NCBI GenBank assembly: GCA_037134915.1
Contig: JBAXLJ010000001.1
Coordinates: forward strand, 165,484-229,483
Direction: 5' to 3'
Length of the DNA: 64,000 nt
DNA from: Candidatus Falkowbacteria bacterium
Lineage (GTDB): Bacteria > Patescibacteriota > Patescibacteriia > Patescibacteriales > UBA12465
The translations under genes and the position numbers were made by a program. Positions 1 through 64,000 of this stretch are shown piece by piece (the first letter of the stretch is position 1; every line of letters begins with the position of its first letter). The notes beneath the pieces were generated by a model. That model searched no databases. It had not been told where the DNA came from and was given only the letters and a program-made list of their open reading frames with translations.

Positions 1-150
1 AATCTTATTCGGGAAATATTTTATTTCTTGTCAGCGACTCTGATTTTATTTTTGGTATCAGAGATTTTTTGGCCTGGTAGTATTTTGTTTTATCTAAACA
101 TCAATTATTTGATTGCCATCTGGATTATTACGTGGTTGATTTTGTTATAA
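1..150 (+). CDS. C-terminal fragment of a membrane protein (5' end outside window)
   Basis: Frame 1 is open from the window edge to TAA at 148-150. The translation is strongly hydrophobic (…FYFLSATLILFLVSEIFWPGSILFYLNINYLIAIWIITWLILL). Confidence 0.3.
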   Translation, partial: NLIREIFYFLSATLILFLVSEIFWPGSILFYLNINYLIAIWIITWLILL

Positions 151-153
151 TCT

Positions 154-867
154 ATGTATAATAATGAAAAAATTATTGCCGTCTTACCGGCTTATAACGC
201 CGCTAAAACTTTAGAAAAAACCATCCGCGAAATTCCGGATATTTTTGATGAAATAATTTTAGTTGATGATGCTAGTTCTGATAACACGGTAGCGCTAGCT
301 CAGAGTCTCGGGTTGTTTGTGGTTTGCCATAGTCAAAATAAAGGTTATGGTGGCAATCAAAAGACTTGTTACACGACTGCCCTGAGCCACGGCGCCAAGG
401 TGGTGGTGATGATTCACCCAGACTATCAGTATGATCCGAAGTTAGCTCGTTATTTTGCCGAGTATATCGTCGATGGTTATTTTGATGTAGTTTTAGGAAA
501 CAGGATTAGATCGCGGCGTGAATCTTTAAAGGGTGGCATGCCGGCCTATAAGTATTTTTTTAACCGCCTCTTAACCTTATTTGAAAATATCGTTAGTGGT
601 CAGAATTTAGGTGAATGGCATAGTGGGATGCGAGCCTATTCAAGGGAAGTTTTGGAAAATATTAATTGGCGGGACAATTCTGATGATTTTGTTTTTGATA
701 GCCAGATGCTCTTTAGAGTCATTGCTCACAATTTTAGAATTGGTGAGGTGCCAGTGCCGGTAGTTTATTTTAAAGAAGCGTCTTCAATTAATTTAAAAAG
801 AAGTCTGAAATATGGCGCTCAAACTGTCTGGTGTGGCTTTAAATATCTATTCGGTTCTTGGCGATAA
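154..867 (+). CDS. Family 2 (GT-A) glycosyltransferase, polyprenol-phosphate sugar synthase-like
   Basis: The N-terminus [17 protein letters not shown]…[11 protein letters not shown] is the classic GT2 nucleotide-sugar binding region. It sits directly upstream of a GT-C-like membrane protein. Confidence 0.8.
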
Positions 868-870
868 TCT

Positions 871-2418
871 ATGAAATTAAGTTTAAATTTTAAGAAAATC
901 TGGCCTTATCTTACACTGATTATTTTGGGTTTTTTATTATATTGTCAAACCCTGGCTTTCTCTTATTCTTATTTGGATGATAATAATTTAATTTTAGACA
1001 ATCAAAAAATTTTGCATGAGGCTGGACTGGCTAAGATTTTTACGTCCGATGTTTTCTTTTATGGTGCTGGGAATGGTTTTTATTATCGCCCCTTGCTAAA
1101 CGTTTCTTTTCTGCTAGATTCTTTATTTGGTGGCACCAACCCATTTTTCTTTCATCTGACTAATCTGATCCTTCATTTAATAGCGGCCTGCTTGGTTTTT
1201 TTGGTTTTTAAAAAATATTTTTTATCCAGAGAAACATCTTATTTTTTGGCCCTAGTTTTTTTGACTCACCCGGTTTTGTCACAAGCAGTGGCTTGGATTC
1301 CGGGACGCAACGACTCTCTTCTAACAATTTTTGTTCTCGCTTCTTTTTATTTTTTTCTAAAGTTTTTAAGAAATGATAAAATTGCCTATTTATGGGGTCA
1401 TATCGTATTCTTTACCCTAGCCCTATTTGTTAAAGAAACGGCGGTTTTTTTGCCGCTGGTCTGTTTGATCTATTACTTTTTATCTGATTATAAATTTTCC
1501 AAAGAAAATCGCCAAGATAACTTTTTATTGACGCTCGCTCTTTGGTTTGGTGCCGCTCTCGTTTGGTATCTTTTTAGAACAGTTTCTTTGCCGGATAACT
1601 CTTTAAGTAATTTGGCTTTAGTCGGTTGGCATAATTTAGGGGCAGTTCTAATTTATTTTGGTAAAATTATTTTACCTTTTAATTTGGGTGTCTACCCCAC
1701 CATGAAAGATTCCTTTTACCAACCGGGCGCTTTAGCTTTCTTAATCTTTTGTTTAGCTCTTTATTTCACACCTAAGTTAAATTGGCGCCGCTTTAGTTTT
1801 GGCTTATTATGGTTTATTATTTTTTTAATTCCTACTCTGCTTAATTCCGATCCGAGCCTGGAGCACCGTCTTTATTTACCGCTTATCGGCTTGCTTCTTT
1901 GTCTTTCAGAAATTTACCCCTTACGTGATGTTTCTTGGTCAAAGAAACTACCAAAAATAATGGCGGCAGTAATTATTATTATTTTAGCTAGCTTAACTTT
2001 GGTCCACTGCCGTCACTTTTCAGATCGGATTAGTTTTTGGTCGGAGGCGGTTTTAAACTCCCCTCACTCGGCGTTTGTTCATAATAATTTAGGGGCGATG
2101 TATTATTTAGCTGGCGATTTATCTAAAGCTAAGACACAATATCAGGAAGCCTTAAAACTAGATCCGAAGCAAAATCTCGTTCATAATAATTTGGGTTTAA
2201 TTGCGGCCAGCGCTAAAGATTTCCGCGAGGCGGAAAGTGAGTATAGACAAGAATTAGAAATTAACCCCGGTTATGATAACGCTTGGGCTAATCTAGGAAT
2301 TTTATATTTTAATTTAAAGCGCCTGTCTGAAGCTAAGGCGGCTTTTGCCGAGGCTTACCGGCTCAACCCCAATAATCAGCAAGCTTATAATAGTTTGCGT
2401 ATTTTAGGTGCTAACTGA
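871..2418 (+). CDS. Polytopic membrane protein (GT-C/PMT-like) with C-terminal TPR repeats
   Basis: About 10 hydrophobic helices are followed by three TPR-like repeats (NLGAMYYLAGDLSKAKTQYQEALKLDP, NLGLIAASAKDFREAESEYRQELEINP, NLGILYFNLKRLSEAKAAFAEAYRLNP). The start lies 4 nt after the GT2 gene. Confidence 0.6.
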   Translation: MKLSLNFKKIWPYLTLIILGFLLYCQTLAFSYSYLDDNNLILDNQKILHEAGLAKIFTSDVFFYGAGNGFYYRPLLNVSFLLDSLFGGTNPFFFHLTNLILHLIAACLVFLVFKKYFLSRETSYFLALVFLTHPVLSQAVAWIPGRNDSLLTIFVLASFYFFLKFLRNDKIAYLWGHIVFFTLALFVKETAVFLPLVCLIYYFLSDYKFSKENRQDNFLLTLALWFGAALVWYLFRTVSLPDNSLSNLALVGWHNLGAVLIYFGKIILPFNLGVYPTMKDSFYQPGALAFLIFCLALYFTPKLNWRRFSFGLLWFIIFLIPTLLNSDPSLEHRLYLPLIGLLLCLSEIYPLRDVSWSKKLPKIMAAVIIIILASLTLVHCRHFSDRISFWSEAVLNSPHSAFVHNNLGAMYYLAGDLSKAKTQYQEALKLDPKQNLVHNNLGLIAASAKDFREAESEYRQELEINPGYDNAWANLGILYFNLKRLSEAKAAFAEAYRLNPNNQQAYNSLRILGAN

Positions 2419-2431
2419 TAGAATAAAAAGT

Positions 2432-4063
2432 ATGTGGAAAAGAATTTTTAAACAAAAAGTTAATAGTATCGCCGTGGCCGCTGTTTTAGTGGCCGCTTCT
2501 TCGCTTATTTCGCGATTATTAGGCGTTTTTCGTGATAGAATCTTAGCCAGTCAATTCGGCGCTGGACCACAGCTGGATATTTATTATGCGGCTTTTAGAG
2601 TTCCTGACTTGTTATTCAATTTGATAGTTTTAGGGGCGCTTTCGGCCGGGTTTATCCCAATTTTTAGCGGCTTGGTAAAAAACTTTAGCAATCCTAAGAA
2701 AACTGAAGATAATGCCGCGGCTTGGAGTTTGGCGGCTAATGTCATTAATTTACTTTCAGTTTTTTTGGTATTTTTTTCTTTTGTCGGGATTTTATTCGCT
2801 CCGCTTTTAGTAAAACTGATTACCCCTGGATTTTCGGCTGACTCTCAAGCGGCCACAGCCTCGTTAACGCGGATTATGTTTTTATCGCCTTTGTTCTTAG
2901 GAATTTCCGGCGTTTTAGGCGGCATGCTCCAGTCTTTTAGGCGTTTTTTTATTTATTCACTGGCGCCGATTTTTTATAATTTAGGAATTATTGCGGGGAC
3001 TATTTGGTTCTCAAGTTGGTGGGGTTTACCGGGTTTGGCTTGGGGGGTAGTTTTGGGCGCTTTACTTCATATGCTGATTCAGATTCCGGCGGTTTACGCC
3101 TTGGGTTTTCGTTATTCTTTTAAAATAAATTTTAAGGATCAAGCGGCTAGGCGCATTGGACGCTTAATGATTCCTCGAACTTTAAGTTTAGCTATTACGC
3201 AGATTGATTTACTGGTGACGACAATTATTGCCTCCGGTTTAACAGCGGGGTCACTAACAGTTTTTAATCTGGCTAATAATTTACAATCTTTTCCAGTGGG
3301 AATTTTCGGGGTTTCATTTGCGATTGCTGCTTTTCCGACTTTGTCTCAGGTGGCTTTTAATAAGGAACAGCTTGAGGCTAGTTTTTCTTCAACTCTGCGC
3401 CAGATTCTGTTCTTTGTCATCCCGGCTACCGTTTTTCTAATTACTTTAAGAGCGCAAATTATTCGAGTCGTTTTAGGTGCCGGAGTCTTCGGTTGGCAGG
3501 ATACAATTTTAACCATGAATACCTTAGCTTTATTTTCTATTAGTTTGTTCGCTCAAGCGTCCATTCCTTTAATTGTTAGAGTTTTTTACGCCCGACATGA
3601 TTCTAAAACGCCATTTTACCTGGGAATGTTCACTGTGGCCGCTGATATTATCTTATGTTTAATATTATCCCGAAAGATGGGGGTCACCGGTTTAGCTTTA
3701 GCTTACTCTATTTCTAATATTTTAAACTTTTTATTACTGTGGACTTGGCTACATTTTACTATTGGTGGTTTAGGCATAAGTAAGATTGTCCGATCAGCGA
3801 TTAAGTTATCACTGGCAACTATTGGCGCCGGGCTCAGCATCCAACTGATGAAAATAGCGGTTTTGCCTTTTATTGATATGACAAAATTCTCTGGAGTTTT
3901 TATCCAGTTAATTGTGGCAGCCACCGCCGGCGGGCTAGCCTATCTCTTATTATGCTATCTTTTAGGGAGTGAAGAACTGATCACTTTCATCAACTCGATT
4001 AGACGTCACCGGCCTGTTAAAACGACAGAGCTAGAAGACTCGGATGAGGCTCGGGGGCTCTAG
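2432..4063 (+). CDS. murJ: Lipid II flippase MurJ/MviN
   Basis: Typical MurJ N-terminus (SRLLGVFRDRILASQFGAG…DIYYAAFRVPDLLFNL) with about 14 TM helices. I chose ATG 2432; the ORF track starts at GTG 2408. Confidence 0.85.
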   Translation: MWKRIFKQKVNSIAVAAVLVAASSLISRLLGVFRDRILASQFGAGPQLDIYYAAFRVPDLLFNLIVLGALSAGFIPIFSGLVKNFSNPKKTEDNAAAWSLAANVINLLSVFLVFFSFVGILFAPLLVKLITPGFSADSQAATASLTRIMFLSPLFLGISGVLGGMLQSFRRFFIYSLAPIFYNLGIIAGTIWFSSWWGLPGLAWGVVLGALLHMLIQIPAVYALGFRYSFKINFKDQAARRIGRLMIPRTLSLAITQIDLLVTTIIASGLTAGSLTVFNLANNLQSFPVGIFGVSFAIAAFPTLSQVAFNKEQLEASFSSTLRQILFFVIPATVFLITLRAQIIRVVLGAGVFGWQDTILTMNTLALFSISLFAQASIPLIVRVFYARHDSKTPFYLGMFTVAADIILCLILSRKMGVTGLALAYSISNILNFLLLWTWLHFTIGGLGISKIVRSAIKLSLATIGAGLSIQLMKIAVLPFIDMTKFSGVFIQLIVAATAGGLAYLLLCYLLGSEELITFINSIRRHRPVKTTELEDSDEARGL

Positions 4064-4107
4064 TTTTTTAATTGACCGACATAGTAAAATCAAGTAAGAT
4101 AAAAACG

Positions 4108-5931
4108 ATGAATAACCAAGATAAAATTAGAAATTTTTGTGTAATTGCCCATATTGATCACGGAAAATCAACCCTGGCTGATCGGATGCTGGAAATTACC
4201 GGTACGGTTGAAAAGCGTAATATGAAGGCTCAGCTTTTGGATGGGATGGATATTGAACGTGAACGCGGGATTACAATTAAGCTGCAACCGGTAACTATGA
4301 GTTATCAGGGGTATCAGCTTAATTTGATTGACACTCCGGGTCATGTCGATTTCTCCTATGAAGTTTCTCGGTCGTTAGCGGCGGTAGAAACAGCCGTCTT
4401 GCTGGTTGACTGCACTCAAGGTATCCAGGCGCAAACTCTGGCTAATTTGTATTTGGCCTTGGAGCAAGATTTAACGATAATTCCGGTCGTTAATAAAATT
4501 GATTTACCAGCGGCTGACATTGTTAAAACTAAGGCAGAAATTATTAAATTATTAGGTTGCCGCGAAGAAGAAATAATCTGTTCTTCCGGAAAAACTGGTG
4601 AGGGTGTTGCTGAGGTTTTGCAAGCGGTTATTGATTATGGCCATAGTCCTAAATCATTAGTTGGTGAAGAAAAGCAAGACTACCCCCGAGCTTTGATTTT
4701 TGATTCAAAATACGATGAGTACAAAGGCGTGGTCGCTTATGTCAGAATTTTTGATGGTCATATAAAAAAGGGTGACAAAATTAAATTAATGGCGACCGAT
4801 GTCACGAGTGAAGTTTTAGATATTGGCATTTTTAAACCGGATTATTTTTCAACCGGCGAACTTAAAAGCGGGGAAATTGGCTATATTGTGACCGGTTTTA
4901 AACAAGTCGGTGAGTGTCGTGTTGGTGACACAATGACTGCTAATATTGGGGTTTCTCATTCTTTGCAAATTAAACCGCTCGCTGGTTATAAAGAAGTGAA
5001 ACCGATGGTCTTTGCGGGGATTTTTCCTAGCGAAGGTGATAATCTGCAAAACTTACGCGACGCCATGGAAAAGCTAAAATTAAATGACGCGGCCCTAGTT
5101 TACGAACCAGAACAATCAGATGCTATTGGTGTGGGGTTTCGTTGCGGTTTTTTAGGTCTGCTTCATCTGGAAATTTTCCAAGAACGTTTGCGTCGGGAAT
5201 ACAACTTAGATTTAATTGTCACGGTTCCAAGTGTGGCTTATAAAGTTTATAAAAAGGGCGGTGAAGAGCTGATTGTGCGGACACCGCAGAGACTACCAGA
5301 CCCTAATGCGATTGAATCGATTGAAGAGCCGATTGTTACTTTAGATATTATTACCCCTAAAAATTATTTAGGCGGTATTATGAAAGTGACTCAAGAAAAA
5401 CGGGGTAATTATAAAAACACCGAATACATTTCCGTGGATAGTGACGACGCGCGCGTGATTTTACATTATGACATTCCGATGTCGGCCATTTTAACTGATT
5501 ACTATGATAAGATAAAAAGTGTTTCCGCAGGCTACGCCTCGATTAATTATGAATTTTTAGAATACCGTCCGGCCGATGTGGTTAAAATGGATATTATGGT
5601 TGCCGAAGAGCCCGTTGAATCGCTCGCCACTATTGTTTACCGTGATGATGCTTCAAGGCAAGGACGGGAAGTGGTGGAAATTTTAAAGAAAACTATTCCG
5701 CGAGAAATGTTTGTCATTAAATTGCAGGCAGCTATTGGCGGCAAGGTGGTGGCGGCAGAAAGAATTAGTGCTATGCGTAAGGATGTGACCGCGAAATTAT
5801 ATGGCGGGGATGTGACTCGAAAAAATAAATTACTGGATAAACAGAAAAAAGGTAAGAAAAAAATGATGGCGATGGGTCGGGGGCGCGTCGATATTCCGCC
5901 TGATACTTTTATTAAAATTTTAAAAAGATAA
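4108..5931 (+). CDS. lepA: Elongation factor 4 (LepA)
   Basis: GTPase motifs AHIDHGKST, DTPGHVDF and NKID, plus the LepA-specific C-terminus (…KLLDKQKKGKKKMMAMGRGRVDIPPDTFIKILK). I prefer ATG 4108 to the TTG at 4072. Confidence 0.9.
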   Translation: MNNQDKIRNFCVIAHIDHGKSTLADRMLEITGTVEKRNMKAQLLDGMDIERERGITIKLQPVTMSYQGYQLNLIDTPGHVDFSYEVSRSLAAVETAVLLVDCTQGIQAQTLANLYLALEQDLTIIPVVNKIDLPAADIVKTKAEIIKLLGCREEEIICSSGKTGEGVAEVLQAVIDYGHSPKSLVGEEKQDYPRALIFDSKYDEYKGVVAYVRIFDGHIKKGDKIKLMATDVTSEVLDIGIFKPDYFSTGELKSGEIGYIVTGFKQVGECRVGDTMTANIGVSHSLQIKPLAGYKEVKPMVFAGIFPSEGDNLQNLRDAMEKLKLNDAALVYEPEQSDAIGVGFRCGFLGLLHLEIFQERLRREYNLDLIVTVPSVAYKVYKKGGEELIVRTPQRLPDPNAIESIEEPIVTLDIITPKNYLGGIMKVTQEKRGNYKNTEYISVDSDDARVILHYDIPMSAILTDYYDKIKSVSAGYASINYEFLEYRPADVVKMDIMVAEEPVESLATIVYRDDASRQGREVVEILKKTIPREMFVIKLQAAIGGKVVAAERISAMRKDVTAKLYGGDVTRKNKLLDKQKKGKKKMMAMGRGRVDIPPDTFIKILKR

Positions 5932-5953
5932 TTTTTTAAATGAGTTAACTATT

Positions 5954-6055
5954 ATGAAAAGAAAAAAAGTAATTAAAATTTTTTGGATCATCATTTCTTC
6001 AATGGTTATTGTTTCAATGATGGCTTTATCCTTAGGTTCTATTTTGTTTAATTAA
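5954..6055 (+). CDS. Possible 33-aa single-pass membrane peptide (not in the ORF track)
   Basis: ATG 5954 to TAA 6053-6055 translates as MKRKKVIKIFWIISSMVIVSMMALSLGSILFN, a basic N-terminus followed by one hydrophobic helix. It fills the lepA-recJ gap. Confidence 0.25.
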   Translation: MKRKKVIKIFWIIISSMVIVSMMALSLGSILFN

Positions 6056-6079
6056 TCAATTCGTTTAACCTATTATCCT

Positions 6080-7894
6080 ATGAAGCAATGGCAATTATAT
6101 CCCGCTGCACCCGAGGAATTTTTAATTAGTCGTCCGGATTTGTCGCCGCTTGTTTTACAGCTTTTGTATAACCGCGGACTAAAGGAGTTCTCGGCTTTAG
6201 AGGCCTTTTTACACGACATCTTGCCACTTGATAAGACCTTAGATATTGCTGGTGTTTCTGATTTACGTTTCTATGATCCGTTTTTATTCAAAAATATGGC
6301 CGCGGCGGTCGACTTGATTATTGCAAATATTAAAACTGGCAATAAGATTGTAGTTTATGGTGATTATGACGCTGATGGCGTTACTTCATCGGTTATCTTA
6401 CTGGAAACTCTAAAAATACTGCAGGCTAAAGTGGAGGTTTACTTACCGGATCGCGTCACTGAAGGTTATGGTTTAAATCGCATTGCCATTGACCAAATCG
6501 CTGAGCAGGGTTTTTCCCTGGTGATTACTGTTGATAATGGGATTAGAAATAAAGAAGAAGTTGAATATGCCAAGAGTAAGGGGCTTGAAGTCATTATTAC
6601 CGACCATCATATTTTGCCAGAATTAGCTTCCGACTTACCACCTTGTCTGATTATTAATCCAGCTGATAAAAATGATTCCTATGCTTGGCCTTATTTGGCT
6701 GGCGTCGGAGTTTCTTTCAAATTGGTTAGCGCCTTGGTGCATAAATCTAATTTGCCTTTAAACCAGAAGCGCCTCATTATGGAAAAAAGTTTAGATTTAG
6801 TGGCTGTTGGCACTATCGCCGACATGGTTAGTCTGTTAGGGGAAAATAGATTACTCGTTAAACGCGGTTTACAACTTTTAAACCAAGGTAAGAGACAAGG
6901 CTTAAATGAACTGGTTAAAATTTCTAAAAGTAACGGCAATAAAAAATTAGAAGCCTGGAATGTTGGTTGGCAAATCGGCCCGCGTCTTAACGCGGCGAGT
7001 CGCATTGGACATGCTAATAGTGCTTTTGCTCTACTTACGGCCGAAACTGAAGCTAGCGCTTTTGAGCTAGCCGCGGAACTTAATCAGCGCAATTTAGAGC
7101 GTCAGAAAATTACGGAAGAGATCATTTCTCAAGTAGAATTACAAATTGATCCTAAAAATATTCCTCCGATTATTATCGGTTTAGCGGCCAAAGACCAGTC
7201 CTGGAATGAAGGCGTTATCGGCTTAGTGGCTGGTCGAATTTGTGAAAAATATTATCGCCCGACTTTAATTATTACGAGAATTACCGAGAGTGTCACTGAG
7301 GGGGCGAAAACACTACCAAAAACATCCTTTAAATCCTCTGGACGTTCAATTGAAGATTTGAATTTGATTGCTAGTATCTCTGAAGCTTCGGAATTTTTAG
7401 ATAAGTACGGCGGACATCCGATGGCTTGTGGTTTTTCTGTGGAAAGTGAAGAGCGCTTAGAAAAGTTTATTGAAAAAATTAAAAGCATTGCCGCTGAAAA
7501 ATTAGCTGGCAAAGAACTTTCGCCACGATTACGCATTGAATCAGAATTAAAAATTGAAAATGTTAATTTAGATTTAGCGGAAGAAATTTTAACTTTGGCT
7601 CCTTATGGTCAAAATAATCCCCAGCCAAAATTTGTCAGTTATAATCTGCGGGTTGATGAAATTATGACTCTAGGTTTTGATAGTCAGCATATAAAATTTC
7701 GTTTGTCACCAAGCGATCGAGCCTTTGCTAAAGGTATTTGGGCAATTTCTTTTGGTTCCGCTCAAGAATATAAGGCGGTTTGCGTTGGTGATTTAGTCGA
7801 CGCTGTTTATTATTTGGATATTAATGATTTTAATGGCCGGCGCGAAGCTCAACTGCGTTTAGTTGATCTGCGACCAGCTAAAGAAAATAATTAA
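6080..7894 (+). CDS. recJ: Single-stranded-DNA-specific exonuclease RecJ
   Basis: DHH family motifs VVYGDYDADGVTS, VDNG and ITDHH, followed by a DHHA1-like GGHPMACG. Confidence 0.85.
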   Translation: MKQWQLYPAAPEEFLISRPDLSPLVLQLLYNRGLKEFSALEAFLHDILPLDKTLDIAGVSDLRFYDPFLFKNMAAAVDLIIANIKTGNKIVVYGDYDADGVTSSVILLETLKILQAKVEVYLPDRVTEGYGLNRIAIDQIAEQGFSLVITVDNGIRNKEEVEYAKSKGLEVIITDHHILPELASDLPPCLIINPADKNDSYAWPYLAGVGVSFKLVSALVHKSNLPLNQKRLIMEKSLDLVAVGTIADMVSLLGENRLLVKRGLQLLNQGKRQGLNELVKISKSNGNKKLEAWNVGWQIGPRLNAASRIGHANSAFALLTAETEASAFELAAELNQRNLERQKITEEIISQVELQIDPKNIPPIIIGLAAKDQSWNEGVIGLVAGRICEKYYRPTLIITRITESVTEGAKTLPKTSFKSSGRSIEDLNLIASISEASEFLDKYGGHPMACGFSVESEERLEKFIEKIKSIAAEKLAGKELSPRLRIESELKIENVNLDLAEEILTLAPYGQNNPQPKFVSYNLRVDEIMTLGFDSQHIKFRLSPSDRAFAKGIWAISFGSAQEYKAVCVGDLVDAVYYLDINDFNGRREAQLRLVDLRPAKENN

Positions 7895-7898
7895 TTAT

Positions 7899-8306
7899 AT
7901 GGCTAAGATAATTATTCATAGTGACGGCGGTGCGCGCGGTAATCCTGGTCCGGCTGGTATCGGGGCCGTTTTAAATAATGAAGCGGGCACAGTTTTAGCT
8001 GAAATTTCTAAATACCTGGGTGAAACAACTAATAATCAAGCTGAGTATCAGGCTTTAATCGCTGGTCTTGAAAAAGCCAAAGAACTTAAGGCTCAGGAGC
8101 TTGATTGTTATTTAGATAGTGAATTAGTAGTTAAGCAACTTAACCATGAATATAAAGTTAAGAATGCTGAGCTCGCCCCTCTGTTTTTAAAAGTTTATAA
8201 TTTGTCGTTATCTTTTAAAAAAATAAAATTTATTCATATCCGCCGCGAACTGAACAAGGAAGCTGATAAACTGGCTAATGAAGCAATGGATCGCGGTGTC
8301 AACTAG
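7899..8306 (+). CDS. rnhA: Ribonuclease H (type 1, RNase HI-like)
   Basis: IHSDGGARGNPGPAGIG…NNQAEYQALIAGLE…DSELVVKQL…NKEADKLAN carries the DEDD catalytic signature. ATG 7899 avoids a long overlap with recJ. Confidence 0.8.
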   Translation: MAKIIIHSDGGARGNPGPAGIGAVLNNEAGTVLAEISKYLGETTNNQAEYQALIAGLEKAKELKAQELDCYLDSELVVKQLNHEYKVKNAELAPLFLKVYNLSLSFKKIKFIHIRRELNKEADKLANEAMDRGVN

Positions 8307-8321
8307 AAGTTGAAGTTATAA

Positions 8322-8356
8322 AAAACAACTCTTTTAATTAAAGAGTTGTTTTTTAT
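8322..8356. terminator. Bidirectional hairpin terminator between convergent rnhA and the pilin-3D gene
   Basis: aaaaacaactcttt-aatt-aaagagttgttttt is a perfect stem flanked by A-runs and T-runs on both strands. Confidence 0.6.
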
Positions 8357-9505
8357 TTATTGACATTTTCCTTTGGTTAAAATTCCGACTCCAGTTTGAG
8401 AATTAGCAATTTGTAAATTATTACCACTCCAGATATCAATTCTCTTGCCTTGAATGCCGCCGCCCGAATCAGTTACATGGTAAGTTGAGCCTTTAAAACA
8501 AACGTAGGAACCAAAAGGTAGATTAGAACACTTTGGTCCGGCAATGTCGCCAATTTGCGGCTCAGAACCAGAGGCGGTCATATTACAATATTTAGTGTCA
8601 GCATCAAATGGTTTACAGGGGTGATAATTGGGAAAAGTTTTACCGTATAAATTATCACAATTCTGGGTTAAATCTCGACCATTAGGACAACTGCATTGCA
8701 TCGCCACGATGCATAAAAAATTAGGGTCGCTAGGGTTATAGGCAGGTTTATAATAGCCCGTGGCATAGAACTCTACTCCTTTAGCCAGCTCATCATCGGA
8801 AGCACAGTTAGCATTTTTAAAAGTTTCCGCTTTTGAACTGTTTCTGGTTTCAGCTAAACTTTCGAGACTAATCTTGGTTAGATAATCCAGAGAGATAGCT
8901 TTTTTTTTGATTAGTTCGGGGTTAATGTAGCTTAATAATAGATTCATAGAAACCATTAGTAATAGTCCGGTGATACTGCCAGCAATCATGCTTTTAGCTT
9001 TGTTTATTTTACCACTGTCGCCACCAGAGACAATCCACAATAAACCAGCGGCCATCAGAATGAGCACTGCAATAATACCAACCACCGTCAAGCCATAAGT
9101 ATAGATAGCGAAAATATATTCCGAGATCCAAGGAATCTCGCAGGTAGTGGTGCAGTTGACGGTGCTTAATTTAGCGAGTCCAGGTATTGGAACTTGAAAG
9201 ACAAAATCGGGCATTTTAAATTTTGGTTCCGATTGGCTACTAGCCGGAATGGCACAGCAGCAAACGTGGCTAATCTGGCCACTTATTTGTCCGGGATTTG
9301 TGACTCCATCAGCTGGTTTAGGAGCTAAGCATTTATCGTCGCCAGCTAAATTGCTGTTAGCCGGGCAACCAGTAATTGAAGGCGTCGGCAAGACGGCCGG
9401 ATATCGTATTTGCTCCGTCCAACTACAAGTCGCTGCCAAGGTCTCTTGGCCAATAAAAAATGACAAGGAACTGATGAGTAATAATTTGAGCAGCTTATTC
9501 TTCAT
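8357..9505 (-). CDS. Secreted cysteine-rich protein: VirB2/TrbC-like pilin domain fused to a C-terminal 3D (MltA/RlpA-like) domain
   Basis: A signal peptide is followed by a two-helix pilin-like core (YTYGLTVVGIIAVLILMAAGLLWIVSGGDSGKINKAKSMIAGSITGLLLMVSMNLLLSYINP). The C-terminus FYATGYY…TYHVTDSGGGIQGKRIDIWSG resembles 3D-domain cell-wall-binding/lytic proteins. Confidence 0.6.
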   Translation of the reverse strand: MKNKLLKLLLISSLSFFIGQETLAATCSWTEQIRYPAVLPTPSITGCPANSNLAGDDKCLAPKPADGVTNPGQISGQISHVCCCAIPASSQSEPKFKMPDFVFQVPIPGLAKLSTVNCTTTCEIPWISEYIFAIYTYGLTVVGIIAVLILMAAGLLWIVSGGDSGKINKAKSMIAGSITGLLLMVSMNLLLSYINPELIKKKAISLDYLTKISLESLAETRNSSKAETFKNANCASDDELAKGVEFYATGYYKPAYNPSDPNFLCIVAMQCSCPNGRDLTQNCDNLYGKTFPNYHPCKPFDADTKYCNMTASGSEPQIGDIAGPKCSNLPFGSYVCFKGSTYHVTDSGGGIQGKRIDIWSGNNLQIANSQTGVGILTKGKCQ

Positions 9506-10377
9506 ATTTTATATTTAGCCACATTTTCATCGGCAATTTTTTGAATCATTTTTAAATCTTCATCTTTTAAGTGTGAAAAACGTCCTTGGCCTTTTAAATA
9601 ATCGTTAACCACTACTGGTTTAAAAGTCGCCGTGACACTAGAAGTAATCAATTTCCCATCCAAATATTCTAGTAGCGGATAGAGTCCAGTTTGAGCGGCG
9701 AGTTTTGCCATCATTGCGGCTTCGTCATAATTTATTTTCCAGCCAGGAATACAAGGGCAAAGGATTTGGATATAAGCTGGACCATTTATAGTTAAGGCTT
9801 TTTTTACTTTATTAGTAATATCATCCGGAAAACCGGCGGTGCTTTGAGCGACATATTTAACGCCGTGGGCTAAAGCAATTCCTAGCATATCTTTCTTGCG
9901 GGTTGTAGAGCCGATCGAAGTTAGGCCGTTGGGCGTGGTAGTAGTGGCCGCACCGTAAGGAGTGGCTCCTGAAGCTTGAATACCGGTATTAGAATAAGCT
10001 TCAGTATCAAAACAAATATATAAAATATTTTCGCCGCGTTCCCACATACCGGAAATTAAACCGATTCCGATATCATAAGTACCGCCATCGCCTCCTTGGA
10101 CAATAACTTTAGTTTCAAGGTCTCCCTTCTGTTTTAGGGCTGCCAAAATTCCCGAAGCCACGGAAGCGGCGTTTTCAAATAAAGAATGTATCCAGGGTAA
10201 GCCCCAGGCGCTTTCCGGATAAGAGGTGGTTGTTACCTCTAAACAGCCGGTGGCGTTAGCGATGATCACCTTTTCATTTAAACCCCGCATCACCGCTTGC
10301 GCCGCGGATAGTTCACCACAACCGGCGCAGGCATTGTGTCCGGGGGAAATAAATTTTTTAGTATTTTTATTTATCAT
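9502..10377 (-). CDS. porB: Pyruvate/2-oxoacid:ferredoxin oxidoreductase, beta (TPP-binding) subunit
   Basis: HNACAGCGE cysteine motif and TPP-binding GGDGGTYDIG…FDTEAYSNTG. Overlaps the downstream gene by 4 nt. Confidence 0.85.
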   Translation of the reverse strand: MINKNTKKFISPGHNACAGCGELSAAQAVMRGLNEKVIIANATGCLEVTTTSYPESAWGLPWIHSLFENAASVASGILAALKQKGDLETKVIVQGGDGGTYDIGIGLISGMWERGENILYICFDTEAYSNTGIQASGATPYGAATTTTPNGLTSIGSTTRKKDMLGIALAHGVKYVAQSTAGFPDDITNKVKKALTINGPAYIQILCPCIPGWKINYDEAAMMAKLAAQTGLYPLLEYLDGKLITSSVTATFKPVVVNDYLKGQGRFSHLKDEDLKMIQKIADENVAKYKI

Positions 10378-10386
10378 AAAATATTT

Positions 10387-11415
10387 TTAAGTCTTATTGA
10401 TTCTGGTTCCGTCAGCATTAAATTTGCAACACCACAGGCCTGAGCTACAACTTCTACCGCCTGAACCTCCAACGCAACTTTTCCCGCTTTGGGGGTCATC
10501 TTTATCGCATTTAGAGTAAGGTTCTAAACCACAAGGTTCTTGGTCTTTTCCAGGGCCGTAATAAATCAAACTATTGTAACAATATTGATTGTCATTATAA
10601 AAATCAACAACATTAGTTGGATGGTCGCCATCATTTACATCATTACAATTTATGGTGCCGCCATTGCTGCCATTACACTGACTCAAATTATCACATTTTT
10701 CGGTATTTTGAGTAAAGTTGCAATTGTCTTTATTTGATGAGTAACAATTATTAGTGGTAATTGATTGTCCACTGGAATTAGTGGTGCTAAAAGAGTGAAT
10801 GCAGCAGATTACCGGTTCACAACCGCCTGAAGCATTGGCTACTTTGCTTTCGTCAAAGATACCGCCTTTAGCTCGGCAAGTGTTGCCAGTGGTCATTTCC
10901 GATTTATCACCCTCTAGGCAGCAACCCATCACAGTTTTATTAATCACGATCATTTCTAGGGCCGGCAATTTAACTAAATTAGGGTTAATCGTATTAAGTA
11001 AAAACCAAGAGCCAACTAGTAAGAGTGTACCCAGAAAAACGCCTTCAATAATTTTTTTGGCACTGCCAATTCGACCGCTATCGCCAGCTGAGCTCAGCCA
11101 GATAAGTCCGGCGGCCATGAGCATTAAAACGGCAATAACACCGACAATTGAAAGTCCCCAAGTATAAAAAGAGTTAATATAACGGGCCAGTAAATCGCTG
11201 TGCATGACGGTGTCCCCCGTGGAAGCATTTTTTTGTTCATTGCCGACTACCAGGCCGATGCCTTGTTGAAAATTTGACCCAGGAACACTGACTTGTGGTG
11301 TAAATTGCGGAGCGACGGTTGCGGCTTGCGACTGGCTAGGCACAAATAAACCAAAACCGATAATTAGATAAGCGCTTAGAAAAATAAGCGCCCCAATTTT
11401 TTTAAACTGTTTCAT
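10387..11415 (-). CDS. Secreted cysteine-rich protein with VirB2/TrbC-like pilin domain, inserted between porA and porB
   Basis: A signal peptide (MKQFKKIGALIFLSAYLIIGFGLF) is followed by a pilin-like core paralogous to 8357-9505 (YTWGLSIVGVIAVLMLMAAGLIWLSSAGDSGRIGSAKKIIEGVFLGTLLLVGSWFLLNTINP). The C-terminal half is rich in Cys and Asn. I chose the start at 11415; the ORF track extends to 11454. Confidence 0.6.
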   Translation of the reverse strand: MKQFKKIGALIFLSAYLIIGFGLFVPSQSQAATVAPQFTPQVSVPGSNFQQGIGLVVGNEQKNASTGDTVMHSDLLARYINSFYTWGLSIVGVIAVLMLMAAGLIWLSSAGDSGRIGSAKKIIEGVFLGTLLLVGSWFLLNTINPNLVKLPALEMIVINKTVMGCCLEGDKSEMTTGNTCRAKGGIFDESKVANASGGCEPVICCIHSFSTTNSSGQSITTNNCYSSNKDNCNFTQNTEKCDNLSQCNGSNGGTINCNDVNDGDHPTNVVDFYNDNQYCYNSLIYYGPGKDQEPCGLEPYSKCDKDDPQSGKSCVGGSGGRSCSSGLWCCKFNADGTRINKT

Positions 11416-12550
11416 AGGTTTTGATAATTTTAGAAATTTCTTTTTCAGTAACATCTTGTCCTCCTAGGCCGACAATGTGCGATTTTAATTTTGTTTTTTC
11501 ACCATATAAAGTAACGGCTAAATCGGAGCATAAAGGCGCTTCATGCCCCAAGCCGTAAGCTTTTTCGATAGTGATAACCTGTTTAACTCCTTTTAAAGCC
11601 TGTTTTATGGCTTTTTCAGGAAATGGTCTGTAACAGCGAACTTTAAGTAGCCCGGTAGAATTTTTAACACCATTGTCATCAATTACTTGTTTAATAGTCC
11701 CGGCTACTGAACCCAGAGTTACTAAAACGGTCTTAGGATTTTTGGGGCCGTAATATTCAATTAAACCGTTATCAATTTTAACCGCCGCTTCTTTTTTATC
11801 GGTGGGAAAAATATTTTTCCAACGCTTATATTCGGTTTCAATCAATTTAGCACTGGAGAGTAAATCGTTTTGTAAAGTTCTTCGAAAATCAAAATAATAT
11901 TCTGGCCCCGCAAAGACGCCCATGGTAATCGGGTTTTGGGGGTCTAAAAATTCTCCTTTTTTGGCTTTATAAGTTGGTAAAAATTTAGCGACTAATTTAG
12001 AGCTGGGAATTTCGCAACTTTCATAGGAATGAGTAGTGATAAAACCATCAACATTGACAAACACCGGTAGAGATAAGGACTCGGCAATTTTATAAGCTAA
12101 AACATGTTGGTCAATAGCTTCTTGGTGATTTTCAGCAAAAAGTAATATAGCACCCGCATCTCTCATGCCCATAATATCGGAGTGATCATTCCAGATATTA
12201 ATTGGCGCGGAAACGGCTCGATTAGCCACTGTCATGACCACCGGTAAACGATTGCCGGAAATGTTATAAATTACTTCGGCCATTAATAATAAGCCCTGAG
12301 AACTAGTAGCGCTATAAGTCCGGGCACCAGTGGCGCTGGCTCCTAAAACAATGGAAGCGGCTGCAAATTCACTTTCGGCTCGCACATATTCATAGGGCTC
12401 CTGGCCTTCAGCTTTAAATTTAGCCAAATCCTCAACAATGTGAGTTTGTGGAGTAATTGGATAAGCGCTAACTACGCCTGGCTTAATTGCTTTAATTGTT
12501 AAAGCAATTGCTCGGGATCCTTCAAGTAATTGTTTATTGTTATTTTTCAT
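11402..12550 (-). CDS. porA: Pyruvate/2-oxoacid:ferredoxin oxidoreductase, alpha subunit
   Basis: N-terminus GSRAIALTIKAIKPGVVSAYPITPQT with transketolase-like pyrimidine-binding architecture. Lies in an operon with the gamma, delta and beta subunits. Confidence 0.85.
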   Translation of the reverse strand: MKNNNKQLLEGSRAIALTIKAIKPGVVSAYPITPQTHIVEDLAKFKAEGQEPYEYVRAESEFAAASIVLGASATGARTYSATSSQGLLLMAEVIYNISGNRLPVVMTVANRAVSAPINIWNDHSDIMGMRDAGAILLFAENHQEAIDQHVLAYKIAESLSLPVFVNVDGFITTHSYESCEIPSSKLVAKFLPTYKAKKGEFLDPQNPITMGVFAGPEYYFDFRRTLQNDLLSSAKLIETEYKRWKNIFPTDKKEAAVKIDNGLIEYYGPKNPKTVLVTLGSVAGTIKQVIDDNGVKNSTGLLKVRCYRPFPEKAIKQALKGVKQVITIEKAYGLGHEAPLCSDLAVTLYGEKTKLKSHIVGLGGQDVTEKEISKIIKTYETV

Positions 12551-12552
12551 AC

Positions 12553-12837
12553 TTAAAAATCTTTGACCATTTTAATGGCTTTAACCGGACATTCCTTGGC
12601 ACATAAACCACAGCCTTTGCAATAGTCATAATCTGTCTCGGGTTTTAATTTTCCGGCCATATTTTTTTGGGCCTCCATATTAATACAGGCATCAGGACAT
12701 AGTTTGGCACACAGCGAACAGCCGATGCAGATGTTATAATCAGTTTCTGGCTTATAAACTCGCCAAGAGCCGGTTTTATTATTTAATGAGGAGGCTGGTT
12801 TACTAACTGGTCGCATATATTTTTTCGGTAGCGGCAA
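12553..12837 (-). CDS. porD: Pyruvate/2-oxoacid:ferredoxin oxidoreductase, delta subunit (2x[4Fe-4S] ferredoxin)
   Basis: Two CxxCxxCxxxCP motifs: CIGCSLCAKLCP and CKGCGLCAKECP. Confidence 0.85.
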   Translation of the reverse strand: MPLPKKYMRPVSKPASSLNNKTGSWRVYKPETDYNICIGCSLCAKLCPDACINMEAQKNMAGKLKPETDYDYCKGCGLCAKECPVKAIKMVKDF

Positions 12838-13399
12838 GATTTTTCTGTAAAATATTTGCCCCTTTGGTTGATAATTTATAAGTGATGGCTTTTTTCAGGG
12901 ATTCTAAACTAAACAGCGTCCCGTGTTTAGCTAGAGCGCCCAGGATAACTGTGTTAACGATATTTCGACCGATAAACTCTAGAGCAATTTCGGTGGCCGG
13001 AGTGGTGTAAATATTCTCAATTTTTATTTTTAAGATTTGCTTGTTTGATTTACTAGCTTTTTTAAATTCTTGAAAAATTTCTGCTTGATTTTTAGAAGAG
13101 TTAATTAATATTTTGGTGTTAGCTAGGCAACCGCTGAGAATTCCGGCATCATAAATTAAGCTGTCGTCTTGGATAATTAAGTAATCGGGGTGATAAACTT
13201 GTTCGCGAGTTTTTATCTTATGGTTCGAAATTCTAGCAAAGGCCATAATCGGGGCGCCGCTGCGTTCCACGCCAAAAAAAGGAAAAGCCTGAGATTCTTT
13301 GCCTTCGTAAAAAGCGGCTAGAGCAATGAGTTCGGCAGCGGTCACGACTCCTTGTCCGCCGCGGCCATGAACTCTAGTTTGAATAAGTTGGTGAGTCAT
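12803..13399 (-). CDS. porG: Pyruvate/2-oxoacid:ferredoxin oxidoreductase, gamma subunit
   Basis: The N-terminus RVHGRGGQGVVTAAELIALAA is the conserved gamma-subunit GRGGQG motif. Confidence 0.85.
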   Translation of the reverse strand: MTHQLIQTRVHGRGGQGVVTAAELIALAAFYEGKESQAFPFFGVERSGAPIMAFARISNHKIKTREQVYHPDYLIIQDDSLIYDAGILSGCLANTKILINSSKNQAEIFQEFKKASKSNKQILKIKIENIYTTPATEIALEFIGRNIVNTVILGALAKHGTLFSLESLKKAITYKLSTKGANILQKNLAATEKIYATS

Positions 13400-13401
13400 A
13401 A

Positions 13402-14178
13402 TTAATTTTGGTTAGCAAAGTAGCCATCAAGCAAGGTGAAATAGTCAGCCTCGGGCAGATATCCAGTGAGCAATTTACCATTTAAGAACCAAGAAGGTGT
13501 GCCTTTTAAGCTTAAGGCGTTACCATCGGAAAAGTCAGTGTTTATATTGCTTAAGTATTTTTTGGTGTTATAGCAATTATCAAAAATGGCCGAATCAACG
13601 CCAATGCTGCCAGCTAAACCATCGATCACGTTAGTCAGCTCGGTGCTGGTGCCCTTTAAGATACTTTGATTAGCAAATAATTGATCATGCATTTCCCAAA
13701 ATTTTCCCTGTTCGCCGGCGCAGCGGGCGCTTTCAGCTAATTCCACAGAGTTTTCATGTAGCGGCATATCACGGAAAATTATTTTTACTTTACCCGGGTA
13801 GCGACTGACAATTTTTTTTAAAATCGCGTGGGCTTGTTCGCAATAGGGGCAGGCAAAATCGGAAAATTCGACAATTGTCAGTTGGGCCGTGGCTGGTCCC
13901 ATATAATAATTGGTACCCGGACCGTAAATAGCGGTTTGCAAGGCGGTATCGGAACTTATCTTTTGGTTATAAGCATTTTCGGTTTTTATTCTTTGAAATT
14001 CATCATAAACGTAGAGTCCGGAGATGGTCACAAATATTAATAGTAACCCCAGAGTTATAATAATTGTCAGCCCCCACCATTTTTTGTACCAGGGGCGTAA
14101 TTTTTTTTTATATTGTTCTTTGAGTTCTAAATATTTGGTTCTTTCTTCAAGATTCATGTTACCTAAGTCTAGCGGCAT
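13402..14178 (-). CDS. Membrane-anchored DsbA-family thiol:disulfide oxidoreductase
   Basis: An N-terminal TM helix (WWGLTIIITLGLLLIFVTISGLYVY) is followed by a thioredoxin fold with a CPYC active site (FSDFACPYCEQAH). It is the first gene of the por/pilin operon. Confidence 0.75.
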   Translation of the reverse strand: MPLDLGNMNLEERTKYLELKEQYKKKLRPWYKKWWGLTIIITLGLLLIFVTISGLYVYDEFQRIKTENAYNQKISSDTALQTAIYGPGTNYYMGPATAQLTIVEFSDFACPYCEQAHAILKKIVSRYPGKVKIIFRDMPLHENSVELAESARCAGEQGKFWEMHDQLFANQSILKGTSTELTNVIDGLAGSIGVDSAIFDNCYNTKKYLSNINTDFSDGNALSLKGTPSWFLNGKLLTGYLPEADYFTLLDGYFANQN

Positions 14179-14242
14179 AATTGAATGTTTTAGGTTTTTT
14201 AATTATACTTTCATTATACCTAATTTATGAAAAATTAACACT

Positions 14243-15007
14243 ATGAAAATAATTTCTTGGAATGTAAATGGGATTAGGGCGATCTTAAAAAAGAACTTCT
14301 TAGACTTTCTGGTCGCCGACCGGCCAGATGTCTTATGTTTACAGGAGGTAAAAATTTCTGAAAGTAGTAAAAATGACGCTCAATTGGATTTTCCAGGCTA
14401 CTTGGAATACTGGAACTGTGCTAAAAGGCCAGGTTATAGCGGAACCGCGATTTTAGTTAGAGAAGACAGAGCCCAACCTCTTAAAGTTATAAATGGTTTC
14501 GGCTTTGATAAATTTGATGATGAAGGTCGCACGCAAATTGCTGAATTTGCGGATTTTTATCTGGTAAATTGCTACTTTCCTAATTCTCAGCCTGAACTGT
14601 CTCGCTTAGATTATAAAATTGAATTTAATCAGAGCTTGCAAAAACATCTAAAAAAATTAGAAGCCAAAAAACCAGTAATTATCTGCGGCGATTTTAACGT
14701 GGCTCACTTAGATATTGATTTGGCTCGGCCGAAAGAAAATATTGGTAATCCGGGATTTACTAAAGAAGAGTGCGCTTGGATGACCGATTTTTTGGCTGCT
14801 GGTTTTATTGATACTTATCGAGCCATAAATAAGGATAAGGTGCAATATACCTGGTGGAGTTATCGGGCGGGGGCCAGAAGTCGAAATGTCGGTTGGCGGA
14901 TTGACTATTTTTGTGTCTCTAAAAAACTACTTAAAGCTATTAAAAATGCCGCGATACTTGATAAAATAAGCGGTTCCGATCATTGCCCAGTCGTTTTAGA
15001 GCTTTAG
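14243..15007 (+). CDS. xth: Exodeoxyribonuclease III (AP endonuclease)
   Basis: MKIISWNVNGIRA…DVLCLQE…CGDFNVAH…SDHCPV are canonical Xth/APE1 family motifs. Confidence 0.9.
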   Translation: MKIISWNVNGIRAILKKNFLDFLVADRPDVLCLQEVKISESSKNDAQLDFPGYLEYWNCAKRPGYSGTAILVREDRAQPLKVINGFGFDKFDDEGRTQIAEFADFYLVNCYFPNSQPELSRLDYKIEFNQSLQKHLKKLEAKKPVIICGDFNVAHLDIDLARPKENIGNPGFTKEECAWMTDFLAAGFIDTYRAINKDKVQYTWWSYRAGARSRNVGWRIDYFCVSKKLLKAIKNAAILDKISGSDHCPVVLEL

Positions 15008-15124
15008 ACTGAATATAAATAAAAAATAGCTTTTTTAATTAAAATTTCTATTTTTTTATTGACTTGTTTTTGGCTTATATTTATGTTATGGTTGCTTATG
15101 TAAAAAATAATAATTCGCACTAAT

Positions 15125-16519
15125 ATGTCTTATACCCCTATCAAAGATTTGTATAAAGATTCTCAGTCTTTATATGGTAAAGAACTGGTGGTAGCTGGCT
15201 GGGTCCGCACCGTTCGCTCATCTGGTGATATCGCTTTTTTAGAAATAAACGACGGCACTTTTTTTAAAGGCTTGCAGGTTGTTTTTGATAATAATTTAAG
15301 TAATTTTTCAGAAATCGAAAAGATTATCATTGGTTCTTCTTTAGAAATTAAGGGCGTTTTAACGGAATCGCCAGCCGCCGGACAACCCTTTGAACTCAAG
15401 GCTTCAAGTATTGTTATTTTGGGCACCTCAAATGCCGATTATCCTTTGCAGAAAAAAGGCCATAGTTTTGAATTTCTAAGAACCATCGCTCATTTGCGCG
15501 GTCGCAGTAACACTTTTTCAGCGGTTTTCCGTTTACGTTCCGCGATGAGTTTTGCTATCCATAAATTTTTTCAAGAACAGAATTTTAGCTATATTCAAAC
15601 ACCAATTATATCTTCTAGCGACGCTGAGGGGGCGGGTGAGGTTTTTGGCTTGACTATGCTTGATTTAAACAAGGAGATTCCTAAAAATGAAAGCGGCGAA
15701 GTTGATTACAGCCAAGATTTTTTTGGCAAAAAAACCGGCTTAACCGTTAGCGGGCAACTAGAAGCGGAAACCTTAATTAATGGTTTAAGCAGAGTGTACA
15801 CTTTTGGTCCGGCCTTTCGTGCGGAAAATTCTAACACTACGCGCCACGCTTGTGAATTTTGGATGTTAGAACCGGAGATGGCTTTTGCGGAGTTAAAAGA
15901 TGATATGGATTTAGCCGAGAAACTAATTAAATATTTAATTGCTTATATTTTAAAAGAACTGCCCGAGGAAATGGAATTTTTTAATAAATTTATTGATACT
16001 GGTTTGATTGAAAAATTAAACAATGTTTTAAATTCCGATTTTGTCAGATTAACTTACACGGAGGCGGTTGATTTACTGATTAAGAGTGGCGAAAAATTTA
16101 GTTATCCGGTGGCCTGGGGAATTGATTTGCAAACCGAGCACGAGCGTTATATTACCGAGAAGATTTTTGGTAAACCGGTTTTCTTAACGGATTACCCTAA
16201 AGAAATTAAAGCTTTTTATATGCGCCAAAATGAGGATGGTAAAACGGTCGCGGCCATGGATTTGCTAGTTCCGGGTATCGGTGAAATTATCGGCGGCAGT
16301 CAACGTGAAGAGCGTTATGAATTACTCGAAGCCAGAATTAAGGAGCTTGGCTTAAAAGTTGAGGATTATTGGTGGTACTTAGATTTACGTAAATATGGTT
16401 CAGTAAAACATGCCGGTTTTGGTTTGGGTTTTGAGCGTGCGGTGATGTATTTTTCGGGCATGGCTAATATAAGAGATGTGATTGCCTTTCCGCGGACCCC
16501 TAAAAACGCTGAATTTTAA
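15125..16519 (+). CDS. asnS: Asparagine--tRNA ligase
   Basis: An N-terminal OB fold ([22 protein letters not shown]) is followed by class II motifs [24 protein letters not shown] and [12 protein letters not shown]. Confidence 0.9.
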
Positions 16520-16530
16520 AGAATAGATTA

Positions 16531-16565
16531 ATAAAGTAGGTAATTTACACCTACTTTATTATTAG
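16531..16565 (+). terminator. Hairpin terminator after asnS
   Basis: taaagtaggt-aatttac-acctacttta is a perfect 10-bp stem followed by a T-rich tail. Confidence 0.5.
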
Positions 16566-16587
16566 ATATAAATTAAATTAAAATAAA

Positions 16588-17430
16588 ATGACCTTAGCTC
16601 AGAAGACAATTGAATTGTGCAAGATGTTCGAAATTAAACCAAGTCGCAGTAAAGGTCAAAATTTTTTGATTAACGAAAAAATTTACGATGAAATCGTTGA
16701 GGCGGCGTCTATAAATTCGGAAGATACGGTTTTAGAAGTTGGTCCGGGACTAGGTTTTTTAACAGCTAAATTAGCTAAAGTGGCTAAACAGGTAGTGGCC
16801 GTGGAGCTTGACGATAAATTAGCTAATTTCTTGCAGATTGGACTTGATTCTCAAGATGTAACTAATGTCTCCGTGGTTAATCAGGATGTTTTAAAATTTA
16901 ATCCGACTGATTTACCAAAAAATTACAAAGTGGTAGCTAATTTACCTTACAATATTACCTCAATTTTTTTAAGAACTTTTTTGAATCAAAAAAATCGACC
17001 GCAGTCTTTAGTTTTAATGTTACAGAAAGAAGTGGCGGAGCGTTTAGTTGCTCAACCAGGAGATATGAGCATGCTAGCTCTATCAGTTCAATTCTTCGGG
17101 GATGTTGAAATTATCAGGGAAGTTAAAGCGGGGAACTTTTGGCCGGAACCAAAAATTGATAGCGCGGTTATTCGTCTAATTATTCGAGAAACTAAGCGCG
17201 GCGATATTTCAGTTGACGAAGAAAAAGCTTTTTTTCGTTTAGCTAAATTTGGTTTCAGTGCTAAACGAAAAATGTTAAAAAATAATTTGGCCTCAGGCCT
17301 TAAAATATCCAATCTTCAAGCCGAAAAATTATTAGAGAGTGTCGGTCTAGATGCTAAAGTTCGAGCAGAAGATTTAAGCGTTGATAATTGGCAGAAATTA
17401 TTTGCGGCCGCGCGTCCCTCTGTGTTATAA
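16588..17430 (+). CDS. rsmA: 16S rRNA (adenine1518/1519-N6)-dimethyltransferase RsmA/KsgA
   Basis: KSRSKGQNFL and VLEVGPGLGFLT SAM-binding motifs, plus NLPYNI. Confidence 0.9.
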   Translation: MTLAQKTIELCKMFEIKPSRSKGQNFLINEKIYDEIVEAASINSEDTVLEVGPGLGFLTAKLAKVAKQVVAVELDDKLANFLQIGLDSQDVTNVSVVNQDVLKFNPTDLPKNYKVVANLPYNITSIFLRTFLNQKNRPQSLVLMLQKEVAERLVAQPGDMSMLALSVQFFGDVEIIREVKAGNFWPEPKIDSAVIRLIIRETKRGDISVDEEKAFFRLAKFGFSAKRKMLKNNLASGLKISNLQAEKLLESVGLDAKVRAEDLSVDNWQKLFAAARPSVL

Positions 17431-17460
17431 TTGAAGCGTTATCAAAGACTAAAAAAAATT

Positions 17461-18135
17461 ATGAATGGCAGCACTAACGGTCGGTCTTTTTCTTCCTTAC
17501 CGCGTCCTCAAAGGACCGCGGTTGTTGTTTTAGGAATCCTTGCTTTAGTGATTTTAGGTGTTTGGTTCTGGCAGTTTAATATGCGCCTTAATAGTCCTTT
17601 CCGTCCGACAGACAGTGAAATTGCTTTGGGCGAGAAAGTCGCTCAAGATAAAATTAAAGCTGACAATGCCCTTAAAACACTGGACTCAGATGGCGATGGT
17701 TTATCTGATTATGATGAAATAAATATTTATAAAACCTCCCCTTATTTAGAGGATACTGATGGCGATGGTATTTCTGATTTTCAAGAAGTTAAAAATGGCA
17801 CCGATCCTCTTTGTGCCGCTGGTACTGATTGTAGTGTGACTCAAGATTCTACAACCGCTAAAGCGTCGACTTCAACTTTGGCTACTTCAACTAGCCCGGC
17901 GGAAAATGTTGATCAAACCCTTCTGATTAAGGCTTTAAGTGGTCAGGGGGACGCTGATACTATGCGGCAAATTTTACTTCAAGGTGGTGCTAATCCGGAC
18001 CAGGTTAAGCTTTTAACCGATCAAGATTTAATGGATATGTATAAAGAAGTTTTAAAGGCGCAAAATCCAGATTTAATTATTAGTACTAGCACTGAATCTT
18101 TAAATGCCACCACTTCTTCTAATGTTAATCAATAA
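17461..18135 (+). CDS. Membrane-anchored protein with thrombospondin type-3-like calcium-binding repeats
   Basis: A TM helix (AVVVLGILALVILGVWFWQF) is followed by DSDGDGLSDYDE and DTDGDGISDFQE (DxDxDG repeats). I prefer ATG 17461 to the TTG at 17431. The gene ends 14 nt before the giant gene. Confidence 0.6.
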   Translation: MNGSTNGRSFSSLPRPQRTAVVVLGILALVILGVWFWQFNMRLNSPFRPTDSEIALGEKVAQDKIKADNALKTLDSDGDGLSDYDEINIYKTSPYLEDTDGDGISDFQEVKNGTDPLCAAGTDCSVTQDSTTAKASTSTLATSTSPAENVDQTLLIKALSGQGDADTMRQILLQGGANPDQVKLLTDQDLMDMYKEVLKAQNPDLIISTSTESLNATTSSNVNQ

Positions 18136-18149
18136 AAAAGGGATAACAT

Positions 18150-21100
18150 ATGAAAAAAAATCTTAGGAATAAAAATATTCTGCTTGAAAAAGCCGGCTTA
18201 GCTCTTGTAGCTTTAGCACTGGCTTTTTTTGTTTCTTGGCCAACTGGTCAGGCTAAGGCGCTTGATACCCTATCGCCAATTTCGGCACCAGTGGTCGGCG
18301 CGGGAATCCCGGTAGTTGATTTGGGTCTTCAGGTTTCTAATATGACCAATCGATTGTTGGATTCTTTGAAAGCTAAACAGAGCAGTTTTTTAAATACTTG
18401 GGGCTCTAAGATATTAGGGGCTACCTTGCGCGCCACTTTAAATCGAATTGCTTATGATGCGGCTAACTATGTGGCCACTGCTGGGGAAGGTCAAAAACCG
18501 CAATATGTCGTGGAAAATTTCGGTGATTACTGGAAGAATATCGGTGACGCCGCCGCGGGTGATTTTATTGACTCCGTCGGTAAGAGCTGGCAGGTAGATT
18601 TGTGCCAACCTAACGCTGCCATTCGAGCTAATATAGGTTTGGGCTTAATTCAAGAACAAAGACCCTCGGCCCCTAATTGTACTCTTAGTCAGTTAACTAG
18701 CAATTATACTTCCGCTTACGAAAAATATGCGGCCATGAAAAGCGGTGACTATCTTAAAGCCCTGCAAATTAATTTTCAACCGGGTGGTGGTGAAATTGGC
18801 TCCGCCTTTACTTTATTTGGTCGAACCCAGGATATTGTAACTACTAAAAAATCTAACGAACAAGCCGCTAACACGATTACTCAAGGCTGGTTAGACGTCC
18901 GTGGTGTCGATGGTAAATTATTATCTTTACCAGGCAATGCTAAGGATACTCTAGCTAATGCTAAATCGATTCAGGCTCAAGGAATGTTATCTTTTACTGG
19001 CAACGCTTTAGTTGACGCGGCTAATGTCTTTCTAAATCAATTAGCTTACGAGGGCATGCAGCGTGTGATTCGTGAAATTAGCAAAGGTAAAAGCAGTTTA
19101 ACTAATATTACCGATCCTAGTTTTCCCGGCAGCGCCTTCGATAGCGTTCTACAATATGGTGAAAAAGTTATCAGTGAAAAATTAGCCACAATTATTAAAC
19201 CGCATTTTGATGTTAAAAGTGACTATAGTATTTTATCAGATCTTTCCGTCTGTCCGGATAAAAAAAATCCGGGTCCTAATAATTGTGTGATTGATGATAA
19301 TTTTTCTCAAGCCATTTCTGAAAAAGTAACCGTTGGCGAAGCTTTAAATAAAGGCTATTTACATGGTGACTGGTTAGTTTCTAGTGATAATAAAGCAGAC
19401 AGTACTTATACTTTGCGTAGTGCCACTATTTTACGAAAATTCAGAATTGTTCCGGTCGGCTGGGAGCAAGCAATTTCTTTGGCTTCCTCACGCAACTTAA
19501 AAGTGACTTTTCAGGATTTAGTTTCCTGTTTTGATGGCAATGGTACATTCTCGGCTGATTTTAATAAGAATGATCAGTCTTGGTGCCGTGGTTTAGTCGA
19601 TCCCAACTGGGTTTTAAAGGCGCCGCTTAATTATTGTACTAAACAGGGAGCTGGCGGCCAAATTTCCAGCAGTTTGCTTTCCAAGGATGAAAATGGTTTG
19701 TCGACTGTTGTTATCTCTCGTAATAGCGATTACTGTGCCGATGAACAAACTTGTATTAAAGAAAAAGCTGATGGTTCCTGTGAGACCTATGGCTATTGTA
19801 ATGAGGAAAAGAGGACTTGGAAGTTTAATTCTGACTCTTGTGAGCCTGTTTATAACACTTGCCAAACATTTACCAGCCCTAGTCGCAAAGAAGCGGTGTC
19901 TTACCTGCAAAATACTTTAGATTATAGCAGCTGTAATGCCAGTAATTCGGGTTGTAAGCAATATTCTTATAATGGCACCTATTCCTCTAGCACTAATAAA
20001 ATTTCTTGGAGTAAGTCTTCTTCAATTTATCTAAACAGTCAAGCAACGGCTTGCGATGCCGCTGGTGAAGGTTGTAATAAATTATATCGTGGCAAGCCAG
20101 GTTGGCGGGATGTTAATTTTGTCATGAACTCTAATTTTGAACTTAATAATGTTGGCGATACATCGACTTCAACTAATTGGCATTGGCCGGTTAAAGTCGG
20201 GGTTGGTTCAATTATTGATGGCAAGTCTTTAAATCTAATCGGGGCTACCGGTACGGCTGTTTACTCTGATAGTATTTCTAGTTCAACTAATTTACTACCG
20301 ACTAATTTAACGGCGGTTCCTGGCTGGTCTTATACTCTCTCAGCCGATGTTTACCTTACAACTGGTGACAAGGTAATTATGACCCTGGGTGACTCGGCGA
20401 CGACCACGGAAATGACGACTAAGAATGCTTGGCAAACGATTTCTTTAGTAGCCTCAGCCGGAAGTTTAAATACTAGTAATTTAAATTTTGCGATTACCGG
20501 TGCGGGCGCGCAGGTTAACTTCTCGGTTAGAAACATTAAGCTCGCTCCTAACAATTTCTTGTCACCTTACGCTGTTTATGGTCTATTCCCAGTTTATGAA
20601 AAATTATTACCGGCTTATTTAGAAAGCGCTTGCTATGTTTCTAGTGGCGATTATCATTTGAAGCCTGATGCACCTTCGATTTGTAATAATTATGCTAGGA
20701 AGTGTAATCGTGAAGAAGTTGGTTGCGAACTCTTTACTTCCACGGCTGATAATTTTTCAGTGGCCGCTAAAGCTAATTCAGCTGATTACTGTGACGCTAA
20801 GTGTGTTGGTTATGATACCTACCTCGCTAAAGCTTCTTATTTCTATGGCACTTCCGCTGATAATTTAATTCCAGCGAGTGCTATTACTTGTAGCGCGGAA
20901 AGCGCTGGTTGTGCCAGCTTTACTAACTTGGACGCTGCTAGTTCCGGTGGTGAAAATTTAGAATACTACTCTAAGGTCAGACAATGTATTAAGCCGGATA
21001 CGGCTTCTTGTGGCGACTTTTATTCTTGGGATAATTCCCAACTTAAAGCGATGTCACTTAAAAAAGATGCTAGCGGTAATCCGATAGTCGTTGATGCGGT

Positions 21101-24100
21101 AAGCGATGCTTTGTGTAGTCAGAGTGTTTATACTTTGCTTCCTAGCGACCCCGCTTATAATCCTGATTGTCGTGAATTTTATAATAAAAATGGGCAAATT
21201 ACTTATCATCTTTTCTCGAATACAATTTCTTGTTCCGACAATTGCCATGCCTATCGTTTGAATGATAAAAATATTGATGCGAGTCTAACAGCGGCTACTT
21301 GTACTGGCGTCGACAAGAGCTGGGACGCAACTCAAGCCGCTTGTTATGTTTGTAAAAGCGGCGGTCTTTGGAGTGCCAAACAAAACGCTTGTGTTTATCA
21401 AGTAGTACCAAATGAGGGCACTTCTTGCTCTTCAGAAGAAGTGGGTTGTCGTGAATACAATGGTAATAATGGCGCTAACATGAGACTGGTCGCTGGTTAT
21501 GATTTTGAAAGTAGTCTTGAAGGCTTCACTGGTATTTCTGGAGCGACTTTAGCTCAGAGTTTAGAATCGACTTCTAAAAATGGTCATTCTTTAGCTTATA
21601 CTGGTAGCGGTGCCACCGCGGCTATGGAAGTTGGCGCTCAAGGCTTTGCCAAGAAGGGGTCGGCTTACGTGATTAAGTTTATGGCCAAGGCGGCCGTGGC
21701 TGTTAACACTAAAATTTATTTCACAAATTCTGACGGCGCTGTTTCTGTCTTTGGAGTCACGGCGGCTAATCCTCAAGGCAATCTAGTTATCAAAGCCGAT
21801 AATGTGTGGAATCTTTATGAAATTAATTTACTTAATTTAGATCATGATGTTAAAGCGGAACAATTAGTAATTCAAGCCGATAATAATCTATTTTTAGATC
21901 ACGTCGTTTTAAGTGAAATCAGCGATCGTTATTATCTAATTAAAGGTAGTAGCGTGATTCCTGATGTTTGTTCTTATGATATGGCTGGTACTTATCAAGG
22001 ACCAAATTATAATCTGGGTTGTGCACAATACACTGACCGTTCCGGCATTGTTAATAATTTGCATCGTTTTAGTGAGCTGTGTCAGGATTCAGCCGTTGGT
22101 TGTGAGCAGATGATTCAGACTAATAATTCTTCCGATTATTATGGTTATACTTTAAATTTAAATAACGCTGATCAGACAGTAGCTTGTATTTCTGGCACCC
22201 CGGGATGTATTACCGTTAAAGGGCATCAGGCTATTTATGCGGTCTTTGATCCAAGCAAACAATGTAACGTGTCGGAGGCCGGCTGTACCCGCTTTGGCTA
22301 TTCACAGACTTCGGGTGCTATGACTAATTGGGCGGATATTTATAAGAAAAATTTACCGGATACTTATAAATCAGAAACCGCTTCGCCGCTTTGTAAATCA
22401 ACGGAAGTCGGTTGTGATACTTGGTCAGATACTAATGGTTTAAAAAATTATTTTAAAGATCCAGGACTTAATACTTGTGTTTTAAAGAATAATATTTGGT
22501 ATAAAACGCCGGTCAAACGTTGTGACGCAAACCGCGATGGCAAGATTACGGGCACCGAAAAAGACGCTGCTATGTGTTTGACTGATACCGAGTGTGGCCT
22601 AGGTAAGTGCATCATGGATACCAATGACTATGTTTGTCCGATCAATTATCTCAAAACTTTTGGTTTTGGTGGTGGTGGCGGTAGAGTGGCGACTCCTGAG
22701 GGTATGACTGGTTTGTGCGGTGCTGAATCTTCAAGTTGCAGCGAATATATTGACCCAAACAGCAAATTCGTCAGTAATTTGATTTACAATCCGGCCGCTG
22801 AGGACATTAATCAGGATGGCGAAGCTGACAAGTGGGCCACTACTTCGGTGCCAATGGCTGGTTATTATTTCCAGAGAATTAATGTTAGGCCGAATAAACT
22901 TTATATCTTACAGGTTGATGGTCCAGCTGTTCAACCAGTTATTTTGGATAATTTTTCACCGATTATCGCTTTACCGGGTATCGGTACTGTCCGCACTTTA
23001 GGGGCCACCTCTACTAATTTATTAAACGCTCCGGTTTCAGCGATTGCAATTTCGGCTAGCAGTTCCGTGATGTTCTATACCGGTGCTAATACTTATTTAA
23101 ATGTTTCTCGCTACGGCACAACTACTAGCACCACCGTTGATAAGACGAGTGTCTACCTTCGAGAGGCTATTATTAATTATCAATTAAGCTCTAACTTAGA
23201 TACCCAAACTTGTAATGGCGTGGTTAATACTGATAATGGTTGCGTCTTGTTTAACTCTAGAACTCAAATGGGTGCTAGTGGCTTAAATAAATTAACTTTT
23301 GCCGCCACCCCCGAGGGCAGCGCGCCTTTAGCTTGCGATGGTAATACTAATTGTATCGCTAATTCCGTGATTAAAGTTACTCCTGATAGAATTTGTTCGC
23401 GCTGGTTGTCTTGCCGGACTTACATTGAAGATCCAATTACCAAAGAGCGAACCTGTTATGGATTAGGGGAGTGTGATTTATTAAATAATAAGAATGAATG
23501 CGCCAATTTTTTACCATTAGATGGCGTCGTTCGCAATATTCAAAATAATCAAAATAAAAATGCGACCGGCTATGCTATTCTTAACGACTATTATTTAGGG
23601 GCAATGAAAGAGGTTGGTCAAAATACCACGGCTCACTTTGATTTCGAAAATAATTTAGTGGGTTTATCTTGTCGTCGTGATGTCGACGCTAATGGCGCTG
23701 GCGTTGGTCAGTCTTGTAGTTTTGATAAAAATATCACTGATAGTTTGGTCTTGGAACCAAATGGCTCTCCAGCCGGAATTGATTATCCGGCTCACGGCAA
23801 GGGTTATCTTAAAGTTCTAAATTATTATCAGATATCGCCGCAAGCCGAAGGCTCAAGCTTCTCGTTGTATACTAATCAAGACTATTATATTAATTATTTA
23901 GTCAATACTAAGGGGTCGAGTGCTAAGGCTAAACTACTGGTTACTAATGAGGCTGCTACCACTACCTATGCTCGTTTCATTGATACTGCCCCAAATGGCT
24001 GGGAACGAAAAGTCCAGCGCCTGAGAATTATCGATACTAACGTTAAGCAGGTTAAGGTTAAAATTTATTTAACCTCCGATACCACCAACATTAATACTGG

Positions 24101-26195
24101 TTATGTTTATTATGACGATATAAATATTGAACCAGTGCTACAGACTGGGCCGACTAATTTCGTTTCTAAAGATTGCCGACTATATCCGGGTGATGATAGT
24201 CTGACTTGTTTGTCAGCGAACAATAATGTTATTAAAGATGGTTTGTTTGGCTATTGTTTACAATATGACCCGCTTAACCCCAAAGTTTGTTTAATGTGGT
24301 ATCCGATTGATCAGATTGCTCCAATTACTAGGCTTAATCGTTCAGATTCTGGTTACACTGGTAAATTCCCTCTATATTATTGTTCTGAGGCAAATGGAAA
24401 TTTCCAATTGCTTAAAAAAATTAAAGTGTTTGAGGTGGCTCATGATTTTGGTGGTGCTTGGAACGAAATGTATCAATCAGATTCAAATATTCAAAATATC
24501 TGCATTGGCCTTTTGGGCCATAGATGCGAGGGGACTAATATTTGTTATTCAGCAACCCAGACTCAAGCTAACACTGGCGTCGCCTCTCAGGGTGATTATG
24601 GTAGCAATGTTTATCCTAGTTGTGGTAGCAGTGATTACAAAATCATGATCAACATCACGGCCACCCCCTATAAGTATTATATGAGAATTTATTGCGTCCC
24701 TAATTCAGATTTAATTTGGGGAACCACCGGTGAAGATACTTCGGTTAATAAGAGTCTTTATGATAGCCAGTCGGGTTGTGGTTTTCAAGATTCTTGGGTA
24801 CCTTATAACGGCAGTTTTTTAACAGGAACAGTTAATTCTTCAGATAACGGTGGCGCCCCTAGTGTTAAACAGAAAACCTTTGAAAACGTTAATGACTTAG
24901 GCTTTACTTATGATTCTAAGGCTAATTTTTCAGCCTATAATTTAAAGCTCTTGGTGACCGCCGATCCAGCTTCTTTTTATCACTTTACCTGTAATCGTTT
25001 TACTGGTTTAGTTGATGCTGATGGTAATAATCAGGCTTGGTCGGGACGAACTAGTCGTGGTTCGGTGTTTGCGACTTCTACTCCAGATTTCTTCTACAAT
25101 ACTGCTTTAGCTTATAGCTACATGCCTAGTTCAGCGACCTCAACCGCTAATAGCTGTACGGGGACAATCAGATGTAGTGGCAGCACGTTAACTCAGAGTC
25201 TTTGTACAACTTTAGGCTGTTTTTGGGATCCAAACACTTCTCTTTGCCAAGGAGCTGTCCTAGTTTCTTGCAATGGTCTAAGTAACGCCATCGACTGTTA
25301 TGACGCCGGCTGTACTTGGGGACCAGATACAGCTTCAACCACCCCTAATCCTCACGCCATTTATTTATACGGTCGCAATCGTGAAGATATTCCGTTTGGT
25401 TCCGCCGTTTTGCCAAGTAATTACGACCTCTTAACTAGTGACCAAATTAGTTTAAGAAACCAATATTCTAAAAAAACCAGCGAGACTTTATTTGCTGGTC
25501 GGCCCTATGGCTGCGTGGGGGCTTCTTGTAAGTATATCGGCCAATGCAGTCTTGATCCTAATGTTTATTGTGTCTATGATGCAGTTAATCAAGAGGTTAA
25601 TAAGTCGGGCTGTTCAGCTGGTGGTAATGGTTCTTGTATTCATTTATGGGATTCGATTGTGCCGGTTTTTGCTACCGACAGCGCTCAGATTCTAAATAAG
25701 ATATTCATTAAGAAATATTCAGATTATAAATATTTAGGTAGCGGCTATACACCAGTTAGCGTGGTTGATTCTTTTGTGACACCACCGCAATGTCCTGGTA
25801 ATATTCGGCCTATTTTACCGGAAACTTCTTATTGTGAAGTTTACCCTAGTATCTCTAATATCACGATGAAGCTTGGAACGGTTCCGGTGGCTATTTTACC
25901 GGCTACCGGCGGCTTCAAAGTAACTGATGGCAATATGTATCAGTTGGAATTTAACTCCAGCGTTGATTTGGAACAGCAGCCGCTAAAAGAAATTGTGATT
26001 AAGTGGGGTGATGGTAATATTCAAATTATAACCAATCAAGATAATAAACCAGTTGGCGGCCTACCTCATAAGTTCTATCATTATTACGCCGCCGGCCCTT
26101 CTTATCAGATTGAAGTCAAAGTAATTGATAATTGGGACGCTTGGACCTGTTGTAAAATTGGTGATGTCTGTGATCCGGCAGCCTGCTCGATCTAA
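18150..26195 (+). CDS. Giant (2,681 aa) secreted cysteine-rich surface protein with a PKD-like C-terminal domain
   Basis: The ORF is uninterrupted for 8 kb. It has an N-terminal signal/anchor (AGLALVALALAFFVSWPTGQAKA) and a dense, recurring Cys motif. The C-terminus IKWGDGNIQ…HKFYHYYAAGPSYQIEVKVIDNWD is PKD-like. Confidence 0.8.
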   Translation: MKKNLRNKNILLEKAGLALVALALAFFVSWPTGQAKALDTLSPISAPVVGAGIPVVDLGLQVSNMTNRLLDSLKAKQSSFLNTWGSKILGATLRATLNRIAYDAANYVATAGEGQKPQYVVENFGDYWKNIGDAAAGDFIDSVGKSWQVDLCQPNAAIRANIGLGLIQEQRPSAPNCTLSQLTSNYTSAYEKYAAMKSGDYLKALQINFQPGGGEIGSAFTLFGRTQDIVTTKKSNEQAANTITQGWLDVRGVDGKLLSLPGNAKDTLANAKSIQAQGMLSFTGNALVDAANVFLNQLAYEGMQRVIREISKGKSSLTNITDPSFPGSAFDSVLQYGEKVISEKLATIIKPHFDVKSDYSILSDLSVCPDKKNPGPNNCVIDDNFSQAISEKVTVGEALNKGYLHGDWLVSSDNKADSTYTLRSATILRKFRIVPVGWEQAISLASSRNLKVTFQDLVSCFDGNGTFSADFNKNDQSWCRGLVDPNWVLKAPLNYCTKQGAGGQISSSLLSKDENGLSTVVISRNSDYCADEQTCIKEKADGSCETYGYCNEEKRTWKFNSDSCEPVYNTCQTFTSPSRKEAVSYLQNTLDYSSCNASNSGCKQYSYNGTYSSSTNKISWSKSSSIYLNSQATACDAAGEGCNKLYRGKPGWRDVNFVMNSNFELNNVGDTSTSTNWHWPVKVGVGSIIDGKSLNLIGATGTAVYSDSISSSTNLLPTNLTAVPGWSYTLSADVYLTTGDKVIMTLGDSATTTEMTTKNAWQTISLVASAGSLNTSNLNFAITGAGAQVNFSVRNIKLAPNNFLSPYAVYGLFPVYEKLLPAYLESACYVSSGDYHLKPDAPSICNNYARKCNREEVGCELFTSTADNFSVAAKANSADYCDAKCVGYDTYLAKASYFYGTSADNLIPASAITCSAESAGCASFTNLDAASSGGENLEYYSKVRQCIKPDTASCGDFYSWDNSQLKAMSLKKDASGNPIVVDAVSDALCSQSVYTLLPSDPAYNPDCREFYNKNGQITYHLFSNTISCSDNCHAYRLNDKNIDASLTAATCTGVDKSWDATQAACYVCKSGGLWSAKQNACVYQVVPNEGTSCSSEEVGCREYNGNNGANMRLVAGYDFESSLEGFTGISGATLAQSLESTSKNGHSLAYTGSGATAAMEVGAQGFAKKGSAYVIKFMAKAAVAVNTKIYFTNSDGAVSVFGVTAANPQGNLVIKADNVWNLYEINLLNLDHDVKAEQLVIQADNNLFLDHVVLSEISDRYYLIKGSSVIPDVCSYDMAGTYQGPNYNLGCAQYTDRSGIVNNLHRFSELCQDSAVGCEQMIQTNNSSDYYGYTLNLNNADQTVACISGTPGCITVKGHQAIYAVFDPSKQCNVSEAGCTRFGYSQTSGAMTNWADIYKKNLPDTYKSETASPLCKSTEVGCDTWSDTNGLKNYFKDPGLNTCVLKNNIWYKTPVKRCDANRDGKITGTEKDAAMCLTDTECGLGKCIMDTNDYVCPINYLKTFGFGGGGGRVATPEGMTGLCGAESSSCSEYIDPNSKFVSNLIYNPAAEDINQDGEADKWATTSVPMAGYYFQRINVRPNKLYILQVDGPAVQPVILDNFSPIIALPGIGTVRTLGATSTNLLNAPVSAIAISASSSVMFYTGANTYLNVSRYGTTTSTTVDKTSVYLREAIINYQLSSNLDTQTCNGVVNTDNGCVLFNSRTQMGASGLNKLTFAATPEGSAPLACDGNTNCIANSVIKVTPDRICSRWLSCRTYIEDPITKERTCYGLGECDLLNNKNECANFLPLDGVVRNIQNNQNKNATGYAILNDYYLGAMKEVGQNTTAHFDFENNLVGLSCRRDVDANGAGVGQSCSFDKNITDSLVLEPNGSPAGIDYPAHGKGYLKVLNYYQISPQAEGSSFSLYTNQDYYINYLVNTKGSSAKAKLLVTNEAATTTYARFIDTAPNGWERKVQRLRIIDTNVKQVKVKIYLTSDTTNINTGYVYYDDINIEPVLQTGPTNFVSKDCRLYPGDDSLTCLSANNNVIKDGLFGYCLQYDPLNPKVCLMWYPIDQIAPITRLNRSDSGYTGKFPLYYCSEANGNFQLLKKIKVFEVAHDFGGAWNEMYQSDSNIQNICIGLLGHRCEGTNICYSATQTQANTGVASQGDYGSNVYPSCGSSDYKIMINITATPYKYYMRIYCVPNSDLIWGTTGEDTSVNKSLYDSQSGCGFQDSWVPYNGSFLTGTVNSSDNGGAPSVKQKTFENVNDLGFTYDSKANFSAYNLKLLVTADPASFYHFTCNRFTGLVDADGNNQAWSGRTSRGSVFATSTPDFFYNTALAYSYMPSSATSTANSCTGTIRCSGSTLTQSLCTTLGCFWDPNTSLCQGAVLVSCNGLSNAIDCYDAGCTWGPDTASTTPNPHAIYLYGRNREDIPFGSAVLPSNYDLLTSDQISLRNQYSKKTSETLFAGRPYGCVGASCKYIGQCSLDPNVYCVYDAVNQEVNKSGCSAGGNGSCIHLWDSIVPVFATDSAQILNKIFIKKYSDYKYLGSGYTPVSVVDSFVTPPQCPGNIRPILPETSYCEVYPSISNITMKLGTVPVAILPATGGFKVTDGNMYQLEFNSSVDLEQQPLKEIVIKWGDGNIQIITNQDNKPVGGLPHKFYHYYAAGPSYQIEVKVIDNWDAWTCCKIGDVCDPAACSI

Positions 26196-26210
26196 TAAAA
26201 AATAATTATA

Positions 26211-26241
26211 AAAAATCCATAGTTAACTATGGATTTTTTAT
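26211..26241 (+). terminator. Rho-independent terminator after the giant gene
   Basis: aaaaatccatagt-taa-actatggattttt is a perfect 13-bp stem followed by TTTTTTATT. Confidence 0.65.
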
Positions 26242-26325
26242 TGGTTTTAAGTTTTGCCAACATCTTTTTTTTATAGTAAAATTATAGGGTAAAAGCTGTT
26301 AAAATAATTTGCGGATTATGTTATA

Positions 26326-26934
26326 ATGGTAATGAATTATTTTAAAGTTTTTATGGATATTGACGAACAATTGCTTAATCAGAATACAAAGGAAAAGGAA
26401 GCGGAAAAGGCGGGCGATTTTCGGGCCAAACAACGAGAAGCGGTCCCGGAAAATACTCGTCAAGAAGCGGATAATATTCGGGAAGCGGTTCGTCAGAATA
26501 AAGCTTCTAGCGCTAAAGAATTATTAGAAAAAGCGCTGACTAAAAATTCCTTAAATCCATTTTTAGAAACGACTGATGGATTGTTGAAGGCTGCTTGGGA
26601 AAATTTAATTCCCAGCTGGGGCTTAACCCTTTTTTGGATAGATATTCATGCTTTTTTAAATAAAGCTTTGGGTCCCTGGGCTTTTAGAGAATTGGGTGAA
26701 GAATGGATTCCGGCCAGTATTAAAAAGATTGATGAAGAAAAAAGCAAGGAAGCGGCGGCCATGCTTAGAATCGTTGAAGGTGCCGGCTGCGGCTGTTTGA
26801 ATCTCGGTTGTTTATTTATAATTATTGCCGCCTTGTCTTTAGTGGCAATGATTGTCTCGGCAATTTCTGATCCGCTGATTCCTATTAAAGCAATTTTTGG
26901 TACCCTGTGGCATTATCTTACCGGCGGTAAGTAA
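26326..26934 (+). CDS. Hypothetical protein with a C-terminal membrane segment (first gene of the T4SS-like cluster)
   Basis: The N-terminus is charged. The C-terminus has a hydrophobic helix (GCGCLNLGCLFIIIAALSLVAMIVSAI). I recognised no family. Confidence 0.5.
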   Translation: MVMNYFKVFMDIDEQLLNQNTKEKEAEKAGDFRAKQREAVPENTRQEADNIREAVRQNKASSAKELLEKALTKNSLNPFLETTDGLLKAAWENLIPSWGLTLFWIDIHAFLNKALGPWAFRELGEEWIPASIKKIDEEKSKEAAAMLRIVEGAGCGCLNLGCLFIIIAALSLVAMIVSAISDPLIPIKAIFGTLWHYLTGGK

Positions 26935-26957
26935 AAAATAATTCTTTATTTTGTTCA

Positions 26958-29900
26958 ATGAAAAAAATAAATTTAAAAAAAATTTTCAGCGGTCGTAATG
27001 CGGCAATTTCTCTGCTCATTTTAGCGGTCGTTTTTTTATTTGGCAAAATAGTCTTAGCGGATGGTTTTGGCACTTGGGCAGGAAATGTTGTCGGGGGTAT
27101 AATTGCCGTTTTTATTACCGCTATTGCTAGCATCCTAATGCTTTTAGTTAGGGTTCTAATGGATGTGGCCGCTTATAGTGATTTTATTCATGCCGGAGCG
27201 ATTGTTAAAGGTTGGGTTATTGTGCGCGATGTCTGCAATATGTTCTTTGTAGTGATTTTGTTAATCATCGCCTTTGCAACTATTTTAGGTCAGGAAGAAT
27301 ATGGCGCTAAAAAAATGTTGCCTAAATTAATTATGGCGGCGGTGCTGATTAATTTTTCAAAAATGTTCTGTGGGCTCATGATTGATATCGCTAGTGTTGT
27401 CATGTTAACTTTTGTTAATGCTTTTAGTTCTATTGGTTCCGGCAATATGCTGGACTTACTCGGGATTTCAAAAATAACTTCAATTAATCCTAACTCGGGG
27501 GCAATTACTTTTGCCACTATTGTTAGTGCTTATATCTTTGGTTTGATTTACGTTTTAGTCGCCACTGTAGTAGTCGCTTCAATGCTCGGCATGTTAGTTA
27601 TGCGCGTGGTGATGATTTGGATTTTAGTCGTTTTGTCACCGCTAGCTTTTTTCTTGCAAGCGGTTCCTGGTAAAGGGGCACAATATGCTAGCCAGTGGTG
27701 GAGCAAATGGTCTAGCAATTTAATTGTGGGACCAGTTTTAGCTTTTTTTATCTGGTTAGCTTTTGCTGCTTTACAGGGTGGTAGCCCGATTATTACTAGT
27801 GCTGACCCAGAAGCCGAGCAACTAACTAATAAATATGCTGCCACGTCCACTACTAATGGAATTGGTTCAGAGGCGGGAACCGTTTCGGAAATGGCTAAGT
27901 TTGTGATTGCCATCGGAATGCTTTTAGGCGGCATGAAAATCGCCCAAGAAGTCGGTGGTGAAACTGGCGCTGCTTTAGGTAAGGGCATGGGTTATATCAG
28001 CAAAGGAAAGTCAATGGCAATTGGCGGAGTAAGCGCTCTGGGCGGATATGCGGTTGGTGCCGTTACTGGCTCGGCTAAATGGGCCGGTAAAAAAGCGGCT
28101 GCCGGAGCTGGGGATTTAGCTCTTACGGCGATTGGCAATATGGGCAGTAAAGATCCAATAACTGGTAAGAGAAGTAGCGCGGTTGGTAACATAGCTTTGC
28201 AGTGGCGTGATGACATGAAAGGGTCCAGACAGAAAGCTAAAAATGATAGTCGTGAAAAATTCTTAAAGAAAATTGGTTTTGGGGAGAAAACTTCCGAGAA
28301 AGCTAAAGATGTTCTTAATAACCTAAGCACTCAAGGATTTTTACGTAGTGCTAAAAATATTGCTACTGGTTCTGGATTAGGTGGATTTGGCGGTGGAGCT
28401 TTGGCCGGTACTTTGGCCGCTGGTCCAGTAGGCGCTGTTATTGGTGGAGTTATGGGAGCAATCAGTGGCGGGGTTATCGGAAATTTTGCTGGGGCTCAAT
28501 CTAAAAATAAATACAATAAAGCTAAAATAGATAAGACTAATTATGAAAATAATCTTGGTCCTGAAGGCAAGAATGAGGATGCTGTTATTGCGGAGGGCTT
28601 TAAAGCTAGAAAAAAAATAAACAATAAGGCTAAAATGACCACAGCTGAAGAGCAGGCCGTAATGAGAATTAGAAGCTATAATAAAAATTCTCAAGTGGTA
28701 GCTAATCGAGAAAAAAATCCCATTTTCAAAACAACAATCTCTGCTATGGATAGTATGACTAAGAAGAAGAAAAGCGCGCAAGATTGGGTTAGCATGGCTT
28801 CTAAAAATCCTTTATCTTTGAAAGGAGCTGGTAAGGGCGGTATCTATGCTGATGCCGTGGGAATGACGGAAGTTTGGAATAAGCGACTTGATGAATTAAA
28901 CGGTGGTAGCCCAGAAGCACTTTTGGCTTCAGTCAACTTGAGCAGTCAAATTAGTAATCAGGGTGCTGGCAGTCTAAAACCAGGCATTTTAGAGGAATTA
29001 GCTAAATTGATTGCGGCTTACGAAAAGAAGGGTGGCACCAGTATTCCTGGAGGGGTTGGTGAATTGAAATCAGCCTTATCAAGCTTAGGAAATCCAAATT
29101 ATAATCCAGCAACTTATACCGGCCAAGTATTTTCTGCTTATAAAAAACTTGGTCCTAATGTGGCCGAAGTTAGAACTGGTCAAGGACCCTTGGCTTACAA
29201 TACTTTCGCCGCCAACTCTTTCAAGAATCCGATTGACCGTAATTCCCGAAAAGATATTATTGGCGCTAGTTTTGGTCAGATTAATGCTGAGGCTGAAAGA
29301 ATGGGAATGGGCTCTGTTTTAGATGAAGCCGAGGGGGCTCATCAAATAATCGGCGGCCCTAAATTAAATCAAATTTCTCAGGTTGTTTCTAAAATGCTGG
29401 ATAACGAAATTAGCCGCCTAAACACAACAGTCTCTAATCCTGGTGTTAGTGCGTCGGAAAGAGCAGTTGCGGCTGAAAAAATTAGGCAGGCCACTGTTTC
29501 TAAAGAACGTTTAAGTAGTGGCAGTTTGTCCGGTTTGTCTTTGGATAATTCGGATGTGGTTTATCAAGGAACTGATTCAGAGCAGAGAGCCGCTAGATAT
29601 AACGCCACTCAACATGAAATTATACATAGCGCTGGCGCTAAGAATGAGGATTTGGTTCAAGAGAGTGCCGATGCTTTAGGTGATGCCCGTCTTATCGGTA
29701 GAATACCTAATTCTAATGGACAAAGTTATGATCAGGAGGTTGGTAAGATGATTGCTGGTATGGAGAGTGTTAAGGCTGACCCCGCGGTAATCCGACAAGT
29801 AGTTGCTAGTCAAATTGACTCTTGGAAACCGTCAAATGCTCAAAGAGTCTTAGAAACCGAAAGCGGTGAAAGAGATAGTGTTAAGGACGTGGTCTTTGAT

Positions 29901-30143
29901 ACCAGAGAAATTGTCGACGCCATTAATAAATCAGCTCTTTCTACTAATAAGAATATCAGAGAACTCAAGCCTAAAGAGTCAATTGATCCGACCAAAGTCA
30001 TCTTCGCCGAAGTTACTAATAACTTTATTAGAAAACAGAACAAGGAAATGGTTAAGCCTTTGGAGGCCATGGCCGCTACAGCTAAAGATAGAAAGAAGAA
30101 CGAAGTAAATACGGCCGAAATAGATGTTAATAAAATTATATGA
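26958..30143 (+). CDS. Polytopic membrane protein, TrbL/VirB6-like N-terminal region with a ~700-aa soluble extension
   Basis: A signal peptide and about 6-8 TM helices occupy the first ~330 aa. Gly-rich and Lys-rich soluble regions follow. The VirB6 assignment rests on its position in a cluster with PrgI-like and VirB4 genes, so it is an inference. Confidence 0.5.
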   Translation: MKKINLKKIFSGRNAAISLLILAVVFLFGKIVLADGFGTWAGNVVGGIIAVFITAIASILMLLVRVLMDVAAYSDFIHAGAIVKGWVIVRDVCNMFFVVILLIIAFATILGQEEYGAKKMLPKLIMAAVLINFSKMFCGLMIDIASVVMLTFVNAFSSIGSGNMLDLLGISKITSINPNSGAITFATIVSAYIFGLIYVLVATVVVASMLGMLVMRVVMIWILVVLSPLAFFLQAVPGKGAQYASQWWSKWSSNLIVGPVLAFFIWLAFAALQGGSPIITSADPEAEQLTNKYAATSTTNGIGSEAGTVSEMAKFVIAIGMLLGGMKIAQEVGGETGAALGKGMGYISKGKSMAIGGVSALGGYAVGAVTGSAKWAGKKAAAGAGDLALTAIGNMGSKDPITGKRSSAVGNIALQWRDDMKGSRQKAKNDSREKFLKKIGFGEKTSEKAKDVLNNLSTQGFLRSAKNIATGSGLGGFGGGALAGTLAAGPVGAVIGGVMGAISGGVIGNFAGAQSKNKYNKAKIDKTNYENNLGPEGKNEDAVIAEGFKARKKINNKAKMTTAEEQAVMRIRSYNKNSQVVANREKNPIFKTTISAMDSMTKKKKSAQDWVSMASKNPLSLKGAGKGGIYADAVGMTEVWNKRLDELNGGSPEALLASVNLSSQISNQGAGSLKPGILEELAKLIAAYEKKGGTSIPGGVGELKSALSSLGNPNYNPATYTGQVFSAYKKLGPNVAEVRTGQGPLAYNTFAANSFKNPIDRNSRKDIIGASFGQINAEAERMGMGSVLDEAEGAHQIIGGPKLNQISQVVSKMLDNEISRLNTTVSNPGVSASERAVAAEKIRQATVSKERLSSGSLSGLSLDNSDVVYQGTDSEQRAARYNATQHEIIHSAGAKNEDLVQESADALGDARLIGRIPNSNGQSYDQEVGKMIAGMESVKADPAVIRQVVASQIDSWKPSNAQRVLETESGERDSVKDVVFDTREIVDAINKSALSTNKNIRELKPKESIDPTKVIFAEVTNNFIRKQNKEMVKPLEAMAATAKDRKKNEVNTAEIDVNKII

Positions 30144-31195
30144 TTAGAGATAGCTACTTTGAAGAATGTTTAGAAAAATTTCATGAACTACCGGAGCCGA
30201 TTCAAGAATTAATTGGCGGTGAGGCAGCTTGTCTTAAGATAAAAAAACTTGAAGATGCTTATGATACTTCTTTAAGTTTTGCTACTATCTTGGTGGCGGT
30301 TGGTGAACTTACTATTGATGACTTAGCTGAATATCTAAATCTAAAATTTGGTCTCGATAAAACTAAAGGTGAAGAAATTGCTGGCCGTTTGGAGGACGAA
30401 ATCTTTGAACCAGTGCTAGACTTTATTGTTGATAATACTGAACTGGATGATAAAATTGAAGTTGGAGAGGACACCCAAGATAAAAAATCATTGGGTTTAA
30501 TTACTGGACTTTCGGCAGCTGATAAAAAAGATTTAATCATTAAAACCTTTAGCGGCGAAATTGTGCCGGCACTTTATGCCAAGCCAGATAAACTTCAAGA
30601 CTTTAATATTGCTATTTTTCAAGCTTTTAATGCCGAAGAAGGTTTAGAAGATAAGGTGGAGACTTTGTTTTATAACAACCAAGAAAAACTTAGCGAACAT
30701 CATATTATTTTAGATGGACATCCAGCCTCACCATCAATTGCTAATTGGTTAAAGGACTTTATTAAAAAGTATGGTAGCGGCTTGTTCAATGAAGTTGTTT
30801 TGGCTGAATATTTAAGCCAGTCGCCTAATATTAAGTTGATTAAACCAGAGGAAAGAGAATTAGTGCGCAAAGTTTTAAAGCTATATCATAATTTGGTTTT
30901 TTTTCCGGAGAGCATGGCTAACGTGCCTTTAGAAAAATGGGAAATTTTTCCCGTTGACCGAACTAAACTAAATTCAATAAACGATGTCTTAAGTGATGAC
31001 GTGCCACCAGTTAAACCAGTAGTTACTGAAGAAAAAGCTATTTCCGAACCAACCCCAGTTATTAGAAAAGCTCCAGAAATAAGTGAGCGCCAAAAAATAA
31101 TCTTTGATTTACAAAAAAATTTAACAAAATATCCCGCCTCTAGCTTAGAGTATAAAGCCATTTATCAAGAAATTAATCGGCTTAGTCGAAAATAA
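30140..31195 (+). CDS. Hypothetical protein (shares an N-terminal module with the next gene)
   Basis: Overlaps the upstream gene by 4 nt (ATGA). The N-terminal ~95 aa align with the N-terminus of ORF 31202-32719. Confidence 0.6.
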   Translation: MIRDSYFEECLEKFHELPEPIQELIGGEAACLKIKKLEDAYDTSLSFATILVAVGELTIDDLAEYLNLKFGLDKTKGEEIAGRLEDEIFEPVLDFIVDNTELDDKIEVGEDTQDKKSLGLITGLSAADKKDLIIKTFSGEIVPALYAKPDKLQDFNIAIFQAFNAEEGLEDKVETLFYNNQEKLSEHHIILDGHPASPSIANWLKDFIKKYGSGLFNEVVLAEYLSQSPNIKLIKPEERELVRKVLKLYHNLVFFPESMANVPLEKWEIFPVDRTKLNSINDVLSDDVPPVKPVVTEEKAISEPTPVIRKAPEISERQKIIFDLQKNLTKYPASSLEYKAIYQEINRLSRK

Positions 31196-31201
31196 ATTAC
31201 C

Positions 31202-32719
31202 ATGTTTGATTATTTGCAAAAATTTAATACTCTGCCGCAAAATCTCCGCACGAGCGTGTCTTCACCGGCCGCGATGGCGGTTATTTCGGAACTAGAAAAT
31301 AAGTATAAGATAGATCTAGCTTCTACGGTCATGAAAGTAATGGTTAAAATTATCCCTTTAGCTGATTTGTCAATTTATTTTGTGTCAGATTTTTCTTTGG
31401 ATCAAGAACTGGCCAAGAAGCTAACGGCGGATTTAAAAGAGCGTTTATTTTTTCCCGTGGCTAATTATTTGGGTTATAATGCCTCTTATTCTTCGGTTTT
31501 ACCTAAGACGGTTATTGCCACTGCCCCTAATCCGATATTTCTAGCTGCTGATAAAGTAATTAAGGAGTCGGGCATTAACTTTGCTAGCGCTGATTTAAGC
31601 TTCCGTTTTAAAAATATTTTAAATACTTATTTAAAAGGCGTTAGAAGTCGGGTGGACGCACGCTTGACCCTTAATAAAGAGATTATTTCTGGTGGCCTAG
31701 GCTTGGATCATAAAACTATTGATAAGATTTTTAAAATTTGCGATGAGATTCGCGCCAGTCAAACGTTGCCTAGCGGCGTTACCCTATCTTTGCCAGCTGC
31801 TGAAACGGTCGCTAAGCCAGGTTTAGAAAAAATTAGAGAGTTGTACGAAAAACCAGGGGGCGCACGCGATATTCCCTATGATTTAAAAGCTGCTATTATT
31901 AAAGGTGAAGTTAAAAAACCAGTAGTGCCATTTAATTTGCCGATTCCGACTGAATCCCAGGAAAAGTTATTAGCCAAACCAGTTGAAGGCCATCCTTTAC
32001 CAGTAGTCGCGCCTCAGATTAATTTGGTAAAGAAAGCGGAGCCAAAAATTATTTTACCGGTACCACCAGTTATTCCGGCTACTTCTAAGATTCCAGTGCC
32101 ACCCGTAGCCGCCGTAGCCGCTTCAGTTGAAGTACTTAAACCTTTAGCAGACAGTCGCTTAGATCAGTTTAAAATTGTTAAACCGCCAGAGAGAAAGGCA
32201 ACTATTTTTAATAAAATGTTTAGCGCCAAAGATGCGGCGCCGGTCATTACTCCCGAAATTAAGAAAGTAGTTACACCCGCTGTTGGCATGGCATCTTTAC
32301 GCGCCGAAGCGGCCATTTCCCAAACTAAACCAGTTCTTAAAAAAGAAACCAATTCACCTTTGAATTCCGATTCGAAAAATACCCCCAAAGTCATGGGCCC
32401 CTTGGAGGAACTGCGATATTTAGATGTCGTGAATTTTCGAAGATTTGGTTCTTCGCCGACAGAAGTTACGGCTAAGATTGAATCTAAGATAAAACTACTC
32501 GAAAAAGATGGATATGATAAGATGATAAGTGGGGTCTCTGCTTGGCGAGAAAGTCCAGTTGTTTCCTTATATCTGAAAATGGGCCAGGAAGCTTTAATCA
32601 AAGGTTTGACTTTTAAGCAATACGCCGCTGAGGGGCAAGCTTCTGGAGTAAATAATAATTTTTTGCTTTGGGAGGAAGTCGAAGCGATTATGGCCTTAAA
32701 TAGCCGTTTGATGTTCTAA
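31202..32719 (+). CDS. Hypothetical proline-rich protein (paralogous N-terminal module)
   Basis: The N-terminus LPQNLRTSVSSPAAMAVISELENKYKIDL…LKERLFFPVANYL parallels LPEPIQELIGGEAACLKIKKLEDAYDTSL…LEDEIFEPVLDFI of the preceding ORF. The central region is a Pro/Val-rich linker. Confidence 0.6.
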   Translation: MFDYLQKFNTLPQNLRTSVSSPAAMAVISELENKYKIDLASTVMKVMVKIIPLADLSIYFVSDFSLDQELAKKLTADLKERLFFPVANYLGYNASYSSVLPKTVIATAPNPIFLAADKVIKESGINFASADLSFRFKNILNTYLKGVRSRVDARLTLNKEIISGGLGLDHKTIDKIFKICDEIRASQTLPSGVTLSLPAAETVAKPGLEKIRELYEKPGGARDIPYDLKAAIIKGEVKKPVVPFNLPIPTESQEKLLAKPVEGHPLPVVAPQINLVKKAEPKIILPVPPVIPATSKIPVPPVAAVAASVEVLKPLADSRLDQFKIVKPPERKATIFNKMFSAKDAAPVITPEIKKVVTPAVGMASLRAEAAISQTKPVLKKETNSPLNSDSKNTPKVMGPLEELRYLDVVNFRRFGSSPTEVTAKIESKIKLLEKDGYDKMISGVSAWRESPVVSLYLKMGQEALIKGLTFKQYAAEGQASGVNNNFLLWEEVEAIMALNSRLMF

Positions 32720-32722
32720 TAT

Positions 32723-33172
32723 ATGCAACAATTTACCGTCCCACAATTTATCGACGTTGAGGATAAGATTATCGGCCCAATTACCGCTCGGCAGTTTATT
32801 ATTTTTATAATTGCTGCCATCATTATTGGCATCTCTTATCGTTTGTTTGATTCGGCTCTTTTTTCAACAGTCGGCATCACCACCTTTCTGCTAGCAGTAG
32901 TCTTAGGTTTTGTAAAAGTTAACGGCCGCCCTTTTCATTTTTTTCTACTTAATTTGATTCAAACGTGGCGCCGTCCTAACATCAGAGTCTGGAATAATCG
33001 TTTAGCTAAAGTAGTTGATACCGAAAAGATTCCGACTTTAAAATTTGATTCCACTAAATCGGCTAAAGAATATTATGAAAAATCACGCTTAGCGGAATTA
33101 TCTTTGGTGGTGGACACTGAAGGGGAATATCGAGGTGCTGACGACGAAAATAACTTGGAAATAATTAACTAG
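32723..33172 (+). CDS. PrgI-family / VirB3-like small membrane protein
   Basis: MQQFTVPQFIDVEDKIIGPITARQFIIFIIAAIIIGISY followed by a second TM helix is the characteristic PrgI-family start found upstream of Gram-positive-type VirB4 genes. Confidence 0.6.
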   Translation: MQQFTVPQFIDVEDKIIGPITARQFIIFIIAAIIIGISYRLFDSALFSTVGITTFLLAVVLGFVKVNGRPFHFFLLNLIQTWRRPNIRVWNNRLAKVVDTEKIPTLKFDSTKSAKEYYEKSRLAELSLVVDTEGEYRGADDENNLEIIN

Positions 33173-33183
33173 GGCTCGCGTTT

Positions 33184-33864
33184 ATGCCAGAAAACAAACT
33201 AGCCAAAAATAAAATATCAACCTCAACTCAAGAATACTTAGATATTGCCGAGATTAAGGATAACACGGTCATTATGAAAGACGGGACTTTGCGTTGTGTC
33301 TTGCTAGTTTCTAGTATTAACTTTGCTTTAAAAAGTGAAGATGAACAGAATGCCGTTATTGATTCCTATGTTAGATTTTTAAATAATTTAAGTTTTACTT
33401 TACAGATTGTTGTTCAGTCTAGAGAGCTCGATATTAATAACTACTTGGAATATCTAGAAGGCAAAGAAAAGGAACAGACTAATAAACTGCTTAAATCGCA
33501 GACAGGGGAGTATATTGAGTATATTAAAGAGCTGACTTCTTTGGGCAAAATCATGAATAAGCGCTTTTATGTCGTTGTGCCTTATGATCCGGCCACAGAT
33601 AAGCATAAAAGTTTCTTTAGTTCCTTTAAGGATGCCATTCGCCCGGCTTCAACCATTATTTTAAAAGAGAAAATTTTTGCCAGATATCAAGAGATGTTAG
33701 ATCGTCGCGTGGAAAGTGTCGTTTCGGGGCTAGAATCAATGGGTGTGGCGGTTGAAAGATTAGATACTCAGGGTTTAATCGAACTTTATTATAAGACTTA
33801 TAATCCGGAAACAGCTAAAAATCAAAACCTAGCTGATGTAAAAAAATTACGTGTTGATTTATGA
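33184..33864 (+). CDS. Protein resembling the N-terminal domain of Gram-positive VirB4/TraE-type ATPases
   Basis: YLDIAEIKDNTVIMKDGTLRCVLLVSSINFALKSEDEQNAVIDSYVRFLNNL…LQIVVQSRELDINNYLEYL matches my recollection of the extreme N-terminal region of long Firmicute VirB4 homologues. An ATGA overlap joins it to the VirB4 gene. Confidence 0.5.
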   Translation: MPENKLAKNKISTSTQEYLDIAEIKDNTVIMKDGTLRCVLLVSSINFALKSEDEQNAVIDSYVRFLNNLSFTLQIVVQSRELDINNYLEYLEGKEKEQTNKLLKSQTGEYIEYIKELTSLGKIMNKRFYVVVPYDPATDKHKSFFSSFKDAIRPASTIILKEKIFARYQEMLDRRVESVVSGLESMGVAVERLDTQGLIELYYKTYNPETAKNQNLADVKKLRVDL

Positions 33865-35792
33865 TAGATTTTAATAAAGAGGAAGAAAAAAGAAAAATCG
33901 GCTTCAATACTAAGCTTAGTGATTTAGGCCGTAATCCTGGCGAAGAGGCAGTGCCTAGCATTGAATCTGATCCTCTTGAAGCCAAGAATATCATCGAGGA
34001 GGAAAAAGCTTTTCGTCGCGGCGTCTTATCAGTTCGAGATCTTATTTCCCCGGCTAGTTTAAAGGCGGAAGCCAAACACTTACTTTTAGGCAACAAATAT
34101 GTAAGGACTATTTTTGTTATCAGTTATCCGCGCTACATCAGTGTCGGCTGGTTTGCTCCGATTATTAATTTGAATCTCACCTTTGATATCGCGATGTTTT
34201 TCTATCCGGTAAAAAGCGCGATCATTCTTAAACAATTACAAAATAAAGTGGGTTCTATTAGCGCTCAAATTATTGCTGACGCTGAAAAAGGGGCGGCGCG
34301 TGATCCGCTTCGAGAAACCGCTTTACATGATATCGAATATTTGCGAGACGCTTTAACTCAGGGTACTGAAAGATTTTTTCAATTCTCACTCTATGTGACT
34401 TTATACGCTGAAAACGCTGAAGACTTAGACCGGATGAGTGATCAAGTGGAAGATATCTTGGGGTCGCGTTTAGTTTATTCGCGCCGCGTCTATTTTCAAT
34501 CAGAGCAGGGTTTTAATTCGACCTTACCGACTGGTAATGATGAATTATATATTACTTTTAACATGAACTCCTCGCCCGTCGCCTCTTCTTTTCCGTTTAT
34601 TTCTAGCGAATTAACATCTGATCGCGGTATTTTATATGGTATTAATCGCCATAATAACAGTTTAATTCTCTTTGATCGTTTTTCTTTGCAAAATGCCAAT
34701 TCGGTAGTATTTGCCACTTCCGGTGCTGGTAAAAGTTATGCTATTAAATTAGAAGTTTTGCGTTCTTTAATGCTCGGAACTGATGTTATTGCGATTGATC
34801 CAGAACACGAATATAAACATTTATCCGAAGCAGTTGGTGGAACTTATATTAATATTTCTCTGTCTTCTGAAAACAAGATTAATCCTTTTGATTTGCCACG
34901 TTCTATTGGTGGCGAAGCTAAACCCAAAGATATTATTAGAAGCGCCGTTATTACCTTAAAAGGTTTGATGCGGCTCATGTTGGGTAATTTAAATTACGAT
35001 GAAGATTCGATTATTGATCGGGCGCTTCTTGAAACCTATGCCAAGAAAGATATTACACCCGACTCGGATCTTTCCAATATTGACCCACCCGTGATGACTG
35101 ATTTCGAGCAAGTCTTAGAAGGCATGGAAGGCGGTTCTGATTTAGCTTTGCGTCTTAAGAAATATACCGAAGGGACTTTTTCTGGCTTGCTTAATAACCC
35201 CACTAATGTGGAAATGAATAATCAATTAGTAGTTTTCTCGGTGAGAGACTTGGAAGATGAACTCCGGCCAATTGCTATTTATACCATTATTAATTATATT
35301 TGGAATATCGTCCGCTCGGAGACTAAGAAAAGAATTTTAGTAATTGATGAGGCTTGGTGGATGATGCAACACGAAGATTCGGCTAAGTTTATTTTTGCCT
35401 TAGCAAAACGTTGTCGTAAATATTATTTAGGCTTAACAACAATCACTCAAGATGTAAATGACTTTTTATCATCACCTTACGGGCAAGCCATTGTGAACAA
35501 CTCTTCACTGCAGGTTCTACTTAAACAATCTCCAGCGGCTATTGATTTGGTTCAAAAGACTTTCTTACTGACCGAAGGTGAAAAATATTTATTGTTAGAG
35601 TGTGGTTTAGGCGAAGGCATTTTCTTTGCCGGTAATAAACACGTGGCCATGAAAGTGGTGGCCTCATATTCAGAAGATCAACTAATTACTTCTGACCCTC
35701 GTCAGTTGCTTGAAATCGCTGAGGCTAAAAAACAATTTGACGAAGCAGCAGAAAGTGAAGCGGCTAATACGAGTGCTAATAACGCTAAATAA
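33861..35792 (+). CDS. virB4: Type IV secretion ATPase VirB4/TrbE/PrgJ family
   Basis: Walker A FATSGAGKSYAIK, Walker B RILVIDEAWWMM, and IDPEHEYKHL…GGTYINIS…KINPFDL, which is typical of VirB4. Confidence 0.85.
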   Translation: MIDFNKEEEKRKIGFNTKLSDLGRNPGEEAVPSIESDPLEAKNIIEEEKAFRRGVLSVRDLISPASLKAEAKHLLLGNKYVRTIFVISYPRYISVGWFAPIINLNLTFDIAMFFYPVKSAIILKQLQNKVGSISAQIIADAEKGAARDPLRETALHDIEYLRDALTQGTERFFQFSLYVTLYAENAEDLDRMSDQVEDILGSRLVYSRRVYFQSEQGFNSTLPTGNDELYITFNMNSSPVASSFPFISSELTSDRGILYGINRHNNSLILFDRFSLQNANSVVFATSGAGKSYAIKLEVLRSLMLGTDVIAIDPEHEYKHLSEAVGGTYINISLSSENKINPFDLPRSIGGEAKPKDIIRSAVITLKGLMRLMLGNLNYDEDSIIDRALLETYAKKDITPDSDLSNIDPPVMTDFEQVLEGMEGGSDLALRLKKYTEGTFSGLLNNPTNVEMNNQLVVFSVRDLEDELRPIAIYTIINYIWNIVRSETKKRILVIDEAWWMMQHEDSAKFIFALAKRCRKYYLGLTTITQDVNDFLSSPYGQAIVNNSSLQVLLKQSPAAIDLVQKTFLLTEGEKYLLLECGLGEGIFFAGNKHVAMKVVASYSEDQLITSDPRQLLEIAEAKKQFDEAAESEAANTSANNAK

Positions 35793-35803
35793 ATTTTAAA
35801 TAT

Positions 35804-36433
35804 ATGATGGAAAATCGAAAAAAAATTGGGATCCTGATTATCATTGCGGCGATTCTTATTTTGGCGATAATTATAATTATCTTTTTGCAAAAAACTAAAT
35901 CCCCGGTCACTTCAATGACGGCCACCACGACTACACTTGGCGGCAACTTAGGGACTTCGGATAATTTGCCATTAGCGCCCACCTCGACTCCGGGTGATGT
36001 CCCTCGTAATTATCAGTCTTATGATATTTCTAAAGAGGCTCCTCATAAATTAAATGCTAATGATGCCGCTAAACTTTCATCTTTATTTGCGGAACGCTTA
36101 GGTTCGTTTTCCAATCAGTCTGACTATGGCAATGTTACGGATTTAAAAATATTTATGACTGCCACCATGAAGTCTTGGGCGGATAAATACGTAGCTGATT
36201 TGAGAGCTCAAAAATATAGTGGGTCTTATTATGGAATTACCACCAGAGCACTCACGACTAAAGTTTTAAGTTATGATGATAAAACGGGCAAGGCTAGAAT
36301 TGAAGTTTCAGCTGAAAGACGTGAAAGCCAAGCTGATATTTTAGGTGTCGCTTACATACAAAAAATGACCTTAGATTTAGTGAAGGTTAATAATGAATGG
36401 TTAGTCGATGGGGCCTTTTGGGAAAAGAAATAG
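35804..36433 (+). CDS. Bitopic membrane protein, possible VirB8/TcpC-like component
   Basis: An N-terminal TM helix (IGILIIIAAILILAIIIIIFL), a Thr-rich linker and a ~150-aa C-terminal domain ending …LDLVKVNNEWLVDGAFWEKK. The architecture and position suggest VirB8, but I saw no diagnostic motif. Confidence 0.35.
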   Translation: MMENRKKIGILIIIAAILILAIIIIIFLQKTKSPVTSMTATTTTLGGNLGTSDNLPLAPTSTPGDVPRNYQSYDISKEAPHKLNANDAAKLSSLFAERLGSFSNQSDYGNVTDLKIFMTATMKSWADKYVADLRAQKYSGSYYGITTRALTTKVLSYDDKTGKARIEVSAERRESQADILGVAYIQKMTLDLVKVNNEWLVDGAFWEKK

Positions 36434-36469
36434 TTAAACATAGGGCCGCCCCTTAGCCCTTAATTTTTT

Positions 36470-37819
36470 ATGGCTAATTTAAAAACAGTTTACGTTTGTA
36501 CTAATTGTGACGCCCAATTTCCTAAGTGGAGTGGGCGTTGTTTAGAGTGCGGTTCTTGGGGGACGCTCGGCGAAGAGCTAATTGATAAAAAGGAAGACGA
36601 TAAGCAAAATACTTTAAAAAAAATAAACGGGGCCGATTTAATTGATTTAAAAAAAGTTGATGCTCTGACCCTTAAAAGATTAGTTACCGGTATTAGTGAA
36701 GTTGATCGGGTTTTAGGTGGCGGCTTAGTGCCGGGGTCTCTGACTCTTTTAAGCGGTGAACCAGGAATTGGCAAATCAACTCTGGTGGCTCAAATTGCCG
36801 ACGCCTTAGCTAAAGACCGTTTAGTAATCTATGTTAGTGGCGAAGAGTCAGCGGCTCAAGTCAAAGGGCGTTTGGAGCGTCTTAACTGCTCTTTAGATAA
36901 CTTAAGGTTTATCGGCGAAACTAACGTTGAGAAAATAATTTCCTCAGTTCTAAAAGCTGAACCAGATTTAATTATTGTCGACTCCATTCAGACCGTTTAT
37001 TCTTCACTTATTCCTTCAGAAGCGGGTGGTATTAACCAGATTCGGGCGGCGGCAGTGAAATTTTTGGAACTAGCCAAAGAGCATGATATTTCGGTAATTT
37101 TAATCGGACACATTACTAAAGATGGTCAGATTGCCGGACCTAAGGCTCTGGAGCATATCGTTGATACGGTTTTATATTTAGAAGCTGAAACTAATAATAA
37201 TTATTGTTTACTGCGGGCCAGTAAAAATCGTTTTGGCTCGGTAAATGAACTGGGAATTTTGGAGATGACAGGCCTGGGTTTTAAACAAGTCCAAAATCCT
37301 AGTCTAGTCTTTATTGATTCAGCCCATGTTGATTTAGCTGGCTCAGTGATTGGCTGCGTGGTTGAAGGTACGCGTCCGTTTCTGGTCGATATTCAGTCTT
37401 TAGTCTCGAAAACGGTCTTTGGTTACCCGCAGCGCAAAACTAGCGGCTTTGACCTCAATCGTTTGCAGGTGCTCTCAGCCGTTTTAACTAAACGCAGCTC
37501 GGTTAATTTAACCAGCCAAGATATTATTTTAAATGTGGTCGGTGGCTTGCGGCTTAACGATCCCGCTTTGGATTTGGCCGTTTGTGCGGCGATTATGTCT
37601 TCCTATTTTAATAAAAACTTTGATCGTCATACCATTGTTTTGGGCGAAGTTGGTCTGGGAGGGGAAATAAGAGCCGTTTCTAAAATCGAACAGCGCTTAG
37701 CCGAAGCCGAAAAATTAGGTTTTACTCAAGCAATTATTCCGGAAATTGAAGTTAAGGCTAAAAAGATAAAAATTGTGAAATTAAAAAACATCGCTGATTT
37801 GGCAGAATTTATTAAATAA
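36470..37819 (+). CDS. radA: DNA repair protein RadA/Sms
   Basis: N-terminal zinc ribbon (CTNCDAQFPKWSGRCLECGSWG), Walker A GEPGIGKST, the KNRFG motif and a Lon-like C-terminus. Confidence 0.9.
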   Translation: MANLKTVYVCTNCDAQFPKWSGRCLECGSWGTLGEELIDKKEDDKQNTLKKINGADLIDLKKVDALTLKRLVTGISEVDRVLGGGLVPGSLTLLSGEPGIGKSTLVAQIADALAKDRLVIYVSGEESAAQVKGRLERLNCSLDNLRFIGETNVEKIISSVLKAEPDLIIVDSIQTVYSSLIPSEAGGINQIRAAAVKFLELAKEHDISVILIGHITKDGQIAGPKALEHIVDTVLYLEAETNNNYCLLRASKNRFGSVNELGILEMTGLGFKQVQNPSLVFIDSAHVDLAGSVIGCVVEGTRPFLVDIQSLVSKTVFGYPQRKTSGFDLNRLQVLSAVLTKRSSVNLTSQDIILNVVGGLRLNDPALDLAVCAAIMSSYFNKNFDRHTIVLGEVGLGGEIRAVSKIEQRLAEAEKLGFTQAIIPEIEVKAKKIKIVKLKNIADLAEFIK

Positions 37820-37832
37820 ATCTCAGAATATA

Positions 37833-37866
37833 AAAAAGACTGTTTTTGCAAACAGCCTTTTTTTGA
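37833..37866. terminator. Bidirectional hairpin between convergent radA and ORF 37870-38205
   Basis: aaaaaagactgttt-ttgc-aaacagccttttttt is an 8-bp stem with one mismatch, flanked by A-runs and T-runs. Confidence 0.5.
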
Positions 37867-37869
37867 GGT

Positions 37870-38205
37870 TTAGGCTCGTCTTTTGGCGAGTTTTTTTTCG
37901 GTATCTTTTTGGGCCTTAATTTGTGCAGTTGCAATCAGATTGTATCGTTTCTCAACATAATCTAAATAAGACTGATCCTCTGGCTTTAAGGGGCTAATTT
38001 TTGAAAACATCACCTTTTCACGACCGTCAGGCGCAATGCCGACGCGGAAGGTCTTTTTATTAATCTCGAAAATATTAAAATTAACTTTGACGACCAAATC
38101 GTCGACTTTTACTTCCATGGTCCGAAGAGTTGGACAACTGACTTCTTCCAATTTTGTTTTACACATAGTATTCATTTTTAAAGGTTCATATTTTGATACT
38201 ATCAC
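37870..38205 (-). CDS. Hypothetical protein (111 aa or shorter)
   Basis: An ORF bounded by terminator hairpins. I recognised no motif. Confidence 0.45.
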   Translation of the reverse strand: MIVSKYEPLKMNTMCKTKLEEVSCPTLRTMEVKVDDLVVKVNFNIFEINKKTFRVGIAPDGREKVMFSKISPLKPEDQSYLDYVEKRYNLIATAQIKAQKDTEKKLAKRRA

Positions 38206-38265
38206 CAGGTCTTAAATATTGCAAATCTTGTGGAGTTTTCGCTTGTGTGCTAATTTTTTAAGTAT

Positions 38266-39453
38266 ATGAACGCTCAGGAATTTAATTATCTTAAATCAGA
38301 AGCAGGACAGGCGGCTTACCAGCGGTATCGTTTTTATGATCTTAAAAAACTGGAACTTCTAATTTTGAAAAATAACGCCACTCAGCCAGAATTTGGCGCC
38401 TTAGTATCTCTGATTAAATTACGCCAAGCGGCGGCTGGTAAATTTAGCCGGAGTGAGTCGATGTTTTTTACTCCTTTGAGTCTAGAGCAAGCCACTTCAG
38501 AAATAATCGCCAAACACATCGCCGCGCGTTTTCAGCCAGCTTGGAAGGTGGCCGATTTAACTTGCGGTCTAGGTGGTAATGCCATTTTTCTAGCCCAGAA
38601 AGTTAAGCATGTTTTAGCTATCGATTTAGATGAAACTAAAATAAACTGTGCGAAAGAAAACGCCGCAGCTTATGAAGTTCAAGACAAAATAGATTTTGTA
38701 GTGGGTGATGCCTTTTTAAATATTAAAGAAGATGTGGCGGCTTTTTTCTTAGACCCGGCGCGCGATCGTGAAGGGGCCACCAAAACCCGATCGTTTTTAA
38801 ATTCACAACCGGCGCTGCTGGATATTTTACCTAAATTATTTGCGATTACACATAATGTGGCCGTTAAAATTTCTCCCGCTTTTGATTATGAAGAATTAAA
38901 ATTGCTACCGGAAGAACCGGAACTAGAAATTATTTCCGAAAATAATAATTGTAAAGTCGCCATGCTCTGGTTTGGTGCTTTTAAAACAGCTCAAAGACGA
39001 GCCACCGGTTTTAAAGGTGAAAAGTTTTTTTCAATGACTGGCGGCGCAGAAAAAAATATAGACATTACGCCGTTAAAAAAATATTTGTACGAACCCAATA
39101 AAGCCATCAGCAAAGCCCACTTAATAAATGAAGTAGCGGCTAAATTTTCTCTAGCCAAAATTAATTTTGATTTATCTTGGTTAACCAGCGATGAATTGGT
39201 TGATACTGATGGTTTAAATATTTTTCGAAAATTTAAAGTGTTACACAGTGAAGATTTCTCTTTAAAGAAGTTTAAGGAATTTTTAAAAAATCGCGGCATT
39301 GGTCGTGCAGAAATTATGACTAAACATTTTCCAATGACGCCCGAGGAAATAAGAGCCCGACTCAAATTAAAAGACGGCGGCACTGCAGTCCTGATTTTAA
39401 CGGTTGATAATAATGATAAAAAAGTCTTTATATTAGCCGAAAAAGTAGATTAG
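38266..39453 (+). CDS. Class I SAM-dependent methyltransferase with C-terminal THUMP-like region
   Basis: SAM-binding motif I VADLTCGLGGNAIFLA and motif II-like FFLDPAR. The substrate is unknown. Confidence 0.7.
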   Translation: MNAQEFNYLKSEAGQAAYQRYRFYDLKKLELLILKNNATQPEFGALVSLIKLRQAAAGKFSRSESMFFTPLSLEQATSEIIAKHIAARFQPAWKVADLTCGLGGNAIFLAQKVKHVLAIDLDETKINCAKENAAAYEVQDKIDFVVGDAFLNIKEDVAAFFLDPARDREGATKTRSFLNSQPALLDILPKLFAITHNVAVKISPAFDYEELKLLPEEPELEIISENNNCKVAMLWFGAFKTAQRRATGFKGEKFFSMTGGAEKNIDITPLKKYLYEPNKAISKAHLINEVAAKFSLAKINFDLSWLTSDELVDTDGLNIFRKFKVLHSEDFSLKKFKEFLKNRGIGRAEIMTKHFPMTPEEIRARLKLKDGGTAVLILTVDNNDKKVFILAEKVD

Positions 39454-39534
39454 TATTGACTCAAATTAATAAATATGGTATAGTACAAGTATCAAAAAAA
39501 CTAACGTTACTTAAAAACAAGGAGGGGGCAGAGT

Positions 39535-39825
39535 ATGAAAAATTTAATAAAAAGATTTTTTGCTTTTGTGGGGATCATTTGTTTTGCTTGGATGGCAGTA
39601 TCCGAATTATATTTTTTGGTAATTTTTCTAAAAGCCGCCGTCGGACCGATTAAGTTGGGAAAGGATCAGTTGACCGAGTCAACTTTTATGTTCTTTAATT
39701 TGTCACCCTGGATGATGGCGCTTGTAATTTCGATGGCCGCTTACGCCGCCATCTATATTTACAAAAACCGCTCGTTTCTTAAGGAGCGGGTGTACAACTT
39801 TTCAAACAGTATGTTCCAAGATTAA
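39535..39825 (+). CDS. Small membrane protein (96 aa)
   Basis: A strong Shine-Dalgarno sequence (aaggaggggg) precedes ATG 39535 after a short spacer. The protein has two or three hydrophobic helices. Confidence 0.55.
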   Translation: MKNLIKRFFAFVGIICFAWMAVSELYFLVIFLKAAVGPIKLGKDQLTESTFMFFNLSPWMMALVISMAAYAAIYIYKNRSFLKERVYNFSNSMFQD

Positions 39826-39843
39826 ACAATAATCAAGGGACAT

Positions 39844-39880
39844 AAAAAAGGAGACTCTCGTAATGACAGCCTCCTTTTTT
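39844..39880. terminator. Hairpin between convergent ORF 39535-39825 and recG
   Basis: aaaaaaggag…(17-nt loop)…ctcctttttt. Confidence 0.45.
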
Positions 39881-39881
39881 C

Positions 39882-41936
39882 TTACTCTAAATGAGTTTTT
39901 CGCTCCCATTCGCCCAGCTTCATTTTTATGACCGGGTGTTTTTTAAATTCCGGATCTTTCGCTACTAGGGCGGCGGCTTCGTCGCGCGCTTTCTTAATTA
40001 GTTCATAATCAAAGAGTGAGCCGATTTGTAGTTCATCGAAACCGCTTTGCGTGGTGCCATATAAATCACCGCCGCCGCGCAATTTTAAATCTATTTTAGC
40101 TAGCGTCAAACCATCGTTGTGCTTAGTTAAAGCTTCTAACCGTTCTAAAGTTTTAGGATTAGAAATATTTTCTTTGGTCGGAATTAAAAAACAATAGGAA
40201 GCTAGGTTACTGCGGCCGACGCGACCTCTAAATTGGTGAAGCTGGGCTAAACCGAATCTTTCGGCGCCCTCAATTATCATAATCGTGGCATTAGGCACGT
40301 CGACGCCGACTTCGATTACAGAAGTCGCCACCAGGATTTGAATTTTTTTATTTAAAAAGTCACTCATTACTTGTTCTTTTTCCTTATTCTTTAATTTGCC
40401 GTGTAATAAGCCGACAGAAAACTCGGGGAAGATTTCGCTTTGTAAATTTTCCGCGGCCGATTTTGCTGACTTAACGCCAAGTTTATCGGATTCATCAATG
40501 AGTGGGCAAATCACAAAAACTTGGCGGCCATTTTTAAGTTCACTTCTTATAAAGTCATAAGCCAAACTTCTTTTTTTATCGGTGACAATTTTTGTAACAA
40601 TTGGTTGGCGTCCAGAAGGCAATTGGTTAATTAGTGATAAATCTAAATCACCATAAATGGAAAGCGCTAGCGAGCGCGGAATCGGCGTGGCGGTCATTGA
40701 TAAAAAATGAGGAATCAATTTATTTTCGTTACCGATTATTTTGTGGCGCTGATCAACGCCAAAGCGATGTTGCTCGTCGACCACAGCTAAGCTAAGACGG
40801 GGGATAGTAATATTCTTCTGGATAAGGGCGTGGGTGCCGATTAAGATATCCGCGCCTTCTAAAATATTATCACCATTTAATTCAAAGTTAACCTCTTCGT
40901 GACCCGAGGTTAGCAAGACAATTTTTATATTATAAATTGCTAAGTAATGAGAGAGAGTCTTAAAATGTTGCTTGGCTAAAATTTCAGTCGGCACCATTAA
41001 AGCACCTTGGCGACCGGATATTGCCACGTTAAGTAAGGCCATAATCGCCACTAGGGTTTTGCCGCTCCCAACATCGCCTTCTAGCAGCCTAGACATTGGT
41101 TGTGATTTTTGTAAATCCTTTAAAATTTCCCAGGCGGCTTTTTTCTGATCAGCCGTCAAAGAGAAAGGCAAGCCGGATACAAAACTACGAATAATTTTTT
41201 CGTCAAATTTAATCGGCGTCGCTTTTAAATTTTGGAGTTCCCGTTTGATGCTTTGGGATTTTATTTGGCGTAAAAATAGTTCTGTAAAGGCGAGTCGTTT
41301 TTGACTATCTCTAATCTCTTGGCTAGAAATTGGAAAATGAACTTGGCGTAAAGCCATTTTTAAATCAATCAAATTAAGCCGGGATCTTAAATCTTTAGGC
41401 AGCCAGTCTTCAACATAATCGGCTAGAGGCAGCACTTGCTTCATTAAGAATCTAATTTGTTTTTGGGATAATTTATTAGTACTATGATAATTAGGTATCA
41501 GGCCGTTAGTATGGATAAGTCCGCTGGCATTAATTTTTTCGTAATCAGGGGCGGTCATCTGCATTTGTCCATAATTATCTTTAACTCGACCGGCTAGTGA
41601 AATCTCGTCGCCTACTTTTAAATTGCGCGTGATAAAACTTTGGTTGAACCAAACCACTTTTAAATAGCCGGAGTCATCGCGAACTAGAGCTTCAGTAATT
41701 TGCATCTTATGGTGGGCGCTGCGCTTATTTTGAATTAAATCGATGGTCCCGATAACGCTCACTGTCTCGCCGTCTTTTAGCTCGGCAATTGGCCGGTGAG
41801 TTGAAAAGTCATCATATCTAAAAGGCAGGTAAAATAATAAATCACCAGCGGTATTTAAACCGAGACGTTTAAAATGAGCGGCGGTGACATCGCCAACCCG
41901 ATTAAGACTAGAAAGTGGAGCGCTGAAAGTAAGCAT
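39882..41936 (-). CDS. recG: ATP-dependent DNA helicase RecG
   Basis: Wedge/OB N-terminus and SF2 motifs GDVGSGKT, VDEQHRFG, MTATPIPRS and QLHQFRGRVGR. Confidence 0.9.
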   Translation of the reverse strand: MLTFSAPLSSLNRVGDVTAAHFKRLGLNTAGDLLFYLPFRYDDFSTHRPIAELKDGETVSVIGTIDLIQNKRSAHHKMQITEALVRDDSGYLKVVWFNQSFITRNLKVGDEISLAGRVKDNYGQMQMTAPDYEKINASGLIHTNGLIPNYHSTNKLSQKQIRFLMKQVLPLADYVEDWLPKDLRSRLNLIDLKMALRQVHFPISSQEIRDSQKRLAFTELFLRQIKSQSIKRELQNLKATPIKFDEKIIRSFVSGLPFSLTADQKKAAWEILKDLQKSQPMSRLLEGDVGSGKTLVAIMALLNVAISGRQGALMVPTEILAKQHFKTLSHYLAIYNIKIVLLTSGHEEVNFELNGDNILEGADILIGTHALIQKNITIPRLSLAVVDEQHRFGVDQRHKIIGNENKLIPHFLSMTATPIPRSLALSIYGDLDLSLINQLPSGRQPIVTKIVTDKKRSLAYDFIRSELKNGRQVFVICPLIDESDKLGVKSAKSAAENLQSEIFPEFSVGLLHGKLKNKEKEQVMSDFLNKKIQILVATSVIEVGVDVPNATIMIIEGAERFGLAQLHQFRGRVGRSNLASYCFLIPTKENISNPKTLERLEALTKHNDGLTLAKIDLKLRGGGDLYGTTQSGFDELQIGSLFDYELIKKARDEAAALVAKDPEFKKHPVIKMKLGEWERKTHLE

Positions 41937-41997
41937 AATCTAATTATAACACAAAAAACACCGCCTTATTAAGGCAGTGTTCTTATTTTTATTTATG

Positions 41998-42069
41998 TGT
42001 CCCCGCCAGGAATCGGACCTGGATTACAAGCTCCGCAAGCTTATGTTCTATCCATTAAACTACGGAGAC
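41998..42069 (-). tRNA. tRNA-Arg (anticodon GCG), no encoded CCA
   Basis: Hand-folded cloverleaf on the minus strand. Acceptor GUCUCCG/CGGGGAC has one U·G pair. D arm is GUUU/GAAC with GG in the loop. Anticodon arm is UAAGC-UUGCGGA-GCUUG. T arm is CCAGG-UCCGAUU-CCUGG. Discriminator is A. Confidence 0.8.
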
Positions 42070-42092
42070 CTTAAAATATCCCCCTTATTAAA

Positions 42093-42617
42093 TCATAGTT
42101 TCAGTAGTTTAGTCAACTGCTCGGAAATTGGCGGGCCTAGTCTTTCTAAATCTTCGTCTAAATAACGCAATAAATAGTTTCTGACCGTAATCGGGTCTTG
42201 CTCATCTAGGTGAACTGATAAGCGTGGGTGCAAGAAACTGTTCTTAAATTCAATATATAAGTGCTTCACTTCGATATTTGGCTTGTAAATGATGGAAAAG
42301 TTTCGCAAATCATCATAATCATAGAATCTTTTACCAATATTTATGCCTTCGGGGCCGATTTTAAAATCAACCATGGCCGGATCTTGACCGTCATTTATGA
42401 TCATAATCATGGCCGATAAAATCAAAATTAAGGCGAAAATGAAGTTAGAATTGACTCCCAAAAAAACGATTTTCCAATTGATAATTTCAAAAAAACAGAA
42501 AAACAAGGTAAATATCAAAAAAACTAGGGCAATTAGATACCAGCGACGATTTCTTTCTTTGGGTTCATATTCCGGCACCTGCCAGGAAAGATATTGAACT
42601 TTATTGTTTTCGTCCAT
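42093..42617 (-). CDS. Hypothetical membrane protein (2 TM helices plus a C-terminal soluble domain)
   Basis: Hydrophobic segments WYLIALVFLIFTLFFCFFEII and IFALILILSAMIMII. No recognisable catalytic motif. Confidence 0.55.
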   Translation of the reverse strand: MDENNKVQYLSWQVPEYEPKERNRRWYLIALVFLIFTLFFCFFEIINWKIVFLGVNSNFIFALILILSAMIMIINDGQDPAMVDFKIGPEGINIGKRFYDYDDLRNFSIIYKPNIEVKHLYIEFKNSFLHPRLSVHLDEQDPITVRNYLLRYLDEDLERLGPPISEQLTKLLKL

Positions 42618-42644
42618 ATTTTTGTTGATAATTTAAAATATAAA

Positions 42645-42673
42645 TTGACAAGCCGCCTTTATTTTTATATAGT
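42645..42673 (+). promoter_or_regulatory. Sigma-70-type promoter for tRNA-Ser
   Basis: TTGACA (42645-42650), a 17-nt spacer and TATAGT (42668-42673), about 34 nt upstream of the tRNA 5' end. Confidence 0.5.
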
Positions 42674-42706
42674 TGTATGGTTATTATAACATAAAATAAA
42701 AAAATT

Positions 42707-42799
42707 GGAGAGATGGCCGAGTGGCTGAAGGCGGCAGGTTGCTAACCTGTTATAGGAGTCTAACTCCTATCCAGGGTTCGAATCCCTGTCTCTCCGCCA
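42707..42799 (+). tRNA. tRNA-Ser (anticodon GCT) with long variable arm and encoded CCA
   Basis: Acceptor GGAGAGA/UCUCUCC, anticodon loop UUGCUAA, variable arm UAUAGGAGUCUAACUCCUAUC, T arm CAGGG-UUCGAAU-CCCUG, discriminator G and CCA. Confidence 0.9.
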
Positions 42800-42826
42800 A
42801 GACAATTTAGTATCGGATAGACTCAA

Positions 42827-42856
42827 GTACCTCTTATAAAGAGGTGCTTTTGTTTT
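42827..42856 (+). terminator. Terminator after tRNA-Ser
   Basis: uaccucuu-aua-aagaggug hairpin followed by CTTTTGTTTT. Confidence 0.55.
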
Positions 42857-42979
42857 ATATTATGCAAATGACCCTTGAATTTTAGCCTAAATAGGGGTAA
42901 GGTTAGAATAATTATACTTACCATAAATTGATAATAATATAATTAAATATAAATTAAATTTGTTTTAACGTTTTTCGAT

Positions 42980-45544
42980 ATGATGATGTCAAAATATCTT
43001 TCTTTGCATGGTACAAAAATGGGCTACTTGGAGACCTTTTTTCTTAATAATATATATTATGCAGATTATGGCGAAAAGGGTTTAGATTTTATTGAACCAG
43101 AGGTGAATATCGATAGAAATGATGGCACTGATAGAAAATGGCGGCTAGATTTTGTTGTAACTACAAAGAATAGAAAATATGCCATAGAATGTGATGGTTT
43201 TAATTATCATGCCGCAGGGATGGTGTCCCGTGAAAGGTTTGATGAGCTTGAAGCTAAACGCAATGAAGTTATAAGACAAGGTTTTATATTAATTAGTCTT
43301 TCAAGAGATCAGATTACAAATAACCCTGATGACGCTATTTATGAACTTAGAAGAACATTTAATGCGGATAAGGAACTTTATTCTTTGTTCCTCAATTGGA
43401 ATTCTGGAACCATAGAGCCGCATGATGTTCAGATTAAAGCGCTAGACGCTCTTAAAGCAACAAGAGAACAGGGAAATACTAAGGGGTTGGTAGTATTAGC
43501 AACTGGATTAGGAAAAACCTATTTAAGTATTTTTGATGCTAAAGCTATGAAGGCAAAAAACATTTTGTTTATTGTCCACGTAGATCATATTCTTAAACAA
43601 GCCAAAAATTCTTTTGAAAAGGTTATGCCGGAAAGATCGAAAGACATGGGTTTCTTCACTGGCAAAGAAAAAACATACGAAGGTAAGAGTATAGTTTTTT
43701 CCACAATTCAAACTATTAATAAAGAAAATAATTTAAGTCAATTCTCTAAAGATTATTTTGATTATATTATTGTTGACGAATCTCATCACACGGCAGCACC
43801 TAGTTATAAAAAAGTGACTGAATATTTTCAACCCCAATTCTTTTTAGGTCTAACTGCTACACCAGATAGAATGGACGAGAAAGACATACTGGAGTTCTAT
43901 GGAAACAATCTCGTATTTGAAATGGGACAATCAGAAGCCATAAGACAGGGTTACTTGGCAAGTCTTAATTATCAGGGATTTATTGATGATGTTGATTATT
44001 CAAAAATTTATTACAACGGCTTTCGTTATGATATTACAGATTTGAATAAACATTTAATGATTGCTCGTCGTGATAACGCTATTATTGATAAATTCAAGGA
44101 ATTGGCTCGAGACAAAAAAACTATTGGTTTTTGTGTATCAATAGAACATGCTGATTGGAGCGCCGATCAGTTCAGAAAAGCTGGAATAGATGCAATTTCA
44201 ATTCATTCAAAAATAGAAGATAAAAATACCGACGGAGCCTATCAATCAGCATCAGAAATAATTGATGCTTTCGAGAATGGGAAGCACCAGGTGGCCTTTG
44301 TGGTTGATATGCTGAATGAGGGTATCGATATTCCAGACGTGGAGTGCTTATTAATGTTACGTCCGACAGAATCCAATGCCATATTAACACAGCAAATTGG
44401 AAGAGGTCTTAGAATATCAGAAAACAAAGATGAAGTGTTAGTTCTTGATTTTATAGGAAATTATCAAACGGCTCCAAAAATTCTTCAGGGTCTAGGAATA
44501 GGTAAGGTCGGTGATTTAATAGAGGACAAGGAAAAGGGTGTTTATTATTACGAAAACGAAGGAAGACGTGTACAATTTCAATCTGAGGTGGTTGATATAT
44601 TTAGGTTTATGCTTAGTAAGTCATCCACTAAGGTTCGAGAGAGTTTAATATCAGATGAATGGAAGGCTTATGGTGAATACCTTGAATTAAACACAAAAGC
44701 TGGAACAAATCTTTTTTGGAGTGTAGGAAAAAAGAATAATAATTTAAGTATGCACTTATGGGCATTAAATTTTATAAGTGAAAATAAAGATAAATTTCTT
44801 ACTAACGACGCACTCTCTGAAGCATTAAAAAAGGAATCGGAAAGAGTTTCTCCTAACGCTACCATGGAAGGTATACGAGCTTTATTTTTTAGTAAGTTAA
44901 TTGGTTTAGTTATAAATACAAGTCCATTTGAATTATCTCCTGCTTATTATTCTTTATCGCAATATATAAATAAGGATGATGAAAAAGCTTGGTCTATTGT
45001 TTCTGACCAAATAGAGAAATTTTATTTTTTTAATGATATATCGGCTTTAGTAAACAGACATTCTGAAACGGGCGAACGTAGACACGTTGACGAATTGTTT
45101 CATGTCTATCCAATTTTTTTCATATATCAAGTCTTACTAAGATTAAGAGAAAGAGGTTATGAAGAACTGAGATTAACAAGTTTTGAAATTAGTCACTTTA
45201 TTGCACTTTCACGTACACACAATGATGTTAGTGAATGCGTTGACAGGATTGTAGCTTATCGCGAATACGAAGAAAAATATGAACTTGAAAAATTTTTAAA
45301 ACAAAAATCTACCATGGATTCAAGGTTATTTAAGGTATTAAAATATATAAAATATTTTAATTTCTCTACAAGCTCTATTTTATTAAAAGAGGAATTTTTA
45401 AGTGAATTAGAAGGGAGAGTTAATTTATTCAACAAGTTAATAGAGGATGAAAAATTAATTATGTTTGATAAAAATAATTCATCGGAGTATAGAGAAATGC
45501 TATATTCAGAAGATGATATTATTTCTTACCATGAAAAATTATAG
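42980..45544 (+). CDS. Restriction-type nuclease-helicase: N-terminal DUF559/Vsr-like endonuclease fold, SF2 (ResIII-type) helicase and an unknown C-terminal domain
   Basis: The N-terminus RKWRLDFVVTTKNRKYAIECDGFNYH is a PD-(D/E)xK-like (DUF559-type) motif. Helicase motifs are LATGLGKT (I), IIVDESHH (II), LGLTATPDR (III) and QQIGRGLR (VI). The gene is convergent with, and abuts, two methyltransferase genes. Confidence 0.7.
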   Translation: MMMSKYLSLHGTKMGYLETFFLNNIYYADYGEKGLDFIEPEVNIDRNDGTDRKWRLDFVVTTKNRKYAIECDGFNYHAAGMVSRERFDELEAKRNEVIRQGFILISLSRDQITNNPDDAIYELRRTFNADKELYSLFLNWNSGTIEPHDVQIKALDALKATREQGNTKGLVVLATGLGKTYLSIFDAKAMKAKNILFIVHVDHILKQAKNSFEKVMPERSKDMGFFTGKEKTYEGKSIVFSTIQTINKENNLSQFSKDYFDYIIVDESHHTAAPSYKKVTEYFQPQFFLGLTATPDRMDEKDILEFYGNNLVFEMGQSEAIRQGYLASLNYQGFIDDVDYSKIYYNGFRYDITDLNKHLMIARRDNAIIDKFKELARDKKTIGFCVSIEHADWSADQFRKAGIDAISIHSKIEDKNTDGAYQSASEIIDAFENGKHQVAFVVDMLNEGIDIPDVECLLMLRPTESNAILTQQIGRGLRISENKDEVLVLDFIGNYQTAPKILQGLGIGKVGDLIEDKEKGVYYYENEGRRVQFQSEVVDIFRFMLSKSSTKVRESLISDEWKAYGEYLELNTKAGTNLFWSVGKKNNNLSMHLWALNFISENKDKFLTNDALSEALKKESERVSPNATMEGIRALFFSKLIGLVINTSPFELSPAYYSLSQYINKDDEKAWSIVSDQIEKFYFFNDISALVNRHSETGERRHVDELFHVYPIFFIYQVLLRLRERGYEELRLTSFEISHFIALSRTHNDVSECVDRIVAYREYEEKYELEKFLKQKSTMDSRLFKVLKYIKYFNFSTSSILLKEEFLSELEGRVNLFNKLIEDEKLIMFDKNNSSEYREMLYSEDDIISYHEKL

Positions 45545-46591
45545 CTAGTAGTTTTCTTTAATCGTTTTTGCTAGTTCATATGCCATCATAGGTGGCACTG
45601 CGTTACCAACTTGCAACATCTGATTTGTTTTTGTTCCGTAAAATATAAAATCATCAGGAAAAGATTGCAGCCTGGCCGCTTCTCTTACGGTTATACATCT
45701 ATCCTGATATGGTAATGTGAACTGGCCTGAAGATGGAGTGTCAAATCTTGTTGTAATAGTCCGCGCAAAACCATCTGGCTTTAGTCTTGTCCAAGTACCG
45801 CTATGGATTGATTTTGTACGATGACGATCTGGCAAATCTTCTTTTGTTCCATTGATAGAAATATAGGAGAGACGCTCAAGAGCGATCTTACTATGTTTTG
45901 TTGCTATATGGTTTTTAACAGTGGAGGAATTAAGTCTCATTAATTTTTGAAAATTATTTTGCGCTTTTTTTGCGTATTTTTGTTCACTTACGCCCTCTCC
46001 AGATTTTAAAGAAGGCAAGTCGTTAATAGCCTCATCAACTGTTGTTATTTTTCCATTACCATCTGGTAGATCAAAATTTAACTTCCCCTTTCTTCCTAAA
46101 AAAACAGCCCTTCTTCTTGTTTGGGGTACTCCAAATTTTTCCGTCTTCAATACTTTTGCTTTTATATCATAACCGAGCTTCGAAAATACATCGATTATTT
46201 CTTGCTTAAAAAAACCATTTTCTGAAGATAGTATATTCGGCACATTTTCTAACAAAAAAAATTCTGGTTTAACTATTTCAACGACCTTAACAAATTGTTG
46301 AAACATAAAATTTCTTTCATCGTCAACCCCTATTCTTTTTCCTTTTTGTGAGAAACCCTGACACGGAGGGCCGCCCATCACAATTTGAACTTTATTTTCA
46401 AATTTACGAAAAGTTTTTTCGAAATCAATATCTCTGATGTCGGTTGAATCGACTATAGTTTTTGGGTGATTTTTTTTAAACGACTCAGCTATTGATTTAT
46501 TATATTCATTTGCGTAAACAATGGTAAATCCTGCTTGTGAAAAACCCAAGGATAGACCACCTACGCCAGCGAAAAGGTCAATTACTTTCAT
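45545..46591 (-). CDS. dcm: DNA (cytosine-5)-methyltransferase
   Basis: C5-MTase motifs DLFAGVGG (I), GGPPCQGFS (IV), ENV (VI), QTRRR (VIII) and GNAVPP (X). Confidence 0.9.
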   Translation of the reverse strand: MKVIDLFAGVGGLSLGFSQAGFTIVYANEYNKSIAESFKKNHPKTIVDSTDIRDIDFEKTFRKFENKVQIVMGGPPCQGFSQKGKRIGVDDERNFMFQQFVKVVEIVKPEFFLLENVPNILSSENGFFKQEIIDVFSKLGYDIKAKVLKTEKFGVPQTRRRAVFLGRKGKLNFDLPDGNGKITTVDEAINDLPSLKSGEGVSEQKYAKKAQNNFQKLMRLNSSTVKNHIATKHSKIALERLSYISINGTKEDLPDRHRTKSIHSGTWTRLKPDGFARTITTRFDTPSSGQFTLPYQDRCITVREAARLQSFPDDFIFYGTKTNQMLQVGNAVPPMMAYELAKTIKENY

Positions 46592-47355
46592 TATTTTAAA
46601 ACTTTATTATTAATAATATCAGCTATACGATGCATTGCTATTTTGTAGTAACCTTCATCAAGTTCTACGCCGTAGAAGCATCTGTTTTTATTCATAGCGG
46701 CCACCCCAGTTGACCCACTACCCATAAACGGATCTAGAACCATATCATTTTTATTCGATAAAAGTTCTACGAAATGCTCCATTAATGCTATAGGTTTTTG
46801 TGTTGGGTGCTTACCGTATTTCTTTTCTTTTCCATTTATAATCGAGGATTCATAAAAATCATGAATAAGTTTTCCCTTGTTGTTGAATTTTCCAGTTTTA
46901 CCATCATTAATAAAATATATCCAAGCTTCTGTTGAATTTACAAAATGCAGATTCATATTTCTTGGCATTGGATTAGTTTTATGCCATATACCTGTAGTTT
47001 TGTAATAAAATCCATTTTGCTGAGCAAGGTTTATTATTGTTTCAACTTTTATTAGAGAGACAAATATCAATAAAGCACCCTTTTTTTTCAGAACCCTGCT
47101 GGATTCTTTAAAAAAATCATTCATATTTACTTCCCAATCTTTTTGTTCAATATGATCCCAGTTTGATGCGGCAAAATGATTCGATCGTAAGGCGCCAAGA
47201 TTTGTATCCCTATTTTGCATAAATAACCCTAGGTTATATGGAGGGTCAGTAAGAACTAAATCAACAACATCGTCGTTGATTTCTTTCATTTTTTTTACAC
47301 AATCGCCAAGTGCTAGAGTGCAGTCTTTATTTAGATTATTTAGAGTATTTAGCAT
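46591..47355 (-). CDS. DNA N6-adenine/N4-cytosine methyltransferase (beta class)
   Basis: The catalytic TDPPYNLG precedes the SAM-binding DPFMGSGSTG. A 1-nt overlap links it to the C5-MTase gene. Confidence 0.85.
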   Translation of the reverse strand: MLNTLNNLNKDCTLALGDCVKKMKEINDDVVDLVLTDPPYNLGLFMQNRDTNLGALRSNHFAASNWDHIEQKDWEVNMNDFFKESSRVLKKKGALLIFVSLIKVETIINLAQQNGFYYKTTGIWHKTNPMPRNMNLHFVNSTEAWIYFINDGKTGKFNNKGKLIHDFYESSIINGKEKKYGKHPTQKPIALMEHFVELLSNKNDMVLDPFMGSGSTGVAAMNKNRCFYGVELDEGYYKIAMHRIADIINNKVLK

Positions 47356-47435
47356 GTTTTTATTATATCATTTAGAGTGTTAGATATCTAGTAAGCATTG
47401 ACAAATATTAAATATTTAATTATTTATGAATTATA

Positions 47436-48788
47436 CTATTTTATAAGTGTTAGCGTTTTATTTTTATATGTTATTTTAGATTTTAAATTAGCAAGTAACT
47501 CTCGCTTCTCAATAGAACTTCCTTCTTTAAGGACATACTTAGCATAAACCCGCATATCAACTGAGGGTTTATGTTTTTTGTTGGGTTGTTTTTCTCCAAG
47601 TACCATGTTTTGAAATTTATTTAAGCGCTCAACTTCCATTTCCATTCTGGTTAGTATTCCGAGTTCATTCATATCAACCTTATCTATTATTTTTAATAAC
47701 TCAGTTATTAATTCTTCTTCGCGGATATATTTATTTTTACAAAACCTGTCTCTTGCCCTAGAACAGCCATAATAAATGTAATGTGCCGTTGTGCCATCTT
47801 TAAGTTGCTTATATTTGTCTTCGGCTGATATTCCCGAACCGCAACAACCGCAAGTTATCAATTTAGTAAAAGCGAATTCTTTATTCTCTCTAACAATATT
47901 ATCTCTTTTTAATTGGGTCTTTGCTTTCTCAAATAACTCTTGAGTAATTAGTGGCTTATGTTTTCCTTGGTACCAATTACCGCTACCTTTTGGTCTTTCA
48001 AATACCCCGTAGTAAAAAGAATTATCTAATATTCTATATATACCACTAAGTGTTAATGGTTTATTACCTCGAGTATAAAAATTAAGTTCATGAACTAGCC
48101 AATGATATAGTTTTCGTCCGCTATATTTTTCATAAGCAACCTTTTCAAACATTTGTTTAATCGCTGGCGATCTAAGCGGATCTACAATAACCTGACATTT
48201 TTTATCCATTCGATTTTGGTTTAAATACCCTAACGGGGCAGGCCCTACCCATAAGCCCATTTCGCATCTAGTTCTGAGTCCTCGTTTTACATTTACACCT
48301 CTGTTGTCGTTTTCTAATTTAGCCTGTGACCCTAAAATCATTAGTAAGAATTTCTCATTAGGATTATTAGTGAATCTCTGACTGAAAGTTCTTATTTCTT
48401 TAAGTATTCCTTGGTCGATTAAATCGACTATTGCCCCAAGGTCGCCAGCATTTCTTGATATACGATCTGGGGCCCAGGTTAGTATCGCATTAAATTTGCC
48501 TAGTTTAATATCGGCCACTAATTCATTAAAAATTTGTCTTTGCCCAACTTCTTTAGCACTATGAGATTCTCGTCTTATTTCTGTAATATTGAGATTCTCT
48601 CGAGTGGCCAAATCGAGCATTTCTTTGATTTGGCTATCAATTGATAATACCTGTCTTTCTTCGGACTCAGTTGACTTCCGAGCATAAAGACAATACTTCA
48701 GGGTTTCTTGTGAGAAGACCCCTAAATTAGCTCCATTTTGGCCCTGTATGGTCGCATTGGGGCCTAAAACTGTAGTTACTTGGTTCAT
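47436..48788 (-). CDS. Large serine recombinase (resolvase/invertase N-domain, recombinase domain and zinc ribbon)
   Basis: N-terminus YCLYARKSTESEERQVLSIDSQ (catalytic Ser region), …DRISRN…, a recombinase domain and a Cys cluster CGCCGSG…YYGC. Confidence 0.85.
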   Translation of the reverse strand: MNQVTTVLGPNATIQGQNGANLGVFSQETLKYCLYARKSTESEERQVLSIDSQIKEMLDLATRENLNITEIRRESHSAKEVGQRQIFNELVADIKLGKFNAILTWAPDRISRNAGDLGAIVDLIDQGILKEIRTFSQRFTNNPNEKFLLMILGSQAKLENDNRGVNVKRGLRTRCEMGLWVGPAPLGYLNQNRMDKKCQVIVDPLRSPAIKQMFEKVAYEKYSGRKLYHWLVHELNFYTRGNKPLTLSGIYRILDNSFYYGVFERPKGSGNWYQGKHKPLITQELFEKAKTQLKRDNIVRENKEFAFTKLITCGCCGSGISAEDKYKQLKDGTTAHYIYYGCSRARDRFCKNKYIREEELITELLKIIDKVDMNELGILTRMEMEVERLNKFQNMVLGEKQPNKKHKPSVDMRVYAKYVLKEGSSIEKRELLANLKSKITYKNKTLTLIK

Positions 48789-48875
48789 ATGGTTATAGTT
48801 GTTATAACCAAGTAATGACGCAATAAAGATAGGAAGTCTAGGCCTTTAAAGTAGGTAAGTTGTTGGTAACTATAC

Positions 48876-48904
48876 TTTACTTTTTGGCTTTTTCAAGCTA
48901 TATT
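48876..48904 (+). promoter_or_regulatory. Candidate promoter driving the structured leader
   Basis: TTTACT (48876-48881), a 17-nt spacer and TATATT (48899-48904). The predicted start near 48911 coincides with the 5' strand of helix P1. Confidence 0.35.
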
Positions 48905-48910
48905 TTAAGT

Positions 48911-49070
48911 GCTAAACCGTAATCAAATATCGTGAAGTGCGCACCCAATTTTTGGGAGCCTTGGCTTATTTGCATACAGGAACGGACATACCGACCCATA
49001 TGCAAGTAGGCGTCTTCACGGACACTGATTGCGGTTTAGCGACCGGGTCGGGTGTCCGTTTTTGTTTTTT
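48911..49070 (+). ncRNA. Unclassified structured leader / riboswitch-like element with intrinsic terminator
   Basis: Nested helices: P1 48911-48925/49026-49040 (15 bp, one U·G); P2 48931-48937/49014-49020 (7 bp); hairpin 48944-48956; hairpin 48967-48976/48999-49008 (10 bp, one U·G). A competing terminator at 49018-49025/49052-59 is followed by TTTTGTTTTTT. Confidence 0.45.
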
Positions 49071-49108
49071 AGACGGGTTTTCGACCATTTATAATTAATT
49101 ATAAAAAT

Positions 49109-49696
49109 ATGGCCGAAGCCAAACAAAACATTTGTAAGCATTGTAAGGAATCAGTTGCCAGGGGAGCAACGAAATGCCCTCATTGCCAGTCTGATTTAAG
49201 AAATTTCTTTGTTAGACATCCGTTAATAGTGATATTTTTATTAGCAATATTAGTACCGACTATTATTTCAGCACTAGGAGAGAATAGATCGGTGACTTCA
49301 CAACAAGCTCAAAAAACGCAGACTCAAACCCCAGTAGATACCAGCAACATTAAATATGAAATAATCAAAACATGGGATATTGCTAACGGCGGAACTGGAA
49401 GAGAAATATTAATTCCTGTTTCTTATGTTAACGACAAGGACATGGTGGCTTTGGGTGAAAAACTAAAATCAGATTTTGTAGATGAACGCAATAACTTTAT
49501 CTGGGTATTTACCGATAAAAAACTTTCGGCTCTAAGATCTAAGATGATGAAGGCGGATCTTAGTAAGAGTGATCAAGATTTCTATGACAAACACTATGTT
49601 GGTCAATATAATAAAAATATAAACTCGGGAATGAACAGATTTGTTATTTACTTCGACGGCGTCAACGGATCAAATCAAAAAACTATTAATTATTAA
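49109..49696 (+). CDS. Zinc-ribbon membrane protein (hypothetical)
   Basis: N-terminus CKHCKESVARGATKCPHCQS, one TM helix (LIVIFLLAILVPTIISAL) and an extracytoplasmic domain. Confidence 0.6.
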   Translation: MAEAKQNICKHCKESVARGATKCPHCQSDLRNFFVRHPLIVIFLLAILVPTIISALGENRSVTSQQAQKTQTQTPVDTSNIKYEIIKTWDIANGGTGREILIPVSYVNDKDMVALGEKLKSDFVDERNNFIWVFTDKKLSALRSKMMKADLSKSDQDFYDKHYVGQYNKNINSGMNRFVIYFDGVNGSNQKTINY

Positions 49697-49713
49697 AATA
49701 GAAAGAAATAATA

Positions 49714-49747
49714 AAAAACATCACGGCAATTAAACCATGATGTTTTT
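49714..49747. terminator. Bidirectional hairpin between convergent genes
   Basis: aaaacatca-(14-nt loop)-tgatgtttt with flanking A-runs and T-runs. Confidence 0.5.
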
Positions 49748-49753
49748 ATTTTA

Positions 49754-50245
49754 CTACTTAAGATTATTATTTTTCCATTGAGCTAATCTCTTAGCCAATT
49801 TAGCTAAATATTCAGGTGGTAATTTTCTTTCTCGCGTGTCCTCTGATAAAGCTAGGAGCGGATTAATGAAATTTGGATGCATATGAGTTAGCCAAAATAT
49901 TGTTGCTCTTGGGTCATCATTTTTAACCCTGCCAATTAACTTCGATTCGGCTAGATCATTAATAGTGTTTCTTCCTTCTATTTGACTCTTTTTGAACTCT
50001 CTTCCAAATTCATAATCATCTATCATCCAGCGGTATAACGTCGCCCTAGAGATGCCAGTTTTTTGACAAGCGATTGACGAGATGTAGACATTACGTATTT
50101 CTTCAATCATTTTCTTCTTTTGCTCTATTTGTCTTTTTTCTATGGTGCTAAATTTGCGTTTAGTTATCTTTGTATTCTGGTTGTCTTGATTTTGTTCAGC
50201 CCTTCTTTTTAAGACATCAGCAACGGTCTCAAGTTTAGGCGTCAT
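49754..50245 (-). CDS. Helix-turn-helix DNA-binding protein (phage small-terminase-like / regulator)
   Basis: The segment IACQKTGISRATLYRWMIDD is HTH-like. A 4-nt overlap joins it to the upstream methyltransferase gene. Confidence 0.5.
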   Translation of the reverse strand: MTPKLETVADVLKRRAEQNQDNQNTKITKRKFSTIEKRQIEQKKKMIEEIRNVYISSIACQKTGISRATLYRWMIDDYEFGREFKKSQIEGRNTINDLAESKLIGRVKNDDPRATIFWLTHMHPNFINPLLALSEDTRERKLPPEYLAKLAKRLAQWKNNNLK

Positions 50246-51006
50246 ATAAGTTTATGTTTATCAGGGAGCTCGTAATATCTTTTTATAATAGTTTGGCAGT
50301 ATTCTTCGTCAGTCTCGACCATTAGGCACTGACGATTAGTCATTTCTGCGGCGAATAATAAACTACCAGATCCGCAAAATGGGTCATATATCACGTCATT
50401 AATATCTGTACTATTTAATATTAATCTTCTAAGTAATGACACTGGTTTAGTAGTGGGATGAAACTTACTTTTATTTGGTTTAGGACAAAATAAAATACTT
50501 TTATCCTTGCTCTTTTTAAAAGAGTGTGTGCCAAACCAGCTATAAGCGATTAACTCATGCATTGGCAAATAATCCAAACGTCCAATCACGGCATTACTCT
50601 TTACCCAAATTAAAAGTTGGGAAAAATATAAACCAGTGTTTTTCATTGCCTGCCTTAAAGCAAAAATCATCTTGTCTGAGTTAAAAATATAGATGGAATT
50701 TTTCTTAGTTAGATAAGGCAAAACAATCCCGAGCCAGTCTTCAGTAAATTTAATATAGTCATCTTCACTTTGAAGTTGGTCGTTTGCTATATCCTTTGGT
50801 TTTCCAAGACTTTGACTAAAGCCAGACTTGCTAGCGACGTAATCGATACCATAAGGCGGATCGGTTAAGATTAAATTTATTTTACTATCTCCAATTAACT
50901 CTTTTACTTTATCAACATCACGGGCATCGCCAAATAATAAGCGATGAACACCTAGTTGTATGATATCACCTCGTTTAATTGATTTGTTTAATTTTGATGT
51001 CTCCAT
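50242..51006 (-). CDS. DNA N6-adenine/N4-cytosine methyltransferase (orphan, phage type)
   Basis: TDPPYGIDY precedes DPFCGSGS. No cognate nuclease lies adjacent. Confidence 0.85.
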   Translation of the reverse strand: METSKLNKSIKRGDIIQLGVHRLLFGDARDVDKVKELIGDSKINLILTDPPYGIDYVASKSGFSQSLGKPKDIANDQLQSEDDYIKFTEDWLGIVLPYLTKKNSIYIFNSDKMIFALRQAMKNTGLYFSQLLIWVKSNAVIGRLDYLPMHELIAYSWFGTHSFKKSKDKSILFCPKPNKSKFHPTTKPVSLLRRLILNSTDINDVIYDPFCGSGSLLFAAEMTNRQCLMVETDEEYCQTIIKRYYELPDKHKLI

Positions 51007-52309
51007 ATTTTTGAAATCTATTAATTATTAATTGGCAAAAGATTGGGCTTTGCTCGCATGTGTAACTTCGACGTTTTAATTGTTCACATGAGAGAGCCAA
51101 GGATCCGCTACCCCCAAACAAATCCAGCACCACGTCGTTTATTCTGGTGCATCTTCGCAGAGCTTTCTCGTGGAGGGTAATAGGTTTTTCGGTTGCATGC
51201 TGATAATCTTGGCTTGGCAACCTTTTAACTAGCCAGATGTCTAACATATCTAAAATATCATCAATCGCTCGATTGCCAACTCCAACTTCTTTGTTAAGGA
51301 TCTCGTTAAGATTTTTTATATTGGATAGATAGGGCCTACCTTTAACCCCGTAGATTACTGGTTCATAGCATTTATTAAATCCTACCTTAGGAGTCATGTT
51401 GCTGTTATTTTTAATCCATAGGCATGTTCTTTTGAAATCTATTCCCAGTTCTTTGTATATGTTCTGAAATAGTCCAGTATATTTTTGGTCATGATAATAA
51501 AAAACATGCACATCGTTTTTACTAACTAGTAGTCCACCAGAGATAGTCTTTTTAATGAAGTCTTTGTAATTAACATCGCTTTTATTATCATCAACTACTC
51601 CACCATAATTTTGGTTTTTACTTATTCCTTTTGAGTAGTCGACTCCGATATTGTATGGCGGATCCGTGTAGATCATGTCTGCCTTTTCTTCGCCCATTAG
51701 TTTCTTGATAACTTCTGGGTCAGTAGAGTCGCCACAAATAAGACGGTGATTACCGATTAAAAATAGGTCACCCGATTTTATATTAGTAGTTTTGGCTTTT
51801 TCTATTTCTTTCTCAGTATTGAAGTTATCATCTTCTGTTTCGAGGTTTTCGTCCCAGATATTTGATAAATCAATCTCATCAAAGCCAATTTCTAGAAGCA
51901 GACTAGTATCAAACTCTTTTAATAATTCATAGTCCCATTCGCCCAAGTTTTTATTTAATCGAAGGTTTAATTCTTTCTCTTTGTCTAGGGGAAGTGAAAC
52001 GTAAACAACAGGAACTTCGGTAAATTTAAGTTTTGAGGCAATCTTTAAGCGTTGATGACCTCCGATAACAATATTCTCTCGTCCTTTGTAGTTATTCACT
52101 AATAACGGGTCAATAAGACCAAATCTTTTTATACTTTCTGTAAGATCTGATTCTTGTTTCTCGGTCATTTTTCTTGGGTTGTACTCGGCCTTGTTTAAGG
52201 AGTCAATAAATACGTGTTCAATTTTGAGCCTGTTTTTTGGAAGATTTTCCATAAATTTTGAAATTAAATTTATTAGTTTTAGGTTTTTTCCAAATAAAAA
52301 AACCTCCAT
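50975..52309 (-). CDS. ParB-like nuclease domain fused to a DNA methyltransferase
   Basis: N-terminal ParB/Srx motif (YNPRKM…LLVN…VIGGHQRL), then TDPPYNIGVDY and DLFGGSGS. An alternative start at 52252 (MENLPKN) is possible. Confidence 0.8.
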   Translation of the reverse strand: MEVFLFGKNLKLINLISKFMENLPKNRLKIEHVFIDSLNKAEYNPRKMTEKQESDLTESIKRFGLIDPLLVNNYKGRENIVIGGHQRLKIASKLKFTEVPVVYVSLPLDKEKELNLRLNKNLGEWDYELLKEFDTSLLLEIGFDEIDLSNIWDENLETEDDNFNTEKEIEKAKTTNIKSGDLFLIGNHRLICGDSTDPEVIKKLMGEEKADMIYTDPPYNIGVDYSKGISKNQNYGGVVDDNKSDVNYKDFIKKTISGGLLVSKNDVHVFYYHDQKYTGLFQNIYKELGIDFKRTCLWIKNNSNMTPKVGFNKCYEPVIYGVKGRPYLSNIKNLNEILNKEVGVGNRAIDDILDMLDIWLVKRLPSQDYQHATEKPITLHEKALRRCTRINDVVLDLFGGSGSLALSCEQLKRRSYTCEQSPIFCQLIINRFQKYGDIKIKQIN

Positions 52310-52412
52310 ATTAAAAACAGGCTCAGGTCTATTAGAATTTAATCCTAAAAGTCTCTGCTGTTTTTTCTGGTAGGTTTAATAGCTCATGCGGTGTTTATTT
52401 TGTTAGCTCCTT

Positions 52413-52512
52413 AAATGAATGTTTTTGTTAACGCATATGTGCGGGTTCATTTAAAATTTTTAAGTTGTCTTTCAAACGAATGGTTTTGGTAACGCATAGT
52501 GCGGATTCGTTT
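52413..52512. repeat. Two tandem ~44-nt dyad-symmetric repeats (61-bp period) in the divergent intergenic region
   Basis: R1 is 52413-52456 (aaatgaatgtttttgttaacgcatatgtgcgggttcatttaaaa). R2 is 52474-52516 (aaacgaatggttttggtaacgcatagtgcggattcgtttaaga). They match at about 37 of 44 positions. Each has 7-8-bp inverted arms (AAAYGAA(T)/(A)TTCRTTT) and an internal CGCA…TGCG mini-hairpin. Confidence 0.65.
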
Positions 52513-52689
52513 AAGATATCTAGTTGTATTTAAATAATAGCATTTATTAAAATATAGTACAAGTTTTTGTTTATTATTAGCCAAACCATGTAATATGGCC
52601 TGTGACATGGTTGGGCAAAAGTTTGCTTAATTTTAGATAAAAATTGATAATAACAAATTTTAGGGTTAAAATAAAAATATATAAATTAT

Positions 52690-55278
52690 ATGATCGACGA
52701 AGTCTCTGAAAATTTAGACGTACCAGGAATTAAAGATTTTAATCTCTGGTTAATTGAGCAGCCATATTGGTTGAAGTATTTGTGGTGGCTTCATATGGAA
52801 GGCCGGGAAGTAAATGATGAAGATATAAATAAGTGCTATAAATATTTATTGGAAGACTCGGGAATTATAGATGCTGAACCTGGCCGTCCTGATATAGTTT
52901 TACAAGATTTTGATCTGGACGGAGATGATAGTGCTAAAGATAAAATAAGCCTTGATAAGCTAGATAATCTTAATGGCGTAAATGCTATTGATAATAGTTG
53001 CGTGTTAGAATTTGGGAAAAATTTAACTATCGTTTATGGAGATAACGGTTCAGGTAAGTCTGGAATAGGACGGTTGCTAAGTAATGCCTGCTTATCAAGA
53101 AAGCAGCGAAAACTTCTTCCGGATGCCAGAAATACCTCGGCCTTAGTTGCTGAGATATCTGCTGATTTTCAAATTTCAGATTCATCTGACACAAGAATTA
53201 TTAATTATAAGTTGGGGCAAAATCATGAAGAGCTTAAATCTTTTTCGATTTTTGACCACGAATGTGCACCTATACATCTTGATGGTGAAAATAAAATAGA
53301 ATTTATTCCTTCAAAATTAAAAATTTTTGATGAAGTTTTGAAGGACCTTTTAAGGATTGAGGGGAAATTTCAGGAAGATATTAGAAATAGAAAAAAAGAT
53401 AACCCCGTCGCAGGATTATTTCAGGGGCAATCTCCGCTTGCAGGTTTTTTAGGAGCGCTGTCGTACGAGACAACTGACAATCAAATTGATGATGCCATAA
53501 AATTTACTCCAGAAGATAGTGATTTGTTGGCTGAAAAACAAAAAGATCTTGCACAAAAAATAAAAAAGGACGTCGCCAAACAGAAAGAAGAATTAGCGGG
53601 GGAAATTGCGGAACTCCGCATTTATAAAAGCACGCTAGGCGATGTAGTTTCGTGCTTGAGTGGAGAGAAGGCTTCCATTATAAATAAATTAGTTGAGGAA
53701 ATTAGAAATAAGAAAGAAATAGCAGATAAGCTGAGCGCCGCGAGTTTTAAGTTTGAATCATTTAAAAATATTGGAAGCCATGAGTGGAAGTCATTAATTC
53801 TAGCTGCACAAAAGTTATATGATAAAGAGACGATTTTTAATGGAGGGGAAAAGCCTGCATTCTGTTTGTTATGTCAGCAACCTCTTAGCAGCAAAGAAGA
53901 AAGCCTTTTTCAACGTTATTGGGATTTCTTGGGTAGTACGGCTGAGGAAGAGTTAAAATTAGCAAGAATAAACTTGAGCCAAATAATTGAAAAATTGAGG
54001 AATGATAATGTTTCTTGGCCAAAATTATCAAGCACAGAAAGCGCAGTGAAAATTCTTGAGCGAGATATGCCAGAGGAATTGCAAAAGATTAGAGAAGTAT
54101 TTAAACAATTACATATCCAGCTATCAAATTGGATTGCACAAGGAGATAAAGGGGGTGAGGTAAAATATACTAGCGTCACAATTGATTTAGAACAAATAAG
54201 CACATTGATAGATACGAAAAGTAAAATAGCAGCAGACTTAACAGATCCCGCGCCAGAGATCGAAGCCATTAACAGAGATATATTACAACTTGAGAATAAA
54301 AGGCAGGTTTTTGGGATTATTGATAAAATAAAAGAATATGTAGTATGGCTGCGTTGGCAGAAATCGTCAGGAAGTATTAATTTGCCAGCCTTTAAAGCGG
54401 CTACAACGCGTAAGCAAAAAGAGATCATGGAACGTTTGGTCGTTTCCAGATATGTGGAAATTTTTATCGAAGAGACTAAAGAATTGGATTGTAAATTTGG
54501 GTTACGGGTAAAAACGCATGGTCGGGAAGCGTCTACAGTAAAAGGACTTAAATTGGACTTTGCCGATAAATACAGTCCAGGTGAAATTTTAAGCGAAGGA
54601 GAACAGACGGTTAGCGCGCTGGCAGATTTTTTAACCGAGTCTAGATTGAATAAGAATAATTTCGGAATTATTTTTGATGACCCTGTTACATCTTTAGATC
54701 ATGGAAGAAGAAGTGTTATAGCCAAGAGACTCGTCAAAGAGGCAAAAGATCGTCAAGTTATTATTTTTACACATGACATTGTTTTTCTTCTTGATTTACA
54801 AAATTATGCTGACATTGAGTCGGTAGATTGCGTCTCTAAGTCCATGCGCAGAAATGTAGATAAGATAGGAATAATCAACCCAGACCTTCCTTGGATTGCC
54901 CTTGATGTTAAGAAAAAGGTTGGCTATATAAAAAACAAACTGCCAATTTTAAAAAAAGCCGAATCTGGCGATCAGGATGAATATCGTGATAAGGTGAAAC
55001 TTATATATGAACTTTTAAGAGAAGCATGGGAAAGAGCAGTAGAGGAGCGCTTGTTTAAGAAAGTTGTGCAAAGATTTGATAGAGCGGTTCATACGCAAAT
55101 GCTTGATGATGTTGAGGTAACCCCAGAATTAAAAAAAGAAATTAAAGTAGGTATGTCTGAGTCGTCAAACTGGCTTCATGACATGGCGGCCGGCCTTAAC
55201 CCCACTATTCCTACGAGCAGTAAAGTTGATGCAGAGGTTAAATTGTTAGATGATTTTATTGCCAAATGTAAAGCGTAA
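52690..55278 (+). CDS. AAA_13-type ABC/SMC-like ATPase with coiled-coil zinc hook, RloC/PrrC-like (candidate anticodon nuclease)
   Basis: Walker A YGDNGSGKSG; a long coiled-coil insert containing CLLCQQPL (CxxC); signature-like LSEGEQTVSAL; Walker B/D-loop IIFDDPVTSLD; H-loop FTHD. The C-terminal region LLREAWERAVEE…RFDRAVHT is an R-x3-E…H pattern like the PrrC/RloC nuclease triad. Confidence 0.55.
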   Translation: MIDEVSENLDVPGIKDFNLWLIEQPYWLKYLWWLHMEGREVNDEDINKCYKYLLEDSGIIDAEPGRPDIVLQDFDLDGDDSAKDKISLDKLDNLNGVNAIDNSCVLEFGKNLTIVYGDNGSGKSGIGRLLSNACLSRKQRKLLPDARNTSALVAEISADFQISDSSDTRIINYKLGQNHEELKSFSIFDHECAPIHLDGENKIEFIPSKLKIFDEVLKDLLRIEGKFQEDIRNRKKDNPVAGLFQGQSPLAGFLGALSYETTDNQIDDAIKFTPEDSDLLAEKQKDLAQKIKKDVAKQKEELAGEIAELRIYKSTLGDVVSCLSGEKASIINKLVEEIRNKKEIADKLSAASFKFESFKNIGSHEWKSLILAAQKLYDKETIFNGGEKPAFCLLCQQPLSSKEESLFQRYWDFLGSTAEEELKLARINLSQIIEKLRNDNVSWPKLSSTESAVKILERDMPEELQKIREVFKQLHIQLSNWIAQGDKGGEVKYTSVTIDLEQISTLIDTKSKIAADLTDPAPEIEAINRDILQLENKRQVFGIIDKIKEYVVWLRWQKSSGSINLPAFKAATTRKQKEIMERLVVSRYVEIFIEETKELDCKFGLRVKTHGREASTVKGLKLDFADKYSPGEILSEGEQTVSALADFLTESRLNKNNFGIIFDDPVTSLDHGRRSVIAKRLVKEAKDRQVIIFTHDIVFLLDLQNYADIESVDCVSKSMRRNVDKIGIINPDLPWIALDVKKKVGYIKNKLPILKKAESGDQDEYRDKVKLIYELLREAWERAVEERLFKKVVQRFDRAVHTQMLDDVEVTPELKKEIKVGMSESSNWLHDMAAGLNPTIPTSSKVDAEVKLLDDFIAKCKA

Positions 55279-55286
55279 TATAAACT

Positions 55287-55769
55287 ATGAAAAACATTAA
55301 AGAGAAAAAACGTCGTTCTGATATTATCTTTGGCATTATACTAGCCTCCACTCTTGGAGTCCTTTTAACCCTGTTTTCAAATTTGTATTATGATGTTGTT
55401 ATAACAAAAATAGTAAAACCGAATGAAGTGGATTGGAACCACATATTTATTTGGTTTTTTATTCTTTTAGCAACTTGGGGTTTTATTAGTTTTTTTGTTT
55501 ATGATTATGAGAATGAGTTTAAAATGAATATTAGTTTTTGGAAAAGATTTACAGATTACTTTTTTAATTCCTTTAGACCAATGCGAATCCTACGTTTTTT
55601 AGCTGGTGTTTATTTAATGATTTTTTCAGTACTGTTAATCTTTGTGTCAGCTGTAATTATATTTTCAATACTAGAAAAAATAAATATTATTTTAGCAATT
55701 GTTGCGATGTTGGGCTGGCTTATATGGATGTTAATATTGGCATATCGAAAAATATTTAAAACCAAATAG
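55287..55769 (+). CDS. Four-TM membrane protein (hypothetical)
   Basis: Four hydrophobic helices. The start lies 8 nt after the ATPase stop. Confidence 0.6.
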   Translation: MKNIKEKKRRSDIIFGIILASTLGVLLTLFSNLYYDVVITKIVKPNEVDWNHIFIWFFILLATWGFISFFVYDYENEFKMNISFWKRFTDYFFNSFRPMRILRFLAGVYLMIFSVLLIFVSAVIIFSILEKINIILAIVAMLGWLIWMLILAYRKIFKTK

Positions 55770-55780
55770 CTTAAGATAAA

Positions 55781-55996
55781 ATGTTTAATAAAAAAACTTT
55801 AGAATTTCATATTAAATCCGATGATTATTTTGGTACTATAGCTGCTATTCTTAGTTTGTTGAACCAAGGAGTTATTGATAATAAAAATAGGAATCAAATT
55901 TTAAATGAGAAAGTTGAAGAACTAGTATATCTTCAAAAGAATTATAAAATTATAAAAAAGGATGGATCTAAATCAAGCAATAAAGAACATAGATAG
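55781..55996 (+). CDS. Small hypothetical protein (71 aa)
   Basis: A short ORF packed tightly in the cassette. It overlaps the next ORF by 35 nt. Confidence 0.4.
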   Translation: MFNKKTLEFHIKSDDYFGTIAAILSLLNQGVIDNKNRNQILNEKVEELVYLQKNYKIIKKDGSKSSNKEHR

Positions 55997-56627
55997 ATCT
56001 ATAATTAAAAGAAATCCCCAATCATTCCACCCTAATTGGATAAAATATCGATGTAAAGTCTCCTATAAGTATATTGTTGATAATATAAAAGATGAATTTA
56101 ATCAAACGGATTGGGATTTGGTCATTTCTCAACTTCAAAGATACAACCAGAGATTGTGGTTAAAAAATAATAATAGAACAAGAACCCCGGTGGTTTTATA
56201 TGAAGACAAAGAAGAATTAGATGTAGTTCTAAATAGGTATCAAGAAAAGTTCTATACTTTTATATCTAGAGAAAATAAAGATGATAAAATAATTTGTGAT
56301 CGGATAAGTATTAAACTTGTTAGACTGTCGCAGAAAGGTAATATATTAGCTAGAGATAAGGTATTGGTACTATTAAGATATTTAGCGGACTATTGGGTCG
56401 AATTTGATAAAAGCTTTTTTAATTGGAAAGGGTATAATGATCTTGTAGATAGTCATATTAGCGCTTGCACTAGACGCTTCCGTTACGCTGGTTCATTTAT
56501 TGGATACTTATATAGAACACTTGAGTATTCAGGGAGAGGGTTAGTACCGTTAGAGAAATTTTCTCTAGACGATTACATATTAGATAGTAAAAAAAGAGTT
56601 ATTGATAAATTAGTTATTAGTAAATAG
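55962..56627 (+). CDS. Hypothetical protein with weak sigma-70 region-2-like segment
   Basis: LARDKVLVLLRYLADYWVEF…NDLVDSHISACTRRFRYAGSFIGYLYRTLEY loosely resembles sigma region 2.1-2.4. No region 4 HTH is present. Confidence 0.5.
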   Translation: MDLNQAIKNIDRSIIKRNPQSFHPNWIKYRCKVSYKYIVDNIKDEFNQTDWDLVISQLQRYNQRLWLKNNNRTRTPVVLYEDKEELDVVLNRYQEKFYTFISRENKDDKIICDRISIKLVRLSQKGNILARDKVLVLLRYLADYWVEFDKSFFNWKGYNDLVDSHISACTRRFRYAGSFIGYLYRTLEYSGRGLVPLEKFSLDDYILDSKKRVIDKLVISK

Positions 56628-56644
56628 ACCATATAATTAAATCT

Positions 56645-57883
56645 ATGACTGCTGAAACCATTACAAATTACACTTTATTAGCAACAATAGCCGTCGCAGT
56701 AATTGGATGGATAGTTGCCATTGTTTTACAAAGAAAAAATCTTAAAGATCAACATAAAATTCAAATTAAATATGATATCTATAAACAATTAGTTCAGGCA
56801 AAAAGTGATATACAGGAGCCCCTCAATAGGCTTGGCACAAGTGTCGTTACCCCGTTTATTTTAATGGACTCAAGCATGATCCCATTTACACATAAGTTAA
56901 AAAAACAGTATAAAGATATCTGGGTTGACTACACTGAATCAGAGTGTTTAATTGATGGAGAACAAAAATGGAACAGTTATGTAAGTGAGATAAAAAAATC
57001 AGCTTCAGAATTTATAGGAGAATATATAAAACTAATGGGTATTTTTGAAAATTGGGAATCAGCTTTATCCGAGTTAATTCAAGTTAGAAATATTTTGTTT
57101 GCCGAAATAAATAGACTGAAGAAAGATATTGATAATCAAGCGGATTTTTTCCAAATGTATTCTATAGAAAAGGGGCATGATTGGAGAACATGGGACAAAG
57201 AGGATCTTATTAAGAGAGCCGAGAATATTCGAGATGCTTCTTCTGAAATTGGAAGTTATTTTAATGATTTTATGGTTCTTGTTAACAACAAACTCATGGC
57301 ACAATATTTTGGACATTATAGAGAATTGAGAAAGCCTCTTGACCCAAAATATAAAGTTTTAACTTTAAAGGGGTTGGTTGAGAATGTTGATAAAGAAAAA
57401 GTTGAAGAGATGAAGGTAAATAAAGAAAAATTAATAGCACTTGCTCAGAAAAATCTAGACAAGTCATTGCAACCAAATGGGAATATCGCACCAGATTACG
57501 AATCTTTTTTGCGTTCTGTTATAAGCGGGATATGCCCTGTATGCAATAATCCAATAGAAGTTTATTCAATGGAGTTAAATGATAATAATTTTTGTTTCAA
57601 TTATCTCTGTGGTCATAGCTGGAAAGGGTTTACGTTTAACGAGACATTAATGATTAGTGAATTAATAAAAACTAAAACAAAAAGATTTGGATTTGGCTGG
57701 CTTAGAAAAACCGTTCAGGGATGGAAGCCTAGCGGCGATCTAAAATTAAAAAAAGGAGTAGATGTTTATATGGATGCAAACAGAGAAGCTAATGAATACC
57801 ACCATGTAGTGAGTAACCATGAAACAAAAGACGTCATACATGAAGAGCATGAGCTATTAACTGAACATAAGCCACATTCCTAG
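56645..57883 (+). CDS. Membrane-anchored protein with C-terminal zinc-ribbon-like motif (hypothetical)
   Basis: An N-terminal TM helix (LLATIAVAVIGWIVAIVL), a helical middle region and CPVCNNP…CGHSW. Confidence 0.6.
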   Translation: MTAETITNYTLLATIAVAVIGWIVAIVLQRKNLKDQHKIQIKYDIYKQLVQAKSDIQEPLNRLGTSVVTPFILMDSSMIPFTHKLKKQYKDIWVDYTESECLIDGEQKWNSYVSEIKKSASEFIGEYIKLMGIFENWESALSELIQVRNILFAEINRLKKDIDNQADFFQMYSIEKGHDWRTWDKEDLIKRAENIRDASSEIGSYFNDFMVLVNNKLMAQYFGHYRELRKPLDPKYKVLTLKGLVENVDKEKVEEMKVNKEKLIALAQKNLDKSLQPNGNIAPDYESFLRSVISGICPVCNNPIEVYSMELNDNNFCFNYLCGHSWKGFTFNETLMISELIKTKTKRFGFGWLRKTVQGWKPSGDLKLKKGVDVYMDANREANEYHHVVSNHETKDVIHEEHELLTEHKPHS

Positions 57884-58058
57884 AGTGATTATCATAATAT
57901 TTGTCAATTATTAGCCAAAATATTCAATAAACCCTTGTAACCCGCTAAAAGCTCTATAGTGTCTCATTTGTCTCATTTACCCGACCCACTTACTTATTTT
58001 AAGTTCAAGAAAAGACTCTAAAAAGCCCTTATAAACCTCGCTAATGGTGGTACTTAAC

Positions 58059-59546
58059 CTAGTTAGCCCGCAGATTGTCAATATCACTGTTGACGCAACA
58101 ATTAGCTAGGGTTTCAAAGGGTTCTTTGAAACTAACCTTAGCTAATTTTTTGTTGTCTATGGTTGAGTTCCAAAGTATCTTAGAGAGCATTTTTCTTTTG
58201 TCATCTAAACTAACTTGAAAAAATGATTTTTTCATCTTTTTAGGGCTTAAAAAGAACTCTTTGGTAAGTTCCAAGTCTTTTTCTGTCAGGGTAACTTCTT
58301 GCTCATTTTCTAAATTTTCAATTGCCTTTTTATAGTTTATAATTTCATTTTTAATCACTAATTCTTTAGTTTCAAATTCTTCTTTAGAGATAGATTTATC
58401 AAGGAGTAGGTTAAAGAGTTCGTCTTTTCTGTTTTCAAATCTCTTGAGGTCGTTTAGCAGGTTAGACTTGGCTTCTAGATACTCACGAGCGTCCGGGTTA
58501 TTATGAATTAAAAGCTCTTTAGTATTATCATACATTTCTTCAACTAAATCTTCCGAAACAACTAGTCGATCAAAGACACCGGCTAAAACATTTATCACTT
58601 CTTCCTCTTTTAAATAATGATTATGCTCACTACATCCGCCGCGACTATTAGTGCAGTAATAATAAACATACTTCTTCTTTTTTCGAGAGGCTGTTAACAA
58701 GCAACCACATTTTTCACACGACATCAGCCCTCTAAAAGGAAAATAGGGCTGTTTCTGTTTAGGGTGTTGTTTATTAATCATTACTTCCTGACAATCTTTA
58801 AATAGTTTTTGGGTAATTAATTTTTCGTGAGTACCCACATATTCTTTTTCGTGAAATTGCATAATGCCGCAATAAAAAGAATCTTTAAGTAATTTATAGA
58901 CTTTACTCTTATGATATTTAACGCCGCCTCGACTTCTAAACCCCTCCTCATACATCAAATTAGCTAGCTCTTTCATTGTATAGTTACCGGTTGAATATAA
59001 TTGAAATAACTTTTTAATATATCGAGCTCTTACTTTATCGACGGCTATTCCGCCTTTGCCGTCATTTAAATAACCAATCGGAGCGAAGTTCGGCCATAAA
59101 CCTTTTTCAATCTTAGTCTGTATTCCACGTTTTACGTTCTTACTTAGATCTAAAATATATTGATTAGCCATTGAGCCCTCAATATTTAAGAGCAGCACAT
59201 TATCACTTGGCAAATATTGTCTATCAGATGTTTGAATCGCTTTTATCTTGCCTTGCTGAAGTAACCATTGAATCTTGCCGCTATCAATCGGGTTGCGACT
59301 TAATCTATCTATTTTCCAGCACAATATTCCGTAGTCTAAATTCGTATCTTCTAAAAGCCTCATCATCTCTAAAAACAATGGGCGATTGTTTGGCAGCTTG
59401 GCCGACTTGCTTTCGGTATAGACCATTTCAATATCTAGTCCTAAACTGGTGGCCAGCTTTTTCATCTCACCGACTTGGCTCTCAAGTGAGAGAATTTGTT
59501 TACTTTTGTCTTCGCTAGACTTACGAGCATAAAGAATGTATTTCAT
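58059..59546 (-). CDS. Large serine recombinase (second copy, divergent from the first)
   Basis: N-terminus MKYILYARKSSEDKSKQILSLESQ, …DRLSRN…, a recombinase domain, Cys cluster CEKCGC…YYYC and a coiled-coil C-terminus. Confidence 0.85.
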   Translation of the reverse strand: MKYILYARKSSEDKSKQILSLESQVGEMKKLATSLGLDIEMVYTESKSAKLPNNRPLFLEMMRLLEDTNLDYGILCWKIDRLSRNPIDSGKIQWLLQQGKIKAIQTSDRQYLPSDNVLLLNIEGSMANQYILDLSKNVKRGIQTKIEKGLWPNFAPIGYLNDGKGGIAVDKVRARYIKKLFQLYSTGNYTMKELANLMYEEGFRSRGGVKYHKSKVYKLLKDSFYCGIMQFHEKEYVGTHEKLITQKLFKDCQEVMINKQHPKQKQPYFPFRGLMSCEKCGCLLTASRKKKKYVYYYCTNSRGGCSEHNHYLKEEEVINVLAGVFDRLVVSEDLVEEMYDNTKELLIHNNPDAREYLEAKSNLLNDLKRFENRKDELFNLLLDKSISKEEFETKELVIKNEIINYKKAIENLENEQEVTLTEKDLELTKEFFLSPKKMKKSFFQVSLDDKRKMLSKILWNSTIDNKKLAKVSFKEPFETLANCCVNSDIDNLRAN

Positions 59547-59663
59547 ATTATTTTAGCTAAATTTATTAATTAGTTTAAATTGTTGTGTGATTAAAACGTC
59601 CCGGTGTGTGCGTATAGTCAAGTTAATATATATAGAGGGGACGTCTTGTCTAAAATCTCATTT

Positions 59664-59731
59664 ACCGGCCATTTTCTTTTTTCGGCTCCCCGCAGGGATC
59701 CGCCAAAAAAAGAAAAACAACGGCGGCCGGT
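59664..59731 (-). promoter_or_regulatory. Long imperfect hairpin / dyad-symmetric site upstream of the second recombinase gene
   Basis: Outer stem ACCGGCC/GGCCGGT, an 11-bp U/A-rich stem, GGC/GCC, and an apical UCCC-CGCA-GGGA. The single C·A mismatch on the plus strand becomes G·U on the minus strand. That is weakly consistent with a minus-strand RNA (the recombinase 5' leader). Confidence 0.4.
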
Positions 59732-59914
59732 CCATCTGCAATCAACATAACAAAGGGGAATTAAGAAAAGTTATTGGCCGTTTTTCTTAACTCTTTAAAT
59801 CAGTAAGTTTTGTTGGTTTTTAATGCGAAAATTTACTTAATATTGGAGTTTTTTATTATTGCTTAGAAAATGTTTTAGAGGTAATATTAAGTCATAAGTA
59901 ATATTAGTAAAATT

Positions 59915-60199
59915 ATGAAAAAAATTGCTGTTAAATATTTTGTTTTGCTGTTTGTAGTTATCTCATTATCAGCTTGTTCAGGCGAAAAAACTTGGACTGG
60001 TTATTATTATCCAGACAAAGACAACATAGGAAATGAAAATACTTGGGTTATTCAACCGGGTTTTGAAACTATAGATTATTGTAGAGATTGGGTTGATAGT
60101 GTTGCTAAAGATAACCAGAATTATGACTATGAGTGCGGTTATAATTGTACGTATAGGCAGGAATACAAAATGAATGTTTGTGAGAAAACAGAAAAATAA
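59915..60199 (+). CDS. Small lipoprotein
   Basis: Signal peptide with a lipobox (VVISLSAC|SGE). The mature part is Cys-rich. Confidence 0.6.
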   Translation: MKKIAVKYFVLLFVVISLSACSGEKTWTGYYYPDKDNIGNENTWVIQPGFETIDYCRDWVDSVAKDNQNYDYECGYNCTYRQEYKMNVCEKTEK

Positions 60200-60216
60200 A
60201 TAAATAATTTAAATAT

Positions 60217-60756
60217 ATGAAAAATTTTATAATTTTATTAAGTATTATTATTACGTTTTGTTTAATTCAGTTATTCTTGGGGTCTGATTCGGTTTTACGT
60301 ATAGCGGCAGCCTTTTCAATGTCGTCTATTGCATTTGGTATTTGGCTTTCACTAGAGGCTCATAGTTTAAAAACAAAATCAGAAAAAGCAGAAATAGATA
60401 TAAAACTAATGAGTTTATTTACTAAAATAATGGGCACTGCTCATGGACGAGGCGGATATTATTCTTCTGAGAAAACAATTGAAAAAGCATTTGATTGCGG
60501 GTTGTTTGGAGAAGGTAGTGTCGCTGATAAAAGTAAAATAGAGGATTTTACTATATTAAATAAAAAGATTTCAGCTATATCAGTTTTAACTATCCCAGTT
60601 GGAGCCGCGGAACAAGACGCAGCTATTGCAGCTATTGGTAAATTAGCGGAAAGACATGAGGTTTTAAGAGATGTTGCTATTGAGGGTTTGCAATCTCTAA
60701 ATAATTTTAAATCCGATGTAGCTAATAAATATTTAGAAAAGTTAATTAAAAAATAA
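60217..60756 (+). CDS. Membrane protein (hypothetical)
   Basis: Two N-terminal TM helices and a soluble C-terminus. Confidence 0.55.
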   Translation: MKNFIILLSIIITFCLIQLFLGSDSVLRIAAAFSMSSIAFGIWLSLEAHSLKTKSEKAEIDIKLMSLFTKIMGTAHGRGGYYSSEKTIEKAFDCGLFGEGSVADKSKIEDFTILNKKISAISVLTIPVGAAEQDAAIAAIGKLAERHEVLRDVAIEGLQSLNNFKSDVANKYLEKLIKK

Positions 60757-60817
60757 TGTCATGCCAATTTTTCAATCTTAAATAGTGGGGTAAATAATAT
60801 TTTTTTAGACTAAATTT

Positions 60818-61738
60818 ATGGAAGACTTAAAATATAAATCGAACGAGGAGTTGATGGAAATAATGCGTAACAGCATTGATAATTCTTATGTTCCATCTTC
60901 AATTTATAATAAAGCGAAATTAGAATTGGAATTTAGAGTTCTTAATCGTAAAGAAAGTGGTAAATCTGACACAGATGGCTTGGCGCAAAAATTAATTGAT
61001 ATTCAACACCAAATAGATAAATTAATAGATCTCGATAGGAAGGGGCTACTTGAAAGAAAAGAGCTTTATGAATTTAGGGATAAAATTGAAATTGAGATAA
61101 GAAGTTTTATTGATAAATATGATGATGAAACTCAAAGACATTTTAAAAAAATTACCTCTGGGTTTAAAAATGACCCTAAACCTGGCTTTACAAATATTGG
61201 CGAAGCTGAAAGTTTCTTAAGATACATCATTGATTTTATAGATCAGTCAGTAAAACGTTTAATTGGAAAAGACTTTAGAACTGAAGCATATATTTCTGCC
61301 GGTCGTCCTTTTGATGGAAGAAAACAACTAGAAAATGTATTTGAAACTGCGCAGAAAGAAATTTTTATAGTTGATAACTATTTACAGAAAAATATATTAT
61401 CAATTCTTGCTGGTATTATGGAAAATAGACAGAAGTTTACGCTCAAGTTTCTGATAGGAAATAAAAATAAGTCCAAATTTGATGGTTTTATTGCGGATCT
61501 CCCGGATTTCTCAAAGCAATATCCTTTAGTAAAGATTGAGTGCAGACAACATGATGACCTGCATGATCGTTTTATAATTATCGATGAAAACTTTCTTTAT
61601 GCGGTTGGTAGTAGCCTAGATAGTATTGGAGAGAAAGGAAATTTTATATCAATGGTTCGTGATGAAAAATCAAAAATAGACCACACTTCTGACACAACTT
61701 CCTTGTGGAACACTGGTATAGAAATGTTCAAAAATTAA
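60818..61738 (+). CDS. Hypothetical protein with C-terminal PLD-like (HxK-variant) fold
   Basis: The C-terminus KEIFIVDNYL…LHDRFIIIDENFLYAVGSSLDSIGEKGNF resembles a phospholipase-D/nuclease repeat. H-D-R replaces the H-x-K core. Confidence 0.45.
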   Translation: MEDLKYKSNEELMEIMRNSIDNSYVPSSIYNKAKLELEFRVLNRKESGKSDTDGLAQKLIDIQHQIDKLIDLDRKGLLERKELYEFRDKIEIEIRSFIDKYDDETQRHFKKITSGFKNDPKPGFTNIGEAESFLRYIIDFIDQSVKRLIGKDFRTEAYISAGRPFDGRKQLENVFETAQKEIFIVDNYLQKNILSILAGIMENRQKFTLKFLIGNKNKSKFDGFIADLPDFSKQYPLVKIECRQHDDLHDRFIIIDENFLYAVGSSLDSIGEKGNFISMVRDEKSKIDHTSDTTSLWNTGIEMFKN

Positions 61739-61800
61739 CAACAAAATTACGAGCCAACAAAGGATACAGATAAATCTCAGTTATATTAATTATTAATGAA

Positions 61801-61870
61801 CTTCCTTCCAATATGGTACCAAGCTCTCCGCAATCACATTAAACAAGGTTAAAACCTTGTTTTTTGGTGC
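61801..61870 (+). repeat. Cassette-end repeat copy E (CTCTCCGCA box plus terminator hairpin)
   Basis: cttccaa-tatgg-tacc-aagctctccgca, then 9 nt, then the aacaaggtt-aaa-aaccttgtt hairpin and TTTTTGGTG. Confidence 0.4.
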
Positions 61871-62024
61871 CTTTTTTAAGTTTTTCAGTTCGAACTTGGT
61901 GTAGGGAGTGCGGGACGAGTTTTAATAAAAATGCTTGTTTATATTTATTTTTAGTCAAAATTATCCAGTTCGAACCTATTTTTTCGATGTTGATTTTTAT
62001 AACTATCTCTATTATAATTTGAGT

Positions 62025-62501
62025 ATGGAAAATATAAATTTAGAAAAATTAGATAAAAAATTTGAATTGATTTCTAAATTAAGTCAGATTTTGAATGAGA
62101 ATATAGATAAACGTGTCGTTGTTGTGGGGACTACGTGTACGGGGAAAACCACTTTTTTAAAAAATATCGAAAATGCTCACGATATGGATGAACTGGTTTT
62201 TCCTCAATTAACCAAAGAAGAGCATGATTATGTTTGTTCCCATCCTTGGACTCCGGAAATTGGGAGTAAAATGATTAGCCTAACAAAAGAGAAGGTTAAA
62301 ATTGGGCCAGGAAATCCAGTTTTTGGCACAATAGTTTTAGAAAGTGATTTAATTGTATATTTGCAAATTAGCGATGAACTCTTGAAACAACGTACGGAGT
62401 TAAGAGGTGCAAATTTTGAGGATGCTAAAAACATGCAAAAACAGATTGAAGAAGAAATTATTAAATCAAATATACCGGTGTTAAATTTTTTTATCGGTTA
62501 A
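62025..62501 (+). CDS. P-loop NTPase / small kinase-like protein
   Basis: Walker A VVVGTTCTGKTT. I chose ATG 62025 (MENINLEK); the ORF track starts at 61935. Confidence 0.6.
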   Translation: MENINLEKLDKKFELISKLSQILNENIDKRVVVVGTTCTGKTTFLKNIENAHDMDELVFPQLTKEEHDYVCSHPWTPEIGSKMISLTKEKVKIGPGNPVFGTIVLESDLIVYLQISDELLKQRTELRGANFEDAKNMQKQIEEEIIKSNIPVLNFFIG

Positions 62502-62506
62502 AATTT

Positions 62507-63049
62507 ATGGTAACAATTATTTTTGAATCACACAGCACGACAATTGATAACGAAAATCATTTATCTTCCGGCTGGAATGATATCGAGCTTTCGGAATTGG
62601 GGAATAGACAATCAGTTGAACTCGGAGAGCGCTACCAAGATGAAAAATTTGATGCGATTTTTTGTTCTGATTTAAAACGTTCTTATAATACCGCTGAAAT
62701 CGCCTTCGCAGATAGAGATTTTAAGATTATTAAAGATGCCCGGCTCAGAGAATGTAATTATGGAGATTTAACTCAACACCCAAGTGCTGAAGTAGATTTA
62801 GAGAAACCAAGGCGAATTTCCGAACCATTTCCAAATGGCGAAAGTTATGAAGATACAGCTAAGAGAATGGGCAATTTTTTAAACGATCTATTGAAAGACT
62901 ACGATGGTAAAAAAGTTATGGTTATTGGTAGCAGGGCTACTCAGTACGGCTTAGAGCATCATATTAAAAATGTATCGGTAAAAGATGCCGTAACTGCTCC
63001 CTGGAAATGGCAACCAGGATGGACTTATATTTTAAATCAGATAAACTAG
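62507..63049 (+). CDS. Histidine phosphatase superfamily (phosphoglycerate-mutase-like) protein
   Basis: The N-terminus IIFESHSTTIDN (a catalytic His where RHG normally sits), …CSDLKRSYNTAE… and a downstream His (GLEHH). Confidence 0.7.
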   Translation: MVTIIFESHSTTIDNENHLSSGWNDIELSELGNRQSVELGERYQDEKFDAIFCSDLKRSYNTAEIAFADRDFKIIKDARLRECNYGDLTQHPSAEVDLEKPRRISEPFPNGESYEDTAKRMGNFLNDLLKDYDGKKVMVIGSRATQYGLEHHIKNVSVKDAVTAPWKWQPGWTYILNQIN

Positions 63050-63082
63050 TAATTTGTTAATTTTCATTGGCGTTTTCCAAAA

Positions 63083-63152
63083 CTCCAGTTCGAACAAAGT
63101 CCCTTACTCCCCGCATTAACAAAAATAAGCTAGTAATAGCTTATTTTTTGTT
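63083..63152 (+). repeat. Cassette-end repeat copy C (tRNA-3'-end-like box plus terminator hairpin)
   Basis: ctccagttcgaac-aaag-tccc-ttactccccgca, then the ataagcta-gtaa-tagcttat hairpin and TTTTTTGTTG. Confidence 0.4.
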
Positions 63153-63397
63153 GGATAGAGTAAGCAAAAATATTGCCAAATATCAGTATATTTTAGCTAA
63201 TATTTATATAAATAGTAGCTGTTCCAAAGTAAGATATTTTATCTACTAATTGACATATTTAATAAAATATTTTAGTATTTAATCATTAAAATAGAACATT
63301 CATAAATAAGATTAGATTTGATTAATTACCAAGTTCATCTAAAAATGGTGTATTTAGTAATTAATCAAATTATTATTAATCTTTAAAAAATATAAAA

Positions 63398-63847
63398 ATG
63401 GAAACAATTATCTTTTCTGATTCTTATTTAATGTTTCAGGCTAATCAATTAGCCAAAAAACCTCGACGGTTAAAAATAGCAAATTATGTCGACTTAGTTT
63501 TACTGTTTTTCTTTGTAGCCTATGTGTTAATGTTTGGACAATTTTATTGTAGTGGTTATGTAACGTATAACGTTGCATCTCAATTCTGTGTCGCCGGTAT
63601 GTTATGCTTTGGTATTTTTTCATGTATTGCTCATTATTTTCCTTACTGGGTGAATGTTGAAAAAAATGAAATCAATCAGGCTATTGAAACTATCTTTTTA
63701 AATAAAGAAGCTTCACTTAAAGAAGAAATTGCAGAAGCCAAAAAAGAAGTCCGTTATGCGAAAAATAACCTTAAAGATGAAAAAAGAAAACTGTCTTTGG
63801 CTAATGAAGCTTTGAAACAGCTTTATAAAACCAAAGAATTAAAGTAG
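63398..63847 (+). CDS. Membrane protein with C-terminal coiled coil (hypothetical)
   Basis: Two or three TM helices, then a KE-rich helix (KEEIAEAKKEVRYAKNNLKDEKRKLSLANEALKQL). Confidence 0.5.
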   Translation: METIIFSDSYLMFQANQLAKKPRRLKIANYVDLVLLFFFVAYVLMFGQFYCSGYVTYNVASQFCVAGMLCFGIFSCIAHYFPYWVNVEKNEINQAIETIFLNKEASLKEEIAEAKKEVRYAKNNLKDEKRKLSLANEALKQLYKTKELK

Positions 63848-63928
63848 AATTTTAAATAACCTATTAAAAGCCTGGAATATTGAATAAATCAATAATTCAG
63901 GCTTTTTTATTTAGTATGTTTGTGTATA

Positions 63929-64000
63929 CTCGTTCCAACTACATCCCACTCTCCCCGCAGATTGACAAGAGCATACTAATGTAGTATGCTTTTTTGTTGA
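63929..64000 (+). repeat. Cassette-end repeat copy D (tRNA-3'-end-like box plus terminator hairpin)
   Basis: ctcgttccaac-tacatccc-actctccccgca, then the agcatacta-atg-tagtatgct hairpin and TTTTTTGTTG. It runs to the window edge. Confidence 0.4.

Follow-up and report, generated by a model that had tools for sequence, protein, structure and literature searches.

A probable accretion array of integrative elements with large serine recombinases at the 3' end of tRNA-Ser(GCT) in a Patescibacteria chromosome

The large serine integrases of temperate phages and integrative elements, such as SPbeta SprA, A118/LI Int, Bxb1, and phiC31, share a three-domain architecture, are encoded beside one end of their element, and target protein-coding genes whose function is kept after integration. 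SCCmec/ccr cassettes are also large-serine-recombinase elements; they insert at the 3' end of the protein-coding rlmH, a conserved housekeeping gene of Staphylococcus, where they form composite arrays with recombinase-less pseudo-elements and accessory cargo, usually with ccrA and ccrB cooperating. In the literature, large serine integrases that target tRNA genes are nearly unreported.

The islands built at tRNA genes by tyrosine integrases bear the Islander signature, in which an intact tRNA marks one end and a displaced 3' piece resembling a tRNA marks the other, with the tRNA 3' end restored by the island and tandem arrays at one tRNA. For example, the tycheposons of Prochlorococcus are small cargo-carrying elements targeting tRNA genes, in which each island has its own proximal tRNA, flanking partial tRNA copies, and tandem repeat junctions, and some are satellite-like with terS; the large serine recombinase elements of the same paper come with no statement placing them at tRNAs (bioRxiv 10.1101/2020.12.28.424599). 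A serine-family recombinase serves as the integrase in the phiRSM group (PMC7192596). Unlike the recombinases considered below, phiRSM-type integrases are small and resolvase-like, without the Recombinase and zinc-ribbon domains, and the element is a filamentous phage of Ralstonia. Its attB is said, in work attributed to Askora et al. in 2011, to be a tRNA-Ser 3' end.

In the window, i.e., the whole stretch of 64,000 nucleotides of a Patescibacteria (CPR) chromosome that was analysed, the region from 42800 to at least 63958 is probably an array of site-specific integrative elements that have accumulated at the tRNA-Ser(GCT) 3' end, a reading drawn from the observed junction sequences, their recurrence, their fixed geometry to the recombinase genes, and the absence of the island genes from relatives. 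The two large serine recombinases, LSR1 and LSR2, are like the phage enzymes in architecture, in the position of their genes beside one element end, and in a target that appears to stay functional, but the target here is a tRNA 3' end, and the elements have no phage structural genes, att half-sites of little dyad symmetry, and Patescibacteria hosts. The locus also has the layout of an Islander-type island, although with serine recombinases, a shared core of about 8 nt, and a displaced piece that is a mimic, not a true tRNA copy. It further resembles the tycheposons in the traits named above, in another host phylum, and SCCmec in its insertion at a gene 3' end, its recombinase-less segments, and its accessory cargo. 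The interest of the array lies in its target, since tRNA genes are hardly known as integration sites of serine integrases.

The target gene, tRNA-Ser(GCT), lies at 42707-42799 on the forward strand (ARAGORN; Rfam tRNA, 59 bits), its 3' end forming the B arm of attB, and tRNA-Arg(GCG) lies at 41997-42069 on the reverse strand (tRNA scan). The initial annotation had described a changed character and more AT past tRNA-Ser(GCT), and the composition computed along the window bears this out, given that GC drops from about 0.39 to 0.33 immediately past the gene, with 0.393 in the core (1-42706) vs. 0.334, 0.323, 0.336, and 0.264 in the four island segments, and 0.357-0.430 vs. 0.290-0.366 in steps of 2 kb. 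The VirB4/PrgI/TraC-like genes at 31-36 kb belong to the 0.39-GC core, outside the island, and Pfam found no relaxase, coupling protein, or type IV secretion genes within 42800-64000.

Island proteins occur beside tRNA-Ser(GCT) in none of 44 related Patescibacteria genomes, all of them distant (RecG identity of at most 84%, with the closest relative at 84%), so the region does not behave as conserved core; the sole exception among the 44 is L017, in which an unrelated LSR adjoins tRNA-Ser(TGA). The gene order common to the relatives is RecG, tRNA-Arg, a 174-aa gene, tRNA-Ser(GCT), and then a variable spacer, with tRNA-Ser(TGA) following 2-9 kb past tRNA-Ser(GCT) in eight of the ten relatives scanned for tRNAs. 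In two unoccupied relatives (L005 and L006) the tRNA ends in CTCTCCGC followed by A, without an encoded CCA; in the window it ends in CTCTCCGC followed by CA, the CCA being contributed by the first element, A. The attachment site is apparently the 3' end of the tRNA-Ser(GCT) gene itself.

Element A (42800-58071, 15.3 kb) begins with an attL (42790-42858, forward strand) composed of the core CTCTCCGC, the P' arm CAAGACAATTTAGTATCGGATAGAC, and a terminator-like hairpin (AAGTACCTCTT..AAGAGGTGCTT, then a T run), the tRNA being joined directly to CAAGACAATTTAGTATCGGATAGAC. This 18-mer is present in 116 metagenome stretches, in 96 of them in a tRNA 3'-end or mimic junction context, and the sequence joined to its left side is a pseudo-tRNA arm in 54 cases, a tRNA-Ser in 29, with all four isoacceptors represented, and tRNA-Asp in 4. 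An HMM from these junctions matches the left end of element A (E 6e-20), and the 25-nt P' motif is kept far better than the flanking DNA, even across hosts with RecG less than 60% identical.

The likely integrase of element A is LSR1 (47436-48788, reverse strand), transcribed towards the tRNA. Both LSR1 and LSR2 have the large serine recombinase domains PF00239, PF07508, and PF13408 (Resolvase, Recombinase, and Zn_ribbon_recom) in order and above gathering scores, and a catalytic motif Y-x-R-x-S at the start of the Resolvase domain (LYARKSTE in LSR1, LYARKSSE in LSR2), in which we take the serine of Y-A-R-K-S to be the nucleophile, from knowledge of the family. LSR1 matches the PHROG 95 integrase (7e-58) and SPbeta SprA (PDB 9dxh, 9e-10), in an alignment that starts at LYARKSTE, the PDB sequence being without the motif at the aligned position. 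In metagenome loci, LSR1-like genes lie downstream of the 18-mer, on the opposite strand and pointing at it, in 21 of 21 cases and upstream in 0 of 21, at a distance of 99 bp to 7.2 kb, these genes being tblastn matches of 52-96% identity, some of them partial. Diverged LSR1 relatives (70-73%) in IMG/VR adjoin diverged versions of the motif at tRNA-Ser ends, and the stretch upstream of LSR1 (48789-49108) is conserved in five contigs (L213, L073, L174, L069, and L159).

Of the 27 junction loci for which 5 kb or more of sequence follows downstream, about 15 have no LSR there, which indicates either that the P' motif persists without a nearby recombinase or that some elements use something else. 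L134 departs from the canonical layout, as the HTH/ParB-methyltransferase module comes immediately after its P', without an intervening LSR1. Serine integrases usually have att half-sites that form imperfect inverted repeats; the LSR1-type attP has only a weak dyad (7/10 positions, by eye), and none was seen when the LSR2-type attP was inspected.

The stretch from P' to LSR1, which measures 0.1-7.2 kb with differing content in related elements, holds a first cargo slot with a ResIII helicase-nuclease (42980-45544, forward; ResIII/Helicase_C, weak REase_MTES_1575; PADLOC mREase_IV, 1e-71) and two reverse-strand methyltransferases, C5 (45545-46591) and N6_N4 (46591-47355; both Pfam, PADLOC). Between LSR1 and the HTH gene lies a 195-aa zinc-ribbon protein with one TM segment (49109-49696, forward; weak Pfam only, TM scan), followed by the conserved backbone module of LSR1-type elements (49754-52309, reverse), i.e., a terS-like HTH protein (49754-50245; PHROG terS up to 2.5e-6), an N6_N4 methyltransferase (50242-51006), and a ParB_N+N6_N4 methyltransferase fusion (50975-52309; both Pfam, PADLOC). 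This module is found in the same order upstream of LSR1 homologues in most IMG/VR contigs among the maps listed (52 contigs were fetched), and also in several metagenome contigs. The second cargo slot (52690-57883, forward) has an AAA_13 ATPase (52690-55278; PADLOC PDC-S06, 1e-169), whose Pfam family includes RloC/PrrC, together with four orphans of 160 aa (5 TM), 71 aa, 221 aa, and 412 aa (N-terminal TM) with no Pfam or PHROG matches. The 221-aa orphan has a homologue in L213 and L070, and the 412-aa orphan had no match when searched against PDB.

The initial annotation had listed four DNA methyltransferases, a nuclease-helicase, an RloC/PrrC-like ATPase, and ParB-type and HTH phage-like genes, and Pfam, PADLOC, and PHROG recovered all of these; its orphan membrane or lipoprotein ORFs were found as well, six having TM-like segments and one of the six also a lipobox (TM/lipobox scan). 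The two large serine recombinases lie exactly where it had placed them, and are distinct (35% identical over 349 aa). PADLOC matches in the island are the mREase_IV-like helicase, four MTase_II, PDC-S06, and PDC-S05 (1.6e-21), of which the PDC entries count only as candidate systems, and no type II endonuclease was found to go with the island methyltransferases. Given the nuclease-helicase with its two methyltransferases, PDC-S06, and PDC-S05, the cargo would be mostly for anti-phage defence. Among the island ORFs, Pfam and PHROG found no prophage structural genes (capsid, portal, large terminase, or tail), the phage-like content being only the weak terS-like HTH protein and the ParB-methyltransferase.

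The right end of element A (57955-58071, forward) is a conserved region of about 120 nt, also found at the right ends of L111, L213, L132, and L208, with two tandem copies of GTCTCATTT and a closing pseudo-tRNA arm P(c), GGTGGTACTTAACCTAGTTAGCCCGC (58045-58071), which the P(c) HMM matches with E 3.5e-4. The P' of element A is paired with a P of the form GGTACTTAACC...AGCCCGC, and the LSR1-type elements of L111 (12.0 kb), L212, L213 (13.2 kb), and L054 end in P(c) as the one in the window does.

Element B (58072-61831, 3.8 kb) follows, with LSR2 (58059-59546, reverse; the three Pfam domains given above; PHROG 95 integrase, 7e-73) as its likely integrase, and the last three sense codons and the stop codon of LSR2 cross the A/B junction. 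Homology between the window and L190 (LSR2 79%) begins precisely where the CCCGC at the right end of element A is followed by AGATTGTCA, and to the left of this junction of CCCGC with AGATTGTCAATATCA the two sequences differ; the 3' end of the LSR2-like gene adjoins a pseudo-tRNA arm in L190, L100, and L213 as well. The ends of element B are P' AGATTGTCAATATCA, inside the C-terminal coding sequence of LSR2, and P, a T-arm-like arm that ends in CTCTCCGC; other LSR2-type elements that, like this one, end in P(b) are those of L100, L134, L147, and L190. Upstream of LSR2 there is a conserved leader (59596-59820), without a family match in Rfam, of which stretches are 72-97% identical upstream of LSR2 relatives in L134, L190, L147, and L017. 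The cargo (59915-61738, forward) consists of a 94-aa lipoprotein, a 179-aa membrane protein, and a 306-aa PLD-like protein, the last being the PDC-S05 match.

The attR of element B (61804-61875, forward) comprises a P(b)-like arm CCTTCCAATATGGTACCAAG, the core CTCTCCGC (61824-61831), and the earlier tRNA flank with its terminator. The window at 61824-61875 is 85% identical to the last 10 nt and 3' flank of tRNA-Ser(GCT) in L003, the closest relative, and the attR holds the window's only other exact CTCTCCGCMA; the P-arm HMM matches the arm at 61804-61831 weakly (E 1.5). The displaced "tRNA fragment" is an exact 8-nt core plus a mimic, far shorter than a classical displaced tDNA fragment. An intact tRNA at 42707-42799 and the core at 61824-61831 with the native-like flank after it enclose both integrase genes, and since element B ends at 61804-61831 in this second copy of the core, the right boundary of the recombinase-bearing part falls inside the window, at 61831, and not beyond it as the initial annotation had supposed.

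Beyond 61831 the array continues towards the end of the window only as an older portion free of recombinases, with at least two decayed elements that have lost theirs. Remnant C (61935-63114, forward) has an AAA-like 188-aa protein and a histidine phosphatase (Pfam) and closes with the pseudo-tRNA arm P(b2), CCAGTTCGAACAAAGTCCCTTACTCCCCGC (63086-63114; P(b) HMM, E 2.8e-4), and a terminator. Remnant D (63398-63958, forward) has a 149-aa membrane protein and closes with the arm P(b1), CGTTCCAACTACATCCCACTCTCCCCGC (63930-63958; E 0.022 with the P(b) HMM) and, again, a terminator; the sequence of this arm is almost that of the P(b) arms most frequent in metagenome junctions.

The initial annotation had proposed that at least two serine-recombinase elements are stacked here, and the view of A and B as separate elements, each with its own LSR and its own pair of ends, is supported by the separate occurrence of LSR1-type and LSR2-type elements in other metagenome contigs and by L213, in which an array of this order arose independently. 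It is unlikely that the two form one element needing both recombinases, like SCCmec with ccrA and ccrB, in which the internal P(c) at 58071 would be a relic or a regulatory site. Such an element would agree with the place of LSR1 and LSR2 in one clade (35% identity), with the IMG/VR contigs, several in number, that have two LSR genes, and with L213, which repeats the order of tRNA, LSR1 element, P(c), and LSR2-like gene; in L213, however, LSR1 is 96% identical and its LSR2 partner only 50%, and the pair was therefore not co-inherited, while the doubled LSRs in the IMG/VR contigs are in both copies LSR1-type and accompanied by separate ParB-methyltransferase modules, which points to tandem elements. 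Moreover, P'-to-P(c) units of the LSR1 type exist without LSR2 (L111 and L212), P(b)-bounded units of the LSR2 type exist without LSR1 (L100, L134, and L147), and the homology with L190 stops exactly at the internal A/B junction.

We also find it very improbable that the elements are moved by something else, for instance a tyrosine integrase that escaped detection or a helper in trans, while the serine recombinases act as resolvases or invertases or excise a sub-segment. The great majority of islands at tRNA genes are the work of tyrosine integrases, several orphan ORFs lack an assigned function, and many junction loci have no LSR nearby, but a profile-level search gave no PF00589-type (Phage_integrase) match in the 20 largest island ORFs, in keeping with the initial annotation, or among ten large ORFs from LSR-less junction loci. 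Element B, which is LSR2 plus three small non-recombinase ORFs only, has no other ORF of sufficient size or suitable kind, and what related elements have in common is the LSR gene in its fixed geometry to the ends, not the orphans. No inverted-repeat pair of the invertible-segment type flanks either LSR. The earlier suggestion of a recombinase for inversion or sub-segment excision is not supported. Equally hard to credit is a hypervariable locus shuffled by homologous recombination among tRNA-Ser genes, tRNA pseudogene fragments, and shared terminators, with the LSR genes as passengers. The two tRNA-Ser genes of the relatives, 2-9 kb apart with a variable spacer and scattered pseudo-tRNA arms between them, would suit it, as would the match of the sequence 3' of tRNA-Ser(GCT) in the window to that 3' of tRNA-Ser(TGA) in distant relatives; yet the 25-nt P' motif keeps a constant position and orientation relative to one recombinase clade (21/21) and changes as the clade diverges, and the type of right-end arm is specific to each recombinase type.

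Under the accretion array, the integrase would recombine attP (P joined to P') with an attB that has as its left half the T-arm/acceptor 3' end common to tRNA-Ser genes, with a crossover that the junction sequences place at or next to ..CCGC. The P' arm would then restore the tRNA 3' end, that of element A adding an encoded CCA and a terminator, and element B probably went in first, with A later entering the regenerated tRNA and displacing B outward; catalysis by the LSRs, the exact crossover position, and this order of events are what we infer from the sequence. As the tRNA 3' end would be the attachment site and the serine recombinases the likely integrases, the missing tyrosine integrase becomes a point of interest, not a gap.

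Finally, we lean, with somewhat less assurance than for the array itself, towards a wider reading in which LSR1, LSR2, and the enzyme of L017 are members of one clade of large serine integrases that is widespread in Patescibacteria, which would have the 3' end of tRNA-Ser (occasionally tRNA-Asp) as their natural attB and would rebuild the tRNA, in the LSR1 type with a terminator and an encoded CCA absent from the native genes. Repeated integration of this kind may create the main variable defence-gene hotspot beside tRNA-Ser in these reduced genomes. If this is true, no family of large serine integrases that targets tRNAs would have been well supported before, and its att/integrase pairs would be readily available for use in organisms almost without genetic tools.

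The window changes in character immediately after tRNA-Ser(GCT) (42707-42799, + strand; ARAGORN and Rfam), where the initial annotation had judged the sequence by eye to be more AT-rich. The sliding GC profile stays at approximately 0.39-0.40 until 42 kb and lies at approximately 0.33 beyond, with 0.393 in the core (1-42706) and 0.334, 0.323, 0.336, and 0.264 in the four segments of the island (42800-64000), while the 2-kb windows range from 0.357 to 0.430 in the core and from 0.290 to 0.366 in the island. The left 42 kb encodes RecG, RadA, AsnS, RecJ, LepA, and a VirB4/PrgI/TraC-like cluster. This cluster, whose VirB4 is of the CD1110 family, lies next to radA together with a 2681-aa protein (18150-26195, 30140-36433), at the normal GC of the core, which places the type IV secretion-like set outside the island.

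The RecG relatives are Patescibacteria MAGs throughout, with the best at 84% (the nearest genome compared), 83%, 79%, and 71% identity, and Falkowbacteria at approximately 58%. The gene order common to the closer relatives is RecG, tRNA-Arg(GCG), a 174-aa membrane protein, and tRNA-Ser(GCT), after which the DNA varies by genome, and tRNA-Ser(TGA) follows 2-9 kb beyond tRNA-Ser(GCT) in eight of the 10 relatives scanned for tRNAs. The tRNA-Arg (41997-42069, - strand; ARAGORN and Rfam) carries a GCG anticodon and stands next to recG in all 10 of these genomes (among L003-L017); bacteria mostly have tRNA-Arg with the anticodon ACG, edited to ICG, rather than GCG. When every island protein was compared by tblastn with 44 loci of relatives, and the search was repeated in reverse, none was found, except for a homologue of the large serine recombinases (LSRs) in the complete Falkowbacteria chromosome L017, where 120 bp separate it from the tRNA-Ser(TGA) 3' end. 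On comparative grounds, the region is therefore accessory, and the surroundings of tRNA-Ser form a hotspot throughout the lineage.

The gene content listed in the initial annotation agrees with the Pfam, PADLOC, and PHROG scans, which return a ResIII helicase with a weak REase_MTES_1575 nuclease match (42980-45544), a C5 methyltransferase (45545-46591), three N6/N4 methyltransferases (46591-47355, 50242-51006, and 50975-52309), one of them a ParB_N fusion, a terS-like HTH protein (49754-50245), an AAA_13 ATPase (52690-55278; PADLOC PDC-S06, 1e-169), a PLD-like PDC-S05 protein (60818-61738), and two LSRs, LSR1 (47436-48788, - strand) and LSR2 (58059-59546, - strand), with exactly the coordinates first reported. 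Six orphan ORFs have TM-like segments in a simple hydropathy scan, and one of the six carries a lipobox as well. The divergence noted between the two recombinases corresponds to 35% identity across 349 aa; both read Y-A-R-K-S at the catalytic-serine position, and the alignment of LSR1 with SPbeta SprA (9dxh; E 9e-10) spans residues 32-380. The domain scans detected no tyrosine-recombinase domain in any island ORF tested, in line with the absence of a tyrosine integrase first remarked. Between the divergently oriented ParB-methyltransferase and PDC-S06 genes (52400-52520) lie two similar copies of approximately 35 nt, ..gttaacgcatatgtgcgggttcatttaaaa.. and ..ggtaacgcatagtgcggattcgtttaaga.., each with hairpin potential.

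At the left junction, the 38 nt immediately 3' of the tRNA are 84-89% identical to the DNA after tRNA-Ser(TGA) in two distant relatives. The 18-mer ACAATTTAGTATCGGATA, the LSR1-type P' arm (the element arm joined 3' of the tRNA), was found by exact search in 116 metagenome stretches, and in 96 occurrences it is preceded by ...CCGCCAAG; a hairpin and a T run usually follow it, with stems that differ between loci. ARAGORN classified the left partners in these 96 junctions as tRNA-Ser(GCT) (14), tRNA-Ser(TGA) (8), tRNA-Ser(GGA) (5), tRNA-Ser(CGA) (2), tRNA-Asp(GTC) (4), or a pseudo-tRNA arm, T-arm-like and ending in ..CCGCC (54), with nine uncallable given that the upstream sequence is too short. 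The tRNA-Asp(GTC) joints, in which ..CCGTCCGTTCCGCTAAG is followed by ACAATTT (L151, L156, L175, and L182), may represent a secondary target or a specificity switch. In IMG/VR, the exact 18-mer has no match, but diverged versions are present at tRNA-Ser ends or a mimic arm, 1.7-2.8 kb away from LSR1 relatives (70-73% identity). The possibility that the 18-mer is part of a known RNA was discarded, as the only Rfam matches are the two tRNAs.

All 21 of the LSR1-like genes found in the junction loci (52-96% identity by tblastn, partial matches among them) lie downstream of the 18-mer and on the opposite strand, at distances of 99 bp to 7.2 kb, with none upstream. The unoccupied tRNA-Ser(GCT) genes of L005 (9135-9160) and L006 (3068-3093) end in CTCTCCGC followed by A, with no encoded CCA, whereas the occupied genes read CTCTCCGC followed by CAAG, and CCA is encoded in every gene joined to an LSR1-type P' arm (42790-42802 in the window). 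The joint must therefore lie at or beside CCGC, with the CCA and the terminator provided by the element, so that integration would turn a CCA-less gene into a CCA-encoding one. A long direct repeat of the tRNA 3' end was sought in the window and rejected, as the 8-10-nt core alone recurs.

Profiles made from the pseudo-tRNA arms recovered four + strand arms in the window: the P(c) arm at 58045-58071 (GGTGGTACTTAACCTAGTTAGCCCGC; E 3.5e-4), a weakly matching P(b)-like arm at 61804-61831 (...CCAAGCTCTCCGC; E 1.5), the P(b2) arm at 63086-63114 (CCAGTTCGAACAAAGTCCCTTACTCCCCGC; E 2.8e-4), and the P(b1) arm at 63930-63958 (CGTTCCAACTACATCCCACTCTCCCCGC; E 0.022). These arms form the right ends of element A (42800-58071), which carries LSR1, of element B (58072-61831), which carries LSR2, and of the recombinase-less remnants C and D, ending at 63114 and 63958. 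The P(c) arm abuts, at 58071, the sequence AGATTGTCAATATCA, which is coding DNA of the LSR2 C-terminus on the opposite strand, and the A/B joint is crossed by the stop codon and the last three sense codons of LSR2. In L190 (LSR2 79%), the homology to the window stops exactly at this joint and the P(c) arm on the left side is a different one, and the LSR2-like genes of L100 and L213 likewise abut arms. Approximately 120 nt to the left of 58071 are kept at the right ends of the LSR1-type elements in L111, L213, L132, and L208. In 61824-61875, the core CTCTCCGC precedes a flank with 85% identity to the direct 3' flank of tRNA-Ser(GCT) in L003, the closest relative; besides this site and the tRNA 3' end, CTCTCCGCMA has no exact match in the window.

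Further repeats lie near these ends. A tandem 9-mer, GTCTCATTT GTCTCATTT (57964-57981), approximately 90 nt inside the right end of element A, is kept in L213 and takes the form of two copies of GTCACTTTT in L190; it could be a candidate binding site for an accessory protein. The palindrome-containing CAGTTCGAAC occurs just outside the element ends (61887-61896 and 61967-61976), and also immediately 3' of tRNA-Ser(TGA) in L017; given its resemblance to the T-loop part of the P(b2) arms (CCAGTTCGAAC at 63086), these copies may be decayed arms. A 30-nt direct repeat at 52566 and 57900 was considered as cassette ends, for which the related loci give no support. The symmetry of the att sites is poor overall: by eye, the LSR1-type attP has a weak dyad (GGTACTTAAC / GATACTAAAT; 7/10 inverted match), centred between the CC and CG of ..CCCG.., and the LSR2-type attP has none; the dyad was given no weight as evidence.

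The maps of all the loci carrying LSR genes reveal two layouts. The LSR1 type consists of P' (the 18-mer), variable cargo, LSR1 on the reverse strand, HTH, one or more methyltransferases, the ParB-methyltransferase, more cargo, and P(c), and is found in the window (15.3 kb), L111 (12.0 kb), L213 (13.2 kb), L212, and L054. The LSR2 type has the 3' end of LSR2 at its left joint, then 2-7 kb of cargo, and finally a P(b) arm; it occurs in L100 (about 5 kb), L134, L147, and L190 as well as in the window (3.8 kb). Element B contains LSR2, a 94-aa lipoprotein, a 179-aa membrane protein, the PLD-like protein, and nothing else, which leaves LSR2 as its sole plausible recombinase. L213 reproduces the order of the window, with LSR1 at 96% identity but the LSR2-like protein at only 50%, which indicates that LSR1 and LSR2 were acquired independently.

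The module of ParB-methyltransferase, methyltransferase, HTH, and LSR1 is present in most of the IMG/VR contigs among the maps listed (52 contigs collected), and several have two full modules, i.e., tandem elements; no LSR2 relatives were found in IMG/VR. The module-bearing contigs L047-L098 are filed there as viral, which may be a misclassification, given that structural phage genes are missing from the window copy and that several of the contigs resemble tandem arrays in a chromosome. L134 (oriented copy, 4137-5829) departs from the canonical LSR1-type layout, with P', approximately 100 bp, and then HTH and ParB-methyltransferase, LSR1 being absent between them. Upstream of LSR2 (59596-59820) lies a conserved sequence of approximately 100-220 nt with an inverted repeat (ACGTCCC...GGGGACGT) and a GC-rich stretch, which matches no Rfam family; stretches with 72-97% identity precede the LSR2 relatives of L134, L190, and L147, and also the L017 LSR, there at a distance of 1.6 kb.

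As read from sequence, the elements have conserved type-specific ends, a fixed LSR-to-end geometry, tRNA-Ser 3' ends as partner, and genes absent from relatives. The initial proposal of stacked serine-recombinase elements at tRNA-Ser(GCT) is supported and made more precise. Each LSR would recombine its attP (P/P') with the tRNA-Ser 3' end, the crossover falling at or near CCGC, and the P' arm would regenerate the tRNA. Element B would have integrated first, and A afterwards at the regenerated tRNA, while C and D would be older elements that have lost their recombinases. It is equally possible, because the P arms mimic the tRNA end, that integration occurred into an existing attR, which would yield the same final structure.

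More than half of the long junction loci have no visible LSR, and a hidden tyrosine integrase was considered for these; it was rejected, as the neighbouring ORFs encode Fic/DOC, HsdR, ArsP, adhesin-like proteins, and other cargo. Contigs of an independent assembly of one sequencing run (Logan SRR12676973; L002, L215, and L001) match the window at 100% identity. They end at 42735, 61895, and 63235, within about 65 nt of the ends of A plus B and also near remnant C, and one 19,125-bp contig matches by length 42771-61895, i.e., A plus B. The breaks, at 42735, 42771, 61866-61895, and 63235, are suggestive and compatible with population heterogeneity, but metagenomic repeats or a T-run variant explain them equally well, and for that reason they were not counted as evidence of excision. 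The elements carry no conjugation or capsid genes, and a satellite lifestyle, based on the terS-like HTH protein, is speculation.

Site-specific islands at tRNA genes are classically built by tyrosine integrases. The tandem arrays of Islander-type tRNA-integrated islands have the same signature as the window, in which, however, the recombinase is of the serine family. In the TIGER study (2020), 14 of 297 serine integrase (S-Int) elements were at t(m)RNA genes, in contrast to 44.5% for tyrosine integrases, and this use by S-Int was called previously unreported and in need of experimental proof; its authors suggested that a mechanistic feature peculiar to tyrosine integrases steers them to tRNA genes. 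The tycheposons (bioRxiv 10.1101/2020.12.28.424599) have a lifestyle similar to that of the window elements, but 910 of 937 use tyrosine recombinases. Among LSR systems, SCCmec comes closest in behaviour, and among serine-family enzymes phiRSM is the closest one with a link to tRNA-Ser. Full-text literature searches combining Patescibacteria or Saccharibacteria with serine recombinases returned nothing relevant. What appears to be new here is the class of recombinase at a tRNA target and the apparent spread of the family in CPR bacteria.

One locus and approximately 100 related junctions make a coherent case, with defined ends, a fixed recombinase-end geometry, junctions to all four tRNA-Ser isoacceptors, and separate ends for each of the two recombinase subtypes. 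If borne out, this case bears on the TIGER idea of a steering to tRNA genes specific to tyrosine integrases, would account for the shuffling of defence genes in CPR bacteria, and would provide compact integrase/att pairs, such as the 3.8-kb element B, for a site conserved across much of the phylum.

Follow-up and report, generated by a model that had tools for sequence, protein, structure and literature searches.

Intrinsic terminators release the RNA through pairing immediately upstream of a U-tract, and the HK022 put RNA immediately follows a promoter and precedes a terminator. Pairing of the P4 CI RNA with seqA/seqC brings about premature termination, and Gifsy-1 IsrK combines a short terminated RNA with a read-through mRNA, the short form acting on the long one (both summarised in PMC4825925). 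The LOOT RNA (Rfam RF03000) is a candidate sRNA (Weinberg et al. 2017; PMC5737381) that is filed in Rfam as a sRNA gene and not as a cis-regulator.

The locus described here lies in the window, i.e. the whole stretch of 64 kb of DNA that was analysed, and codes a RNA of a previously uncatalogued family that is borne by integrative, prophage-like elements of Patescibacteria. It resembles P4 CI and P1 c4 in being a structured RNA located close to the promoter, in the leader of an operon that belongs to a mobile element, in having an exposed segment that is complementary to other segments of its own transcript, and in the variation of sequence “types” between related elements. It differs from P4 CI/c4 (RF01695) by having no homology or Rfam match to them, by the position of the complement, which in this short RNA immediately precedes its own U-tract, and by its setting in Patescibacteria next to accessory membrane genes instead of replication or antirepressor genes. 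The likeness to IsrK lies in a prophage promoter that yields a terminated RNA plus a read-through mRNA, the latter being a presumed product in the case of the window RNA, whereas sequence, structure and host are unrelated. The features of the locus are the following (RNA letters are used within the transcript).

47436-48788 (- strand): large serine recombinase (Pfam Resolvase, Recombinase, Zn_ribbon_recom)
48851-48871 (+): two direct repeats GGTAA(G/C)T, GTAGGTAAGTTGTTGGTAACT, forming the conserved left edge of the cassette
48876-48881 and 48899-48904 (+): promoter-like -35 TTTACT and -10 TATATT spaced by 17 nt, from the promoter scan
48911-48925 with 49026-49040 (+): stem P1, 15 bp
48930-48937 with 49014-49021, plus 48939-48940 with 49012-49013 (+): stem P2
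48944-48956 (+): P3 hairpin CCCAA/UUGGG, within the hairpin region 48941-48959
48964-48976 with 48999-49011 (+): stem P4, 13 bp, with a 22-nt loop
48977-48998 (+): P4 apical loop, CAGGAACGGACAUACCGACCCA, 22 nt, nearly invariant in 11 homologues
49018-49025 with 49052-49059 (+): T1 stem, ACGGACAC with GUGUCCGU, followed by U5GU6
49045-49059 (+): invariant tail, GGGUCGGGUGUCCGU, with the U-tract U5GU6 at 49059-49070
49068-49095 (+): second promoter-like site TTTAGA-16-TATAAT, 10/12 matches
49109-49696 (+): accessory gene, 195 aa, N-terminal zinc ribbon and membrane segment

Upstream repeats, promoter, RNA, U-tract and ATG follow each other in this order within a cassette of ~290 bp. The -35/-10 elements and the U-tract are found at fixed positions in the homologues, whereas the flanks are unalignable. 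A promoter TTTACT/TATATT with a 17-nt spacer and a start at ~48911, as proposed in a previous sequence-only reading of this DNA, is present; the predicted transcription start, G48911, is the first base of P1. The promoter match taken alone is at chance level (7 sites in the region versus 9.1 expected), and its position is conserved in all full-length homologues, with the particularity that in L034 the -35 region differs and TATATT is kept at equal distance from the first P1 base. The GGTAA(G/C)T repeats are retained both in copies adjoining a recombinase and in copies away from one, and they are a possible regulator site or UP-like element.

The RNA core (48911-49040, + strand) is predicted to fold in the window copy into a three-way junction of P1, P2, P3 and P4. 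This is the minimum-free-energy structure, at -67.3 kcal/mol, to be compared with -42.6 ± 3.9 kcal/mol for shuffles (z of the native sequence -6.3; 0/200 as good). It contains P1 (15 bp), P2 and the P3 hairpin as they had been described from the sequence. The P4 hairpin with its 22-nt loop was likewise correctly recognised, its stem being of 13 bp and not 10. The alignment comprises 11 homologues, namely the window RNA and ten copies found in MAGs of Patescibacteria, in metagenomes and in one IMG/VR contig. Covariation at homologous loci, on which the sequence-only reading had made its RNA depend, is found: 23 of the 41 P1–P4 pairs carry compensatory double changes, a covariation score that none of 500 shuffles equals, and slid-register controls give at most 6 compensated pairs. 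Paired cells amount to 96% of the P1–P4 alignment. The structure is beyond chance expectation by comparison with both shuffles and slid controls, and the RNA of the flagged stretch is genuine, folded and conserved in evolution. The plus strand as the transcribed one, already favoured on account of two non-Watson-Crick pairs, gains from the alignment, where 96.6% of the cells are paired on the plus strand versus 88.6% on the minus strand and 44 G.U cells face 4 A.C cells. Note that the window fold has more than two non-Watson-Crick pairs, every one of them being U.G on the plus strand. The P4 stem covaries while its loop stays nearly invariant, P1 keeps a length of 14-15 bp, and the junction strands J1/2 and J3/4 as well as stem P3 are variable. 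Most copies are ~95% identical and their distribution is limited to one mobile cassette, L063 being the most divergent.

Searches of Rfam 15 at gathering thresholds over the whole window identified two tRNAs only, and at E <= 10 the region 48700-49250 gave noise of at most 17.5 bits with no match on the plus-strand element, in agreement with the earlier failure to assign the fold to a known riboswitch class. SRP, 6S, 5S and RNase P RNAs were rejected for this lack of Rfam match, for their different architecture and for the location of the RNA inside a low-GC island with variable flanks. Comparison by blastn with GenBank phages and PLSDB plasmids yielded chance matches or none, and a P1-based exact seed had chance matches only in IMG/VR. 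Matches to 16- and 18-mers of the loop were discarded as fortuitous from their flanks (L003-L030, L033, L036, L041-42, L045-47, L058, L060). Two high-GC phage contigs, L006 and L038, have 24-27 nt in common with the loop and carry several CGGACAT repeats; they lack the fold (the covariance model R1 of the window RNA matches the loop only, at 19.5 bits), the tail complement and annotated relatives. By eye, the loop does not resemble the flanking tRNA genes.

The tail, as 3' strand of the terminator, can pair alternatively with the P4 loop (T2) or with a copy of ACGGACA(C) in the linker (T1). A simple terminator scan detects only a weak 5-bp local hairpin. The strand GUGUCCGU of the G+C-rich helix lies directly 5' of U5GU6 as in an intrinsic terminator. 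The heptamer ACGGACA is found in two direct copies and an inverted one and nowhere else in the 64 kb; the three ACGGACAY octamers of the window all belong to the element. ACGGACAC, the second ACGGACA(C) copy, spans the P2 3' end and the P2–P1 linker; ten of the 11 copies preserve it, L063 having a degenerate form with which T1 loses 3 of its 8 pairs. The 8-bp T1 stem followed by the U-tract is present where the sequence-only reading had placed it (8-9 bp, with a 26-nt loop in the window). The switch between this stem and an aptamer-like fold that was deduced from it is not supported: in all 11 copies the native fold is favoured over the T1 conformer by 9-15 kcal/mol, and T1 decays in L063. A far stronger partner of the tail is the P4 loop, overlooked at that stage. 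Between its segment 48982-48997 and the tail, 14-15 bp can form in 10 of 11 copies and 13 bp in L063. The loop-tail duplex of the window reaches -33.9 kcal/mol versus -13.5 ± 3.3 for shuffled tails (0/2000 as good), and across the copies it ranges from -27 to -36 kcal/mol (0/300 shuffled tails per copy as good). No covariation was detected for this helix in the 11 homologues because both partners are almost invariant, unlike the stems, which all covary; in L063 one change improves the pairing and one disrupts it. The full 15-bp loop-tail helix and P4 are mutually incompatible, and the T2 conformer is 3-16 kcal/mol above the P1–P4 minimum in every copy. This conflict, together with P1–P4 being always the most stable fold, suggests that only a partial kissing helix or a refolding of the RNA could cause termination. 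No second target of the P4 loop exists within the 64-kb window.

The U-tract is followed by the co-oriented accessory gene, whose start at 49109 corresponds to the ORF previously announced ~40 nt downstream. Such a gene is found in the same orientation directly behind the cassette in 12/12 contexts, its families being unrelated. The distance from U-tract to ATG is of 29-43 nt in ten contexts and drops to 13 nt in L034 and to -2 nt in L056, two loci in which a full second promoter would hardly fit. Genes at the equivalent position code for zinc-ribbon membrane proteins, a bPH_2 protein, a methyltransferase and a NucS-like protein, and at other loci for secreted or membrane proteins without known function. 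The set consists mostly of small zinc-ribbon, membrane or secreted proteins, is heterogeneous and has no coherent pathway or metabolic theme. The second promoter-like site of the window overlaps the U-tract and ends 13 nt 5' of the ATG. Most homologues have a TTTATAA(A/T) box at a similar place and a TTTACG/TATAAA-like pair between U-tract and ATG, and in several of them an inverted repeat GTGTCCGT-N10-ACGGACAT spans the second -35. Shine-Dalgarno sites are absent genome-wide and several other genes have -10-like boxes near their ATG; the host genome appears to be largely leaderless and each downstream gene may have its own -10 box.

On the other side of the cassette, the serine recombinase is transcribed divergently from the RNA and is a backbone gene of the integrative element, which bears out the link to mobile elements that had been suspected from the gene neighbourhood. 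Its family is very large and highly conserved in Patescibacteria. The RNA occurs without an adjoining recombinase in L031, L056 and L059, and the recombinase without the RNA in L050-52, L055, L061-62 and L065-70. A recombinase guide similar to bridge RNAs was considered unlikely on these grounds, namely the copies of the RNA away from a recombinase and the lack of the RNA next to most recombinase homologues.

The sister element L053 codes a recombinase 87% identical to that of the window and carries LOOT in the cassette position held elsewhere by the window RNA (78.7 bits for a criterion of >= 46.4 bits, used as positive control). Both elements have a TTTACT-type promoter and the ParB-MTase/MTase/HTH backbone, the HTH protein being coded at 49754-50245 in the window, and LOOT is likewise followed by a U-tract and by a co-oriented ORF, which in L053 starts with a hydrophobic (membrane-type) segment. 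LOOT hairpin 2 is, at its apex, complementary to the sequence preceding the U-tract, the same design as in the window RNA, with an apex-tail duplex of -23.7 versus -9.4 ± 2.9 for shuffles (0/2000; L053). The two RNAs have no sequence similarity and a different architecture, LOOT being made of four hairpins in series and the window RNA of a three-way junction closed by P1. The consecutive hairpins that define LOOT are H1, bearing an internal loop CCUAA/GCAUGG, a long H2 and a pair of GAAA hairpins; the topology of the window RNA is another one. The LOOT covariance model does not match the window even at E <= 10, and model R1 scores no more than 16.7 bits on L053, in a part that does not belong to the LOOT core. 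A CsrA sponge acting through GGA motifs was also considered; LOOT, in the same slot, has no GGA at the hairpin 2 apex.

The reading favoured here, at a probability of roughly 0.45, is that the locus codes a new self-terminating leader/sRNA module gating transcription of the accessory gene. The RNA would be transcribed from its own conserved promoter-like site, fold into P1–P4 and end at the U-tract. The helix that releases it would not be a simple local hairpin, the tail (49045-49059) probably pairing with the P4 loop (48982-48997), with the linker copy ACGGACAC as a putative back-up partner. If the release helix is formed in this way, the module would therefore be a cis transcriptional gate, or attenuator, between promoter and accessory gene. 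It would also yield a stable RNA of ~155 nt, and anything occupying the P4 loop would allow the polymerase to read through into the accessory gene. Against a gate, the second promoter-like sites and the apparently leaderless genome imply that the accessory gene may be transcribed independently and that the RNA may be a free-standing sRNA. This alternative has a smaller, still considerable likelihood. It assumes a separate gene of the mobile element for a trans-acting sRNA, constitutive termination, for which the loop-tail or linker-tail helix would be no more than a terminator or 3'-end structure, and an accessory gene driven by a leaderless promoter of its own. As seed or protein-binding site, the invariant loop would then recognise a target elsewhere, for instance in immunity or exclusion directed at related elements, like P4 CI and P1 c4, or it would serve for sequestering a protein. 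The RNA indeed has its own conserved promoter and U-tract, two partners for one terminator 3' strand would make termination robust, and a -35/-10-like pair lies 3' of the U-tract in most loci, with close-in -10 boxes at other genes. The classification in Rfam of LOOT, occupant of the same slot in L053, as a sRNA points in the same direction, and so does the near-identity within a type combined with a wholly different RNA in the sister element, a pattern that resembles immunity types. However, the loop has no other target in the 64-kb window, co-orientation in 12/12 contexts with tight spacing is unexpected for an independent gene, and L056 and L034 have hardly any space for a separate promoter.

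A small-molecule riboswitch, in which P1–P4 would be the aptamer and its occupancy would decide on terminator formation, is improbable. It is suggested by the covarying multi-stem fold with invariant unpaired nucleotides, always found 5' of a co-oriented gene, by a terminator that overlaps conserved nucleotides and by the match to no known class, and the general layout of conserved 5' structured domain, overlapping terminator and co-oriented genes 3' of the RNA is that of riboswitches and attenuators. The energetics do not fit: P1 is very long and stable (14-15 bp), and neither alternative conformer is of energy comparable to the ligand-free fold (T1 9-15 and T2 3-16 kcal/mol less stable), T1 being moreover not conserved in L063. 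The conserved residues are the loop and its complement and not a junction pocket, J1/2, J3/4 and P3 being variable. The downstream genes share no function and form no coherent regulon, and the RNA is confined to one mobile cassette, most of its copies being ~95% identical. An even lower likelihood is given to a role at the DNA level, as att site, operator array (ACGGACA half-sites, GGTAACT repeats) or single-stranded DNA structure, with the RNA fold being incidental. The adjoining serine recombinase in several loci, the triple occurrence of ACGGACA (two direct, one inverted) unique to the element in 64 kb, the inverted repeat across the second -35 in several homologues and the coexistence of the loop sequence with several CGGACAT repeats in L006/L038 would be accounted for by such a role. 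Compensatory changes in four helices over 130 nt are nevertheless unexpected for protein-binding DNA, the G.U asymmetry points to one transcribed strand, and the element is found away from any recombinase while most recombinase homologues are without it. Since the flanks differ on both sides, the element is not a simple att junction. Least probable of all is that the RNA is catalytic or modifies the polymerase, as a self-cleaving ribozyme splitting the leader from the mRNA or as a put-like processive antiterminator. The three-way junction whose invariant loop can engage the 3' tail in a long-range pseudoknot, the location behind a promoter and before a terminator, like HK022 put, and the setting in a mobile element, where ribozymes are common, are compatible with it, but no hammerhead, twister, twister-sister, pistol, hatchet or HDV-like match was found at E <= 10 and a conserved junction core is absent. 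Two further candidates were rejected. The P3 indels are not multiples of three, so that no reading frame through P3 could be conserved as required for a leader peptide, and a type III toxin-antitoxin system (ToxIN-like) is contradicted by the lack of tandem repeats and of ToxN/AbiQ in Pfam scans of the downstream proteins.

The self-terminating module may belong to a broader scheme, to be regarded as speculative and rather doubtful, of interchangeable, sequence-addressed RNA “gates” in Patescibacteria integrative elements, of which the window RNA and LOOT would be types, possibly P4-CI-like. A covarying scaffold would present in its apical loop the upstream half of the terminator, the downstream half lying just before the U-tract. 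Through its exposed loop, the RNA once released could in addition target nascent transcripts of its own type in trans. If true, CPR bacteria would have a system of immunity or exclusion comparable to that of P4 CI, and the orphan LOOT motif would receive a first function. The window RNA is in any case tied to LOOT by the shared slot and by the loop-to-tail design of the terminator, which provides a testable hypothesis for both. A well-supported structured RNA family is added for the Candidate Phyla Radiation, whose ncRNAs and mobile elements are barely described. If conditional, its long-range terminator would be an unusual form of attenuation. The compact expression cassette of ~290 bp, with promoter, RNA and terminator placed before swappable accessory genes, bears on how tiny episymbionts and their elements control accessory or defence-like membrane proteins.

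The segment 48876-49075 holds the promoter, helices P1 to P4 and terminator pair T1 that the sequence-only reading had placed in it, and the fold proposed there is exactly the minimum free energy (MFE) structure computed with ViennaRNA. The parts of the locus are as follows.

48851-48871, just 5' of the -35: two direct repeats GGTAA(G/C)T with ~11 nt spacing, kept in most copies
48876-48904, plus strand: promoter-like TTTACT-17-TATATT (sequence scan)
48911-48925 with 49026-49040, plus strand: P1, 15 bp (sequence, MFE fold)
48930-48937 with 49014-49021, plus strand: P2 (sequence, MFE fold)
Plus strand: P3, small hairpin CCCAA/UUGGG (sequence, MFE fold)
48964-48976 with 48999-49011, plus strand: P4, long hairpin of 13 bp with a 22-nt loop (sequence, MFE fold)
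49018-49025 with 49052-59, plus strand: T1 pair ACGGACAC/GUGUCCGU, 8 bp, then U5GU6

The plus-strand MFE is -67.3 kcal/mol vs -42.6 +/- 3.9 in dinucleotide shuffles (z = -6.3), and the reverse strand folds more poorly (z = -5.3). The RNA segment is a local peak of G+C (0.47) in surroundings of ~0.33.

True homologues were recovered by exact-seed scans with the P4-loop sequence. They lie in two GTDB genomes (L031 and L032, the latter a 'Patescibacteria group bacterium' MAG), on JGI metagenome contigs (L034, L035, L039, L040, L043, L044, L048) and on the 32.5-kb IMG/VR contig IMGVR_UViG_3300042286_000458, which carries two related, non-identical copies (L057, 2801-2975; L059, 5683-5858). Both modules of this contig are whole, with recombinase, RNA, the same 138-aa membrane protein, HTH protein and methyltransferases (MTases), which suggests sibling elements integrated in tandem. 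More divergent copies (L054, L056 and L063/L064, the last from a Pacebacteria MAG) were reached via homologues of the neighbouring recombinase. Four contigs (L040, L043, L044, L048) end within the element, as expected for sequence common to many genomes of one sample. The conserved block begins at the GGTAA(G/C)T pair ~25 nt 5' of the -35, which may be a regulator-binding site, and spans promoter, RNA and U-tract; conservation has faded away at the next gene's start codon and the flanks are unalignable among copies. The -35 region differs in L034 and its TATATT keeps the same distance to the first P1 base, which supports a transcription start at ~48911.

Alignment of 11 distinct copies to R1, a covariance model built here, gave alignment A5, in which P1-P4 are paired at 96%. 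At least one compensatory double change is found in 23/41 pairs (P1 6, P2 4-5, P3 4, P4 8) of this alignment, which, being fitted to the model, is biased towards the structure; an earlier, independent MAFFT/RNAalifold run gave 15 compensatory pairs. None of 500 column shuffles reached the observed covariation score, and registers slid by 1-3 columns yield 0-6 compensatory pairs. The plus strand has 44 G.U cells vs 4 A.C cells, and the same helices are paired at 96.6% on the plus strand vs 88.6% on the minus strand. Taken with the promoter and U-tract, the G.U asymmetry shows the RNA to be encoded on the plus strand, as had been proposed.

The T1 stem exists, and the switch between aptamer and terminator that had been built on it is lopsided, the native fold being 9-15 kcal/mol more stable in every copy. 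P1 keeps 14-15 bp across copies and T1 loses 3/8 pairs in L063. The same terminator 3' strand has a stronger partner in the invariant P4 loop (48982-48997, ACGGACAUACCGACCC), whose sequence complements the invariant tail (49045-59, GGGUCGGGUGUCCGU); their helix has 15 bp and one bulge and can be extended into GGAA/UUUU. This duplex reaches -33.9 kcal/mol vs -13.5 +/- 3.3 for shuffled tails (0/2000 as good) and lies between -27 and -36 kcal/mol in 11/11 copies. The 64-kb window has no other near-match to the tail, and its three ACGGACAY octamers are all inside the element. Covariation is absent from the loop-tail helix among the 11 copies because both sides are almost invariant: 12/15 pairs never vary, one changes from U.G to C-G, and cells with a broken pair occur in the other two. 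The full helix and P4 exclude each other topologically, and the conformer with the full helix lies 3-16 kcal/mol above the native fold; we infer release via a partial kissing helix of ~8 bp beside the U-tract, or via a refold. Note that 24-27 nt identical to the P4 loop (ACAGAAACGGACATACCGACCCA) are also found on two phage-like high-GC contigs, L006 (677-706, 766-791) and L038 (contig end), upstream of terS/terL-like genes and with several CGGACAT repeats; neither contig has the P1-P4 fold or the tail complement.

The main argument for a functional loop-tail contact comes from the sister element L053. Its recombinase is 87% identical to that of the window, and the ParB-MTase/MTase/HTH backbone and the TTTACT-type promoter are as in the window. 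The slot of the new RNA is occupied there (3738-3867, minus strand) by the Rfam family LOOT (RF03000, 78.7 bits), a row of four hairpins that does not resemble the window RNA. In the long hairpin 2 of this RNA, the apex (GGUCUUCCGA and flanks) nevertheless complements the segment UCGGGAGACC that directly precedes its U-tract; the duplex reaches -23.7 kcal/mol vs -9.4 +/- 2.9, a value matched by 0/2000 shuffles, and the L053 LOOT lacks a local terminator hairpin. One slot hosts two unrelated scaffolds, both with an apical loop pairing to a pre-U-tract tail, which amounts to covariation of whole modules. L053 also repeats 10 nt of the hairpin-2 5' strand (CCUAUCCUAC), 6 nt before the downstream ATG.

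The left 42 kb of the window (~40% G+C) carry housekeeping-type genes (RecJ, class II aminoacyl-tRNA synthetase, RecG). Beyond tRNA-Ser (42707-42799) G+C is 31-35%, and restriction-modification (R-M) genes, a large serine recombinase, the RNA and a zinc-ribbon membrane ORF are followed by a convergent HTH/N6_N4-MTase/ParB-MTase block, an AAA_13 protein and a second large serine recombinase.

33861-35792: TraG-like P-loop ATPase, in the left 42 kb
47436-48788, minus strand: large serine recombinase, 5' of the window RNA
49754-50245, minus strand: HTH protein, 163 aa; weak HTH_Tnp_1_2 match, terminase-small-subunit-like by eye
50242-52309, minus strand: two DNA methyltransferases, one fused to ParB_N, preceding the HTH gene
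52690-55278 and 55287-55769: AAA_13/SMC_N ATPase, 862 aa, and small ORF, directly beside the element; possibly an abortive-infection or defence gene pair

The recombinase family is very large and highly conserved: the best 120 matches are 72-93% identical, many of them named Patescibacteria, Parcubacteria, Magasanikbacteria or Pacebacteria. A backbone of recombinase, RNA cassette with accessory gene(s), and convergent HTH and MTases recurs in L039, L053, L054, L057, L059 and L063/L064, and in L040 a 481-aa ORF after the convergent HTH gene is terminase-large-subunit-like by eye. The carrier is thus an integrative, phage-like element; that of the window, which lacks this ORF, may be a defective prophage or satellite. 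The RNA is not tied to the recombinase: the L031 and L056 copies directly follow tRNA genes and the L059 copy comes after another gene's terminator. Many recombinase homologues (L050-52, L055, L061-62, L065-70) have no RNA; a short spacer separates them from R-M or CBASS genes in head-to-head orientation.

G+C steps from ~0.40 to ~0.33 at tRNA-Ser, adjoining RecG (39882-41936). The same RecG/tRNA host locus holds a related element in L056 (5276-6353) and is thus apparently a recurrently used integration hotspot. At least two recombinase-bearing elements seem to lie in tandem in the window. The second recombinase (58059-59546, minus strand) has a long upstream spacer (59547-59915), followed by a co-oriented lipoprotein-like ORF at 59916, a layout like that of the RNA locus with a different sequence. 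Part of the spacer (59590-59800) is G+C-rich and inverted-repeat-rich (fold z -2.3 plus, -4.6 minus); neither Rfam nor R1 matches the spacer.

The next gene is co-oriented with the RNA in 12/12 distinct contexts. The distance from the U-tract to its start is 29-43 nt in 10/12 of them and 13 nt in L034; in L056 the start overlaps the A/T run. Its product may be one of five different zinc-ribbon membrane proteins, a bPH_2 membrane protein, a class I methyltransferase or a NucS-like protein; at other loci it is a secreted or membrane protein without Pfam match. Since these families differ, the RNA heads a generic cassette before swappable accessory genes, not a regulon.

We favour, at a probability of about 0.45, a self-terminating leader/sRNA module. 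The conserved promoter would drive a stable three-way-junction RNA whose invariant loop would capture the emerging tail, forming a release helix at the U-tract; a factor occupying the loop would permit read-through into the accessory gene. Both features have precedents: in P4 CI with seqA/seqC, RNA pairing triggers termination in a mobile-element leader, and the prophage RNA IsrK exists as a terminated sRNA and also serves, on read-through, as an mRNA leader (PMC4825925). The main rival, a constitutively terminated trans-acting sRNA beside an independently transcribed gene, is a serious though less probable reading. A TTTACG-17-TATAAA-like pair overlaps the U-tract in most loci (49068-49095 in the window), a Shine-Dalgarno-like motif precedes just 2/47 ORF starts of the whole window, and -10-like (TATAAT-like) boxes lie 5-13 nt before several ATGs in it, which suggests that this organism often makes mRNAs with no leader or a very short one, and makes it plausible that the accessory gene is transcribed independently, as a leaderless mRNA. 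Uniform orientation and spacing, and two loci with almost no room for another promoter, favour coupling in cis. A metabolite riboswitch is unsupported and improbable, given how long P1 is, how the folding energies compare, that the junctions vary and that the downstream genes are so heterogeneous. Action at the DNA level and a ribozyme or put-like function are minor contenders.

Rfam 15 at gathering thresholds finds two tRNAs and nothing else in the whole window, and at E <= 10 only noise in 48700-49250, in agreement with the earlier failure to match the fold to a riboswitch class. Nothing similar is present among GenBank phages and PLSDB plasmids, and no description was found in the searchable literature. 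The window RNA is a new family, absent from Rfam 15, which likely acts by a modified form of the logic known from attenuators or immunity RNAs.
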